Shown: positions 1 through 64,000 of the stretch, piece by piece
Numbering within the stretch: the stretch's first letter is position 1
Layout of the letters: each line of letters starts with the position of its first letter
Origin: Perkinsus chesapeaki ATCC PRA-425
Lineage: Eukaryota; Protista; Perkinsozoa
Direction: 5' to 3'
Length of the DNA stretch: 64,000 bases
Assembly (NCBI GenBank): GCA_013115145.1
Contig: JAAPAO010000079.1
Coordinates: forward strand, 1-64,000
Notes under the pieces: generated by a model
What the model saw: the letters and a program-made list of their open reading frames with translations, nothing else
What the model was told of the DNA's origin: nothing
The model's database searches: none
Translations under genes and position numbers: made by a program

Positions 1-2187
1 GACATTCATAGTCCCCCGATTGTTTCTCAGGATTTCACAAACACTACATTCGCACACTCATTCCGCTAACCATGAAAACGAATTCCGAACCACGTATCCT
101 CCTCAGTGGCAGGTCTATATTCGAGATGAGATGGTGACAGTGGAGCGCTGTTCTTGGAGCACGCAATAGAAAGGATGCATAAGAGGAATGAATGCCATAT
201 TATCATTTGATGAGATTCAACAACTCTGTCAGAATCGACAGCCTCGGGAGGCCTCATGTTCTTGCGGCGTCCTCCTGCCCAGCCTGGGTGATTGGAAGAG
301 AGACGCCCGATAGTTTTCGAATAGAGCCGTGTCGTCACTGGAAGCCCTACTGCAAGGTCAACCACTGGCTGGGTTGGTCGCTTTAAAAGATGATTGAATT
401 TATTGGTCATGTGGGGCACTATTTCGATGCAAAATGGAATGCGAAGCAATAGCTTCGTCGTTGCTGGTGTCGTGAAGGGCTAGGGAGACACAGTCTGCTA
501 CAGGCATCGCGACGATACCCGGAGACTGTCTCCGAGACCACTCGGCTTCCTTACACTGTATAGTGTAAGTTATATCGGCAACCGTTATTGCCTATGTAAA
601 CACAACGAGTTGAGAACGTGTACCAAACATCATAATCAGAGCATGTGACCATCTTTTGCTTCCTTGATAGCATGTAGAGCAGAGTTAGCCGCGGACGCCC
701 CCTGGACTCCAGCCTGTGCTCCCTGAATCGGCAGTCCAACATCTGTCATTATCAAACCGAGCCCACCGCTTCGGCCATCACTTTTGCCAACTTCGGATGA
801 GTTATCAACCCGGCGGCCTTCGACATGTGTTTGGCTGCTTTAAGGAACTCCTCATGGCTCTCTTGCAACTGAGCAGTGCAGGAAGGATTCCAATCCCACA
901 ATTTTCTATGAATCGAGTACTGGATCTGATGGGCCCGCTTACGTAATCTCCAGCTGAATTAGCAAAGCCACAACAACCCGCAGCTTTCACCGGGACAGCC
1001 CAACTGAAGAGGTCGTTATGAATCTGCAGGTAGAGTCGGGATACTTTAGTTCACCGTTTCGCGTTACGTGACGTGCTGCTGTGCCCATTGATGATAGGAT
1101 AGTGTCATTCATAATAAAAATAACGAGAGAGCGGTATGGTAATAGTTCGATTATCACAACGAAGTCGGCGATCCTTGAGCCTTCGTGAAACGCCGGACTT
1201 CGAGGGCCACCCAGCAATGGATAGTGGTTTTGCCACCGGATTCATCGACACTTCAGGGTGCATAAAAATAGGGCATCGAGTTTGACCCCAGACTAACCAC
1301 AGACATACCAATCGAATATGTATTGCATCATCAGAATCGATGGCTGTGAAAAGTTACGAGGGTGGGCCCTTACTTTTTATGCACCCTGTTTTCTCGCACT
1401 ACCATAAACCGAGAAAGCTCTGCCATAGGAATTTACCCAAGTCGAACTTTTAGCGCTTAAGTGGAGTGACAGCGAACCTCAACTGAAACGTTCAGTCGTG
1501 CAGAACACTTCACAAGTTCACCGAAAAACTGATGCACTTCAGCATATCCATGTAGGCCGAAGAAATAATATTGATTCAAGTGTGCAACCGACATTCCCTT
1601 CTTTTCCCTGCTAACAGTACTAAGTACTGCTAACCTGCGAAGTGATAAATACCAATAGAGCGAATTGACCAATTCAACACTCAAATGAACAAATGTAAAA
1701 TTTAGATCGGCGGCAGTTCATCATCCTTGATCAGCGGTTACTTGCTGGAAGCAAAGTCTTAGATTGTTGCTGCATCTTAGATATCGTAACCGGGGATGGA
1801 AGAGGACGACCATGGACTGACAAAAATTATGTGGAATTTTACACAAAACTGAAAGGCGTGGGAGAAATTAGACCTCGCTCAGAAAATTCGTCCAATATGA
1901 AAACTCAATGAAACCAAATACAGGGTAACATTCAGAACCACTTTCATCAAGCTAAAAACAGACCGCAAAACTCTGACACATTAATGTGTGACAAATTCTT
2001 CACTTACCATCCACTATAATTTTAAGAGGCAATGTACCAAAACTACTAAGACGGTGACTCTCCATGGGCAAATGATATTAAGTTGGTTCAAAAATAAGTC
2101 GAAAGCCTCAAACGCAGTCCCAACGTAATATAGTGCTCAACTCTCTATGCAGCGATGAGCTGGGAATGTATAGGTTAACTGACTTAC

Positions 2188-5100
2188 CTTTGCTGATGTC
2201 CCAAACTCTCACCTGACGATCCCAACCAACCGATGCCGCTAGACTGAATAGGATCCCTCGAGAAGATATGCAACCAGAAATGCTTACTTTGGAGTAAATA
2301 GGGACATATCAACACCATAGACAAACTCAGAGTGATGGTCGAACCGATCCACGAGATGACCAGGCGCGGAGGTCGCTTCCAGATCCCACACGATGACGGA
2401 CATGTCACTGGAATAGAGGGCGGAGCGAAGCTGGTCACAAGAGGAGGAGGAAGCTTACTATCCAGCGCTAATAATGGTCCTCGCATTGTGAGGGTGGCAC
2501 TTTACTCGTCGAACTGCGAGCTCATGACCAGCCATAGTAACCTGTGCACTTTTGTGTGATTTCATACATAAAATATACATGCTACTGTTCACGTGAACCC
2601 CGTCGCACAACTACAGCGAGTTTTATACGGAATATTCGAGGAAGTCGGAGGAATATATGCATTAGTGCGATAAAGGCCAAATGGCATCAGCGCCTTCGGG
2701 TCAAAGGGATACAGTGAGACGGAAAATGAGGATCAAGTTTTCATTAAGTACATCACAAAGTGTTATTCTAACTGAGCAATGCCAACCCTAACGCATGGGT
2801 TTCGTGGATCGCTTGCTAACTAGAGTCTTATGAACCCTACGTGAGCGGATCACAGCAGCACTCGGCAGCCTGAATCCCGAGGATGAAGCTCACTTGCAAC
2901 AACAAAGTTAGAGCGGCTAAGGGCTCCAGTATGGAAGAGATAAGAGCCGTTTCGCACTGGATGAAATTGATCGAGCTGTGTTTGCCTATGTGGCGCTAAA
3001 CACAAGGCAAAAGCTTACCACTGGACTTGTGGGATTGCGGACATCCCAGCTCCGAACAACTCGATCAACTCCAGCGGTTACGATGATGCCGTCAGAATAC
3101 TTATGCCAATCACAGGATAGGATTTCACCATCGTGGGCGTGAGGAATGATGACTGTCGGTGGAGCTTGAGCCTGACAGAAAAGGCGATACAGACCAGAGG
3201 CTTCCTCGCGGCGCTCCCCGGGCAAAATAAAATAACGCAATCGGACCAAACCGAGACCTTTAAACGACATTCCCGAGCGAGGAACGCTTCCGTTCAACGA
3301 GCCAGTCGCTACGGAGTTCACGTGGGGCGGGTTTGACCTTCTCATAGGCAATTTGAGGCACTCATGCTCATGGATTCCGTAAGATGAGATGACATTATTT
3401 GGACGGCTGACGGGTATCCGTCTAACCGTAACCCAACACAGTATGTGACGAGAGTCCCTTAGCTATCACGGTTAGCGAAACCAGAGCCCAGTAAGAGAGG
3501 GATTTATCCAGTTGTGCATAACACCGCATCCAACAGATACAAAGTGATAGGAGGGGAAGTACGACTGACTCGAGAACACAGCAGCTTACAGGCATTCGCA
3601 GATCATGTACACAAATCTTTCCATCAGCGCCGACGGTGGCGAGCAGGTTAGCGTCTCGAGGCGACCAAGAACATCCGTATATAACCCCGGCATGCCGACC
3701 TTCCAGTCGGAGGCAAACTGAGGCCTGAAGGGAGCACCGAGAATGAAACGGAGATGCCGGGAGACCACAGTTGCGACTCGCCTTTGGCAGATCCCAGATG
3801 TTGATGATTCTATCCCAGCCAACCGATGCAAGCCAAGTCGGTCGTAATGCATTGCACTCAATCCAGCTCAACTGTGAAGTAGGAATGAAATCAATGATCT
3901 CCTCTTACGGGCAGCGTACCTCTGCTGAGTGGCCCACTAAATTTGCAATGGGAAGATTACCACTAGGAGAAGCGACATCAAAAACTTTGATGCTTCCATC
4001 ACCGGTAGCAGCGAACACCTGAACGTAGTTGGTTACATTCCCGTGGAAATGAAGATCACAACCGGAGGCAGAGGTGTGATAACAAGTGGGCCTGACACTC
4101 AAGCTACCCGAAGCTCCGATTCAGGCTGAGATCGCTCCGCTGATGACGAGATGACTGAATCCCGGGACGCGTCCGAATTTAGCTACAAGCTTCCTTACTA
4201 AAACGTATCGAAACTGCACACAAACAACAATATTGATACTACGCAGCAGAAAAGTATAATTCCTTTAGAGGTGTAATTTTAAACATTATGGCCATCTGAC
4301 TCTAACACTGGCGACTAACTTACTATTCGATCGTTGTCCTCGGCCCACGCCAAATCAAAGCAACCATCTTTTGTAAGATACTCTTGATACTCTGTTGGCC
4401 GAGAGAGATCCAGAATCACCAACTGAATCGGAAGACAAAAGCAATAATAATAGACTCATTTACAATAGATAATTCGATAATATATAGAATCTATTAAAAG
4501 TATTATCAGAATCAAGTGAGCATGAGTAGTTATAATATATTTATTAGGTATCGGTAGTATCAACAAGGGATCTATTATCATATATTGTCATCGTTATTTA
4601 GTTATAAATAGATACAATATAGAAGCTAGTTTAGAATAATACCCAATTAAGAGAAACTGGCTCATCAAGGAGCTCCACCAGCGATACGCGGAAGCCAGAA
4701 TCTAAGTTTGGCACATTGCTCTGAGTCTCGGATTCCACATCTCCAACCACGCGGCGTTCATGGAAATGAATCACGGAATATCTATTTTTGAATTTCCTTG
4801 GAATGCCGCGAGATTTTATTTTATTAATTCATTATACGCTTTTCTCTCTCGGATGCACATTTGCGATCGGCAGAGTCCATTCTGTGGGAACGCGCGCGCA
4901 TCGTTGCCGTATTAAGTGGGATTCCCTCCCATCACAAGCGTAAATTCGAATGTGAGACTCCGAACTGATTGGTTCTACGAAAACTAGTTAAACGAGACGT
5001 TGAATTATTATTTCGTTTTATACCGACTGACAGCAATTCAGTCATTTACTTCTTACTATATCTCGATAAGTGGCAGAAGACTTACCTTGCCATTGCCGAC

Positions 5101-5205
5101 TATACCGTAGTACTGTGCGGTGGCTACTGCTAGCTTATGTGAATTGAATGGTGAAAATTGACAAGAATAACCGGAAAAGTGAGTGGTGGTTTGAAACGAT
5201 GACAT
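2188..5205 (-). CDS. PEX7: Peroxisomal PTS2 receptor Pex7 (WD40), multi-exon; last exon not located
   Basis: Spliced reading MSSFQTTTHFSGYSCQFSPFNSHKLAVATAQYYGIVGNGK ... ATGDGSIKVFD ... HAHDGEILSCDWHKY ... GHELAVRRVKCHPHNARTIISAGY|DMSVIVWD ... HHSEFVYGVDMSLF; matches Pex7 N- and C-terminal signatures. Confidence 0.9.
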
Positions 5206-5549
5206 CAACGAGCCACACACTAAATAAAATAAACTCGACAGACAGCAGTCTCGACCACATGCCATCTTCGCCGCCAAAACTAATCCTTCACGAAGTTTTG
5301 CCGTTCGCGAGCGACCGTACTAGCCAGTAAAACCACATAATACGCAACCTCTGTTATCTGTGGGAGTCTGTCCCCAAGTGAGCGTCGAGTCGAGATGATT
5401 ATAAAATGGCCCTCCCTCCAAAACAAGTGTCTTTCTTCCCTTCACCATGCACGCAAATTGAAATAGTAGTATCTTTCCTCCGTATTGCGTTTTCTCTGTA
5501 GTGTGACTCTTGTCCCAAAACTCAAATCCACTTGAAGTTTCGGTAAACG

Positions 5550-8421
5550 TTAGTTAACCATATCGCTCGGGTCATCAGTCGGCCACATTTCCTGCGATTT
5601 CGTTATCAACCGCTTGACACATTGGATGTACTTCCGCGTAGTCTCGTCGTTGAGGATGTGGGCGCATTGGTTCGAACCTATCTTATCATTTGCAGCACGA
5701 TCCTGGATGCCCCACTGAGTTACCCCGACCGGCCATGGCGCGTCACCTAAAACAAAGCACCATCAAGAAGCGTCCTTAAAAGACATCTGATTCTGCGTGA
5801 GGCATCGCTGACAACATTAGGAAGATACTAGACTATTCAAGACCGTCAAACACTTGTAAAAAATAGGCGATGATTTTGTATCAGAAGAACAACCTTGGGT
5901 CCTTCAGCAACTTTAGCGACTTAAGCGACTTCCACGAACTGACTGAGTGCCACCATTTTACTATATGAATGAAGACTATTAGCATGTTAATTTAATAGTC
6001 AATTATTAGGTACTATAATACTTTAAGTTTAATTACTTAGTTCTATTACTATTCCTTTAATCTTTATTTGTTACTATTACTAATATTATTAGTTCTATTA
6101 CTATTCCTTCAATCTTCATTTGTTACTATTACTAATATTATTAGTTCTATTACTATTCCTCTTTGTTAATCAGGAATTTGTGTACTCTACAAGATACGAG
6201 ACTCATCAATAATATCCACAAAAACTCCCTCGAAGTTGCTGTTACTCACCGATGGCCAGTAACATGTAGAACTCGTTGGCTTCCCTATACTTCTTCAAAC
6301 CACTCAACTTAGCAATGGAGTGCAATTTAGTTTGTATTTCTGGATCCAACGACCCTGCCTTCAGTCGGCTCAACAGCGGCCTTAGGTACTGTTTGCTTTG
6401 ACGGTACTGGGCTAAAAGGGACATGTAAAGAAGACCGTGAAACATTGAACAATCCGACATTTCTACATTAAAGTTCAAAGTCGCATTGTGGAATTAGACA
6501 GCAGCCCTACAGAGCCATCGGTACGGTGCGCTCAAGATTACTACGCAAATTCCCGAGTGTTGACTTTGGCACGCAGCGGCGTATTTGCCGAAAGGCTAAG
6601 CGAAAAAGCATTACTAAGCCTCCTTCCAAACGAGACCGAGCTCTGAGATAATCATCAGCCGGAGCAGGATCACTGCCAAATCAGGTATTTATTAAATTTA
6701 TATATTATTTTTGCTTCTTACGTATTATTGATGGAAGTTGTTCACCGAATGCGGGATGGCCCAATAGGAACTACTATTGCTTTGCAAGGAGTTGAAAAAT
6801 GTGTTATTTAATTTCACGGCAGCCATCTCCTCACCGGTTTTGTTGCGACCGGCGGCGGTCTGCTTTATCTCGTCTGGTCGTGAACCAAGTTGAGTCTCCC
6901 AGGCCTTCAACACTTTTCTGATCCATCTGATGATGTCACGGTCTTCCGGTTTCAGTGAACCTGACAACAAAAAACAAGGGCTGAGCCGAGAATCGAACCC
7001 GGGACCTCGCGCACCCGAAGCGCGAATCATACCACTAGACCACACAGCCGATACTATTTTCCTTACTTTCATCCTCTGGTGGAGCTTGAGACTCTCCTGC
7101 CGGCACTTCATCGTGCATCACCTAATAACAAGCAACTACTTCATTCCAACTACCAGAATATGCCCACCTTTTGCAGCACGTTCGTTTGACCATCGTCCTC
7201 GTCACTTCCACCAGCTCGAGACGATGAGTGAACCAATCGCAGATACCTAAGCAGTCGGACCGTCGGAGCATTTCCCGAGACACTTGAGTTCCACTTATGG
7301 CACATTATCATCGAATCAGTAGGAAGAAGCATCGTCTAATCCTCTCATCTTGCCGCTAGTTGTCCGAAGTTATACTTTATTATAATAACACTTGAAATCT
7401 GATAGGCTTTTGTCTACGGAAATTTCTCACCACGAAAAAATTTCTTACTCTTAACAGACACCGATACCTGCTGCACAAGTTTTACCAGTCTTAATAGTCA
7501 TTTGCATTCCCTTCAACTAACTGGACATTTTTATGATACTCAAACCATTCCAAAAGCCCGGAGCCAACAGCCCTTCACAGTAGGAAATCGATCAACTTGG
7601 CCCACCTGTCCTTATCAGACTCCCCGAAAAGCGTGCAAGGCTCTCCCAACGACCGCAGCTGCTCGAAGACCTCATACAGGTCCTCCTCATCCATAAGCGT
7701 CTCATCCGTCCACGAATCTATATCTTGTATCGACAACAATCTGCAAAAAAAGATTCAAAATCTTAGCGGAGCGAAGCAGCATACCCGAGGCCAGAGTTGT
7801 TGCTGTCATCCTGGTCACTGCCGTGCTTCCGTTTTGACCTCATTCGTTTGCCGTGTTCGATCTCCTTGTGAAGCTCAGTGATGCGCGCCTGCCAAAATAA
7901 TCATCCTTCAGCAGGGACAGCGACCTCCATGGATTGAGTTATAGAGCCCCTCACATGTTGATACCTACACTGTAGGCTTGGCGGAATTTCTTGTTTTACC
8001 ATCACCAGAAATTCTACAGGAAAATGCTCTTCGACAAAATCGCCGAATCAATTCGTTTTTCATGAATATAATTTAATACCACTCTTTCCACTACTCCTCA
8101 CTAACATATACCCATCCCTATATATAATATAAATAATTTAATACCACTCCTTCCACTACTCCTCACTAACATATACCCATACTTATATATAATATAAATA
8201 ATTTCATACCACTCCTTCCACTACTCCTCACTAACATATACCCATCCCTATATATGATATAAATAATTTCATACCACTCTTTCCATCTCTCTTTGCCTTT
8301 CCTTCTCCATCTCCTTCTCTCTCTCCTTCAAATATTCTTCTTTTCGTCGTTGCTCTATATCTCCTCTTCTACCAATACTCTTACCAGCCCCACCAGCTAT
8401 CATAGCAGCGAGCTCGTCCAT
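5550..8421 (-). CDS. PRP18: Pre-mRNA splicing factor Prp18, multi-exon
   Basis: LRSLGEPCTLFGESDKDRW (PRP4-like motif); IIRWIRKVLKAWE; RQSKQYLRPL ... YREANEFYMLLAIG|DAPWPVGVT ... AHILNDETTRKYIQCVKRLIT. Confidence 0.92.
6037..6160. repeat. AT-rich ~52-bp tandem repeat (~2.4 copies) in a PRP18 intron
   Basis: ttagttctattactattcc recurs at 6037, 6089 and 6141. Confidence 0.75.
6978..7049 (-). tRNA. tRNA-Pro(CGG), intact, inside a 106-nt PRP18 intron (6961-7066)
   Basis: GGCTGTGTGGTCTAGTGGTATGATTCGCGCTTCGGGTGCGCGAGGTCCCGGGTTCGATTCTCGGCTCAGCCC followed by a T-run; cloverleaf; flanking exons join in frame (PPEDES|SLKPED). Confidence 0.97.
8069..8285. repeat. 65-bp tandem repeat (~3.3 copies) spanning the PRP18 exon-1 donor
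   Basis: ataccactc(t/c)ttccactactcctcactaacatatacccat at 8076, 8141, 8206; partial copy at 8271. Confidence 0.92.
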
Positions 8422-8719
8422 AGTAACAAAATGCAAACTGAGAGTCTAATCTGCTTCATACTTCTTATTATTAGACTTCATATATCGGTGATCAATATAT
8501 TATAACACACCTTAACACTGCGGCACTTTCGACATCCGAGATAGAACAGAGAACTGCTGATAATACCCGGCAGGATTATAAAATTGGAAATATATGTCAC
8601 CGCTCGACTATTCAAAGTAGGGCAGATTCGGAGACAACTCACACAAAATCTACTCGTCCCTCCCATCCCCCCGAATCAAGAAGTGTATTTTCCGCGCGAT
8701 TTGGCGATTGATTGAATCC

Positions 8720-11700
8720 ACAACGTCGTTTTGTTATTCTGCAGCGTCCACCCCAGTTCCTAATACGACCTCCGACCTATCTACGACAATGTCTACAGTG
8801 CCTATTGGCCTCAGCAAGGACATACCTTGACAATGCATCAGTAACATTTAGTTTACTCCTTCTCGTGCAAACAATCATATTGTCAATCGCTCATTCCTCC
8901 TCGCTCGAGAGTATGACTTCATCGCTGCTAGATCTCGAAATATTCCTTTGCATCAAGTTTCGGTCAATCCACTGACAATGTTGAGTACGACTTAATATCC
9001 CAGGCTTTCGACAAATCACCAAATTGCCAAGTCCCAACGTCTGGCTATGACGTCAAAAGATACCTCCCTGCGCACTCTGAAGATTTTGGATACCACCACT
9101 ACCAACGCAACCATACACAGGGCTGAAAACTCATACCAAACTTTGAGCAAATCATCTTAGTTCTCACACGGCCCCAGTCCGCCCAAGACGCTGCGGTTGA
9201 GGAAGAGCAGTCATGACCATATCCATGCATTTACACTAAAAATGACGCCTGTGGGATTAGAACTCGCGACCTCTGGGTATCGAACCTTACTAATATTCAA
9301 CGAAATACAAGGAGCTAAACGTTGCGCAATTTCGACTTTCTCGAAACTTGCCATCCGAGATTCTCGCGCAGTTCTGAAGGTTCGCGGATCAGAATAATAA
9401 CACTTTCAGATAGTTACTTCGTCCTCAACAGTTTCGCTATGTGGGGCTCGGCAGCCCCCAATAGAGATGGGTAGTCAATATAGAGCTGAAAATAGAGATT
9501 TGGCGACCACCTGCCCAATTCGAAAAGGCGCGCATTCTACGAGTGTTTGAGTCTGACTTCCTTCTAATAGTTATCATTGATGACTACAGTAGATGTATTC
9601 AAGATTTGGACGACACCTACCTCCCCGAAATTCTTACCGTTTGCCCAATGTCAACTCCTGCACTTGAGCGTTTAGCGAAAACGCCGAGACCGTCCTCGAT
9701 TTGCAAACTATACGCACCACAAAGATTCTCACAGCTATTAAATAGGTCCACTAGTATTAGGAACTCATCCCTACCTGAGGAATCTTAGCTTGAAGCGAGG
9801 CTTACGCGAAAAGAAAGATACTCACCTTGCTGTGTACTAGGTAGCCCCAACGAATTCAATAATCGCTCGAGAGGAATACGAGAATAAATGGCGGAGATCT
9901 GCGGTGGGAAAAATGCCGCCACCAGGGGTCGAACTCGGGACCTCCGACCTGTTTTAATTTCGCCAAGGTTTTCTTATTCGCAATTAAAGGTATCAATCGG
10001 TTCTCAACTAACTCACGCAAACCTTCGGATTCCAACGTCCGCATATCCGCCTCTCCAAGGACAGTCCGCTGAAAACATTTACAAGCTCGATTGCATCTTG
10101 CACGGTTCAACCTAAGATACCTCTTCGCCGTTCATGCTCATTAACACTAGCTTTCCAATCACATCTTTAACTCGTCTTCTTTCTCCATCGTTCATAATTT
10201 CGCGGCGCGCGGTCACTAACAGCATATCTCCCGTATACCCGACTTGCCCATTCCCACCTGCCATCGACGCCTCTCTACCACTCCCTGTCGTCATCATACT
10301 GTTAACGTACCTTAAAAATATAACACTTGAAAGCTATGCGTAGTCGGACTCTCATACGGTCTGTGGCTTGGCTGTGGGCCGCATGCCCCTCTATGAAAGG
10401 AGGAATGGGAAGGTATAACGGTATAATCGTCTGATACCATTTGACCCCTAGGAGTCAGATAACACTTTCAAGTGGTAGTGTTCGATAATTTTTGTAAGAG
10501 AGAAGCCAGAAGCGCATCCCTGATAAACACAATGAGCAGTGAAGTTTCAAGCTATCAAATAAAATATGAAAGTATTATCGGGGATTGCCAGTTCGGATCC
10601 TATACCGGAACTTGCCAATACAGATTGATAGCAGTGAGGCAACGCTCAGTATTCCTAACCATTTCCCCTTCCACGTGACTCCAAACAAGTCAGGAAAACT
10701 CCTCAAAAATTAGTTTGATAAAAATTATTTTTTCCCAATCCGCTTTCGGATTTTCTCTCGCTCAGTCACCCGCGTACTTTTTAAGGTGAGCTGGTATCCC
10801 TTGCGGGAAAAGTTGGCCCACCGCAGCTGGCACCGTAGAACTTATCGCTCCGCCAAAATCGATCAACTTCAATACGACATAAAGATGCAACGCTCTGCCG
10901 ATTATGCCCTAAAGCGAGCAATTTCATGGCGCGCGAGAAAACTACAATTTACCGTGTTTTCCTCATTATTAAGTGTATCCTGTACACAGCAGATGGCCAC
11001 ATTGGCAGCTTGGATGGCCGCGGAAATATCCAAACGAAGAAGACACCTTGCATTGTCATACCTGAATCACTGGAACATGATACTGTACCAGTCATCTAGT
11101 GAGGGGGAATCGATTGGGTATATACCTCGCAGATGTACCACATCGACCACGTGGAAGAAATAAATACCTGGAACCTTTCATTGTCCAGAAAGTTACGGCT
11201 GCTCATCGACCCCCCTCGCCAGATGACCACGGCGAAGTGATAGAAATAGGTAAGCTTTGAAGCGAGTCAAACTGACTCTCTGGATTCTGGAGGTCAAGCT
11301 ACTCCCTCGGCCATTGAGCCCTCTGCGAACACTAACAAAGTCGGTACAACCTCTGACCGAGTGTTTTCCCAGAAGACATTCAGATTTAAGAACCTCCTCT
11401 ACACACAACCGTGAGCTCAACTCCAAACCAAAAGATACTCCAAACGGAACTTGCCATTTTTCCATCACCGCCAAAATCTTTCCTTCACCCCACATTCCCG
11501 CCGCTCACCACCATCCCAAATACTCCATTTCCGATACTCCTCTTCCGCAACAACTGATCGGTGAGCAACTCTCCCGTGTCCGCCGAGCCACCTCGAACGC
11601 CTCAGAACTCACGCTTGCCTAAAACCCCTTATGATCGTTTTTCGTCCTTACAAAGCCCTACGTGCATAATCTCGCAAAGCGCTTGCGTGAGGACGCCCGG

Positions 11701-14150
11701 CAATTCTCTTCGGTATCTTGCCAGCAATTGCCCAATAAAAGCCGGTTCTTCTCGATCGCCGCTCGGCGACTTCTTCAATGTCATGTTAACGACATTCCTA
11801 CAAACTGTATACTTTGCTGCTGGAATACACTAAAAATTTTGCCGAGAAAGTTCCGGAAAATTTCGATTTTCACAGTTCGCAACGAGCCTGGGAATCCGTG
11901 GAGCCAACATTCACCTAAATCATATAAGCATGCTAACTGAATAGAGAGCGGCAACTCCACACCATTAAAAAAACAAACCAAAAACAAACGGCAACACGGT
12001 TCTCGAAGAACCAAAGAAGCAACACTCGGGGTAATGTTCCGTCATCTCGTCCACTTTATACTTCCTGAACGAGGCCCCCGTAGTGCACTCCCATGAAATA
12101 TAATCACTTCGTGACTGGCAATACGGCAAACGACTTCCAAATGCAACGGACCCTCGAAGGGCATTAAAATCTATTCCTATTTTTCTCACTTCATCTCCCT
12201 CGGGACATTCTCAGCAGCACACACATCGATTCCGTCAAGTAGCCATCGTTGAGCCACGTCAGTCCAGCGAGGGAGTTCACTTCTCCTACCAACCAAACGA
12301 CCCAGGTTCGATCCTCGCGTTTGGCAATCAAAACTTACTTCGTCAAATCCAACATAATCGCGATCGGAATCGTGAGCTCGCGCTCCGCTAAGGTGCAGCT
12401 GATCATCTCCAGCATTTCATTGGCAGTGCCAGGGAACTGAAAACACAAAGCTTGGAAATTTTCTGAAAAAATGGGAAAATTTTCGGCGATTTTCGGAAAT
12501 TTAGGCGATTCTCTAACATACAACCTACAGCAGTCAAAAACTTGCACTTCACATTTCTCTCCGAAAAATCCACAGACAAGCAAATGTTCCGAGTTCGATT
12601 CCATCACCACGCATTTTTAATGCAATAAATCCTTACCTCTTCAATTGCTTTTCTCAATGCATCAATCTTCCCCGGTACTTCTTTCTCACGCGCCACTAAA
12701 ATATGCCCAGTAGTCTCTCTCAGCTCAGCTACCCATGCCGCTGCTTCCATTGGTTAAAACGAAAACTTTAATGCGAACGACCCAGGTTCGATCCCCGGCC
12801 GGCGCAACAACTAAACTCGTTCTAAAGAGATATAAAATCCGTACTAACTTTCACTTACATCATGATAAGAATGCAGATGATGCGATGATCCAAATGTAGT
12901 TACGTCACATTATTAAATGTACGCTATTATATACCACGCCAGTGTACCAAGTGTAACAGGTTAAGCATGCCGATTAACAATCGATCCGCCCGGGTTCTAT
13001 CCCGGCAACTGACATTTCTCAGCTAATTCATTTTTTACAATCCAACGACCTCCACGCCCGTCTGGCCTGACCGACTGCTTGTAGGCGGCGGCGGAGGTCC
13101 AGCGTGCTGTTGAGGCTCTCGAAAGATTCCCCCACCACTCAGACTAGAGGGTGTATCGTCATCAACAACCAATAGATCAGTGTCGCCTAGCAGGTTGAAG
13201 CGTGCATTTCACATGTAGCAAAGATACTCACCAGAGGTTAAACCAAATCGGCCAGTTGAGCTGAAATCAACAGCTGCTGGTATACACGAAATCAGCGAAG
13301 AGGACGCTTGAGCTGCCGAGTCCTCCGGGATACCCTGGGTTGAGGAAATTCAAGATATCCCAAGATTGCAAGATCTTCATACATCTAGGCCTCCTAGACT
13401 GGTCAATAGGCTGCCGCCACGTTGACTGAATGTAGCGCTATATGAGCTCAATAATACCGCCTCGTTATCTCGGCTGTCAGTCTTCTCGGCTTCCTATCAA
13501 ACGATCCAGGTTCGATCCCCACCGATGACACATTTAAGAGAGGAATTTCCAGGAGAAAACATCATGATCGAATACGATGGATAAGAACCAGAAGCCATAT
13601 CATCCGAAGGTTCACGCGCCGCCATCGAAAATATCTTCACCAACCATGGAGAGCACGCTTCAACCTCAGAAACACTCAGAAAACGACCGTGTCTTTCACA
13701 ACAAAAAGTTCTACCAACAACTCATCCGAGCCTTAACGAGATGAAGTAGTAAATGATCCGTTGGTCATCGAGCAGCTAGTTGAAATCACTCAGGAAAGCG
13801 ACGCATTAGGGAGGTTCGAACAACTTTGCACTCCCACAGGTCAATTGCCCGTACGGGCGAAGAGAAGTTGCTCTGACCGGGATTCGAACCCACCTCATTA
13901 TTGCCATTCTCCCACGCCCTCACCAAAGACGTCGGACACATACTCATCAGGTCAGAGATCTTCCTCTTTATGAAACTCTCGCCGGTGCGATCGTCGCCAG
14001 TGCTCCTCGTGGCAACACCGCTGTCAGCATTTGAGGCCGCCGCCGCCGCCTCCAACGTCTGAATAATAAGATACTCACCTTACATGAGTGCAGATCGATT
14101 ACTAATCAATGGAACAAGATACCAACGCTGGAATCCACGGTTGCGAGGGA
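8720..14150 (-). CDS. Multi-exon gene with hydrophobic segments; possibly the 3' part of the ankyrin gene (TRP-like channel architecture)
   Basis: In-frame exon joins (LDLTK|RSELPRWTDVAQRW; AKLKQ|ISAIYSRIPLERLL); TM-like exons at 10.5-11.5 kb (SSVWSIFWFGVELT, GILSVASLLSICIG); no firm family match. Confidence 0.5.
9243..9285 (-). pseudogene. tRNA-3'-half/B-box element forming most of a ~50-nt intron
   Basis: cccagAGGTCgcgaGTTCTAATCCcacaggcgtcA-TTTTT-ag; G53 to discriminator = 21 nt. Confidence 0.75.
9914..9948 (-). pseudogene. tRNA-3'-half/B-box element starting at the donor of 50-nt intron 9899-9948
   Basis: gtcggAGGTCccgaGTTCGACCCctggtggcggcA-TTTTT; 21-nt spacing. Confidence 0.85.
12295..12326 (+). 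pseudogene. tRNA-3'-half/B-box element, antisense in 53-nt intron 12286-12338
   Basis: aaacgacccagGTTCGATCCtcgcgtttggcA; 21-nt spacing. Confidence 0.8.
12737..12806 (+). pseudogene. Degenerate near-full-length tRNA-like element (Gly-like 3' end), intronic antisense
   Basis: cgacccagGTTCGATCCccggccggcgcA; 21-nt spacing; eroded 5' half. Confidence 0.8.
12985..13014 (+). pseudogene. B-box element overlapping a probable donor site
   Basis: gcccggGTTCTATCCcggcaactgacA-TTT; 21-nt spacing. Confidence 0.65.
13499..13530 (+). pseudogene. B-box element, antisense next to an acceptor
   Basis: aaacgatccagGTTCGATCCccaccgatgacA; 21-nt spacing. Confidence 0.75.
13869..13893 (-). pseudogene. T-arm/B-box element whose first two bases are the GT donor
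   Basis: exon ...AATGAG|GTGGGTTCGAATCCcggtcagagcA; 21-nt spacing. Confidence 0.8.
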
Positions 14151-14299
14151 AGAAAATTTTGAGAAATTTCCGTCGACTTTTTTTGCATTGAGAATTGTAT
14201 TTTCTGAGGAGATTGTAGAGTTCAATCAAGTTAGAGTAAAATACTTATCAACAGCAACGATAATATGAGCGGAGCATTTGAATCCTAGTCTGCGCTATT

Positions 14300-16961
14300 T
14301 GGCCACCTGTGACAGTTGAAGCCTCGACGTAGTGTTAAGTAGGGATGTTAGTTGCCATAATTTTATAATGCCAAATTTACGGGGAAAATTTGACGAAAAG
14401 TCAGCGTTTTTCTGTTCTTTGGGCATCTGCTGAATACAGGCAAAGTAAGGCTGGGTTCGAAATTTCAACAAATTAGGTAAAAATGCCTCCACCAAGATTC
14501 GAACCTGCGACCTTCTCACCTCCTTCACTGCTTTTGTCCTAGGGTGCTCCATCATAAGCCTAACAAGCTCCTCATCTTGGAAGATATCTTCTTCGGCCAT
14601 CTCCGCTCCGCCTCGGAGTTGCGCGAGAATCTCCGGGCCAAGTCCGATTCCGGCAGTTTCCACCGGGGTGCGACCGTTCTGGGGAAAAAGCGGAAAATTT
14701 TACTCGTGAAAATTCAAGCGTCGAAAGTATATGGTTAACACTACAAAAATATATGGTGAAGAGCCACGATGAAATATTTCCAGAGAACTTTTTCCGAGAC
14801 CATTTGAAAAGACCGAACCGATTTTACTAAATTTTAAGTAAGATTTTTGTCATTCTCCCTGGAAAGTGACTTTTTTTTCTGAAAAAAATGACACGGTATC
14901 TTAGGTCGAAGCTCGCATTTGACAGAATTCCTCCTCACCACGTCTCGAGCTTCCAAATCTGCTCCATGCCTCAACAAAATCTCAACAACGTCAAGCGCAG
15001 CCATCTCCGCTGCGGCATGCAAAGGAGTGCGACCATCAATAGGATTAACCTGACGAAAATTTTCACGCGCCACGAAATTGTCTCACCTCGTTTATAGATG
15101 CGCCATACGATAGTAAAAGTGCAACTGTGTCGCTCTGATTGGTAAGGGCCGCCACGAAGAGCGGAGTCCAACCTTTGTCACCCCCATCATCAGGATGCGC
15201 CCCGTATCTGATATCGATCACGCAATCGATTGTAGTAGTACATCCGAGCTCATCCGAGCAAGTTAGATTTTCTGTGAAATCCACCAAAAATGTCCGCGAC
15301 AAAGCCTCGCCAACTGGCCAGCAAAACTCTCCCAAATCGAAATTGATTACCGACGGGCAGGTTAGGCTCTGGGTCATTAACGAGGCAAATTATTTGCCAG
15401 TCGAGTCCATTCTTGCGCGCCACAATATTCTCACCTCAACAGCGTTGCAGCTATAGCAGCTCCCCCTTGCTCCCGGCACGCCACAAAGAGCGGTGTCGAA
15501 CCATTCCTGGAGATCGCATCCACATTGGCTCCTCTAGACAGTAGAAGTTCACAGATGGCAGGTTTGTTAACGAGATAACACGCCTCATGCAAAGGAGTGT
15601 ATCCAGACTGAAAGCACAGCAATTAGTCACGCGCCACAAAATAATCGATCAAGTGATCGATAATGTATTCTACGGTAGATTTTTTTCTGTACTCCTCCCG
15701 GTTTAGCGAAGGGAAAAACACCATGGCGGGAGAATCATTATTTTCCCTCTAATCCCACCGTAACACGAAAAACGTAAAACAAAAAACGCTTCGCTCCGCC
15801 CTTACCGATCCCTTTGCATTAACATTGCATCCTCGTTCTAGCAGTACCATAGTCGTTGATAAGCATCCTGATCGGGCCGCTCTTTGTAGCAGCGTACCTC
15901 AGAAATTTTCCGAAAAGTTTTCTTTTTTTCCCGGAATTTACCTCCCTCAGTGTCTCTGCAGCTTTTGACATCAATGTCACTCGTAACGATCATCAGCCAG
16001 AGGAGATCCGCCTGGCCAGCAGCCGCCACGAAAAATGGATCCAGCGTCATCAAATTCAACTGAATTACACATTTTACGGCGCGCGGGAAAGGAGAGGAGG
16101 GGTAGATTTACATGTAGGAAATCAAAATAGTCAGGCACAAATCATTCCAGGAAATTCTGTGAAAATTGGAAAAATCCGCGTTAAACTTCCAGAACGCATC
16201 CTGCACGCACCAGGCAAAAGGGGGTAGGAAAAAATCCAGAAAAACAAGTAAAAAGCGAAATTTTCAGGAAGGGGAAAACACGTAAAAATATTGCAAAAAG
16301 TAATTTTTTCGCGCACTAAAAAATCGGTACAAATTCGAAAATTTACACAAAATTTACAGTATTACTGTATCAACAGCCCGCTGGGAAGTGGTACTACCGT
16401 TACCTCCATTGAAACTTTTGAGAGTATCTTTCCAACCCTCTCGGAGGTCAACCTCCAATAAAATATCTTGCTAAGACGTCTGAGCTTGACCAATACTGAT
16501 GGCAAGAATGCACATACAATTTGAAGAACCTGAAAAAAAACGTCACTGCGCCACGAAAATAAGAGCTATCATTTTTTCTCACAACCGGCAGACAGACATC
16601 ACCGCACTTGATGATAAATTGCTTTCCTATGCAATTGCAAATGTTCTAAATCAATTTTGCGAGGCGAAATTTGAGCGAATTGATAAAGTGCTCAAAGAGC
16701 AAGCACTTCAGCTGAGTTCATCAATGTGGCAAGCAGCAAACAATTTAGCGAGTTTTAAATGATTTAAATGTTTTAAGTGATGATAAATACGGTGGACGTA
16801 TATCTCCCATTACATGCACTGCGCTCCTTAAGACCTACCTTATCGTCGTTAATGACTTGACTTAATCGAATAGTTTCCCCGCCACTTGAGGGCTTCCCCT
16901 CAGAAGAGGGCGACCCCGAAGTGGCCGTTGTAGTGTTTGATTTGCCCGCTTCAGATGACAT
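14300..16961 (-). CDS. Ankyrin-repeat protein, multi-exon
   Basis: GTLLQRAARSG...LLERGCNVNAKG; GYTPLHEAC...LLSRGANVDA; GWTPLFVAA...LLSYGASIN; GRTPLHAAA...LLRHGADLEARD; 5' exon at 16961 is tentative. Confidence 0.88.
14484..14519 (-). pseudogene. tRNA-3'-half/B-box element starting at a donor
   Basis: GAG|gtgagaAGGTCgcagGTTCGAATCttggtggaggcA-TTTTT; 21-nt spacing. Confidence 0.85.
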
Positions 16962-17334
16962 TTAGATAAATCTCACTCTGAGAAAATTCACCGAAAAATT
17001 TCAGAAAATCTCGGAAAAAATGGAAAATTAGGCAAAAAAAGAAAATTTCGGAAATTTTCACGGTCGGCAATTACCTTACGAGTGGAAAACACTTACATCA
17101 AATATGTGTATGATTTTCAAGAAAGATAACTTAAATTCCAGACAAATACTACTCGAAAAAGCTTACCGCCCTTCCCTTCATTTTTTAATCACTCAACTCA
17201 ACTCAACCGTCACGCGCCCAAAAATGACAAATCTTATAGTAATAGGAAACGTTAAATTGAAAAAGGATACCCTATTCAAGGCCATCAGACCTCTCGGCAA
17301 TTGCCCAAGAACAATGGTGATCAATTTCACTATT

Positions 17335-17375
17335 TTACATGCTAATAACTTGCTTTGGAGTTTCCTCCTCCTCCT

Positions 17376-17406
<31 letters not shown>

Positions 17407-20400
17407 CGACTCGTCGTCGTCGTCACTGTACTCGCTCGCTGACCGTTGACTCGCCACCAGCTCTGCCCACTTCAATCGATTGCTGTTAATTTGCTCAACA
17501 ACCTGAAAAAAGTAATATGGAACAGAAAGTTTTTATTTCAAAATAGAAGCTTTGGAAGAATCTTTCAAGAAAATAATACTTACCAGTTTCTGAGGTTCGA
17601 TCTAAACTGTTAACGAATGATCAGTTTACTGTTGACGTACGGACAGGACAGAAGCACAGATCGGAGTGGACGACAAAATTTTCTGAGATCCTTTGTTTTG
17701 CGATTTCATTTGGAAATCAGACTCGATGAAAATCGTTTCGAAGATCAAAATTTCTTTGTCGTACGATATTTTATTTCACAAAATGTTCAATACTTTATTG
17801 AACATTTTACGGCATTTCAAATCCCACGAAAAGTTAATTCTCAACAAGTGCAATTTATAAGTTTTCAATTTCACCAAGTGATGCAAGTTCCCTTGCTTCT
17901 TAATAGTGCCACTTTCCGAAAAATTTCCGAAAAAGTGGGAGAATTCAGTAAATTTGCCGAACAAATGAAAATCCACTTACATCTTTCATACGGCCGCTTG
18001 CCATCGGATTATATTGATCGACTCTCTTCTGGATGGCATGGTACAGCGGTAGAGTGCCTGACCGTCAGATATTTCACACCAAAGGTCCCCGGTTCAATTC
18101 CTCCTCACTCATTTCTAAGAATCCTAATTCCATTCCAGGAACGTCCAAAGTGGCAGAGTCGCAATAAAGGCTCACGGGGATGCCCATGGCCCACTCATCA
18201 TCTCCTTGAGAAACATATTCGGAAACTGACAAAAAAATTCCGGGAAAAATTTTCCCACCTTTTTCCCTGTCTCCGAAATGAAAGTTGTTGTGTAAAAAGC
18301 TCAACATAAAATGGTAGACCCGGAATCATAACATCAACCGCTCCACGAATTGCCACCACTCTCAAAAAATAACGAAAAAATATTTTATCAAAAACGCAAT
18401 ACTTCGTGAAATTAGCAATACGTAAAATTTTGGAGAAAAATATTTTCTATTGAATAGAAAATATTCAGAATGATAAGAATAGAATCTATTCTCACAAAAA
18501 TAAACCTCGCATCAACTCTGGATTTCTTCCTACATTCAAGATAGTTTATTTTTCGAAAATCTTGCAAATTTTCCGGAAATTTCCTAGAATTCTCCGAAAC
18601 TTACTGAGCCTTTCCACGCTAGAGTAATGAGAGTCCCAAGGCATCGCCGTGAATCCCATGTCAGCCGCTCGTATAACAGCTCGAAGTAAATGAATAGGAG
18701 CAGTACTAGGATCCTAAATCTTGCAATCTTGACAAATCTCACATTTCCTCAACGCACCTCAAGTTCCTCCACTCTTCTGAAATGGCTCGCTACATCTAAT
18801 GACATTATACAGTCGATAACTATTTTACGAAATCGGTCATTTTCGGACCTGAAAAATTGGGAAAAATTGCTGCGATTTTTTTGCACGCAGACGCCAAAGG
18901 CCATTTCACCGACAATTGCCTGTCTTCGAATTCCATTCTTCGCTCGTCCCATCCAAAAATAATAAAACGTTTTTGGCGGAATGAATCACTAGTAAGAAGA
19001 AGAAAATTCAACGGAAAAATTTCCGGAAATTTCCAGGGAAAAATTTATCTTACGTCGAAAGCCATTTAGTCGGATCACAGGTCGGATTCGCTTCGAGCGC
19101 TTCGAAGGTTGTCGCTGCGTGGAAATTCTGTAGTACCGATCTATCGTTGTATCTGAAAAGGTGATGAAGGCGGAGCGAAGCGACTTTTGTTTGTCATTTT
19201 TCTAAAACAATAAAAAATTCATGATATTCAGCGATTCAACTATCTCCGAAAGAATTAACACAATTCCAACTTACGTCACTGCAAGCTCATGTTCCGTCTC
19301 TATGAGGAAATCTGCCGTCCGAGCAAAGTGGCCAACCTAAACACAAATAGCTCAGTCAGTTAGTCCCTTCTTCTCCCATCGCAAAGGGCGTTGGTTCAAT
19401 CCCTTCTCCCGACATTTACATCTCCACAGAGGCAAGCCACGACGAACGCTGCCCATTCAAGAGGATGAATTTCAGCGATTCCCATCGACTCCAGTAGAAA
19501 GAACCTGAAACGCACGCCATTACCGCGCGCCACAAAATGAAGCAGTTTCAGGAGCCATGCTCAGCGAAATATGGAGATTTCCCCGTTCCAAAACATATAA
19601 ATTTCCTATGGTTCTTCGCATTGTTGCTTTTCCAGGATAATATTTTTTTCAGCGAATCACACATCGTAAAAACCAAAATTTCCAGAAAAAAATCCCGAAA
19701 ATTTCGGAAAATTTCCGTTAATCTCTGCTTACCCGTGGTGTGTCCTTTGTGCTGCATGTTTTGAATTATGAAATGGATTCGGCAAATAGAGTTGGTCGAT
19801 TAAAGTGAGAAATTTTTGAAGGCAAATTTGCCCTGATGCAGGAACACCAGACGAAGACGTCTTCGAAGTCTCTCCCACTGAAAACGAACACCGTCACTCG
19901 CCACATAATTGAGATAATTACTTGGCGCGTGAAGTCCGGGACCCATCAGCTGATTCATAATTGTGAATCCAACTAGTATAAATGCCGAGAGGCTTGTGGA
20001 CTGAAAAAAAGAATTTACCAAAAATAATTTTACAAAAATCTAAGAAAATCTCCATGGAAAAATGATCAAGGGAAAACATAACGGGAAACCGCTTCAGGCT
20101 CGCTGTGCGGAGACATAGAAATAATATTGTGTGAAAAATACTTGAAAAATAGGGTTAAGTCGGCTAGAGATATTCAAGAAACCGCCGTGATACTCGATCC
20201 GCGAGAAAACGTAGAACTGAGAATTTGGGGAAAATATCTGATACAAAAACAGAAATTTTCCAGAAATTTTCCCAAATTTACACTATTTTCGTGAAGAGTT
20301 TTTTCCAATTGATAAGCATCGAGAGAAAAATCCCGACCAACGGCCTTCAGTAAAGACATCGCAGAAGTTCCCAGCTGATCGAGGAATCCACTATCTGAAA

Positions 20401-20870
20401 AATAAACAAAGATGTCTGGACCGGGATTCGAACCTGCGTACCTGGTTTGACCGGATAAAACGGTCGCCTCAGTCGAACATAAGGCGGATTAGACGTGCTC
20501 GTCGGTTGAACTGGTGGAATTACTTCTCGTATCCATTCAAGAATCTAATGAGCGCGAAATCGATCACGTGATCGATTTGTGTCTCACTTGAGATTTCCGG
20601 AATTCTGCTCCGTTTTTTATCCAACCGAGTAACACTTCCTTCTGGAAATCCATTACAAACAGAGACTTTTGTGTTAGTCGCGACTGAACAGAAAAAATAG
20701 GAAAAAAACGGAATAATGAGGGGAAAATAATCTTAACAAAGGAAATCCGATAAATATTCCCTGGCAAAAATTCTTCAGAATTTCTTACCGTTTCTTGTGC
20801 ATGCTCAACATCTTCCAAAAGATATTTATTATCTTCGGGGTAACCAATCGATCCCTCTTGCCTGGCCCGC
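17335..20870 (-). CDS. Class I cyclic-nucleotide phosphodiesterase domain with non-canonical active-site residues
   Basis: NPFHNSKHAAQ; VACLCGD|VGHFARTADFLIETEHELAVT|YNDRSVLQNFHA; FRKIVIDCIMSLDVASHF; LRAVIRAADMGFTAMPW; EYVSQGDDEWAMGIPVSLYCD...MELGFLEM|STLPLY; VEQINSNRLKW. Confidence 0.88.
18075..18111 (+). pseudogene. tRNA-like variable-loop/B-box element, antisense in 51-nt intron 18058-18108
   Basis: cacaccaaAGGTCcccgGTTCAATTCCtcctcactcA-TTT (20-nt spacing; last bases exonic). Confidence 0.7.
19341..19414 (+). pseudogene. tRNA-sized element with A-box and B-box but no acceptor stem, filling 83-nt intron 19337-19419
   Basis: TAGCTCAGTCAG at 19348; GGTTCAATCC at 19393; ...gacA-TTT; spacing as in a 74-nt tRNA. 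Confidence 0.8.
20413..20441 (-). pseudogene. T-arm/B-box element at the donor of 47-nt intron 20395-20441
   Basis: CCAG|gtacgcagGTTCGAATCCcggtccagacA-tcttt; 21-nt spacing. Confidence 0.85.
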
Positions 20871-23800
20871 TCTAGTATTCTTTCGATATCAGTTAATCGC
20901 TAAAAGTGACAAAATTACAGCGGAGCGAAGCGAGAAATTTCCAAACAGATTTCGATAGTGAATTGCATACACTGGTTCCTCGTTTTCGCGCAACGCTGCT
21001 AGGCTAACGGCTTTTACAATCGAGTTGGTGGCGCCATATCGTATCGAGACTGGAATGCGAATACTCTCATATCTTGCTCATTTTACGACAACCATCATTG
21101 GGGTAGTCGTTGGCCTCTGCTTTCTGTTTTGCTGCGAGCTTGTTCAAATATCCGACTCTCGGTCGCAACATCCTACCCGTGAAGGTCTACGTGCAGGCGA
21201 TAACGACAACAAAGGGACCCTATTAGTCTACCAGCTAGCGGGTTGGGGAGGGTTCTTTGGTTAAGATCATTCGAAGGGATTTTTATTTCTAATGAAAATC
21301 GAATGCGAATCCTCGGGGTTCACGTGGCATACTGGTTGAGAAAGGACTTCGTCCGACGAAGCTGTGCGGTCGGAAGAACTCGAAGGAGAGCATCCAGGAA
21401 GCATCATCAAGCAAGGAGACCCTCATGGGGCAGAGAGCTGTTTCGTCTAGTTGGGAAGAGCAGTGCGCCAGTACTACTGGCCCAGTAGTGAAGTTGTCCC
21501 AGCCTCCCACTGTGACGGATGGGATGAATCGCGAGGGTTTAGGGAACGATACGTATTCCCGAGCTTATTCTTGCGTCTTGAAATGTGAGATCCCTAGTAA
21601 CTGCTGACAGTGAATTCAAATATTCAGAATTGTTGGAGATGTTTTCGTTGTTCAATATCCCATTGATGCAATCGTTGCAAGAGACTTGTTAACCCGTATG
21701 GTTGCGGAAGAGTTATACAAGGGATTTCCCTTTTGCTACTGTGGAGATCCTACCGACATCGTTAACGAAGTTGCCTTCTTGGTGCTACTCGTGAAGATCT
21801 AGGAGCAAACGAGAGCCACGATGAACATTCCAACGAAAAGATCCTATTAGTCTACCAGCAAGTGAAGTTAAGGCCGAGGCTCTGCATCACCCATGCCTTT
21901 AGACGCGGTCACGCTCACGCTTTAGCGGTCTCTGGCGCGTCTTAAAAAGAAGTGTGTGTAACTGGTTCCTGGAGGTACCAAAATCATGCAAGTGGCAGAG
22001 ACGATGCATATAATATAACCATCATCTCTGCCAGCAAGATATACATCATCTCATCAGATATATACTATCTATCAGCGAAGAGTACTGCCTCGAGAAGCGC
22101 ATTGCGCCTGCATACTATGCCGCGCATAGATAAACGGACCGGGGAGCATCTTCCTAGCCCGAAAAAAGGTTCCGCCAGAAAATGTTCCGTCAACTGTTCA
22201 GGAAGTAAGATTCGGTTAATAATGCAACCTTATACGGCCCGTTTTTCTTTATATAACCCTTTGGATATTCAGGTTCTCAACCAACCCTTAAGGAGCTAAA
22301 CGGATAACAAGAAGGAACTTTTGAGGAGCCCCTCGAGTCAACTCTGGCTTCAGAGTTTGAGAAGGATGTGCAGTAGCACATAGCCGGCAAGAAGTCTGAG
22401 CAGCACTTAGCTCCTAGAAGTCCTAAATTGGCAGTTACCGCGCGCAAACTCTCAAATTAGTTGAGTGGAAAAAACCATTTCCCTTGGAGATCAAGCTGTT
22501 GGGTTAAACAGAAGCGTGCGGGTGACACGAGTCATATTCGTAGTAAAGAAATCGCCACCCCCGGATTGCCCGATAATAACCCCGGAAAACATGAAAGAAT
22601 AACCCGAAACCCAGCTTGACAAGAAACCCGGCCCATCCAGGAACTAGACGAAGCTATGCTTGAGAATTGTCCGAACGAGCCCGCGCACCGTGGCAGTCTG
22701 CCACTGGCAGAGTCACGTTTTATGGGGCGTTTTTCGTGAGGGGCACCACAAATCCTTCCCAATTCGAGCCGTTCTCGGCAAAATGAGACGGCTTCCTCCG
22801 AAAAATGGGCAGAAAAGGAAAATTACTAATTTTAAATTAGAAGAGTATGCTTCCTGCGCAGAGGATAGCCGGCAAAAGTGCGTTGAAGTACTCTGCCAGG
22901 TAGAGTACAGAGTCTAGAGTCTGCCTCTAGAAGTGATTGAGGTATATAGCTGAGTTGGATTCGGAGGCTGTCACACCCAATTCGGCGAATCACGTTAGCC
23001 TTGCACTCGCGACGAATTCAGCGGCAAGATAAGGCTATGGAAAGCCATGATGTTTCCGTCCGGAGCGAGGAATGATAGTTCATAAAGACATATAAATCTA
23101 AGGCTTACCTTGAGTTCTCCTTCTATCTGTGAAGTCAGGGGACCATCAGAGTTAGAATCAAATGCATTTATTGTTGATTCAAGAACCTACGGAAATTAAT
23201 AAAAGAATCCCGGAAAATGTGGAAAAAGGGCACCGTAGAACTTGAGGAATTTCCCCAAAAAATGTGTTTTATAGGATCGTAGAACTTCGCAATATACATT
23301 TTGTGACAAAATGTTAAGTGCCTTCGTGAAGTTACGAAGACAAAATTTTCGTCTTATCGAACGGGTGATCAATTTGGGTGGCTTCGGAATATCTTCGCTT
23401 ACTCCAATAGCTCTCTGCGTAACCTCCATATTAAGATAGTTCTTTCTCCTATACATTTCAATCTGATATTTACCTGCCAAAGCCAAAGCATCCAAGAGCA
23501 GTTGCGCTATAATTGTGAACCTGAAAATGAAATGAAATTAGAAACGAAACGGCCCATGAAATTAGGGCCGAATTCGAAATGAGATGCAATGAAGCATAGA
23601 ATTATCTATGGCAAATGATAACTACGCGCTAAAATGTCGTTGGCCCAATATTTTAAACAAAACAGACATTCTACCTATATGTAGCTGCCATACCAATAAG
23701 GGTGACAGGCACTGTGCAAAAACCCAACGAAAAGCCACTAATGGACGCAAGATGCGTCCACCGGGGATCGAACATGGAGGAGAATTTTAAACTACTATTC

Positions 23801-26800
23801 GACATGAAGATTCGATTCTTACATACTAGTGCATGTTGCTATTATAAGGAGTAGCTTCCTCAGTGTTAACAAATATACAATAGATACATGTTGATAAAGC
23901 AGACAGGCCACGATGTAGGAAATATAATAAAAATTTCCGCCGCCGAGGATCGAACCCGAGACTTACAATGCTCGACTAACAGTGAATTCCACATCGATAC
24001 TGACGGTATTCGATTCCGGTATGTACGATATCGCCGTAACAACCGTATAGAGAGCTGCGGCAGGAATAACCAACCAAACTAGACGACAAAGCCTTATGGA
24101 AGAGTAAAAAGCCAGGTACCTAACAATTGGGAATAGTAAAGGAACATGCTTAGGAATGCATTTCATGTTTCTTCCGATCTAGGACATATCTTGAGAATAT
24201 GTTCCTCCCTTCGGAAGAAACCTTTTATTGCATTCCTGGACTAGCAGGACATTGCCAAAAATTTTCCAGAATTTCCCGAAGTCCATCCGCCACATCGCAG
24301 AGAAGGTTTAGTCGCAAAACGCAAACAACCTCATGAAGTTTATCGGTCACTGATAGACGTGTCTGATGCCGTCAATCGCTGATGAGTCTTCGTGGTGAAG
24401 ACGAAACACGTAATAGTGTGTGGCTACCACAGTGTGGTACACGTATGACCATGCCAAATATCGGATGAATCTATCCTGTGACTATACTGCAGTCCCTGGC
24501 GCATAGTGTTGACCAAAGCATCTGTTAACGCTCCGCTTCGGTAAGCGTCTAACAAGCTGGTGTGAACCACACCAGCTTGGCCCGCTGCGGTACTCCGCAA
24601 AGGCTGTAATTACTCCCAGTCTGCAAAGAAAACCAGCACTTTACGTCTGATGGCAAATTCTTTCTCCCATTGTCGAAGGACAATGTCCTTAGGATATGCA
24701 CACCATTCAACTGCGATATCATGCTGGCTTAATCCAATAAAAACACATCAGTCTGAGGCCATATAGGAGACGGATGTGGTACAGCAAGATGCTCTTGCCC
24801 ATCCCCGGTCCGGGGAAACCCAGCCGGGCATAAGGATACACCGCTGATCTTGGTACTTCAAGGAGGCAAAACAGGTGACAGGCTCGTGATTGGCGCCCGG
24901 GTCCTGCCATACACAGCCTGGAGCTTCTTCAACTCGCTTATTCTATGGGTGGATCGATTGAACAGCACGTAAGCTTACCTCAAGCCATGCTCTCCCATCC
25001 CACAGAGGTTGCTTCTTTTCCGCGCATCCCTGCTAAGTGTCGAGCCTATGGCTCGAGCACTGGGACTAGTAAGCGCCCTCGCCGAACTTGTCAGCAAGGT
25101 CTTCGGCAAACCACTCCATGGTGTGCAGCCATCGGATGCTTAGATCATCAGATGCTCAGACCATAGCCACATATCGGCTTTCACCAATCCTGGTTCGCTT
25201 TATGAAGTCATCTGGGCGTAACCCTGCGCTTGCAGAGTGCAGAGTCACGATGGCACTTGTCATAGCTATGCTAATCGAAGACGTGCCTTCTGCCCGCTCC
25301 CATGCACAACTGAATTTCGCAGTGCAGAGTGCACGTGTGCCCAATGGTCAACGGAAAAATAAGTGAAATGGAGCCAAGGTCATTCGGACGAAACTCCAGC
25401 TCATAACAATTTATGAAATCTACAAAAATCTCCATAGGAACTGCCCTGTTCACCACGCGCCCTCACAACAGAGCCGGGAGTTGAAGTGATACTGTTGACG
25501 CGTGGGTTGCCCGCAATGGTAGACGGTGGCCGTGATAAAAACAACTCTGCCTTGTCGATAACAGTCGACGTGCTGAGTTCAGAGATAGCAGTGCAAGCCG
25601 ATAACAAAGGAACCATTGAATCTCCCGAAGGGCCAGTGAATCTCCTGAGCTTGCGGTAAACCGATCCGATCTTTCCCAGTCTTTCCGCACCGTGGCCATA
25701 TGCTATAGACTTACTCTACAGCCTATAGTGATACGCGGTGTTAAAGACTTCTCTAGAGAGATGGAAAGTGCCGATTCCTTAAGCCAAGAATCTCACGAGT
25801 TGCAAACTTGTACCACTTTAATTCAAGAAAGAGCCTTTTGAAAGACAGGACTATTGCGACAGGGAGGGCGACACTGGCCCACGCCAATAGCACATGTCGC
25901 ACTTCAAAATTCTCACAAATTATCCCGTATTTTTCCCGTGCCTCCCCCTTACGTAATTAGCCCAGTTTGAAGCACAGCAAAGTCCGCTCCTCTCCACTGG
26001 GACACTTCAGTGCCGTAGGCATCTTCAATACTCACATCTGAAGAATAAGGAAGAATGTAAAAAACCCATCGAGCAAGACGACTCCGCATTAAAACTAATA
26101 ATACACAGCAATAATGCCACGCAATATCAATCGGAAACATATACGAAGTAGTTTGTACCTCTTTCATTAAATTAATTTTCTGAGTGGTTCTCGGGAAATT
26201 TACACTTATCCAATTTCCCATTTTTTTCCGGCTTTTCCAGGAAAATCCTGGGAAAAACGGGAAATTTTTTCCTCCCCAATAGCATTACTGCATAATCGAG
26301 ATGCCCGATAAAGGTCTCCTGCAAATATTTCCAATAAAACAACAATCCCAGTCCAAATTAAAACACCAACTTCTGCCCGACCTCGCAGTACCCACGGGAA
26401 AAACCGCAAGGCTATACATAAGATACCTGAACCAGGAATCGAACCCGCGATCATATAAATAGAGGTCCTCGATTAGAGGAATCTTCGCTAGCTGAGAAAA
26501 TATCTTAGCTTCTGCTAGTATTTAGCATTTTACCTGTCATAGTTGTCATACACCTTACAACGAATTTTCTGTGAAAAAATGTCCTCCTTTCGATATTTTT
26601 TCCACGTAATTTCCTAAACTCTCCGTCATTGAAAATCCCAAATTTCGTAGAATTCCACAGTAAGAAGTTTTCCCTGAAAGATTTCCTCCACTTAGTCCCA
26701 TAATATTACCCATTGCGATTGTGATCAGCCACGCTATGTTATAAAAGATATTTGCACTCGTTGCCCATCGAGCGATCAATGGAGTAGACGTAAAACTCCA

Positions 26801-28240
26801 TCCTAGACAAAGCTTCCACACAGCAAATCTAAAAAAAAAGGAATCTTAGCTTGAACCATGCACGATATAATAGAGGTCAACTACATGATAACTCCCACAC
26901 CCATTAAAGTGAAGTTCTTCTGCGTCTTCCCGTCCACACCACTCACATAGACTCGCTCGACGGCCGGAACCGAGAATCGTGGGAACAGCAAACAGAAACC
27001 TCTGAGAAGAGAAATACTCCCAAAAATTACCCCATAATAATTTTCCACTTGCTGAAGCTTGTGTTCTCTGGAAAGTGAGAAGGTCAAATTCCTGCTTTTA
27101 TACGTTTGAAGTTCCCCGAAATTCTGGTAAAAATTTCGTTTTTTTCGTCCCGTATTATTACCGTTTGATAAAAACTGCATCCCATTTTGCCAGTTTTTCC
27201 TTTTTATACTGGATTTGATCGATCGGTCCCAAAACCGCCTCAAAATCAGTCCCGGGATCTTCACTAGACCAGCAGCTACTATCATCATCAAACGACTCCG
27301 CATAACCCTCATCTCCTTCATCTCCGTCACGCGCCGCATAATTAGCCTCTTCCTCGCTCACTGGAGCCGGGCCGCTATCGCTCCCATCGCTAACTGAACC
27401 GACTCCCACGTAATACTCATCCCCATAATAACCCTCATAAAATCTATCGTAATGATGAGTCGGCGCTGACAACGCTCGGGGAGCCGGTGGCATCTGCACG
27501 AATATGAAATATAAAAAATCAAAACTATATTTTCCAAATTTTGGCAAGGAAATAAATAATCATAATTTCTAGTAGACATGCGATACAAAGGGGACCGATA
27601 TTTCTACTTTGGGAGTCGATCAAGCCACTTATCATGAAAAACAAAGAAGACCATTTTTCTTGAAGAAGCACGAACGTAAGGACAAATCTCCGCATAAAAG
27701 GCGGATCGTATTCTACTTGGTTTTTGAGACAGTTAGGAAAACACGAAAACCAAAGGAAACAAGAGCAAATTTCACGCAGAAATTTTCGCCGAATTTTCTC
27801 GTATGGTTCCCTTTGGGAAAGGACCGGAAATACGAACATGAAAATTTTAGACGATTAACTTTTCCACATTATCGCCCATTCATTACATCTCCTTTGCTCG
27901 CCTCCCGAGTAGGTCGAGAATCATTATGAATTTTTTCATCGCTCCCTTCTTTAACACGTCTCCGACGCCACATGGAGGAAAGATTTATGTCGTGGTTTGA
28001 TGCTCCTAATTAAGACATATTTTGTCTATAGTATCTTGGGCAACTAAAGTATTGAAGGATGACACTCCCAAACAATGAGAAGCCCGCACTGAAAATGATA
28101 TTTTTACGCCGAAAAAATAGTTTTGTATGTTACGTTCAGCGTTGCGCCGATCAAACCAAAATATGACACACGACGTGGTCATCACTAATGCAGTTTTTTT
28201 GACCAGATTAAACCCGAATGATACTAAATACAACAGCAAT
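20870..28240 (-). CDS. Multi-exon, multi-transmembrane region, probably the N-terminal part of the PDE gene (may be more than one gene)
   Basis: Hydrophobic exons (RLVWLVIPAAALYTVVTAISY; IAWHYCCVLLVLM; NIAWLITIAMGNIMGL; PLCIACLLEIMIIYFL) on the same strand; alveolate PDEs commonly carry N-terminal TM helices. Confidence 0.5.
23753..23775 (-). pseudogene. B-box element, tRNA-Gly-like 3' end
   Basis: GTTCGATCCccggtggacgcA-tctt; 21-nt spacing. Confidence 0.75.
23935..23966 (-). pseudogene. B-box element at a donor
   Basis: CATT|gtaagtctcggGTTCGATCCtcggcggcggaA-aTTTTT; 21-nt spacing. Confidence 0.8.
24357..24411 (+). ncRNA. Type III hammerhead ribozyme
   Basis: ACGT-GTC-TGAT-gccgtca-ATCG-CTGATGA-GTCTTC-gtggt-GAAGAC-GAAA-CACGT: full core, GUC cleavage triplet, stems I/II/III all pair. 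Confidence 0.88.
26424..26452 (-). pseudogene. B-box element in an intron
   Basis: gatcgcggGTTCGATTCCtggttcaggtA-tctt; 21-nt spacing. Confidence 0.75.
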
Positions 28241-28888
28241 GCGACAGGTTGATCAAAGCTGTCTAATTCCTCAGAAGCTCACCAAGTCGCGTTCAGAACT
28301 CCAATGTGCGGAAAGAGATTAAAAAAGAACGTCTCCCCCCAAAGTATGCAATGTACATAATAATAAATGATGGTCGATATGTATTATGTACATAATAATG
28401 TTATGCTATCTGTCACAGCAAGAGTAATTCTGCCAATTTTACATTACAGAAGTTCTACTAGTTCGTATTAAGAATCATTATAAAATCAATAACATTTCTA
28501 AGTATGACGGGATATATTTAAGTTCATTATTAAGTTTTCATTAGGCAAATTCAAGTTGATTATATTTAAGTCTTTTCGCATTCATAATTCGTTTATTTTA
28601 TAATGCGTTGTATGTCGCAAATGCGCTGCGATGTATCCTTTCTCACTTGCGATGTTTGATAGAAAACATATATGCGCTTTCTAAAATTGGTTCTAATCGC
28701 GTTAAAGGTTTCTTAGTCAAAATAAGCTTGTCCGAATTGAAAAACAGACAAGAGTTTATTAACAATAAGTCCCGCTCTTAATTTCGTTTACTACTTCTGC
28801 CTGCATCCTCTTCAACACTTCTCGATCGCCCATCCAACGTAATTGTCATATAAATAGCTGAACAAAGCAAAACACTTGACGTCTATAC

Positions 28889-28920
28889 GGATGACCCAGG
28901 TTCGAATATACCATAGCATA
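28889..28920 (+). pseudogene. Intergenic B-box element
   Basis: gatgacccagGTTCGAATataccatagcatA-TTTTT; a second cccaggttcg at ~28971. Confidence 0.6.
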
Positions 28921-29412
28921 TTTTATAAAAATAATTCGAAAATATTTGTATTTTATTATCATAATAATTTCCCAGGTTCGTTATATATTCAAGCTATCAA
29001 ACACATTGGATGCTCTTCTTCGAAAGCGGCTACTTGAAGTAGGAAAATTTTTGAAGTCAGAATCATCCTGAAACCTTATCACGGGAAGATCTTAATAATT
29101 CTTTATTGATATTGAATAATAATATTTTCTATTCAGACTGTTCACCATAAAGTTTTTATGTATTTTTCATGTAGCAGTACGTAGAGATGCAACGGAGACA
29201 TTTAGGATGACGCGCAGAGTAGATCTAGGAAATTGCAAGATCTTGTAAGATTTCAAGATTTCTGAAACCGTTTCACTCGCGCAGTCTCCTATTTTGTGGC
29301 GAGGTGACACGCTGATCGACCCCAGGCGGACCATGCAAGATTCCCGCGAGGTCGATAGGCGTGCCATGTTCTTATAATCGATCAACCTTCTTCTAGCTAT
29401 TAGTCCGTTCTA

Positions 29413-30791
29413 ATGTACTGGACCGAAGTTGCCTCATCGTCCGACCCTCCGCTGCCTCCTCCAGCTCCCTCAACGACTTGGGCCCCGCCGCGGCCCTCCT
29501 ATCGAATGCCGAGCTATACAACGACCCCAGCCGTTTATTCTCCAACTCGCTCATCAGAGTCGGATGGCTCTGGAGTTTGGATTCGCGATGACTCCATGTG
29601 TTGTGCGTCCAGCTATTACGCCGGCCCTGCTATTTATGATTCGGTGGCCCATACGCCGAGTTACGGTTACGAGTACCCGCTTGAGGAGGATTGCTATTCC
29701 GACTATGGGATTGGCGTGTGCCGATTCTATCAAAGTGGCCTGTGTAAGTTTGGAGAAGCCTGCCGGAACTTGCATATTCACGAAGGAGAGTCGTGTCGAG
29801 CTGATCCACAATGGGAGGAGAAGGATAGGAGGCACAAGGTAGTAGTTAGTGGGTTATAATGAAGTTCTCTGTATGGCATAGTGGCTTGAAATGGAAGGCT
29901 TGATTGAATTTAAGACCATTGCCATTGTTAATTAAATATTTTTATCCTTATATGAACTATGAGTAAAAGAATGCCAAGTAGGAGTAGAAATTACACCTAA
30001 AAATGAAGAGACGATATGGAAGATATATTGACATTATATGCAAGCATGAGTAATAGTAGCGATTAAGGTAGAAGCGACATAAGTATCTCTGCTATGGCTT
30101 ATTAAGTGGAATACAGCCTGTGGGAATCTCCAGCGAGTAGTGAATAGTAGATAATAGTAATTATTTGTGATATACTAGTACTTTAGATTACTACATTAAT
30201 TATATTTACAGTAGATAATTATGCAACGAATGACACGCTATGAGCGAAGCTCGATGATGCATGGTGACTCTTTTCAGTTGTAAAAAATTAATGTGTAAAA
30301 TTCTGTTTAATTGTATTTTATGAAGCTGCTTTTACTTGCAGTTTACATCTTTTCAGGCCCGTCTGGCCACCAGGAACGTTCTCTGTGCAATATGCGATGA
30401 TGATGTTATTGCCAGCGGCAAGAGATTCGGTCTTTTGGAGAACTGCGACCATCCGTTTTGCCTCGAATGTATTAGGGAATGGCGTGATCAGAAGGACACG
30501 CAGGATCGGGAGAACTTGAGGCTCTGTCCGCTGTGTCGAGTGGAAAGCTTTTTGATCGTGCCGTGTGATCGATGGTTGGTTCACGGTATAGAGAAGCAAA
30601 GTGAGGTTGAAGGTTATAAAAGGGCATTGTCGAAGATTCCATGTAAATTCTATCAAATGAAGGAAGAGTGTCCGTTCGGATCGGCATGCTATTATAACCA
30701 TGGATGGTCGGTGGAGGAGGAGGAGCAGCAACGAGGTCGAATGATGCAAGGCGCTGATGGTGAGGAAAATATACGTCGGGGAAAATTATAA
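29413..30791 (+). CDS. MKRN: Makorin-like CCCH zinc-finger / RING E3 ligase (2 exons)
   Basis: CRFYQSGLCKFGEACRNLH; CAIC...RFGLLENCDHPFCLECIREWR...CPLCRVES; CKFYQMKEECPFGSACYYNH. Confidence 0.93.
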
Positions 30792-31889
30792 TAATTTAGT
30801 TTATACTGGGAAAATAAAAATGCTCGTAAAAGTTTAGGGTACAATTAGTTTGGATAAGTAATCATTCGTGTGATAGATAATATACTAATTGAAATAGTAT
30901 ATCAGTGGTAATGAACTGTGCCGCCGTAGGAGCAACAAGGCACTGTAGTGAGCCAAGTTATGAGGCTGACTGGGAGAAGGTAGATAGTTGTTTAACATTA
31001 TAGTTGTATATTAAATGCAATAGCAATGGGTATCACCTATTTAGAAAGTAGTCCGAAAAATATGGTGTATATAGCGATAAAGCGATATGGTAATCTAGTG
31101 TATACCTAAAATACCCTTCAAATTTGGTATTGAAGTAAAGAACTGGCCAAATCGTATTATTACGATTCTGAAATACATACCCGGGGTTGGCGTGATATGG
31201 GCATGGCAGATAGAGTAGGCCTAATCGTCGAGACTCCAAGTTAGAGCTCAGCCTACTCCGATCCGACGGTCGAGAAATCGGCATCTCTATGTTGCTCTGG
31301 CATAGGTCTACAAATTAGGTTTCGTGTTTTACACTTTGTTTTTTCTTTTAGGCAAGGTAAAAACCGTCCGTAAGTCACGCCTTTGCGACTATCTTTTTCC
31401 GGGAAGTAATGGAGTGGGGCACGGCGGAGGTGGTGGCGGCGAATAGCAGTTGAATCGGAAGGCTCTCTGTAATAGGAATTTAGAGCATTCGGAGATTGGC
31501 AAAGTGCGGTTGTTTAGGTTTGATGGGAGTTGCAATCCTGTCAACAGAAAGTCTGCCTCAAGAGAAAAAAATTATAGATAAAAATGAGCTCAAAGATGAT
31601 AATTATGTGGCGCGTGACGGTTGTGGTTTATTTTGTTTGCTGGAAAGTATACCGTCGCTGCCATTTTGGTTGGTCATTGAATAACAGCTCGCATTACTTC
31701 CAGTTTGTTGCGTTCTGTGGGGAGACGGGTTTGTCCGTTTGGTTGACTTCAGGTTGAGCAATATATCAGATTATGGGAAATATGGTGTGGTTTTGTCATT
31801 TAAAATAATGCGACTCTCCGCTATGCTCTGCGGGAATGGTGCTATATCTCCTCTATTTTTTATAGACTTTTAATATTTATTTTTCTATT

Positions 31890-32062
31890 CATTTTTCCTT
31901 TATTTTCTCTTTATTTTCCCTTCGTTTTTCCTTTATTTTCCCTTTATTTTCCCTTCGTTTTTTCTTTATTTTCCCTTTATTTTCCCTTCGCTTTTCCTTT
32001 ATCTTCCCTTTTTCCCTTTGTTTTTCCTTTATTTTCCCTTCATTTTTCCATTATTTTTCCTT
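31890..32062. repeat. Pyrimidine-rich low-complexity tandem repeat
   Basis: Repeated ttttccctttattttcccttcg units. Confidence 0.8.
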
Positions 32063-32081
32063 TAGTTGACATCTGTTTGAA

Positions 32082-33359
32082 TTGATGTTTCCAACAACTA
32101 CTACTAACCGCACTCCAACTGATACCAACTTTCTACCAGACTTTTACGGAGCTCCCCCACATCCACAGGACTCAGATGACATCGATTTGTTGGATCCTAC
32201 TTTGCTTTATTTACTGCAAACTCGATTCAGCAACCAACAATCGAGCCTCGATGGCGGAGCTCCGGTTCTTTCACTGGATTCCCTTTTGCCGGATAGTGCG
32301 GGATCGCCGGATTCAATCCCTGCCGAGAGGAACCCCTTCGGAGTCGCGGGGAAGGATAATGTAAAAAGAGGGAAAATTCTCCGGGAAAATGCGGAATTTA
32401 ATGAGAAAGTTTTCTGTATTTTCGCAGAAAATTTTATCGAGCTCCCGAAATATGATAATGCTTTAATCTGAATGATATGATACAATATCGATGATAATCC
32501 CAAATATTATAATGGTCGTATAAATTTATTGCGCTTTAAATTTGTTCTAAATTCTATTTCGTCTACTTGATGCTATTCAATTCTTCATCGAATAAATAGT
32601 TTTCCGTATTTGAAAATAAAAATTGTAAATTTTTTCCTAATTTTTCCCATTTTCTGTACTGGTCCAATGCGGCATGTTTTTATAACTGAAGTCTTAAATT
32701 ATTGATTTTCGCGGAGTTTTTTCCCTCTCAGGATTCGGCCTTTTTTCCTGGCGATTTCAACGCACCTGTTGGTAGTAGTCCAGTGAGCAGTGCGGCTTCG
32801 ATTAAAGCCGTTGAGCAAACGGCTGGCAATAATAAAGAAAACCAGGAGTCTAAGAGAGTTGTACCGGAGAGGGTGTTGAGGAACACGTTGATGCTGCTGG
32901 CGAGGAATGGTTGCCGATTGCCTTTGAAGAAATTTGAGGAGATATATGCTAAAGAGTGAGTGGGAAGACTTAGGGAATTTCCGGTGAAATTTCGAGATTT
33001 TCCCGGTTTTGTGAGAAACTTAATTCCGAGAGTTTTTTCCTAATTTCGTTTATTTGAATTTACATTTCCGGAAATGCTCTCCCTGTTTATCACCACTGTA
33101 TGTGTTTTCTCGAACAAAACGGTTTCGTGTTTCGGCCGATTTCTGCCCGTGTTCGGATATTTATATAAGACTTGTCCCGTCGTCGTTCAGGTTCGGTTCA
33201 ACCTTTGATTCAAAGGCCTATGGTTTCGGTTGTTTGCGTTTGGCCCTTCTCTCTCTACCCGGCGTGACTCTGACAACTGATACGGTGTGGCTTTGGTCGT
33301 GTAGGACTTGCGGTGTGATGGCCAGTCCCGAGACAGGAAGATGCAAATGTAAGGAATAG
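32082..33359 (+). CDS. LOTUS/OST-HTH domain protein (about 3 exons)
   Basis: LLARNGCRLPLKKFEEIYAKE|FGSTFDSKAYGFGCLRLALLSLPGV fits the LOTUS pattern (Y...G..LD...YGF..L..LL..LP). Confidence 0.7.
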
Positions 33360-34379
33360 CGGACTTTTGTTACTAGCAGACAGTTATTGTGACGAAATTG
33401 GCTATTAGTAATTGTTAGGGAGCATGTGGTATATTGTTCGTCTGTATAATAGTTGTATCCATTATTAGTATCAAAATAATTTACTTGGCCTGGAAATGTA
33501 GCTGCAGTAATCGTTCGAATCTCTCTGTGCTATATGGTATCAAGTAGTATGCAAGGCTACAAATTTTAGTTTTGGATGAATGGGAGCTGTATTATTTTTT
33601 CATCTGTTTGTATTGTATAAAAATAATATATTGTGTTCGACTAAAAATCTATTTCTATGTACTTAATATATATAGAAAAGTAAATATGCATTGTAGTAGA
33701 AACTATGTACACATTTATGTCTGCAAATGTATGTAGACAAAAAGTATATATATTTATGTAGGAAAATATATATGATTTTTACGGTGATAATTAAACTAAG
33801 TTACAGTTTAGCTTTTTCCACTTCTCTTCTATCAGATTTGCCGCCAAGTTCGGCATTCAAACTTTTCTTCTACTAGGCACTACCGCTCCCTTAACAACTA
33901 GCAACAATTCTCGTAACAACAATTCGATAACAAGTAGCAGCAAACACCAGAAATCATATAATGGTGATGATGGCTGCTCGAGTGTAGCATCGCACGGTGC
34001 TGGCGGAGTAAGCAGAAGGAGCAGCACGGGGAGTGGTGGGAGACATTAAATCGATCAGGCGATCGATTAAAGATTCTTACCGTTTATGCGTTAGTATACT
34101 TTAGGGTAAAGCTTGAATTTGTATTTGGTACTTGTTGCTGTTGCTGTTCTTCTCTTCGTATGTGGGCAGCTTATTAGCCTTATTCTTGACTAAATATTTC
34201 CCAGTGTATTTTTCGGGTGTCGTCAAAAGGCTAATTGTGGCTGTTGTAAAATATTACTATTGACATTTCGGTTGCTACAGCAGAGTCGGGCAGGAGATCA
34301 TCCTTGACTGTCCGTATTTGAGCCCGATAAATAATAGTATTCCTAATCGATCAAGTGATCGATTTGGACCCCACTACAG

Positions 34380-35650
34380 TACCTGCAACGATGACGTCAT
34401 CTGGTCTGGTGGTTGAGCTTGGATCTTACCTAAAAGTAACTTTCGCTGATGGTATCTCTCGCGATGAATAATTTCTGCAAATTGTCATCTGAACAGTTTT
34501 GCCCATTAATTATTGATTTGAGTTTGTCAACCAAGTCCACGTTCGGAGTGGGGAGAGCTAAAGTAGAATAAATGCTTACAAGGCACTCATTGTGTTCATG
34601 AATACAAGTGTAAATAATGAACCTAACATGAAGTGTCAAAAAGGTGTTACGTACTGTATATTAAGGTGGACGGAAGCAGTAATTAAAGCGTAACTCTTGT
34701 GGACAGCGTGTCCGAGTGGTTAAGGAGGTGGACTAGAAATCCACTGGGCTCTGCCCGCGCAGGTTCGAATCCTGCCGCTGTCGTTTGCACATTTACATAA
34801 CTATCATTGTGAATTCGGCAATTTTGATTCTCATGATTCTGTCAGTCGATCCGATTGTGTCTGGCGGGGAAGGGCGGCATATTTTTCCCAATGATGAATG
34901 CCTGTCGCTCGGACTCTTTGTTTAAACAGTATCAGTTTATTACGACTGCTTTGTTTGTAACCGTTTTAGCGGAAATTGACTTTTGGCATTCTCATTCCCA
35001 ATTCTCGTCGATCTGCACGGCTTCCTCCACGATATGTTTCATTTGTACCGCAAGAAGAAAGCGGACGATGGTCAAGACGAAACCGTGAGCAATTTCACTG
35101 CAGTGGCAGTCGATGAGTTTTTCCACTTCAGCCTCAAGCTGTGAGAAATGTGCCTGCGAATCGGCCAGCCAGAGGTAAGAGAGTTCGAAAAATTGGGCCG
35201 ACTGTATAAGATATTTATTTTCATTCAATTTTTCTGTAATCCATAGGTGGTAAACTCGCGAAGGTTCGAATCCCCGCGGCCGCATTTAATGGGAATAATG
35301 CTGGCAGACGGAGTAGGTTGAGATGAGGATGAAGGTTCGTCATGGTTCCTCCTTCAGAGCGATCCGAAACCGCGGCGTCTCCATTCCATAAAGTGCCGAG
35401 AACGGATATGACCAATGGCTTCGCAAAGAAGGGTGAGCGAGCTATGACGCGAGTTCGATTCCTGGTGGGGGCATGTATATCGAGACAAGATGGGAAATGG
35501 AGATCATGATTGAAATTCCGAATGAATTAACGACTGTTATAGATCTCTGCCTTGCTACACGACTCGATACCCAAAATACAGACCATCGAGATGAGAAATG
35601 CTCCGCTTGATTGCTCGCTATCGGTAGAGCGGCTCACACAGTGGTTGTTG
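34380..35650 (-). CDS. Unassigned multi-exon gene
   Basis: Protein-like exons (QSAQFFELSYLWLADSQAHFSQLEAEVEKLIDC...) with GT/AG boundaries; no family recognised. Confidence 0.35.
34702..34783 (+). tRNA. tRNA-Ser(AGA), intact
   Basis: GACAGCGTGTCCGAGTGGTTAAGGAGGTGGACTAGAAATCCACTGGGCTCTGCCCGCGCAGGTTCGAATCCTGCCGCTGTCG; long variable arm; all stems pair. Confidence 0.97.
35255..35284 (+). pseudogene. B-box element, antisense intronic
   Basis: tcgcgaagGTTCGAATCCccgcggccgcA-TTT; 21-nt spacing. Confidence 0.75.
35440..35473 (+). pseudogene. B-box element (Thr-like 3' end), antisense intronic
   Basis: gacgcgaGTTCGATTCCtggtgggggcA; 21-nt spacing. Confidence 0.75.
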
Positions 35651-35685
35651 AGGTAAAAAACATTTTTATTGTGCCCACTGTACAT

Positions 35686-38600
35686 AATGATGATGATGAG
35701 CGATAGTGATGATTACAGTAAAGTTTCAAGCCACATGTGGAAGAATGGTAACTGAATTGGAAGATGACTGAGATTCAGCCGAACATCAAGTAACAAGTGC
35801 CAGTATATAGGCAATAAAGAGACACAATATTGCCTGGCGGATGCTCACTTCGTCTCTGTGGAGTGATTTTTCGAATCTAAAAGCTCGGCTCAAGTCCACA
35901 TTTCATCAGTTATATAACGCGAAGTGCAATCTCTCGCAACCGTAAAACTTGGTAATCTCTCTCACAGGTGGACTAGCAAGCTCCAGCGAGTCCTTATTTA
36001 TTTTCCCAACACTCAAGGGTGATGCCCTCCAAGATGAGCCACCTCAAGGATGCGCGCTCGGCCATGATCTATCCGCTGTACGGTGGAGGAAGGGTGTGAC
36101 TTGCGGTTGTTGTGGTGAAAATATAAACCAAGAAGGGACAATGTGAGCACACAATTCATACCGCATTTCTCTCTCATCGTCAACCCCAGATACTCTTGTA
36201 AGGCGTGTAAGTACTACTTTTGCAATGCTTGTATGGAAAGTGCGAAGAAATTGGGTAAGTCTCATTTCTTCAAGGTTTGCTGCTGTACCTCATCGCACAA
36301 ATCTGACCTCCTCAAAATGCATCGCGGTGGTCTTAAGGCCCGATTTCGTATACACGGTGGGTACCTGTATCGGGCATGCTGTTCAGATCGCGCGGCTTTC
36401 GAATCCTTACGCTGTCCAAAGCGCCATGAGTTGAAAGAGTTTGTGGCCGATCAGCCAGGATATGTTTGCAACGTATGTGATTCGGAAGCCTTGAAGAAAG
36501 GCGCTCAAATGTAAGGCTTGCGCACTCTGAAGATTTTGGATATGCTGCTCACGATCAGTTTGGGTTGCCGCAAATGCGACTTCGATATGTGCGGAAAATG
36601 CGTTGAAGTTGGATGTAAAGCAAGTGAGTTGAGCTTTTGTGTATCTTGCTCGCTTGGAGCTAAGATCCTTTCAGTTTCTGTCTCGAGCAACTTGGTCGAT
36701 CACCCAACACCAGCTGATTTCAATCGGCTTCACTGTCCTAACCGCCACACCCTGAAGAGGTTCAAGATTCTCAACGGCGCTCACTCCTGCGGATGCTGCG
36801 ATCGATCTAGCCTACCTCGAGGCACCGAAGCGTGAGAATCCCGGCCTCGCTCGACCCTTTCCAATCTGTTCTTCATAGGTTCTCCTGTGATAAATGCAGT
36901 TATGAGCTTTGTTTCGATTGCGCCTGTAAGTGCGTGTTGGCAACGCTACGACTCTCCGCAGCTGTTGTCAGACAGCGATAGAGTGCCCGAATATCTTTTC
37001 GATTCTCGTAATATAACTCCCTTCAAAAATTTAGTCCGCTTGCCTTTGTAATACATTTCCTGCTCAATCTATCTTGTATGTTTAATATCGTTTCGACAGT
37101 GTTCGGCCTGCAGGTAAGTCACTGATAGCATTCAAATCAGGAACAGTGTCGAGCGCCGGGAAAGAACTATTAGACAATGTAAGTGCGTAAGGTTTGACCC
37201 TTGATTCCAAATACGAGCAGATAATAATTATATCATTGTTATATATCATTAACTAGTCATGAAACGGTTATAAGATTTTGTCAAGTGAATCTCAACTATG
37301 ATGTGCGTAACATATCCGAAAATGAGCCCTAAACTGGTTCCCGTTGTGGAGTAATGATATTATTTCAAAATTTTTGAAATTTATTTGGAGGACTGTATAA
37401 TTTTTCTAGGGTGTAGATAACTTTCAGATTTCTGGCATACTGGAGGACAAGCAAGCGTTGATGGAGCACTGTGCGAGATGGTTTAAAACTTATGATGTCA
37501 ACAAGGACGGTAGCTCTTTTTATAATCGATCACGTGATCGATTACGACTTGTCAGGATATCTTAGCTTCGTTGAGCTGACCGACCTATGTGGGCAGCTTC
37601 TCGCCGATCTGGACGTACCAGGCATGGACAAGTGTACAGTGCAGCAAGTAAGATATTGGAGAATCTTTAATCGATTGCGCGATCGATTTGTTTTCGATAT
37701 ATTATTCTTCAGTACATGAAGAAGTACGACGTTGATGGTGACGAGAGGCTTACACCAAAGGAGTTTCACGAGTTGTTTAATCGTATATTATTGAAGGCAA
37801 AGTGAGGGTCTCGGGTTCGATCCCGGCATATGTCGTTTTAATATTTAGAGCCATTCACACACCATTCGCGTTAAAGCGACGAGGACTTCTCGGGAGAGCA
37901 AAAGGTGAGAAAGCGTCATTCGGATGAATTTGGTCTGTTCACTAGCAGTGTCGAAATTATAAAATATGTTGCGCCGCCCGCAGCGGGTACATGTAGCTGC
38001 CGACATAATTATAACAACCCAGGCCACGTCGTCCAGAGCCGCCTCCGATCGGCACCGCATCACACCCTGCAGAATTGAACATCAGCCTACGATAGGACGC
38101 TCCCCTCCGCAGTCTGGAGGGAGTGGGTTCGCTCGAAAACCGGAAATTCACAACGGGGAGAATTAGCTCGTGAGATGATCAATAATATCAAGCTGGAATT
38201 CCGAAAGAACTCTGTTAAGGAAATTCCTGCTGGGCAGAACGATTTGTGTATAGAGGAATGCGTTAATGCAGGAGTCTACCTACAGTGAGACGTTGTCAGG
38301 CATATCTCACGCGAATCATCATAATCATACAAACGGGTGACCGCTGGATATCGTATTTTTCTTACGAGTTAGCGCCACCTTAACTTTTCCCGGCTGCATA
38401 TATCAATGTGTTACAGGAACTGACTCAGTTCAACTGAGATGTATAATAAGCTAGGTTGCTCGACAGGTCTGCCGTCGGGGAGATACACTTTGAGGGAAGA
38501 CCTCGGGCACGGATCGTTCGGTGCGGCACAGAAAGTGATTGATAAATTGACAAAGGAAGAGAGGGTGAGAATGACACGGTAGACTGACGCAATTGCGAGC

Positions 38601-41214
38601 GACGAGGTTCAGGTTATGAAAACGATCAGCAAAACTCAAGGACATACGTCACAGGAGGAGTTGGAGTTGGAAATTGAATGCATGAAAAAGATGGACCATC
38701 CGCATATACTTAAACTGTTCGAGTAGGCGGAGTGGAAGGAATCTTTAATGCTCCAAACACAAAATTACATTTGTAATGACTGTCCGGAAATTCCAAATGA
38801 AAAGGGTGAGGAGTTTTCGAATCGAAAACCGAATCGAAAATTTCGATTGTTATTACTGCGTCTCACACTGTTTGATTGTTATCTACAAGTGTTGTATATT
38901 TTCCGGCAAGGGGCTGGTTCGGCGAGACGTTCGGACAACCCCAGCATTAATAGCTCTCAGATACTACGAAGACGCCAACAACATGTACCTTATTCTTGAC
39001 ATTTGTGAGGGTGGGCATCTGCTCGGGGTGAGCTAACTTTGTCTGCGGGATACATTCATTTCTCAAGGTTATCGAAGATTCTCACAGGAGTCGGAATCGC
39101 AAGCCCATGAGCGAACGGTGGATTTGCGAAGCGTAAGGGGAATAACGAATCGTCGTCAGTCGAGGGGGGTTAATCCACCTCTAGCCTTGACACTAGGAAC
39201 TTTAATTGGCACAAGTTGGGGTGACAGTGTTGGGATTAGGTATCTAGTTCACGGTACTCGCCATCTACAACGTGTGTTCTTTGACAATCGTTATTTATCG
39301 AGTTCACCCAGTCCTCGGTTCATTCCTTCACTGTGTGTCCCAGAGATAATCCTCATTACATAATCCAAGCACCGACTCCGAACTCCCAAGATACTTGTTA
39401 TGCGAATCTTCGGCCCTCCGTGGTGCTCCAGATGACACATTCCAAAGAGAGCGTTCAAGATGACGCGTTCTGTGGGTAAAATTCGGTGCAATAGCATAGA
39501 TGCTCAGTAACCGTCTATTATATGCGCCTTTTGCGGGGACTCTTCATAATATGTTTAATACGGTAGGTTCCGGCAAGTACTCGACGCAGTGGCTCACTGC
39601 CATATGCACGGGCTGATTCATAAGGATATCAAAGCCGAGAATATCTTATTGATGAGTAAAGCTCCACCTGGCAGCAAGAAAAGTAAACATTTAGAGCTCG
39701 AATATTATTAAATGCCCCGACTCGGGCTTTCCTAAGTTGAGTTCATACTGGCCTGCCGGGAGCTGGATCTCGGCCTGAGGATTTTTTAGTGATTTCGATT
39801 CCTTTCAGAAGTGTTCGAATTGAAGCCGCATGTTGTGTTGATCGACTTCGGCCTTGCCGAACTTTTTGATCCTTCTCGAGCGTTTCATTCGAAAGTAGTT
39901 GCTGGCACACCGTACACGATGGCACCCGAAGTAAGCTTACCTGCCTGCCGAGCAAATTACTCCCCTACGGCTCAATTCTCAGGTGTGGGCTTCTGCCCAG
40001 AATCGCACGAAGACTTTTGGTCTTAAATGCGATGTGTACAGTCTGGGGTGTGTTCTGTTCCATATACTCACAGGAAAGGTGTCGACCGATGAATGTGACA
40101 CGGTCTATGTTATTGTCGTCAGATACCAGTTTTACCAAAGTCGAATCACACACGGGACTGGATCAGAGCCATCGAAGCCGGTCCCAACTGGTCACTGGTG
40201 GATAGCACCGGAGCATCCAAGGAAGTCCGCAAACTTGTGCGGTCGATGATGAGGTGCGTGTAGAGCGAGACACTTGGTTGAAGCTCGTTATGCCTCCAGC
40301 GTATCCGAATCCAACCGGCCGTCATCTCGGGAATGCCTGGAGAGCGACTGGTTCCGTCTGAACCCTGATGAGCATGTCCAGAGACTCAGCCCTGTCGCAG
40401 TAAAGGTATGCCTCGTCAAATCTTCAGCAAGATTTCCCAGCAACCGTTTCAGGAAATCGCGGAGTTCTCGAAAAGATCTGCGTTCGAGAAAGCTGTCCTC
40501 ATGGACGTCGCGACACAGGTAGAGGCACACGTTTGTGATCTTCGAAGATTCTTACTGTCCTGCCGCTGCTGGGCTCAGGTACACGCGTTGAGTATCCCCG
40601 ATATAAACTCGATTTTCACTTCACTTGATGAGGCCAACATTGGTGTGCTGTCGGCAGACAAAGTTGCTGTGGGGCTGAAGAAGTAAGAAGTTTCAAGTCT
40701 CCCGGCTGCGACAGCTTTATATTTAGTTTGGGCGTCGACCAGTCCGTCGCTGAGAAGGCTGTGAAAGCTATGGACATGGACGGAAATGGGGAGTCTTAAC
40801 TTTCTCAAATGTGACCAATTCAAGTGGTGTTGCTCAGGATCGATTACACCGAGTTGGTGGCCGGCCTACTGTGTGCGTACGATGACCACGTCGACCGGCT
40901 TTTATGGGCGGCGTTCAGAAATCTAGACAAAGACAATGATGGCCGATTGGATAGAAGCGAAGTCTCTGAGTTACTGCGGTAAGTATATTCTGTAGAGCCG
41001 CCTATTTGTACCACTTATCGATGCTTCAGCTCTGCCAAACAGGGTGGGAGCGGATGCATCATATCGGATAATGACATTGGGCTCATCATCGATGAGCTGG
41101 ACCGTGACCAGGACGGGTAAGGCTGCTGTTAGTTTAGTTGTTCACCATTTTCTTAGTTACATCCAGTACCACGAGTTTCGTGCGAGGTTTACACCGAAAG
41201 TAGTGAGCTTGTAA
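35686..41214 (+). CDS. Calcium-dependent protein kinase with N-terminal Cys/His-rich repeats and an extra EF-hand pair; 5' end approximate
   Basis: LGHGSFG; MDHPHILKLFE; HKDIKAEN; IDFGLA; AGTPYTMAPE; CDVYSLG; C-terminal EF-hands (DMDGNG, DKDNDGRLDRSE, DRDQDG); upstream YDVNKDG and YDVDGDE EF-hands spliced in frame to the kinase. Confidence 0.9.
37802..37835 (+). pseudogene. tRNA-3'-half/B-box element starting at the donor of 47-nt intron 37802-37848
   Basis: GCAAA|gtgAGGGTCtcggGTTCGATCCcggcatatgtcG-TTTT; 21-nt spacing. Confidence 0.85.
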
Positions 41215-42449
41215 AGAACAATTCCGTGTCAATTAACACCATCGTCGAACAAGCATGTCTGTTATGTCCTTCAACCTTGTTGTCGAGTATAGGAATTGCG
41301 TTTCAAGTTGCGCACGCGTACGTACGCACTGCAAGGCTCGCCCCGATGAGTGAACAAATAAGACTCATTGACAGAGGAAGTATTATGATACTTTGAAACG
41401 AAATACCGGGAACTTTCCGGCGGGAAGTCGAACGGAGTTGCCTCGAAATTTGACTCAAACGAAGAGGGTGACGTCTCCGTATTATATTGCTCCTATGAGG
41501 ACACCATGATGCACCAGCACACCCCAGTCTCCGGTAGCACAGATGCATATAAGAAGCGAACATTATGAATAATACAACGACACATACGAGCAGTACGAAG
41601 GAATGCAAACTCTACAAAGAGCAGTGTCCAAGTTGTCTCACATTGGGAACACTTTTCACCCTCGAGAAACGCTTCCTTAAGTCTAGATGAATACCTCCTC
41701 CGGAGTTATACAGCGAACTATGGTTGCACGCAGTTCACAATAGAATATGCGCCCAACTCTGGCGTATATGGAAAGCACATCATCACTGATGCTCCATCAG
41801 CCCACGGTTGATGTAGTGACGATTGTGGCATTGACGCACGCAGGTGGAACCTTAGCCGAAGTCCATGCATCCTAGATCGAGTTAACGTCATCAGGGCAGC
41901 ACACGAAGCCTGGCTGGCTGCAGAAGGCTGCTTGCCAGCCGCACCGGTCTGTCTGAAGATGAGCATGGAAGCCGAAGGTATTCAGACAACTCAAGTGAAA
42001 TAGCACAACAGTATGATCGTTGTCGTAGCCAATGGCTACTAGCCAGGATCATCGTACTCGGCCCCTAATCCTTCCAAAGAAATGTCGAACATCAACGTAT
42101 GCTAGCTAATTACAAATGTTTTTGCTCTACTCGACACTGCGGCAGATTCGTTCTTTTGGTCAGATGAATCTGACCTCGAGTGACAATTGCGTTGTATCGG
42201 AGGCAGCACATTGACTGGTAATACGTGCCAGACTGCGAGCGTGTCGTCCAGGAGTGTCTCCTCAGCTGTTTACCTCATCTTACGGTGAGATTCCTCCGCA
42301 TTACACCTTACGCTAAGGTGTAGCGGCTACGCCTGAACCGATACACCACAGTTTTACATGCGGCTTGTTTGACGGCTCATTGAGAACTTAGTAGTCGTGC
42401 ATCCTTGTGCGTAAGGAATCTCCTACGTGAGTCTCCATACTCCGCGTGA

Positions 42450-44088
42450 TGGCATCCGGCCATTTAAAAATAAGTAATGCCTGTGACTGTGTTCAACCGT
42501 TAACTGCTATTCCCAGTTACTTGATCACAATCCCTGACGACGAGGACGACTTCCGATTCAATGTCTTCAGCCAGACCGTTAAGTTCATAGACGAGGTCAA
42601 CGCGCAAAGTAGGCAAGGGAGGAGCTTATCATACTTGGGGATGACCGTTTTTTCAGATCTCTCGTATAAACTGGCTATCAACGAGAATTCTGCTATGACT
42701 CTCGATGAGATTTCGGCTGCTCGTTGTTGCAGCCTCACAAACAACTCTCAAGGTTAGTCTCATTAATAGAATAGTTTACAATCGTTCCCTTTTGATCTTA
42801 TGGTTGTCAGATGTTCCTGAGGGCACAGTGGCCAATCACCTACCACGTCGATCTTTGGGTGGTTTTCCGACAGATTTAAGCTGGGTGAAGCGCGGTGCAG
42901 TGAACCCACCATCGAACCAAGGTGACTGCAACTCATGCTATGCTATGGTTACCCTAGGTAGGTGAAGCCTTCGAGTGGTATCGTTAGATTCTACATCAGG
43001 TGCGATTGAAGGAGCCTTCCAGATCAAGATCGGTCATCTGCCTAAACTTTCAGCCCAGCAGATCGTAGACTGCTCTATCCCATGGGGGAATAGGTAGGTT
43101 AGATCTCTTCGATGAAGAGCCTCTTCATGGTCTTAAATGATAGCCAGAGACAGTTACGCCCGGATTGCATGGCTTACAAGAGTTCTGTTCCGACTCACTA
43201 CATCCTCTTTTAGTAGAAATATAATACATCCTACATTATACGTGCTGTATACCAACGGCGTGACTGTCGCATTATGTCAGTGTTTTTAGAGGATGCGAAG
43301 GCGGCACAATTGGTAACACGGCGACTTACGTGAATCTGAATGGTATCGTGTCGGACAAGGACTATCCCTATGCTACCAAGAAACAAGACTGCAGCAGTGT
43401 GGTTTACGATTTCGATAAGGCATGCCTTGAGGTATCAACTTCGATCGCTGAGTCTGATGATAGTATCATTTAGAGAAGCTCTCTCTGTGGACCCCGCTAT
43501 GCTGATCCGTCACATATTGTACGTTTCAGGCTGGTGACCTACTCAAGAAAGGAAGTGTGATTATGCCCAGTCGGAAGCTGGATGTGCTCATGCAAGAGCT
43601 GCAGTCTGGTCCCATCGCGCTCACATTATTCAGCAATACTCCCGAGTTCATCCACTACCGTAGTGAAATTCTAGATAGTAGCTCCCGAAGTGTCTGCTAG
43701 AGTGTGTGATGATGCCATTGTCAGTCCCAAATTGCAAGGGCGACCCGGACCATGCCATGTTACTTGTTGGATATGGTGTTGAGGGAGGGAAGGAGTAAGA
43801 AACGGTTTTGATATATCTGGAACCATCTAGTACTATGTCTAGCAGAATAAATGTAGCATATCAGTTACTGGATATTGAAGGACTCCTACGGAACTCAGCG
43901 AGGTGAGAATGGGTATATAAGAGTTGCCAGGGACCCGACAAAGACTGATGATCCAGGTAACATTGGAAGGACTCACAGCAAACTGATGAACTAGTTTTCC
44001 TTTTTCAGGCTTCTGCAACATGCTTCTTGATACGGCCTATAGACCCGTTTTGAACAAAGTGTTGAAGTCTACGGCATGCAGAAGCTAA
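42450..44088 (+). CDS. Papain-family (C1A) cathepsin-L-like cysteine protease with I29 propeptide; 5' end uncertain
   Basis: FRFNVFSQTVKFIDEVN; YKLAIN; NQGDCNSCYA; LSAQQIVDCS; GCEGG; DHAMLLVGYG; YWILKDSYG...GENGYIRV. Confidence 0.92.
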
Positions 44089-46129
44089 TCCGACAAACTC
44101 TCGCTTTAGATTATATGGCACCCTCAGAAGGTGCTTTTTAGTAAAAGCTTTGTTAGTTGTAAACCTAGCCCAGTGGGCTAAGCCCACTTACCAACTGCGA
44201 AGGTATACAACGTTCATCCTGAATGGCTCATCCATTCATCCATCAGGTTTTGCGTTCTGAGTATCACAGAGACTTTTAGTATCTCCTACGTGTTTCTCCC
44301 ACCCGAAAAAATGCATGCACTGTCTTTCGGCTCCTTATTCACTATCACAGTTGTAGGGTACAACAGTGGTGGTTGCCCTGCAGCAGGGCCCCTTGTCAGC
44401 TGCGTTCGATCTAGGCATACCACAATGCAATAGTTGTAAGAGTAAGAGTAAGAAGAGATACTCAGTATACTTAAAGAGTAACGTAGCACACTGTCTTAGA
44501 ATAGCGTACAGCTCAAAGATATTACGTCACAAAAGGAGACATCTAACACAACGGGACACAATAGATTGATATCCGAGACCCTGCTGACAGTGTCAGCCTG
44601 ACACTGTGACAGATCCGACGTCTGTCCGACAGTGTCTTACGAAGCCACACGTGACAGGTGGCCTAATACCCGGGTTACCAAGTCTCGGCTGGTACTACTG
44701 GGCCTAGTAGTGAACGAATCCTGTGATGAAAATTAATAAATGGGTCACTAAAGCTGAAATTTTCGCCTGAAAATAGCTCGCAGTTCGAGTCAAACTGTTT
44801 GATCCGAGTAGAAATATTAAAGATGCGGTGAATGAAACGCTGAATCTTACCACGCATTTTTAACATCAGGACCTGATGTTGAAAAGGTAATGATCAAGTT
44901 CGCATTTCGTCCAAGCGGGGGAATTTGGTCAATTTCGCCGTTAGGATCTTCGACTCGAAGACTTCGATCGATGAAATCGAACTTCGCAAGTTCGATTTCA
45001 CGTTCGGGCTGCCAATGTTCGCCAGTCTCTCATGGTACATAATGTACCGTACATTCAATTTCGCACTAATAGGAAATTCAATTTAATAGTTAGGATGCTT
45101 AACTTCGGAAGGCTGATTTCGTCAGAGTCGACAGTAACCCCAAACAATTGGATGGAAACCACGCACTGCGAACACGATAAACATTTCAAACACTGACAGT
45201 GTTTAAAGCAGTATTACATTCCTGATTGATGCTGAGCATGGTGAGGCTGGGATTCCCAGCCTGGAAGTAACAGACTGTTACTAACAGTTGCTCAGCAACA
45301 AGCCTGGTTGCTCCCAGTGTAACTCAGGGAACCTAGGCCCTAACTGGGTTTTTCTTTTCCGAAAACGAGCGGAAGCTTTCGCCGCGAAAGTTTCGCGAAG
45401 TTTTCGAAAAATTCCGAGAGATTTCAGCGGCACTACACCATTTCAAGATCTAATTAGTAAAAGCCAAGATCGAATTAATATAGCCCAGAACAAATTAGTA
45501 AGAACCCAGAACAAATTGATATAACCCAGAACAAATTTTGTCTTGAGCACTCCTTGAAGGAGCGCTCAAGGGGAAAGATAAGGTTTGCGGTAGGATTCTT
45601 ACCGCTGATGCACCGGAGATTGAAGATCTCCGAAGGAAAAGGTCGCAGCCCTAATTCAAAATATGATCATATAATTTCGCCAAAAAAGGATAGTGGTTCT
45701 CTTGCAGCAAAAGTCTTGCTGATGCCGTATTGAATGATTGATACAGTATGTAGAATGTCCGGCGAGGTAGGATAGCCCGGCTGTCACAGCCGGCGGCTGT
45801 CTGCCACAGGTTTTGCCGTTTTGGGTACCTTGTTTTACTGAAGTTAATTCTATTAGGTAGTGCTTCCTCGGTCGAAGATAAAATTCAATAGTGTCATAAG
45901 TGATGGAGAGGCGAAGACGAGTGGCGACGATGGAGGTAGTGAACACGGTTGCTAAATCATTAAGTGGGAGTGCCGACCTATTGATATTTAAATTTTGCAA
46001 TGAATATTGTAAACTTATAATTATGAATCCTGCGGTATTCACGGAGGGTTGAAGCTTGGGCCATCTCCTGAACACCCTTTGGGGACTCCTCAATGAGGAG
46101 AATCTCCCCGGGAGATTATTCGCAAATGG

Positions 46130-47130
46130 AGTCTGACATCATGGCTTTTAGTACTCTAGCAATCGTCACGAATGCCTATGGTTGAATTGGATACCCTCTT
46201 TGTCGTTTACGCGGTTGCTGTACTGAAAACCTGTTCCACATTACTTCCAACTGCGGTGGGTTATGTAATGCTGAATACTTGGACCGTCAAAATCGTGATG
46301 CTTGCTTGATTTACAGAAAATGCTGGTCGTTACTGCATTTGAGCGTAGGTGGTGGATTATCAGACCCTCGTGGGTTTAAAATGAATGTGGCTCTTAATAT
46401 TCAATATGGAATATTGGGATCAAGCTGATTAGGCTAATCAGATTAGCTGTTTATCGAAAGATATAGGGATCGGCCCCAGAAGTTATAACGTATATAGACT
46501 CTATAACTTCGCTATAACCTCTATATTATAGAGGAAGGCTGATTCAAGCATCCTTGGCACAGCAACAGTTATGAGGGGTGCGCCGACCGACTGCCGTCCA
46601 CAAACAATGGTCTGGAATCTATGAACAGTCAGTTGAAGTCTTCAACTTGACGATATCGGGAGACAACCTTCGACGTTCTGTGCGACGGTCGCGCTGCGAT
46701 CTGATGAGATGGGACCATGAGACTGTTGGAGTCCATAATGGGTAATGCCCAGTGAACATTGCTCAGGTTAATGGAATTGTGGAAAGTGAAACGCCTCACT
46801 ATCGTATATATTCACGCTCGTAGACTACTTCGATGGCGATGACAAGTAGGCGGACCACTGCAGGCTACTGATATTAGCCTCGCCAGCCTGATGACACCAG
46901 GAGATCGTCTTGATCCTCTAACTATTTTTTGATAAGGTCAGCGCACCGATATCAGAATGTCACTGATGATGAAAAGGCAGGTTTCCAATGTTGGTGAGAG
47001 AAACATAGCAGGAAGTTTCTGCCAGAAACGCGTTTTGCCAAACACATTTTCTGGTCCATCGTATACCCGTGTGACGTTGACAGAGCGAATGACATTCTCC
47101 AAACGTCGTAGTCCGAGGTAGCGGGTAGTG
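46130..47130 (+). mobile_element. Decayed Mutator-like (MULE) transposase fragment
   Basis: SYEGCADRLPSTNNGLESMNSQLK (46567-46638) resembles the MULE EG...PSTNN.LE motif; stops nearby; possible frameshifted SWIM remnant (FCKHI) near 47035 and a basic tail. Confidence 0.6.
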
Positions 47131-47214
47131 TGACATGCGGCAATGTTTGTAGGCCTCAGGCAGAAGGATATGATTCGCCCTTGAGTTCCGTGACACCTGA
47201 GAAAACCTTCGGCC

Positions 47215-47800
47215 GAGGCCTGATCAAGTGGAAGGCTTCCACTTGATCAGGCCTCCAAGCTCATTGAGCTTATTGAGCTCAATGAGCTCCATCATGAAAC
47301 CTCCATGTAATCCTGCCAGTCATTTGGTATTGTGAGCCATGTCTTTCGACTCCGACAGTTGTGTTGCGTCTATATGATATAGACGCAACAATAATAAATT
47401 GTTATGATATAGACTATATCATAACAATTTATTATTATTAATAAACTTTATACGAAGTCGTTGATCACACTAAACGCGGTCGGATCTGAAACCGGCGCGG
47501 ACCACTATGAAGGTTCCGTTCAAACCTACTAAACTCGTTGGCATTGTTATTTATCGCATATTCGTGTACGGTACACGCCGTGTGCTACACGGTGTACCCA
47601 AATATAGGCGCGTGGCTGGTAACGCTGGTAGCTCTCAAGGTGGCAATCTCAACCTATTAGTTAACTAGGCGGTCTAGTTATTAGTCTAGGCCAATAGTTT
47701 ATACTACACTGATAAAGCGATCTCCTAGGGCCCCTAGGCTAGGGGGACGTAGTTAGAAATTGTACCGGAACCGTTCCGGTACAACCGTTCCGGCGGAACG
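47215..47800. repeat. Cluster of perfect palindromes/hairpins
   Basis: 20-bp arms at 47215-47255; 13-bp arms at ~47258; 12-bp and 23-bp arms at ~47365-47436; 12-bp arms at ~47759; mostly 1-nt spacers. Confidence 0.92.
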
Positions 47801-48845
47801 ATACAATTCTATTTCAGAACTGTATCGTTTAGGTGATGATGATTTTCAATCAAATTGAATTTGAAGGAAATTCGCCACGGGGTAGTCTCCTCAATACTGC
47901 CTAAGTGACCCAAACATCAATGTCAATTTCGTGTATATGGGCCAGTGAACGATTCATCATGAACCCGTTCGAAAATCCGGACCTCGTGCCTCACTAGCCG
48001 AAAGACATTTTCAGAGAGCGATCAGAATGGCGGGTATGTCAAAGACCTCGTGGAGATCGAGTAACATTCGAGAAATATTCAAAAAAATGTCATTTGTCGG
48101 CGATTATAAAAATGGGTAAAAACGTTACATCAGATTTTTACGGTATACTTGACACAATCGTCCGTGTTTTTTATCAGTGCCCGTTGATCTTTTCTTTTTC
48201 AGCAGTATTGCTGTTGACTGTTTATTTATTCTTTTAAAGGATACCATTCCCTTCTAACCGTCAATAACATCATCCTCATCATCAAGCATCGGTTTTTTTA
48301 ATAACACCTATGCAGCAAATTCCGAGACCGAATTACAGACCGCCGGCCGGGCCTATCGCTCTGGCATATAACGCTTTAAGGGACATGTACGTCCTTTTAT
48401 TGGTACTAGCTATCGCAGAACTCATCACAAGATCAGACTTCTTGCACTTTACCTTTAGATGGTACTATCGTTGGGGTTTCAGTATTATTAGGCAATTTTC
48501 AGGTACGTAATCATAGGGACTGCTTACGCGGTTGCTAGACAGCTTGTCTCTTGGGTGTTCTCGATAATAGAAAGCTACACTGTAGAAGGAAATACTGCAC
48601 TAACTGGAGCCTCGGGACTAGTGGGGCCACGTACACAGAAGTTTACAAGAACCGGTACTATAGGCGGTAGTTTTATTATCAATAGAGATGTATGCAATAA
48701 TAATGCATGCAGTCATAGAGGAACATCAGCTGTTAGGAGGACCAGGAGGAATGTACTTGATGTTTTCTTTTTTATTTAGTATCATATTTTCTAGCAAAAT
48801 GCACACACTTGCACATTTTTGCACTAAATCTTCGAATTAGGAGCT

Positions 48846-50443
48846 TATGGATCCTCGAGGGACACACTTCTACCGGCCAAGATGGCCCTTTGCCTAATGG
48901 TTACGCTTCTTGTTCATGTATCGAGAGGTATCGGGTTCTATTCCCTCACTCGTCGTTTTACAGGCTCAAAAAGCGCATCCTTATCCTATGTTGTATCGGA
49001 AATGCAAGGATGGCGAGACACTATGGAGGACGCTTGCATTTGCCTTCTAGAAATGGAGCCACCGCTGGCCGACACAAGTCTCTTCGCCGTTTTTGATGGT
49101 AATGTGGGCGGTGCCCTATCAGATTAGCCGGTAGTGTCTGTGTTAGGTCACGGAGGCTCTATGGTGGCGAAATTATGTGCTCAGAGCTTCCCGCTGGAGA
49201 TTTGCCGACACGCTAAAAACGAACTTATCAGGATTAAAAGGCAAAGTGAGGAGCCCGAGGGACAGCAGCAGGAAGCGACGGCGGAGGAGGAGGAGGAAGG
49301 GAAAAAGAAACATCGACATCATCATAGTCATAGTAAACTCAATATTTTACGTAACCATCGGAAAGAGGAGCAGCAAAACTCTGCAACAGACGAAAAGGGA
49401 GGAAGCGATTCAATTGAGGATGATGAATCTGATGACGACGAGTTTGATGAGGATATCGAACCAACACCAGAGTTGATGGAAAAGTTGGACTTCGGCAAAG
49501 TGCTTACTACAACTTACATGGAGATGGATGCACTTTTGGAGTCGACAGGGAAGCTCACTCCACCCAAGGACGGGTCTATTGAGAATGCCCTTAAGCACTT
49601 GCCGATTGGTAATCCAGCGATGGCCATGAGTGGCATTGAAAGAAGAAACATGTTTGATTTTACTGGAAGTACTGCAGTTGTTGCAGTCGTTAGGAATGGT
49701 GTTATTACTGTCGCCAATTGTGGTGATTCAAGAGCGGTTCTTTGTCGAAGTGGAAGAGCTGTGGAGCTCAGTCATGATCATAAACCTGAGAGCCCCAGCG
49801 AAAGACGGAGAATTGAGAATGCTGGAGGTACTAAGGGAACCGGGTTTTCGGGTTTTCGGGTTTCGGGTTTTCCATCTATTTGTAGGTAAAGTGATGTCTA
49901 TGGGACCTTGCCATCGTATCGATTGGGGTTTGAATCTCTCTCGAGCACTTGGTGATTTTGTTTATAAAAGAGCCGAAAGTTTGCCTGCCGAGGAGCAAAA
50001 GGTTTCACCGATGCCCGACATAGTGACCGAGGAAATCACCGACGATGACGAGTTTATGGTACCGATTTTGTGGCGCGTGAAAAAACATTTCGTTCCCTCA
50101 GGTGCTGGCATGTGATGGCGTTTTCGAACTTCTCTCATCTCAAGATGTGGTTGACTTCATCAGCAGACGATTACACAACGGCGAGAAGCTTCATACGATT
50201 GTCGAGGCCCTCCTGGATGAGTGTTGCTCGAGGAATCCCCGACTAACTCAAGGCCGCGGTACGGATAACGAAACCTGTATTATTGTTAGTCTTAATGGTA
50301 TGGGAACTTCTAGTACAGTGGGACACAGTAATGTCACGGCTGATGTCCATTTCGCTCGTCCAAAATCAGCTGGTAAAAAGGCTAATGGCGAGGAGGCCAA
50401 ACGAGATGATGGTGATAGTCCTGTTGTTGATGATTCCGCTTAG
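48846..50443 (+). CDS. Protein phosphatase 2C (PPM family) with acidic insertion; 5' end approximate
   Basis: SEMQGWRDTMEDA; FAVFDG|HGG; GSTAVV; ANCGDSRAVL; LSHDHKP; LNLSRALGD; LACDGVFE; GRGTDNETCI. Confidence 0.94.
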
Positions 50444-50773
50444 TTCTGTACTATATAGTGGTTATCTCATTGTTGATAATTACTTTTCTCATTCTCATCA
50501 TTATTGTGTTGGTACATGAGCCAGTGGTTGGTTACTAGGATTATTAATATAGTATTACGCAATAAATAGCGTACCACAATCATCTAAATAAACAATCTAC
50601 CTCGCACAATACACCAGCGAAAAATCGGACAGGACCTCCGAATCAATGAACGGAGGTTGGTTCAATCTTTTGTAAGCTTCTTAATAATGGTTATCAATAT
50701 TTCGTTGCTTTCACTGTCTTGATGATTAAGTCGTAACTGTTGTTTTAGTAACTCAACAATCACTATAAATAGC

Positions 50774-52404
50774 TCAATTATATCGAAGTTCTTCGGGGCA
50801 ATCAACTTGTCTGTGAGGATCGGCGGCTTTGACTGCAGGAAGCTTTATTAGTTCCGAATACCTGTCAACGGGGAACGCGAAGATCGATGGAGGAATTAAT
50901 GCCATGGGAGCTGCTTAATAGGTGATTGTGATACGTACAACGGAACGATGACAATAATATCATATATTCGAGGTTGAATGGAGAATTAGGGAACATACGT
51001 CAGCGGTAGCAACTACTTGTACAAAATAGTGGTAAATAATAATATAAAATAATAAACGAAAATATACACAAGTATGCACTTCCTACATTGCCAATTTCAC
51101 ATCGGAACTTACACGCTAAAAACTTTTGGGAATTCCTTGTCGATCGGCAGTTCGAAGCGAAGGGCATTGTAGACTTGCGGCACCAGACACACATCGGCGA
51201 TCGACAAGCATTTGCCAACACAGTTGATGCTGTTGTCCATCGGCAGGAGATCTTCAACTGTCGACAGACCACGCTGAAAAGGGGCACTGTTAATACATAG
51301 TCAGTGGAGACCCTATAGTAGTTGTTGCAGTTGATAATGTTCCACTTCGTAGGTTTTATTTTCCATTATTAACTTGGCGATTCGAATTCCGAATAGATAA
51401 CCCACTGGTCCTTCAAAGTTATCGCCTTACTCTTATAAAATGGGCAACCCATTCATTTTTAATATCTTTTCCAGCAACTTCGTTCGCGTACTGAAACACG
51501 CTAAGATTCTGTAATGGGTGTGTGTCACAAGCAATCGTCAAAGCTATCGACAACGCCGCGGCTCTTTCCGCCTGAGAAAAAATACAATTTTCCGACTTGT
51601 TAATTTTACTGTATCCTCGGGAATTATTTTGGGTGTCGTCGGATAAGCGTTGTCGAGATAATCTAGGATGGCCAGGCTTTGGCTGATCTTCAGCCCGTCT
51701 GGGGTGACGAGGGTCGGGACCAACATGGAAGGGTTTATTCCCTTATATCTGATAGATGATAATAGACATTTCTATAGTAAATCCAATGGCAGAACGACAA
51801 TAATTGCTGAACCACTTATAGGAATAAAGCTGCTCATATGAATCATATCGTAATAATACTGAATAACAATATTAGTCTTATCGTCACCAGCGCAAGGGAC
51901 ACCATCGACCATCGCGCAATCATTTCAATCCATAACTACCACATAGCTGTCGTAAAGTGAACGTCAATGCTGCGTTAGATAACAGGACTTACGAAAGTTA
52001 GCTTGTATGTGAGTTTATAGTCCAACGCCGAAGAAGAAGGCTTGATCAGACTATCCGTTCGACGTGCAGCTTTTGAACAAAAGTTTGATAACTATACTGT
52101 CGAGAGTAGGTAAGTTGGAAAAACGATTATGGCATATTATATAACAGTAAATTAATACTTATTAATACCAGTCATGGTGCTTAAGCAATCATATGTCTAC
52201 TTAATATTAATGGTGTAATGATATTAATAGTTCTGAACATCTTAATATATGTACTTTTGGCGACGGTTCTTACTCGTCACCTTGATGCTCTTTCTTCAAC
52301 AAGTTAACAGGTACAGTTTCGTATTTGATATCTTTATGGGCCAATGCTATTCTGACTCGATAGGCCGCGCTACTGCGGAAGTAACTGTATAATGTAAGGG
52401 ACAT
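50774..52404 (-). CDS. Glutathione S-transferase zeta / maleylacetoacetate isomerase, copy B
   Basis: [24 protein letters not shown]; [10 protein letters not shown]; [10 protein letters not shown]; CDTHPLQNL; [14 protein letters not shown]; [10 protein letters not shown]. Confidence 0.93.
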
Positions 52405-52635
52405 TACACAAACTGATAACGATCTTCAGATTTTATTAAACTGGAAATGCAATGGGAATCATTACTTCATTGAAACAAAGATGCCATAATCGATCAGCTG
52501 ATCGATTTGAACTGGCTAGCTATCAACTCACTATTAACGTACCGAAACTGTAGCATGTATCACATTAAAAAATATATGTCATAGAAGAACGGCAATGTGT
52601 GCCACATCATCGACTGCCAATCAAATGCCATCTCT

Positions 52636-54112
52636 TCAAGGATAATCGATTTGGCTTTCAGGTGCTGCTGCAACGAACGCTTCTTGGCCCATCAAATTCG
52701 TGTAACTGACGGAGACACTTCGCTTTCCGAGAACTCCGACATTTCTAAAAAATGCGTTCCCCACCAAATATAACTTGCAGAAAATAAGAAAAAAATCGGA
52801 AAAATATAATATATCCCGTTTTGCGACGAGTCAGCTTCCGGAAGTCTCCGGTAAGGCAACACCAGCAAGGTTTCGCCTATAACAAACGATTTAGTGACTT
52901 CCACGGGCAGATGCAGTTGGTGATGCGAAGGGCTTTCGCAAATCGCAGATGACACTCCGTTCGCTTCGACAGCTCACATTCGGTGTATCTTAGGGAACTT
53001 ATCCTTCACATCAATTTGGGTTCTTTTAATAGCGTTGTAGACTTGAGGCACCAAACAAACGTCAGCAATGGTGATATCATCACCGATGCAGAATTCATCA
53101 TCCACCCGAAGGAGCCTCTCGACGTCCGTCAATCCTTTCTGAGGAACAAATAATCTCGGCACCATCAACACCAAATGATAATTTTTCTTATCGAAATTCT
53201 CTCATGTATGTAGACTACTGAGGTTGGGCGCCGCCGCGCTTCCCTTTCCATCACAATCCCTAATAGAGGAGTGATACTAATAATACTGAACTTTCAGACT
53301 GCCGCTTATTCTACATAACCAATACGGGAAGTTCATCGCCGTTTACCCTCTCAATTTGATTTGCAAACCCATCGACCCAGTAAGCCATATACATCGAAGA
53401 AGCTATCTAAAAATTTCAACTAGTTACGCCGGTGGTCGGAACAGCTTCAGAACCATATTTGGGCGATCTCGGCCACTACTAGTGGCCCACTAGGGCCACC
53501 GCGGAGCCATTTTCGCCGATTGCTCGAGATTTCCCGAAAGAGCCGTATTCGGTGAATCTATGATGGGACCTGGATAAAATGGGTGCTCCATTCCATTGTG
53601 ACATCTCGACCGGCCAATTCACTGGCGAAATCGATGCAACGCAGATTCTGCAAAGGTTGCGTTCCAGCGATAATCATAAGGGAGATCTGAAGCATTATAA
53701 AACGTCACTCGCCTCGAAATTGTACCGCAATCGCTCGAGCTCTACGAACCTGAAAACAACCTCGGAGAATCTTTGCGGATTTTCTCTCCTACTGGATCCG
53801 TCGGCCACAATATGTATGTCCCAGGAAAAGCATTTTCGAGATAATCAAGGATCGCCAAGCTCTCCGTCAAAACTGAACCGTCGGCGGTCACCAAACTCGG
53901 GACAAGTCCGGAAGGGTTCACTTTCAGGTACCTTTCAGAACATGGGCAATTTCGTGGCGAGTGACGCACTTTTCAGCTTTTTGTTCATGCTTGTCGATAT
54001 TAACTGTACGAAGTGTGTAAGGGATCTTTTTGAGCTCGAGAGCTATACGGACGCGGAAGGCACAACTGCTGCGGTAGAAGGAATAAAGGGTGATACTGTC
54101 GGCGGCGCTCAT
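52636..54112 (-). CDS. Glutathione S-transferase zeta / maleylacetoacetate isomerase, copy A
   Basis: MSAADSITLYSFYRSSCAFRVRIALELK; VNPSGLVPSL; [10 protein letters not shown]; [14 protein letters not shown]; AAPESQIDYP. Confidence 0.93.
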
Positions 54113-54952
54113 TAAAAACGGAAACCTAGACTCATTTGAGGATGCTGGGATGAAGTCCCAGAATAAAGCTGTGATGAATTTGTCAACCATAACTTTCAGA
54201 AATCTCTCTCGCGGTTAGTGGCAACAATCTGGCCGGTAAGGAAATCACTTCGGCGACGACATCCATGATTAACCGCTAAAAAGATTTTTGAAGGTTATAC
54301 AACCCTGGAACCGAAAGTGATACCAATCGATTTCGTTTCAGACATTGCCGTATCTTAACCACTTCAGCGTGTTTCGATCGATTTCCCTCGGATCTATCCA
54401 ACGCACTGTAATTGTTATCTCCCCGATCACATCAGAAATCATACGCGAGCCGAGGGGGCAGGGCTCACTGTATGGCTACACTTGGTTGGATTAATCCAAT
54501 TCTTAATAAATCCTAATTCCTGTCATTTGTCAAGATGAGCCCGGCGAGCACCGAAATCACGACGCCTGCTCTTTAGTAACTAACTCAACTTCGATAGCTG
54601 TGATAGAAACTTTCACGTAAAAAAATCTTCAGTCATTAGGAAAATCATGCTTCGACCTTAGATACACTGGTCGTACTATCTTCATCAAAAAGACCAGACA
54701 GAACCTGAAGGAAGGATTAATGTTAATGCGGAAAATTCCAAGTCATCTACGGATGGTTTGAGCATCGGATTCACGCCCAGGTCGGATAGGAGCGTCCATT
54801 CCGTTTCAGCACCAAGAATGACCTGAACAGCAGCGATTTCCGGTGAAGCATTTCCCAAGTAATAGATATCATCTACAGTATATATATTGTTATTGTAAGT
54901 TATCAATCACATCTTACTATACGATGAACGCAAGACTAGCCCAACGCTTCGA

Positions 54953-57900
54953 TTAAAGCCCCCTGCGGGAGCCTACCACTTGAGGATCGGTTGCGAGAGG
55001 CCTCTCAGCCAGTTCGCCAATCACAACCGCCTCCTCGTCCAGTCCTCTTAACGTCTCCAAAATAACATTTTTGTATTCAGCAGCAACACATAAAACCTGA
55101 TGATCACGATCAGATTCCATTTGCCAGTCGCGGCGCTTACCATCCCAATCCCGACGTTGAAGGTCGTTGCCAACTCCGTCGCCTCGAGCTTACCCTGGGT
55201 TGCGCACCATCTAAAAAATATTATCACAACAACTTGTCAAACGAGACTCTTGCTTTTTTATAACTACTCACAGTAAATACGCTAACTTAGTCTGGAGAGA
55301 GAATAAAGCATGATACTGTCGGGGCTATCAAGACTTATAAAGGTTTGTCCGAAATATTTCCCCTCGTTGCTGGCAGCAAGTGTAATGACCATTCGTAATC
55401 ACGCGAATACCATCTGCGAGCATGGATGTCGCTGGTGGGCCCCAAGATAGTATCTTCGAGCTCAATTGCGAGGGTGACTTTATAGGAACAATAAGACGAA
55501 ATAGCCTTTTCCGGTACTGTAAATACTGGGAGCACAGTGGAGCGTTAGAAAATTCGACGAGTGGCTGAAGGAACTGCATGGCCGCCGTCGTCACGAACGC
55601 GTATCTTCACGACATCGACTGGTATTATGCAAGGAGTAGTGATCGACAACTCTGTCTGATTCTAGGAATAGGGAATGTGTTACCGTTTTTGCCACTCCTA
55701 CCGATCGGGCAAATTTGGACGGAATTTTCAAAGGCGTTTGTTTTTTAATTCCTTGCAAGATTAATTGTCTACTGGCCCCGCATCTTCATAAACCGGTGAT
55801 ATGTTCAAAATCCACACGCGGAGGCTCTTACCTGAACACAGCCGGCAGCTCCCAGCAGTCGGCCTTAATAACAGCTTGAAGGTGACTCGGCAGCATACGA
55901 GGGATATTCTGGAACAGACCACCACCGGTGATGTGCGCAGCCTGAAGATTCAAAGATACGCTTCTACTCAATGACAACCCTACCCCCTTTAGTTTGCCCT
56001 CTCCCAGCTTCACCAACTCCAAAATGGTTTTCACATATATCTTCGTCGGAGTGAGCAAAGATTCCCCCAAGGTCGTCGTGGGATCATACGGCGCCGGATC
56101 GGTCATAGTAAGACCGCTTACCTAAAATATATAACCGACTGAAGCTGACAATTTTTATATCTATATCTACCTCGGCTATCTTTCTCACCAAACTAAAACC
56201 GTTCGAGTGGACACCCGAAGACAGCAGACCGATGAGGACCTGAAAAAAGTCAAAGTCAGGTTCAACATGCGACAAGTTATATAACTATTTTGTCCGCTGG
56301 GTGATATGAAATATGCAACAGTATTGAAAACTAGCCAAAAATACAACTTATCGCACCTGTTAATATAAATTAAACCCGATCCTGATAGTAAAGGAGTAGA
56401 AGTCCTATAGAAGATAAGTATCGACATTAGTTCATGGAATTTTAACCAAACATCTTCTATATCAGTGTGCAATATTTTCCAGTTTTGTATGAATCTTCAA
56501 CGCCAACGAATTTGGAGCTCACTTTTGGACATTTCATGAATATCGTTTGTACTCGGTAAAATAGGATTTTAGATTTTCAATTCTGGAAGATGCTTTTTCA
56601 GTATCGCTGTGTAAATATTTCCGCGAAATAATTTCCCTTCTATACATAATAATTGCCCTACATCACCACACATCATCTCATCTTTATTAGGTAGCTCCAG
56701 AGACTTCTCTTTTACACCAACCACAAAACCAGCTATATCGTATCTGAAAGAAATTAACAAAACCCAATCAAATAGGAAACAACTCACTCGGTCTTGTCCG
56801 CGAAAAGCCCCGGAAGCTCCGCAGTCTCGCCACCCAGCAGAGTGCAGCCAGCTTGGAGCTGCAATAATGAAACAATAATGCGATTTAGGCGTCCGAATGC
56901 CGCCGCCAAGTTGCTTCCCAAATACAATAGGCAAACGTTAATTTCACTGAAAAGGCCATGCTACGTAAAATAGCTTTCCTCTTGACACCCGCAAACGCAC
57001 TGGTAGGGTTTTCGCGATGACTTCAGATATCTAAGAGCGCTGAATGATACTAGCAAAGTTACTATCTCAGTTGGATTGGCCCTCCATCCAACCTGATGCG
57101 CAACAACAGCACTCCACGAATTTCACAATTGCAAAACGACTCTCAACAAATATGAAATCTTTTAACAGATCGCACTCGGTAGAAAATCTTTGATGTATAA
57201 AAAACCGCACTCGTTAAAGAATCTTACGCAGCCATCAGCGATTCCTTTAACAACCTCAACCGCTTGTTTAACATCTAATTTGCCCACCGCGAAGTAATCC
57301 AAGAAAAAGAGCGGTTCCGCACCGTGGACAACCTGACAATTTCTACAATCACTTTACTTTAACCATTTTCCTTACCACATCATTAGCGCACATCGCAACC
57401 AAATCTATGCCGACAGTATCATGCTTTTTAATAATATTAGCAATCTTTAGTTTAGTTCCAACACCGTCTGTGCCAGATACTAATACCTGGTGAATGGTAA
57501 AATATATATCGCCACGAAAAACGGGAAAGATTTCCAGCGGCAAAACCACCTGTCGAAGCTCCGAAAATTCTAGAAAAAAGTGAAAATTCAGAAATGAAAT
57601 TTTAGACCTCCGCAAAGAGAGACCGTTGACAGATATTCCTTACGGGCTCCTTGTAGTTGCCGCATCGTGACAGATCGCAGAATCCTCCAAAGTCACCGAG
57701 GCTGCCACCCATACCGGGACGTTGGGTTCCTGAACGGGGAAAGGATTGAGTAATATTCTATATAGTAATCTATTATTATATATATAGGGTTGTTATATGA
57801 TATAAAGTATAAATAATATATATAATCTGAAATTATATAGAAGAGTATATAAATATATCGTACATTTATATAATCTTCAAAAATGTCATCACAGATCTTC

Positions 57901-60900
57901 TTACTTTTAACAAGTGGCTTGAATCCGTCCACCGCAGCTTCACCAGCCTCAATATCGACACCCGCGGCGAGATACCTACACACATCTCGGCAATCTGGAA
58001 TTCACCATACTTACGTAATGCCGCTTTTAGCGCTCTTCGGAGTGTCACTACCAGACTCCGAAACTGATAGAAAAACCGTAAAATCAAGCCTCTCCACCAG
58101 ATAGATCCCTACATTCCCGACTGCCGTGTCTGGATGCCGTCGAGGCTCCACTAGAGGCAATGTCAGTCCGGTAATGCATATTTTCAAATGATATCGATCG
58201 AACGGCACAGTACCTGATAGGAGATTCTTAATATCATTTTAAGCATGACGGAATCTACTATATATTAATAATATAATATTATCAATAATTAAAATTATAT
58301 ATCATATCATTTTCAATAATAACATTATTATTAAACAATCATCATAATATAACTCCTTACTTCGTGATCATACTGTTCAATAAACGTTTCTAAATTACTG
58401 CTACCTTCATTATTAAAATACGAGCATGCTCAAGAGGTAAAAAAATGACCAAATTTCACAAGTAGTAGATTATTGATACACAGTATGTTATATTAATCAG
58501 ATTTATATATTAAACTAATAGCATTAAATCACTATATTATGGTATATTCTATATATGATCCTTCAGATATAATATATTCATAAAATGATATAATTCATCA
58601 TAATGTCAATAGAGGTATAATAATGTGGTCCGATACCATTTTTGGAACTCCTATACCCATCCAGTAAGAAAATTTCACAGCTGGCGAGAGAAGCCAAGAA
58701 ATATTCAATTTCCCTTACGCCCTCTCTGCAGCATCTTTAACCGTCTCCCCCTCCGCGGTGACAGCCAGTACTCTACCACCAGTAGTAACAGTAACACCAT
58801 CATCATCACGCTGAGCTCCGGCGTAGTATCTGATGGAAAAACCGTAAATTATCCAGGAGCAGGACAATGAGAATTCTCGCGCGCCCGGAATTCCGCAGGC
58901 CAGTTCGTTATTGATATTAATGCATTTTAGTAACTCAATTTCGAGCATGATCGCATAGATTGTCCCTAAAATCCTTCACAGTGCGCAAAGATACCATCAC
59001 CACCTACACCTGGACTCCAGGGACACATTCAGCTCTATTAACACCATAAAGAGGATAACCTTTGTTGAACTTGCCAGGATACCCTCCGCTGGCCAACACC
59101 ACAGTAACCTACGAAATGGCATATAAAACTAATAAAAAAACAGTGTCCGGAATCTTCAACCATGTGACACTGTAAGTGCCATAATAATAATGTCTAGGTA
59201 ATGTCTATGCTACCGTCATATAATTGATGTCCAATAGACACCATCACATCTGATTCAATGATCCAAAAGTATCTATTTCTACCAGTAAATTTAACAGGTA
59301 TTTACAGTGTAGAACTTTATCAGCTATATAAGCTAATATATCAGTCAGAAAATAATCGTCCGAATCTACGACTTCCACTGGCTTCCACGCTGAAGCGACA
59401 ACAGCGTCGGAACAATTCATTCTCCGAAGATGAGCTTTTCTCCAGACAAAGGGCAATCCTTCCATGCGTGGTTAACTGACAATACTTCTCACGCGCCACG
59501 AAATTATCCACGTAATGTGGTCTATTCGCTGTCCGAGGGATGTGTCACATATCGTTAGAGATCTACCACCATCAATTGGCTCACCGAAGATCCTTTAATT
59601 CCAGCAAGCCTCGCGGCCATTTTAGTCGACATTTGCCTCCCAGCCGTGCACGACATAAAGAGGTCGTAACTGCGGACGTTCTCATAGCACAACAGATCGC
59701 TAATGGTTACCAGTCAATCTTCTTGGATACCAACAACGGCATCATCGCTTGAGTCTCGGGATCTCCGAAACGGCAATTATATTCTAAAACTTTCGGGCCT
59801 GAAGAGGAGCAAATACTCGACACTTAAGGAACTGAGAAGATCTGCAAGATTCGGTTTTCCCATTGTCTTTCATTATCATCCAAAATATTCAAGACCACTG
59901 ACAAGTCCTCACTATCGTCCGACTTATTTTACTTACCATTTTATTTTTCCTTTCCGATTATCAAATCCTCAATAACTTATTTACGGGTTTTTTCCCCAAT
60001 TTTCCCGGTCCTATACAGTCACAAGAATAGGAGTATCTTCCTCAAATCGAATCACTTCAAAAATTTTGCATCCGAATGGAGTTCATTTCAATGGATGCCG
60101 TTCCGGTAAAAATCGGCCCGAATTTTCCGGAACTTCCCTCGAAAGGCATACAAACGGAAGCGACTCCCAGAAATGAAATTTTTTCCTAGAAATTTCTTCA
60201 ACGACTTTTCCAGTCTCGGGTTTCCCCTTACCGTTCTCCGTCATCATCAACCCAATATAGAGACATCCCGTGAAGGGCCTTCCATCAATCTTCATTCCCT
60301 CTATTGATGGTACAACAATGGTCTTCTCGATACTATCGAACAAAATATAAGATTCAAAAACAGTTGATATCTTACTTTGCCTTCTCAGTTGCTGTTAATA
60401 AAGTATTGCTCACAAAAGCTCCCATGCCTCCAGTGTTCGGTCCCTCGTCAGCGTTGAATCTGATATATTATGAAATGTTATAATTATGGCATATTATCAA
60501 TAAAGAGTTGCTATAATATTATACAGTCTATTATCTATAATTTATATTACTAATTATATGTTAACTATTGCTATATATGTATAATGATATTTATATTTAT
60601 AATTACTTATTATTAATATTAATAGTATATTCCCGACACGCCAACTCTTTACAGATAATAATACTGCCATTTGGCCCTCTCCAGAGGCCTCCCAAAAACG
60701 TGCTGCTAAGTGATCGGAAAATGAGGACGAAAATATATTCCCGAAAGTAGACGTCAAATCGAGATATTTGATCAACTTCCCCTATGACTTTCCGACCCTA
60801 TCAAATGCAGCTTCACACAATAATTATTAGTACCAAAACAACACTTATCAATAAACAATCATTCTGCGAAATAACAGTGATGCTGAATTATACAACAAAG

Positions 60901-62678
60901 CTTGTACAATAAACCAAGAGTAAGTTGCGTAATAATGATTATTACACAACTTATTACTTTACGATTGCTGATACTTATTCACGAGGGTATTATTAAATTC
61001 GTAAAAAAGTATAAGTTAAACCCCTTGGCACTTCCCTTCCTTTACATTCTCTTATGATCCCTTGCTGGAGGTAACATCACATAACCATCACCATTAGTAA
61101 GAACAAACACCGACACCTCAGGCCCTTCCAATAGCTCCTCAACCACCAATGGACCGCCATAGAGACCTAACAGACATGAAAAGATGGCAAGCCACAAGAG
61201 GAAAAGTTCATACCGAATAGTTCTCTAACAGCCTCTTTCCCCTCCCCTGCACTACCGGCCACAACCACTCCCTTTCCAGCGGCAAGCCCGGAAGCTTTAA
61301 CAACAACACCGTTATCTGAAATATATACGAATGATCATGATCAGACCGATCATCGTTGACAAGTATAATAGGCTTCCCGCAGATAATCTATAAATGATTT
61401 TCTCTTTCGAAAGTGATACAAAATTAAATTTTGCAGATTTTCCTACTGAAAAAAGTTGGGTATTTTATTAAAATACCGTCGCCAGGATCCAGGAGAGGAT
61501 CACCGAAAATACATCTTCCGCCAATTTAATTACCAAAACAGAATTGCTGAATGTTTCATATCTGTCCACCGAAAGACCCAGGTTCAAATCCCACCAGTGC
61601 ATATTTTATCAACTGCTCTTTCTCCTTCCTCTATTGTCGATGCCGTAATGAACTTGGCTGTCGGAATGCCATGTCTCTCCATGAAGCTCTTAGACCATGA
61701 TTTACTCGCCTCAATCTCAGCTGCTGCGGCAGTAGGACCGAATACCGGTATCTGAGTCCATCACTCAACAAATCGATCACGTGATCGATTATGGTATTCC
61801 CACATAAGTCGGTACATACGAAATGTGATTCGCAAGTTGTTTCCACAGAGCTTGTTTCCTATGTAGCTGCTCAAGACCCCTTAATGATTCAGCACACAGT
61901 GGTTCTATTATTTCTGATATGTTTGTATCGCATCACTTGCCTTTCCCCCAATTACCTTATATCCCTGTAATACATCTACTATCCCATCCGCTAGAGGCTG
62001 CTCTGGTCCAACTACCACCAAACTAATATGCTTCTTTTTACAATACCCAACAATCGACTCTTTACTGACATTAACCGCCGATATCTGAATATAATGACTT
62101 CCATCCACTTCCGTGCCTTATCGAAAACCTCACTAGAAGACACATTCCTAATAAAATGAGTAAACACCTTTCTCCCAGGCGGGCATATTATTTCTGCCAA
62201 AAAATGCGGTAAGAGTCGATAAATTAGAATCAATTCAATCAAACATGACAGGTCACCAATCGAAATAAAAATAAATATCGACTCAATCACATCATCTACA
62301 GCGACTCCTCTCCCACAAAGCAAAAATTATCGGGAGTATTTTTACTGATCTTTCAGACAGATTAAAAGAAGCTTCCTGAATCAGATCAGAAGCTCAGGAA
62401 ATCAGATAAGAATCAGAAACCCGAGATGAAACCCGAAATGAACGGTCAATCTCCCAGAGAGATTAAAAGGAGCTTTCTGAATCAGATCAGGTGAGAGTCA
62501 GAAACTTTCTGAAAGATTCTTTCAAGCCAACTCCCCCTCCTTTACCCATCATTACATTTATTAATTTCTCGTGCTCTCCCGCATTTCCCGGAGCAACATA
62601 AACTCTACCCACTCGATGACTAGCGGCCATCGCTTTAGCCAATGCGTGTTCTCTACCGCCAGATCCTATTACTAATAC
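54953..62678 (-). CDS. Bifunctional GAR synthetase - AIR synthetase (PurD-PurM, ADE5,7-like); start codon exon not located
   Basis: [14 protein letters not shown]; [14 protein letters not shown]; [13 protein letters not shown]; [12 protein letters not shown]; [10 protein letters not shown]; then [12 protein letters not shown]; [10 protein letters not shown]; [11 protein letters not shown]; AAHITGGGL; TFNVGIGM. Confidence 0.94.
61569..61601 (+). pseudogene. B-box element straddling a GARS donor site (antisense)
   Basis: ccgaaagacccagGTTCAAATCCcac|cagtgcA-taTTTT; the last ~7 nt are exonic. Confidence 0.7.
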
Positions 62679-62982
62679 CTGAACACATCAATCACAAACA
62701 TAGACAACAGCAAACTCAAGTATTCAACATAACAACCCTGTAGCCGTGCCAAACGCTTGAACACGTTATTTTTATTTACTCGAAGAGCGAAATGTCGAAA
62801 ATAAATGGAATTAAAAGTCTACTCGGAATGATCCTACTAAAAATCAACGTCAATAATCTACATAGGAGATCTACTTCCTAATTAGAAATATAAATTTAAG
62901 GTTAATACAGCATTAGTAAACGACAATCTCTCAACAAGAGACTTATTAAAATATTTCCCTATTTAAAGCCTCTTTATTACGT

Positions 62983-64000
62983 TCAACCCTCCCTTCGGTG
63001 ACAGGCCATAACATCTCTCATTCCCTCTGCCTTCCATCCATAATGTAAAGGCTCTTTTACACACAACAGTGCCACCAGGAGTCGGATAATCGCCAGTGAA
63101 ATACCTAAAGATATTTTCGAGGTCAACTTGGGAACACGCTCAATCCAAGCGATTATACACGGGTAAAAACAAACGAAACACGGCGGCGACTGTCTGGACA
63201 TCTACGACACTTTCTAGAACAAAATAATGAATCTCATAACGATCAAAGTACGATCAAAAACTACAGCGATCTCCATTAAGAAACGAGAACGATTTTTACG
63301 ACCAAAAACCCGACATTGCCCCCTGGCAGCCCCTGCGCAGAATTACCAATCGCCCAGATGATCCGGAATGGCGGTGTGAAGATTGTTAACAGTTTGATAT
63401 ACAACCTGAAAACACTTCACTGTATTGATGTTGATAATATTTCTACCTTAATTGTGGCTTTACAGCCGTCAGGTTTAATAATCTCCGCAATTTTATTCTC
63501 CAACTCCTCCTGAGTAAAACCTTCATAGATCCTTTTTACCTGGAAATGATACAATAAAAATATACAGTAAAAACTATAACGTGAATTTTCTAGTACAAGG
63601 GCGGCTAAATAAATGTAATTTATTATATCAGTGAAAGGGATATGTCTTCTCAGCTGAATCAGGGGAACGAAAAAGCCTTGTCACGTTAATAACAAAACAT
63701 TGCGACATCGCTAACAGCATTGTCGAGCATGCCGAGTTGCCAGCATATGTCTCTTCGTACTGAACTTCGGCGATTATTGTTTCTTCCCCACCCGCGGAGA
63801 GCGGGCTGCGGTAGAGCATACCTCAAAGGAGTTAGCTTTTGGGCTCAGGTACCACTACGTCAATACCAAACTTGAACTCCACGGGCTATGATTCAATTGC
63901 TTTGAATTCCTTTGCTCTTATCGGAGTTGCTGACCTTCTAGGGAATACTTCTGATGGTCACGCCTCCTTGTAGTATCTCCTCACTCAGTTTGCCGATTAC
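62983..64000 (-). CDS. Partial unassigned multi-exon gene running off the window end
   Basis: Protein-like exons (TIIAEVQYEETYAGNSACSTMLL...; RIYEGFTQEELENKIAE) with splice signals; no family recognised. Confidence 0.35.

Follow-up and report, generated by a model that had tools for sequence, protein, structure and literature searches.

Decayed tRNA-gene relics in genes of Perkinsus chesapeaki, with a B-box block that may be kept as a candidate TFIIIC site

A 64,000-nt stretch of contig JAAPAO010000079.1 of Perkinsus chesapeaki, an oyster and clam parasite, contains 21 elements that are the decayed 3′ parts of tRNA genes. As the sequence indicates, they are mostly intronic, with a few outside annotated coding-region introns. 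Sequence comparison leads us to favour, with moderate confidence, the reading that they are ancient relics whose B-box block is under selection at the DNA level, probably as candidate TFIIIC sites resembling ETC sites. We found no paper in the literature that describes such tRNA-gene relics in Perkinsus introns.

Results

Census of the relics

The motif GTTC(G/A/T)ANNC was found at all 19 coordinates of the original prediction and in the orientations given there. Two further relics were found, at 12593(+) and 48935(+), as well as a second B box at 9285(-) that shares a gap with 9263. The strict B box GGTTCRANYC occurs 17 times in the analysed stretch (hereafter, the window) and 2.04 ± 1.3 times in shuffled sequence (shuffle maximum 6-7), and the combination of B box, purine at +20 and T-rich trailer was counted 19 times, as opposed to 2.9 ± 1.8 in the shuffles. 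The loose 9-mer alone is only weakly enriched (38 vs 24). Since a sequence model trained on the 21 relics gave no further match above 7.2 bits in the window except for two true tRNAs, we set the census at 21 relics and two tRNA genes.

The tRNA genes and the relics are listed below. Each relic is named by the position of its G53, and its coordinates span tRNA position 44 to +4 of the trailer. Orthologs are given as positions on three contigs (L001, L002 and L003) of essentially one sister clade (P. marinus), which supplied the small sample of eight ortholog pairs compared. A slash within a sequence marks a splice site.

6961-7066, minus strand: PRP18 intron of 106 nt, made of 17 nt, an intact tRNA-Pro(CGG) gene at 6978-7049 (72 nt) and 17 nt
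34702-34783, plus strand: intact tRNA-Ser(AGA) gene (Rfam, 59.1 bits)
9239-9272, minus strand: relic 9263 (14.7 bits), with the second B box (G53 at 9285), in a proposed 55-nt GT..AG gap (9236-9290); it follows the annotated stop of a 447-aa gene and the next reading frame has just 7 codons, so that its intron status is weak
9910-9943, minus strand: relic 9934, sense, 23.3 bits, making up nearly all of a proposed 50-nt intron (9899-9948) that lies inside the range of the 447-aa gene, between open frames of 61 and 37 codons
12297-12330, plus strand: relic 12306, antisense to its minus-strand host, in a 53-nt intron (12286-12338); ortholog L001 3072(-), GT..AG boundaries kept (53 nt vs 51 nt)
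12584-12617, plus strand: relic 12593, antisense, 19.6 bits, in intron 1 of the annotated 447-aa gene; no counterpart in the covering P. marinus DNA
12777-12810, plus strand: relic 12786, between two annotated genes, with an annotated start codon (12750) about 40 nt downstream of it; ortholog L001 2330(-)
12985-13018, plus strand: relic 12994, directly past the annotated stop codon at 13035, between two annotated genes; ortholog L001 2134(-), the best conserved of all pairs; the annotated stop overlaps a possible 5′ splice site, GTAAAA, beside the relic
13501-13534, plus strand: relic 13510, antisense to its host; ortholog L001 1595(-); the 3′ splice site ..GATAG/GAAG is kept between species
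13865-13898, minus strand: relic 13889, sense, beginning right at the 5′ splice site (GAG/GTGGGTTCGAATCC); P. marinus has an intron at the equal place, without a recognisable relic
14480-14513, minus strand: relic 14504, sense, in a 69-nt intron (14451-14519); ortholog L001 726 / L002 4196, with the 5′-side exon conserved and GT..AG boundaries in either species; a second, inverted B-box-like motif (GGGTTCGAAAT) lies near the 3′ end of the intron
18083-18116, plus strand: relic 18092, Val-like, with the anticodon loop TTCACAC kept, antisense, in a 51-nt intron (18058-18108) between tblastx matches of 84% and 61% amino-acid identity; ortholog L002 947 (GGATCGAATCC); a D-arm-like part falls in the host exon
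19385-19418, plus strand: relic 19394, a whole-tRNA relic with an A-box-like segment, TAGCTCAGTCAG, in a proposed 77-nt antisense intron (19337-19413)
20409-20442, minus strand: relic 20433, sense, 22.4 bits, in a proposed 47-nt intron (20395-20441) with open frames of 34 and 72 codons on either side
23749-23782, minus strand: relic 23773, 18.2 bits; the P. marinus-clade contig L003 ends nearby
23931-23964, minus strand: relic 23955, sense, with a 5′ splice site GTAAGT at 23965; ortholog L003 2065, in a 53-nt P. marinus-clade intron with an identical 5′ splice site
26420-26453, minus strand: relic 26444, sense, at the 3′ end of a 107-nt intron (26427-26533); ortholog L003 ~1345 (GGTTCGGTTCC), whose 64-nt intron has tblastx exon matches on both sides
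28891-28924, plus strand: relic 28900, the most decayed (C61 lost), 13.4 bits
35255-35288, plus strand: relic 35264, match to the motif and to the relic model
35444-35477, plus strand: relic 35453, match to the motif and to the relic model, 22.4 bits
37806-37839, plus strand: relic 37815, in a proposed 47-nt sense intron (37802-37848)
48926-48959, plus strand: relic 48935, in a proposed 46-nt sense intron (48918-48963) flanked by open frames of 52 and 53 codons
61573-61606, plus strand: relic 61582, probably antisense to a minus-strand host, the strand of which is taken from GC skew only

Gaps between relics range from 182 to 12,647 nt, and 15 of the 21 lie within 9-27 kb (P = 5e-5, post hoc), so that the regularly spaced lattice that had been envisaged does not describe the window.

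tRNA identity and decay

The purine claimed at the 21st base from G53 (offset +20, tRNA position 73) is present in 17 of the 19 originally listed elements, the exceptions being 18092 and 61582, and in 19/21 relics of the whole census. CCA follows the discriminator in none of the listed elements and Ts stand there in most, both as had been described. So does the reported erosion of the T stems hold: 59% of their pairs are standard, compared with 100% in the two true tRNAs, and leaving out the 53-61 pair, which the search motif fixes, the value is 49% vs 37.5% at random. G52 is found in 17/22 and C62 in 18/22 B boxes (B-box consensus GGTTCGANNCC); G53, T54, T55, C56 and A58 are invariant across them, but solely as search criteria. 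The tails are unlike each other, with a mean pairwise identity of 43% outside the motif positions. We agree that the elements are tRNA 3′-end remains of several different origins and not a single SINE family; the isotypes first assigned to the tails (Thr-, Gly-, Leu/Ser- and Lys-like) are tentative.

ARAGORN and Rfam RF00005 called a cloverleaf in 0/21 relics, even at E ≤ 10, and in the window they called as tRNA only 6978-7049 and 34702-34783. The relics showed no A-box enrichment. Held against a functional tRNA gene, the relics have the B box, the position-73 discriminator and the T-run, and do not have a detectable cloverleaf, a properly paired T stem or the A box. They match the B-box consensus without a functional Pol III gene at the site, as do members of the ETC/COC-like class.

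The tRNA-Pro gene was found by both ARAGORN and Rfam (49.5 bits), and the annotated PRP18 protein KAF4673621.1 joins 7067 to 6960 exactly, which means that the annotated protein has the intron with the tRNA-Pro spliced out. This gene, which fills its intron, is likely the undecayed starting state for decay in place.

Position in introns

The relics occur in both orientations relative to the host gene, mostly within short GT..AG introns, as originally described, and several of these introns are a relic and almost nothing else. The more specific claim, that most lie in introns of 45-85 nt, stood in part. Position in an intron is strongly supported for 12306, 14504, 18092, 23955 and 26444, by cross-species GT..AG boundaries and coding flanks, and moderately for 9934, 19394, 20433, 37815 and 48935, by open reading frames on either side. 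Relics 12786 and 12994 lie between annotated genes, and 9263 is past an annotated stop codon. Two RNA runs contained no sequence from this stretch. The suggestion of repeated colonisation or creation of introns did not find support, as every resolvable relic intron is also an intron in P. marinus; between P. chesapeaki and the P. marinus clade we came across no intron that one has and the other lacks.

Conservation between species

P. marinus-clade DNA covers ten of the relics, and eight of these have an ortholog there at the same place; in none of the eight does the B box differ by more than one mismatch. There is also turnover: of 13 slots, two have a relic in P. chesapeaki only and three in the P. 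marinus clade only, and at 13889 and at L003 558 the intron is common to both species and the relic alone differs. In MAFFT alignments tRNA positions 44-65 are 78% identical, exons 71% and other non-coding DNA 48%. Along the relic, identity is 39% in the flank, 68% in the variable loop, 78% in the 5′ strand of the T stem, 83% in the B box, 72% in the 3′ strand of the T stem, 45% in the acceptor and 42% in the trailer; the values at positions 53-61 are inflated because the orthologs were partly located by the motif itself. At the non-motif positions of 44-65, 85/120 are identical (71%) vs 99/240 (41%) in the flanks (Fisher P = 1.2e-7). The positions that vary between species (57 and 60) are the degenerate ones in the B-box consensus, and the remainder of the relic introns is essentially unalignable.

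The pattern over positions 44-65 is alike in sense and antisense relics although the T stems no longer pair. The T-run is retained in sense pairs and not in antisense pairs. At 26444 the B box is kept though its distance to the 3′ splice site differs (13 nt vs about 30 nt). When ~10.4 kb of P. marinus-clade DNA was searched with a model trained solely on the window relics, nine distinct matches were obtained (E < 0.02). The proposal of DNA-level selection on the B-box region is supported by the relics kept in place and by the excess of identity in the block over non-coding DNA in both orientations. As the 22 bases around the B box are more constant than protein-coding DNA, they are probably still used.

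Discussion

Decay in place and a retained B box

We infer that the relics arose by decay in place. Old tRNA genes of several isotypes would have died in gaps of protein-coding genes, in either orientation, each probably beginning as a live gene in an intron hardly larger than itself, as with the tRNA-Pro of PRP18. After the death of the tRNA, the intron would shrink to the usual ~50 nt and the features that serve at the RNA level (A box, stem pairing, acceptor strand) would decay. What survives is the 3′ part, with the variable loop, T arm, 3′ acceptor strand, discriminator and Pol III T-run. Within it, a block of ~22 bp centred on the B box (tRNA positions 44-65) may be held by purifying selection on DNA, with G52, G53, T54, T55, C56, A58 and C61 nearly fixed. 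By analogy to yeasts and mammals, whose “extra TFIIIC” sites are B-box-only, we infer that the most plausible reader of this block is TFIIIC. Candidate effects of such binding would be a chromatin boundary, Pol II pausing or genome organisation. One argument against this reading is that Pol II should be impeded where genes hold many sites bound by TFIIIC.

Other readings of the relics

Alternatively, though we consider this unlikely, the relics might have been retained for splicing, with tRNA sequence providing minimal introns with their splice signals. In the sense orientation the variable loop (AG/GTC) would give or abut the 5′ splice site, with the Pol III T-run as polypyrimidine tract; in antisense the B-box complement (TCGAAC) would act as branch site, some 20 nt upstream of the 3′ splice site. 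Several observations agree with this: sense relics begin 5-27 nt past a GT, the 5′ splice site overlaps the variable loop in 20433, 23955 and 37815, the T-run is kept in sense pairs only, and in 6/9 antisense relics the host strand has its first AG 16-21 nt past the G53 complement (0.117 at random, P = 1.6e-4 in a post hoc test). Introns of 50 nt such as 12286-12338 have no better-placed branch motif, and because the B-box core is nearly palindromic (TTCGAA), its occurrence in both orientations leaves room for an RNA-level reader. However, a branch site needs 5-7 nt, far less than the 22-nt block conserved in either orientation, and the branch-site consensus that pairs with U2 is yUnAy / UACUAAC, to which TCGAAC is a poor fit. 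The B box of 26444 is kept at a changed distance from the 3′ splice site, conservation extends to 12786 and 12994, which are outside annotated coding-region introns, and the longer relic introns have ordinary CTRAY motifs elsewhere.

That a mobile tRNA-derived element (a SINE or “introner”) spread and made introns, its copies being similar by descent from a few masters and not by selection, appears to us decidedly unlikely. The relics do cluster in a few genes (the 15 within 9-27 kb), three antisense relics in adjacent gaps have CAAACGAYCCAGGTTCGATCC in common and are 65-73% identical outside the motif, and several introns are a relic alone. Yet the copies are old and orthologous in species with ~30% divergence of exon DNA, so the 8/10 are not lineage-specific insertions, and no intron was seen in one species and not the other. 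They are far from near-identical (43% mean pairwise identity, 73% for the best pair, with differing tails), have no tRNA-unrelated body or LINE-like tail, and an ancient burst would leave their later conservation unexplained. Functionless, decaying tRNA pseudogenes, with intact B boxes as an artefact of searching for B boxes, would fit the eroded stems, A box and acceptor strand, the species-specific slots (2 + 3 of 13) and the loose 9-mer, which alone is barely enriched. This account is already disfavoured and we rate it very improbable, since the relics were ascertained in P. chesapeaki and then located in the P. marinus clade, where 8/8 B boxes have at most one mismatch. Their non-motif positions exceed the flanks in identity (P = 1e-7) and stand above exon conservation, in introns that otherwise cannot be aligned. 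The least probable reading is that gene conversion from live tRNA genes keeps the relics tRNA-like, or that Pol III still transcribes them as small RNAs. P. marinus tRNA genes are unusually many, with >500 copies across five tRNA types (PMC3706591), and a B box, correct discriminator spacing and a T-run could support B-box-driven transcription. But conversion by live genes would restore stem pairing, and instead the eroded, non-pairing stems are themselves conserved between species; in addition, the relics have no A box or detectable cloverleaf, and the T-run is not kept in the antisense ones.

Implications

Should the conserved block be a TFIIIC site, no other known set of B-box-only sites would come near the one inside Perkinsus genes in density, and Perkinsus would be a natural system for studying TFIIIC roles away from Pol III genes. 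For the origin of introns and of intron sequence, the relics offer a graded series, from a live tRNA that fills an intron to a 50-nt intron of only a tRNA half. They are a useful intron marker for annotation in a parasite genome with weak coding signal and, for comparative genomics, dated non-coding characters across Perkinsus species. A bolder reading, which we put forward tentatively and hold to be rather doubtful, is that Perkinsus introns have tRNA genes as one of their main raw materials, with splice signals ready made both ways (in sense, the variable-loop AG/GT and the terminator T-run; in antisense, the T-loop complement as branch site and the anticodon-loop AG). After the tRNA died, the B box would be kept in a dense gene-internal array of putative TFIIIC sites that organise chromatin or Pol II transit in particular gene neighbourhoods.

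Comparison with known systems

Introner elements are known in Micromonas, fungi, dinoflagellates and Amoebophrya (PMC7789003). Like tRNA-derived SINEs (MIR, B2) and introners, the relics place tRNA-derived B-box sequence across genes and make up single-element introns; unlike them, they form no homogeneous family, lack a body and a tail, occupy orthologous places between species, give no indication of having spread recently and stem from several isotypes. In the same genus, Dada DNA transposons of 4.7-11 kb target tRNA genes in P. marinus and are inserted in the D-arm region (PMC3706591), which shows that tRNA genes are unusually numerous and dynamic there. Nothing Dada-like flanks the relics, however, and Dada inserts sit in live tRNA genes.

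Intron-nested tRNA genes occur in animals and other eukaryotes, and the tRNA-Pro in the PRP18 intron is such a case. The Perkinsus intron differs in that it barely exceeds the tRNA (17 + 72 + 17 nt) and in that dead copies stay as half-genes. The ETC sites of Saccharomyces cerevisiae, the COC sites (“chromosome-organising clamps”) of Schizosaccharomyces pombe and mammalian ETC sites share with the relics a B-box consensus at places that have no working gene for Pol III. Related species retain their ETC sites, which act as DNA and whichever way they are oriented; conservation of the site across species, a mark of the ETC/COC-like class, was likewise found for the relics (8/10 in the P. marinus clade). 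In contrast to ETC and COC sites, the relics are recognisable tRNA-gene remains inside genes, mostly in ~50-nt introns, and they reach a density of about one per kb in some genes, compared with a handful of intergenic ETC sites in budding yeast.

Relics of tRNA genes and their census

The elements are 3′ parts of dead tRNA genes, comprising a variable loop (AGGTC in many), T arm, 3′ acceptor strand, discriminator and T-run; each relic is named by the position of its G53. All 19 elements of the original prediction carry the motif in the orientation it gave, with A or G as the 21st base from G53 (tRNA position 73) in 17 and with CCA following none, as it had claimed. The motif is enriched: the window has 17 copies of GGTTCRANYC where dinucleotide-preserving shuffles give 2.04 ± 1.3, and for a B box with a purine at offset +20 and a T-rich trailer it has 19 copies where shuffles give 2.9 ± 1.8. 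The loose 9-mer by itself was enriched too, but weakly (38 vs 24), and the signal resides in the combination of features rather than in this 9-mer. Beyond the predicted elements we identified two relics, 12593 (+) and 48935 (+), as well as a further B box at 9285 (-). When the window was scanned with a sequence-only covariance model trained on the 21 P. chesapeaki relics, only these relics and two real tRNA genes scored above 7.2 bits; the census is complete and bimodal. Both ARAGORN and Rfam called the two tRNA genes:

6978-7049 (-), tRNA-Pro(CGG)
34702-34783 (+), tRNA-Ser(AGA)

Neither program made any other tRNA call in the whole window, and a permissive Rfam scan did not detect the relics. 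The window also holds, at 24356-24412 (+), a weak match to Rfam RF00008, the model of the type III hammerhead ribozyme, which covers the full model at 33.6 bits (E = 0.002), under the gathering score of 48.5. The regular lattice that had been suggested is rejected by the irregular gaps between neighbouring relics (182 to 12,647 nt); the relics are grouped by gene neighbourhood rather than evenly spaced, 15 of the 21 lying in 9-27 kb.

The RNA-level features of the relics are eroded. Their T stems retain 59% pairing, falling to 49% when the pair that the search fixes is left out; the random level is 37.5%, and both live tRNAs reach 100%. A boxes show no enrichment, and therefore the 5′ halves were not kept, which makes split or permuted tRNA genes unlikely; this candidate was dropped. 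Some relics are longer: 18092 retains a Val-like anticodon loop and 19394 an A-box-like stretch. The tails are dissimilar and pairwise identity outside the motif averages 43%, so that the relics are not one SINE family, in agreement with the prediction; the antisense neighbours 12306, 12786 and 13510 have a 5′ part in common at 65-73% identity. P. marinus has large tRNA gene families and tRNA-targeting Dada transposons (PMC3706591). Scars of Dada transposons were considered and rejected, as the Dada insertion site in the tRNA differs and no Dada element is present.

Placement of the relics in introns

The genome is intron-dense, with only six ORFs of at least 150 aa in 64 kb, and Perkinsus introns span 39-1622 bp, mostly <100 bp (PMC3101222). 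Codon log-odds dynamic programming, enumeration of ORF reconnections and stop-free chaining yielded no usable gene models from the window, because 64 kb gives too faint a codon signal and both strands carry long open frames. A search with the best flanking ORF of each relic did not discriminate, a Pfam scan of ten long ORFs gave no match, and two very small P. chesapeaki RNA runs contained nothing matching 9200-15100. Relic placement was therefore judged from public annotation and comparison with a second species.

Exon queries retrieved orthologous DNA on a contig of P. marinus ATCC 50983 (L001), two contigs of run SRR12548988 with 93% identity to P. marinus (L002, L003) and a short P. olseni contig (L004). 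L001 and L002 overlap by 953 nt, and at only 93% identity to ATCC 50983 the source of SRR12548988 is a divergent haplotype, strain or sister species. Two stretches of the window, 27.5-23.7 kb and 19.3-11.5 kb, are collinear with these contigs, exon identities being 65-75% in DNA and 60-88% in amino acids. A protein word search with exon 37462-37716 found no homolog, so the relics at 35-38 kb lie outside the cross-species comparison. Global MAFFT misaligned relics 13889, 12593 and 12306, for which local alignment and synteny were used. The exon run at 23718-27514 takes ~3.8 kb in P. chesapeaki and 2.27 kb on L003; intron lengths therefore differ greatly though relics are kept.

Five relics (12306, 14504, 18092, 23955 and 26444) have GT..AG at corresponding places in both species, with conserved coding sequence adjoining on both sides or, where just one side is resolved, on that side.

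Relic introns supported in two species (P. chesapeaki / P. marinus clade)
Relic 12306, 53 nt / 51 nt
Relic 14504, 69 nt / 70 nt
Relic 18092, 51 nt / 69 nt
Relic 26444, 107 nt / 64 nt
Relic 23955, 5′ splice site common to both species; P. marinus-clade intron 53 nt

The predicted location in introns thus stands for these five, while 12786 and 12994, inside a 285-nt gap separating two annotated genes, and 9263, downstream of an annotated stop, lie outside annotated coding-region introns. Open frames on either side point to putative introns of 46-77 nt around 9934, 19394, 20433, 37815 and 48935. Occurrence in both orientations was borne out: the minus-strand genes of 9-27 kb hold seven sense and seven antisense relics.

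Several of these loci have further features. The annotated stop of a 507-aa ankyrin gene at 13035-13038 (TTG TAA) overlaps a possible 5′ splice site, GTAAAA, and the same place in P. marinus (L001 ~2075) reads TTG TGA / GTGAAT, again a possible 5′ splice site; the gene may end at 13035 or run on across relic 12994. In the intron of relic 14504 a second, inverted B-box-like motif (14455-14466; GGGTTCGAAAT, plus strand) directly precedes the 3′ splice site. A D-arm-like part of relic 18092 (18036-18057; GGTACAGCGGTAGAGTGC) is found in the host coding exon, immediately beyond the 3′ splice site, and thus part of the old tRNA insertion may have turned into coding sequence.

An undecayed counterpart of the relics is found in PRP18. 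In reverse complement, window 1-18421 matches the first part of contig JAAPAO010000079.1 (assembly GCA_013115145.1) at 100% identity, and this stretch encodes PRP18. The annotated protein KAF4673621.1 (Perkinsus chesapeaki) gives an exact junction from window 7067 to 6960, and therefore the intact tRNA-Pro fills a 106-nt intron (GTAAGG...GTCAG; 17 + 72 + 17 nt) in sense orientation. A search of representative sequences with a PRP18 exon returned the window's own protein and no locus from another species.

Conservation of the B-box block

P. marinus-clade DNA covers ten of the window's relics, and for eight of them (18092, 14504, 13510, 12994, 12786, 12306, 26444 and 23955) a relic occupies the orthologous place. 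Among the ten, 13889 and 12593 have no P. marinus-clade counterpart, though the intron of 13889 is common to both species. Three relics without a P. chesapeaki counterpart occur in the P. marinus clade:

L003 533-564 (-), P. marinus-clade-only relic
L001 3193-3215 (-), P. marinus-clade-only relic
L002 2194-2222 (+), P. marinus-clade-only relic

The intron of the L003 relic (L003 558) is shared and corresponds to window 27016-27158; in P. olseni it contains a different B-box-like motif (L004 1166).

Identity by region in the eight ortholog pairs, anchored at G53
Upstream flank, 39%
Variable loop, 68%
T stem, 5′ strand, 78%
B box, 83%
T stem, 3′ strand, 72%
Acceptor strand, 45%
Trailer, 42%
Beyond trailer, 34%

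All eight pairs agree at C50, G52, G53, T55, C56 and C61, and positions 57 and 60 vary, as they do in the B-box consensus. As the search motif could bias positions 53-61, the remaining positions of 44-65 were tested separately, and 85/120 were identical, while the flanks gave 99/240 (Fisher P = 1.2e-7); sense and antisense relics had the same profile. By MAFFT, identity was 78% in the block (tRNA positions 44-65), 71% in exons and 48% in other non-coding sequence (38% with gaps counted). Run on ~10.4 kb of P. marinus-clade DNA, the P. chesapeaki-trained model gave nine distinct hits at E < 0.02.

Repair of the relics by live tRNA genes through gene conversion might also keep such sequences alike, but the relic stems no longer pair, yet their sequence is kept between species, which argues against repair; the constraint is therefore on the sequence itself rather than on an RNA hairpin. 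The main rival explanation is a role in splicing, which would leave unexplained a 22-nt block kept alike in both orientations, an argument to be read with the caveat that the B-box core is near-palindromic. The relics do carry splice-like signals. In six of nine antisense relics the first host-strand AG falls 16-21 nt after the G53 complement (random 0.117; P = 1.6e-4, post hoc), a spacing that puts the 3′ splice site at the would-be anticodon loop, and TCGAAC is the only well-placed branch candidate in the 50-nt antisense relic introns. The variable loop of sense relics adjoins or overlaps the 5′ splice site, and their T-run serves at the same time as polypyrimidine tract. Such signals may be the reason that tRNA pieces work as introns; however, the B box of 26444 is kept though its distance to the 3′ splice site is unequal between species, and relics outside annotated coding-region introns are likewise conserved.

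Proposed origin and relation to known B-box sites

We propose that the relics arose by decay in place: tRNA genes would nest in tight introns, the PRP18 state being the start of the series, the nested tRNA would die and the intron shrink, and the B-box block would be retained by DNA-level selection. TFIIIC is our preferred candidate for reading the block, since it is to our knowledge the sole reader of the B-box motif and TFIIIC sites consisting of a B box only are established in both yeasts and mammals; we put the odds that it would be the reader here at roughly even. A full-text literature search turned up no account of tRNA relics, or of conserved B boxes, in the introns of Perkinsus; the closest published work deals with tRNA gene families and Dada transposons in P. 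marinus (PMC3706591) and with Perkinsus intron density (PMC3101222). Both B-box-only sites and intron-nested tRNA genes are already known; what is unusual here is the density, the placement and the origin.

Follow-up and report, generated by a model that had tools for sequence, protein, structure and literature searches.

Perkinsus chesapeaki carries a complete type III hammerhead motif of 55 nt at 24357-24411 on the + strand of the window, the stretch of 64,000 nucleotides analysed here, where it lies antisense within an intron of a minus-strand gene for a membrane protein. The intronic DNA around the motif is most likely a non-coding insertion, about 1.5-1.8 kb long and specific to the lineage, and about an even chance is given to the explanation that fits best, namely that the hammerhead came in on this insertion as a passenger and would be what is left of a retroelement that bore it.

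Read directly from the sequence, every nucleotide of the hammerhead core is in place. The core boxes CUGAUGA (C3 to A9) and GAAA (G12 to A15.1) occupy 24379-24385 and 24403-24406, in the plain reading as in the Rfam alignment, and three helices surround them, helices I and II being capped by loops and helix III being open. Stem III pairs ACGUGU (24357-24362) with ACACGU (24406-24411) over 6 bp, the A15.1-U16.1 pair (U24362-A24406) counted in; stem I pairs UGAU (24364-24367) with AUCG (24375-24378) over 4 bp, opening on a U.G pair and closing in the 7-nt loop GCCGUCA; and stem II pairs GUCUUC (24386-24391) with GAAGAC (24397-24402) over 6 bp, G10.1-C11.1 first, around the 5-nt loop GUGGU. The invariant core of RF00008 (C3, U4, G5, A6, N7, G8, A9, G12, A13, A14, the A15.1-U16.1 pair and H17) is thus present at 13 of 13 positions, together with the G10.1-C11.1 pair, and the compact loops resemble those of natural type III motifs. 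From the hammerhead consensus, that is, the GUC triplet and the A15.1-U16.1 pair, self-cleavage is predicted between C17 (24363) and U1.1 (24364). An earlier note on this DNA had described a complete type III hammerhead with CUGAUGA, GAAA and GUC, stems of 6, 6 and 4 bp, a 7-nt loop and cleavage after C24363, and it was correct in each of these details.

The Infernal check against the Rfam hammerhead models, which the same note had proposed, also bears the motif out, as RF00008 (Hammerhead_3) aligns full length, over model positions 1-54, to 24356-24412(+) with 33.6 bits in cmscan, the E-value being 9.3e-6 on 271 nt and 3.1e-4 on 9 kb. This is 15 bits short of the gathering score of 48.5 bits, a curated threshold that is conservative for a short motif, and the hammerhead is for this reason missing from a default Rfam scan of the window. 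Pattern, Infernal and descriptor scans revealed no second or degenerate hammerhead within 4 kb or elsewhere in the window. In the 9 kb scanned with Rfam, no other ribozyme class was found near the hammerhead and no other credible family at E up to 10.

The motif is very probably genuine, a chance match being unlikely within one genome, a judgement that is less safe across many gigabases. A look-alike produced by random matching of the short consensus in a moderately GC-rich intron, by way of very many windows, is regarded as decidedly unlikely, though it is kept in play because the scale of the scan is large. For the hammerhead family alone, the Infernal chance rate of about 4e-12 per nt (scaled from the 9-kb scan) corresponds to 4e-4 to 7e-4 chance matches per genome (44-90 Mb, both strands), which argues against chance, but the expectation for the same family rises to about 0.1 when roughly 250,000 windows, each of 64 kb, are considered, and counting all 4,227 Rfam families as tests gives about 1.5-3 for a genome of 45-90 Mb. 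The shortfall from the gathering score also weighs on the side of chance, whereas the full complement of invariant positions, the G10.1-C11.1 pair and the compact loops of natural type weigh on the other. An independent descriptor, made up of the core boxes, U16.1, H17 and three stems, gave the hammerhead at 24357-24411 as its sole match in the window with stems of at least 4/4/4 bp. Applied to 40 Mb of first-order Markov random sequence, the descriptor returned 13 matches at 3/3/3 bp or better and one at 4/4/4 or better, but none at 4/6/6 or better; the stems of the hammerhead hold 16 pairs, compared with at most 14 among the random matches. An analytic estimate for 4/6/6 bp or better, with loops of up to 60 nt, comes to about 0.03 per 180 Mb.

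Thermodynamically the hammerhead is unremarkable, its fold being computed at -12.0 kcal/mol against a minimum free energy (MFE) of -15.0 kcal/mol, with a z-score of -0.78. Loops 1 and 2 are both present, and in the MFE structure loop 1 pairs with CUGAUG, the resulting hairpin displacing stem I, than which it is 3 kcal/mol more stable. That the hammerhead fold is not the MFE structure is a further point for a chance match, and the competing hairpin, together with the short stem I and its opening U.G pair, is counted against a retroelement relic as well. Should the + strand be transcribed, folding of its RNA would set the CUGAUGA/GAAA core among three helices, and self-cleavage after C24363 would follow, with a 2',3'-cyclic phosphate and a 5'-OH as the new ends; release of a unit-length circular RNA would be impossible because there is a single hammerhead. 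We infer that the hammerhead is competent to cleave and that it lacks a present function. No RNA contig lies over it in two runs whose type was guessed as RNA, although their contig sets are tiny and cannot show absence.

The strand of the host gene is given by a contig of run X6 (type guessed as RNA) that joins 26289 to 26037 and skips 251 nt ending CT..AC on the + strand. As these ends are GT..AG on the minus strand, the gene lies on the minus strand, with an upstream intron at 26038-26288. The intron holding the hammerhead is placed at 24120-25952 on the minus strand (1,833 nt), with GTAAGG at 25952 as its donor and TTGTTAG, ending at 24120, as its acceptor, because this choice of donor and acceptor gives one open frame: exons 26454-26289, 26037-25953 and 24119-23967, once spliced, form a single uninterrupted frame with hydrophobic, membrane-like segments. 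One such segment belongs to the downstream exon (23967-24119, minus strand), which is conserved in a diverged copy of the gene, and the boundaries of the intron coincide with the points at which similarity to that copy resumes. The intron is far longer than its neighbours, one of which is the 251-nt upstream intron. The earlier note had thus been right to place the hammerhead antisense in an intron of a minus-strand gene, as the spliced X6 contig and the continuity of the frame both indicate. It had, however, put the acceptor at about 24348, and this position has to be given up, since the AG at 24351-24350, read in the frame set by the upstream exons (one of whose junctions is backed by the RNA-guessed contig), meets a stop codon three codons on and has no counterpart in the diverged copy. 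The real acceptor, ending at 24120, is 237 nt from the hammerhead. The 67-aa exon ORF of the host gene has no match in the protein collection; for the PP2C exon of the window, the best protein match is 66% identical.

The diverged copy comes from run X2, a 2022 sample, which yielded both a near-identical contig, with 2 differences over 22300-26810, and a second, diverged version of the gene. On a 1,071-nt contig this second version matches 23943-24133, 25944-26042 and 26284-26450 of the window and skips 24134-25943, a non-coding, single-copy stretch whose absence is marked by a direct joint from 24133 to 25944. It differs from the host exons by roughly 10-15%, with many of the differences lying a multiple of three apart, and its depth in X2 is about 115 as opposed to 72 for the near-identical contig. 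Run X2 seems to contain a second related genome or a very divergent haplotype, because the diverged copy is present there and no such copy is found among the contigs of run X1. Along the part of the window that it spans (23943-27495, X2 only), the introns of the diverged copy are of differing length.

Between the matches to the outer exons, the diverged copy has only 407 nt, which have to accommodate both the other intron and the 99-nt middle exon. The intron that it has at this place can therefore measure at most about 300 nt, and the host intron holds at least 1.5 kb of extra sequence. Having no counterpart in a diverged copy of the same gene, this stretch is not deeply conserved. Its composition is distinct, with a GC content of 50-60% over most of about 24750-25650 compared with roughly 34-48% just outside the intron. 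No coding remnant was detected in it, neither the ORFs nor 20 stop-to-stop segments of the intron giving a Pfam match, and searches of the intron for internal direct repeats and terminal inverted repeats returned only short pairs at chance level. The window holds no further copy of the 3.5 kb around the hammerhead. Over 24291-25919, contig depth in X1 and X2 at 80% likeness or more amounts to a single source-like contig, the one exception being a short extra X1 match near 24653-24676. It follows that at 80% likeness or above the hammerhead and its surroundings have no other copy in either assembly, and hence that the hammerhead was not recently copied from a family that is still present. The absence of a reverse transcriptase and of a second copy from the window, which the earlier note had reported, is in line with the Pfam, copy and ribozyme scans, all of them empty, and the copy-number check of the flanks that it had suggested returned no other contig at 80% or more over the hammerhead in X1 or X2.

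A short motif of AAATTTTCC/GGAAAATTT type occurs at seven sites between 19695 and 27806 of the window, in both orientations and in the non-coding DNA around the host gene (examples are at 20250, 24245, 25903 and 27777). Two of these copies, at about 24245-24275 and 25903-25943, lie on either side of the extra stretch, where they may point to the original intron sequence.

For an insertion of this kind, a hammerhead-bearing retroelement is the best available source, and the inserted DNA could be a solo LTR, a fragment, or the cDNA of a retrozyme-like RNA. The host would have tolerated it because the ribozyme lies on the opposite strand and leaves the pre-mRNA, which is its complement, uncut. 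Antisense orientation is also what is expected of mobile-element insertions tolerated in introns. Retroelements bear most hammerheads of eukaryotic genomes, solo LTRs being the remains most often left, and in the retrozyme families of plants a solo LTR with one hammerhead is a common sight (PMC4918200, PMC6155905). It is from this rule for eukaryotic hammerheads, combined with the lineage-specific extra DNA and the antisense orientation, that a retroelement origin is argued.

The hallmarks of a mobile element, in contrast, were looked for and not found, which counts against a retroelement relic and favours a chance match. Target-site duplications of 4-8 bp around candidate ends, with or without TG..CA, are no more frequent than chance would have it: 8-bp matches number six where about 6 are expected, and TG..CA pairs with a duplication of at least 4 bp numbered four against about six expected. 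The 7-bp repeat TTTCCCG at 24272-24278 and 25932-25938 is suggestive only, with p about 0.15. Around the insertion there are no terminal repeats and no usable polypurine tract (PPT) adjacent to a boundary. A primer-binding site (PBS) at a plausible boundary was not matched within 4 mismatches, a weak negative that holds for the iMet queries used, and the same weakness applies to a spliced-leader-like motif, of which none was found. Membership in a repeated family finds no support either, no similar LTR-like copies being present in the window or, at 80% or more, in X1 or X2 (besides the match at 24653-24676).

Among known systems, the hammerhead most resembles that of the solo LTRs of plant LTR retrozymes (Cervera, Urbina and de la Pena 2016, PMC4918200), in which, as here, one canonical type III hammerhead, its core being CUGAUGAGUC...GACGAAAC, stands in non-coding DNA with no partner and is predicted to cleave after a GUC triplet. 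Its workings would be those of the plant-type type III motif, with membership in the family putative. The two differ in that the host here is not a plant and in that neither a 4-bp target-site duplication nor TG..CA ends, PBS/PPT boxes or a copy family can be demonstrated for the Perkinsus stretch, which at 1.5 kb or more is also much longer than the 330-350 bp of a plant retrozyme LTR. A working retrozyme needs two hammerheads or tandem copies. Of the three readings that the earlier note had offered, the solo relic of a mobile element fits best, while the working retrozyme finds no support, the locus having one hammerhead and no tandem copies.

That a 55-nt motif should stay intact in an old, unique and neutrally decaying relic is somewhat unexpected, and this leaves room for selection or chance. 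Selection would be at work if the host had retained the hammerhead as a functional ribozyme, one that processes the 5' or 3' end of a + strand intron transcript or limits the length of the antisense RNA. The flawless motif points in this direction, as it exceeds what neutral decay predicts for a surrounding 1.6 kb with no relative at 80% or more in two assemblies, but the stretch is missing from the diverged copy of the same gene, and the two RNA-guessed runs, tiny as their sets are and unable to show absence, gave no contig on it. The 897 nt downstream of the cleavage site fold more stably than shuffled sequences, with z of about -3.5 to -3.9, a second point in favour of function that is offset by the lack of strand specificity (z is -6.0 on the minus strand) and by the 4 of 35 control windows whose structure is about as strong or stronger (z of -3.2 or below). 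On balance, host-retained function is considered unlikely. Going further, the motif might be an active type III hammerhead of an undescribed retroelement lineage in an alveolate parasite, kept intact because intronic + strand RNA cleaves itself, perhaps so that an antisense non-coding RNA acting on the host membrane-protein gene is generated or terminated; this is thought distinctly improbable.

The insertion might alternatively have arisen when a circular RNA replicon, viroid-like or otherwise, or a non-LTR retrozyme-like circle was copied into cDNA and integrated, a capture that happened once and involved no LTR element. Such a capture would account for one hammerhead in a non-coding, GC-rich and structured stretch of about 1.6 kb that lacks LTR hallmarks, and type III hammerheads are typical of RNAs of this sort (PMC7761336). 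The stretch, however, contains no second ribozyme of either polarity, and the exact pattern of core and stem II is absent from viral contigs, being met only in two unrelated, GC-rich and apparently bacterial metagenome contigs (L001 and L002); the lack of strand specificity in the structure signal also counts against a captured RNA, which is accordingly held to be very unlikely. The excess structure downstream was considered as evidence of a viroid-like RNA and rejected, since it is neither strand-specific nor unique in the window. It reflects hairpin content at the level of DNA, given that the minus strand is the stronger of the two and control windows are comparable. By far the most structured part of the window is 45001-47700, where 897-nt windows reach z of -5.3 and -8.2 against shuffles.

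The retroelement relic favoured here can be set beside three further groups of hammerheads. The amniote hammerheads in RECK and C10orf118 (PMC3088659, PMC6155905) are similarly lone, sit in a spliceosomal intron of a protein-coding gene and are thought to descend from retroelements. They are, however, of type I and show conservation across classes, and their sense orientation lets them cut the pre-mRNA of the host, whereas the Perkinsus hammerhead belongs to type III, lies antisense and is missing from the diverged copy of its host gene. The type III hammerheads of Arabidopsis thaliana (PMC7761336) are likewise isolated canonical motifs of nuclear DNA, one lying antisense to an ORF, but they form two copies within 5 kb, are transcribed and cleave in vivo, while the single copy described here is known from sequence alone. 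Penelope-like elements and the non-LTR retrozymes of animals share with it that their hammerheads are carried by retroelements, a carrier that in Perkinsus is putative. Theirs are type I motifs, often minimal, with a weak helix III, and act as dimers in tandem repeats; the hammerhead here, in contrast, has a stable 6-bp helix III and type III topology, with no tandem copy and no reverse transcriptase.

Type III hammerheads in eukaryotic nuclear genomes have been described mainly from flowering plants, where they occur in retrozymes. For algae and oomycetes, reviews list only putative cases of type III hammerheads (PMC5680766). In a literature search, no paper linked hammerheads with Perkinsus or with the retrotransposons of dinoflagellates, and the retroelements of alveolates drew a blank as well. 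An active copy, if verified, would widen the host range of the association between type III hammerheads and retroelements, and would provide a clean single-copy locus for asking if a hammerhead that lies antisense in an intron is transcribed and cleaved. Taken alone, the locus is one unexpressed-looking motif with no demonstrable surrounding element.

Some smaller features of the host gene and its introns deserve mention. Two inverted structures occur in the same intron as the hammerhead, a palindrome with perfect 12-bp arms and a 3-nt loop (CAAGCTGGTGTG/CACACCAGCTTG) at 24553-24579 and, at 24167-24221, a perfect hairpin of 11 bp around a 33-nt loop; both are unlike in sequence to the recurrent ATCGATCACGTGATCGAT palindrome found at 37523-37544 and 20556-20579. 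The host intron that starts at 23966 on the minus strand opens with GTAAGT and continues directly into sequence like the 3' half of a tRNA, with a GGTTCGATCC T-arm (23930-23966 of the window). Further pieces resembling a T-arm lie at 26425-26450 (minus strand) and 23750-23775, and these T-arm-like pieces draw extra contigs in both DNA runs.
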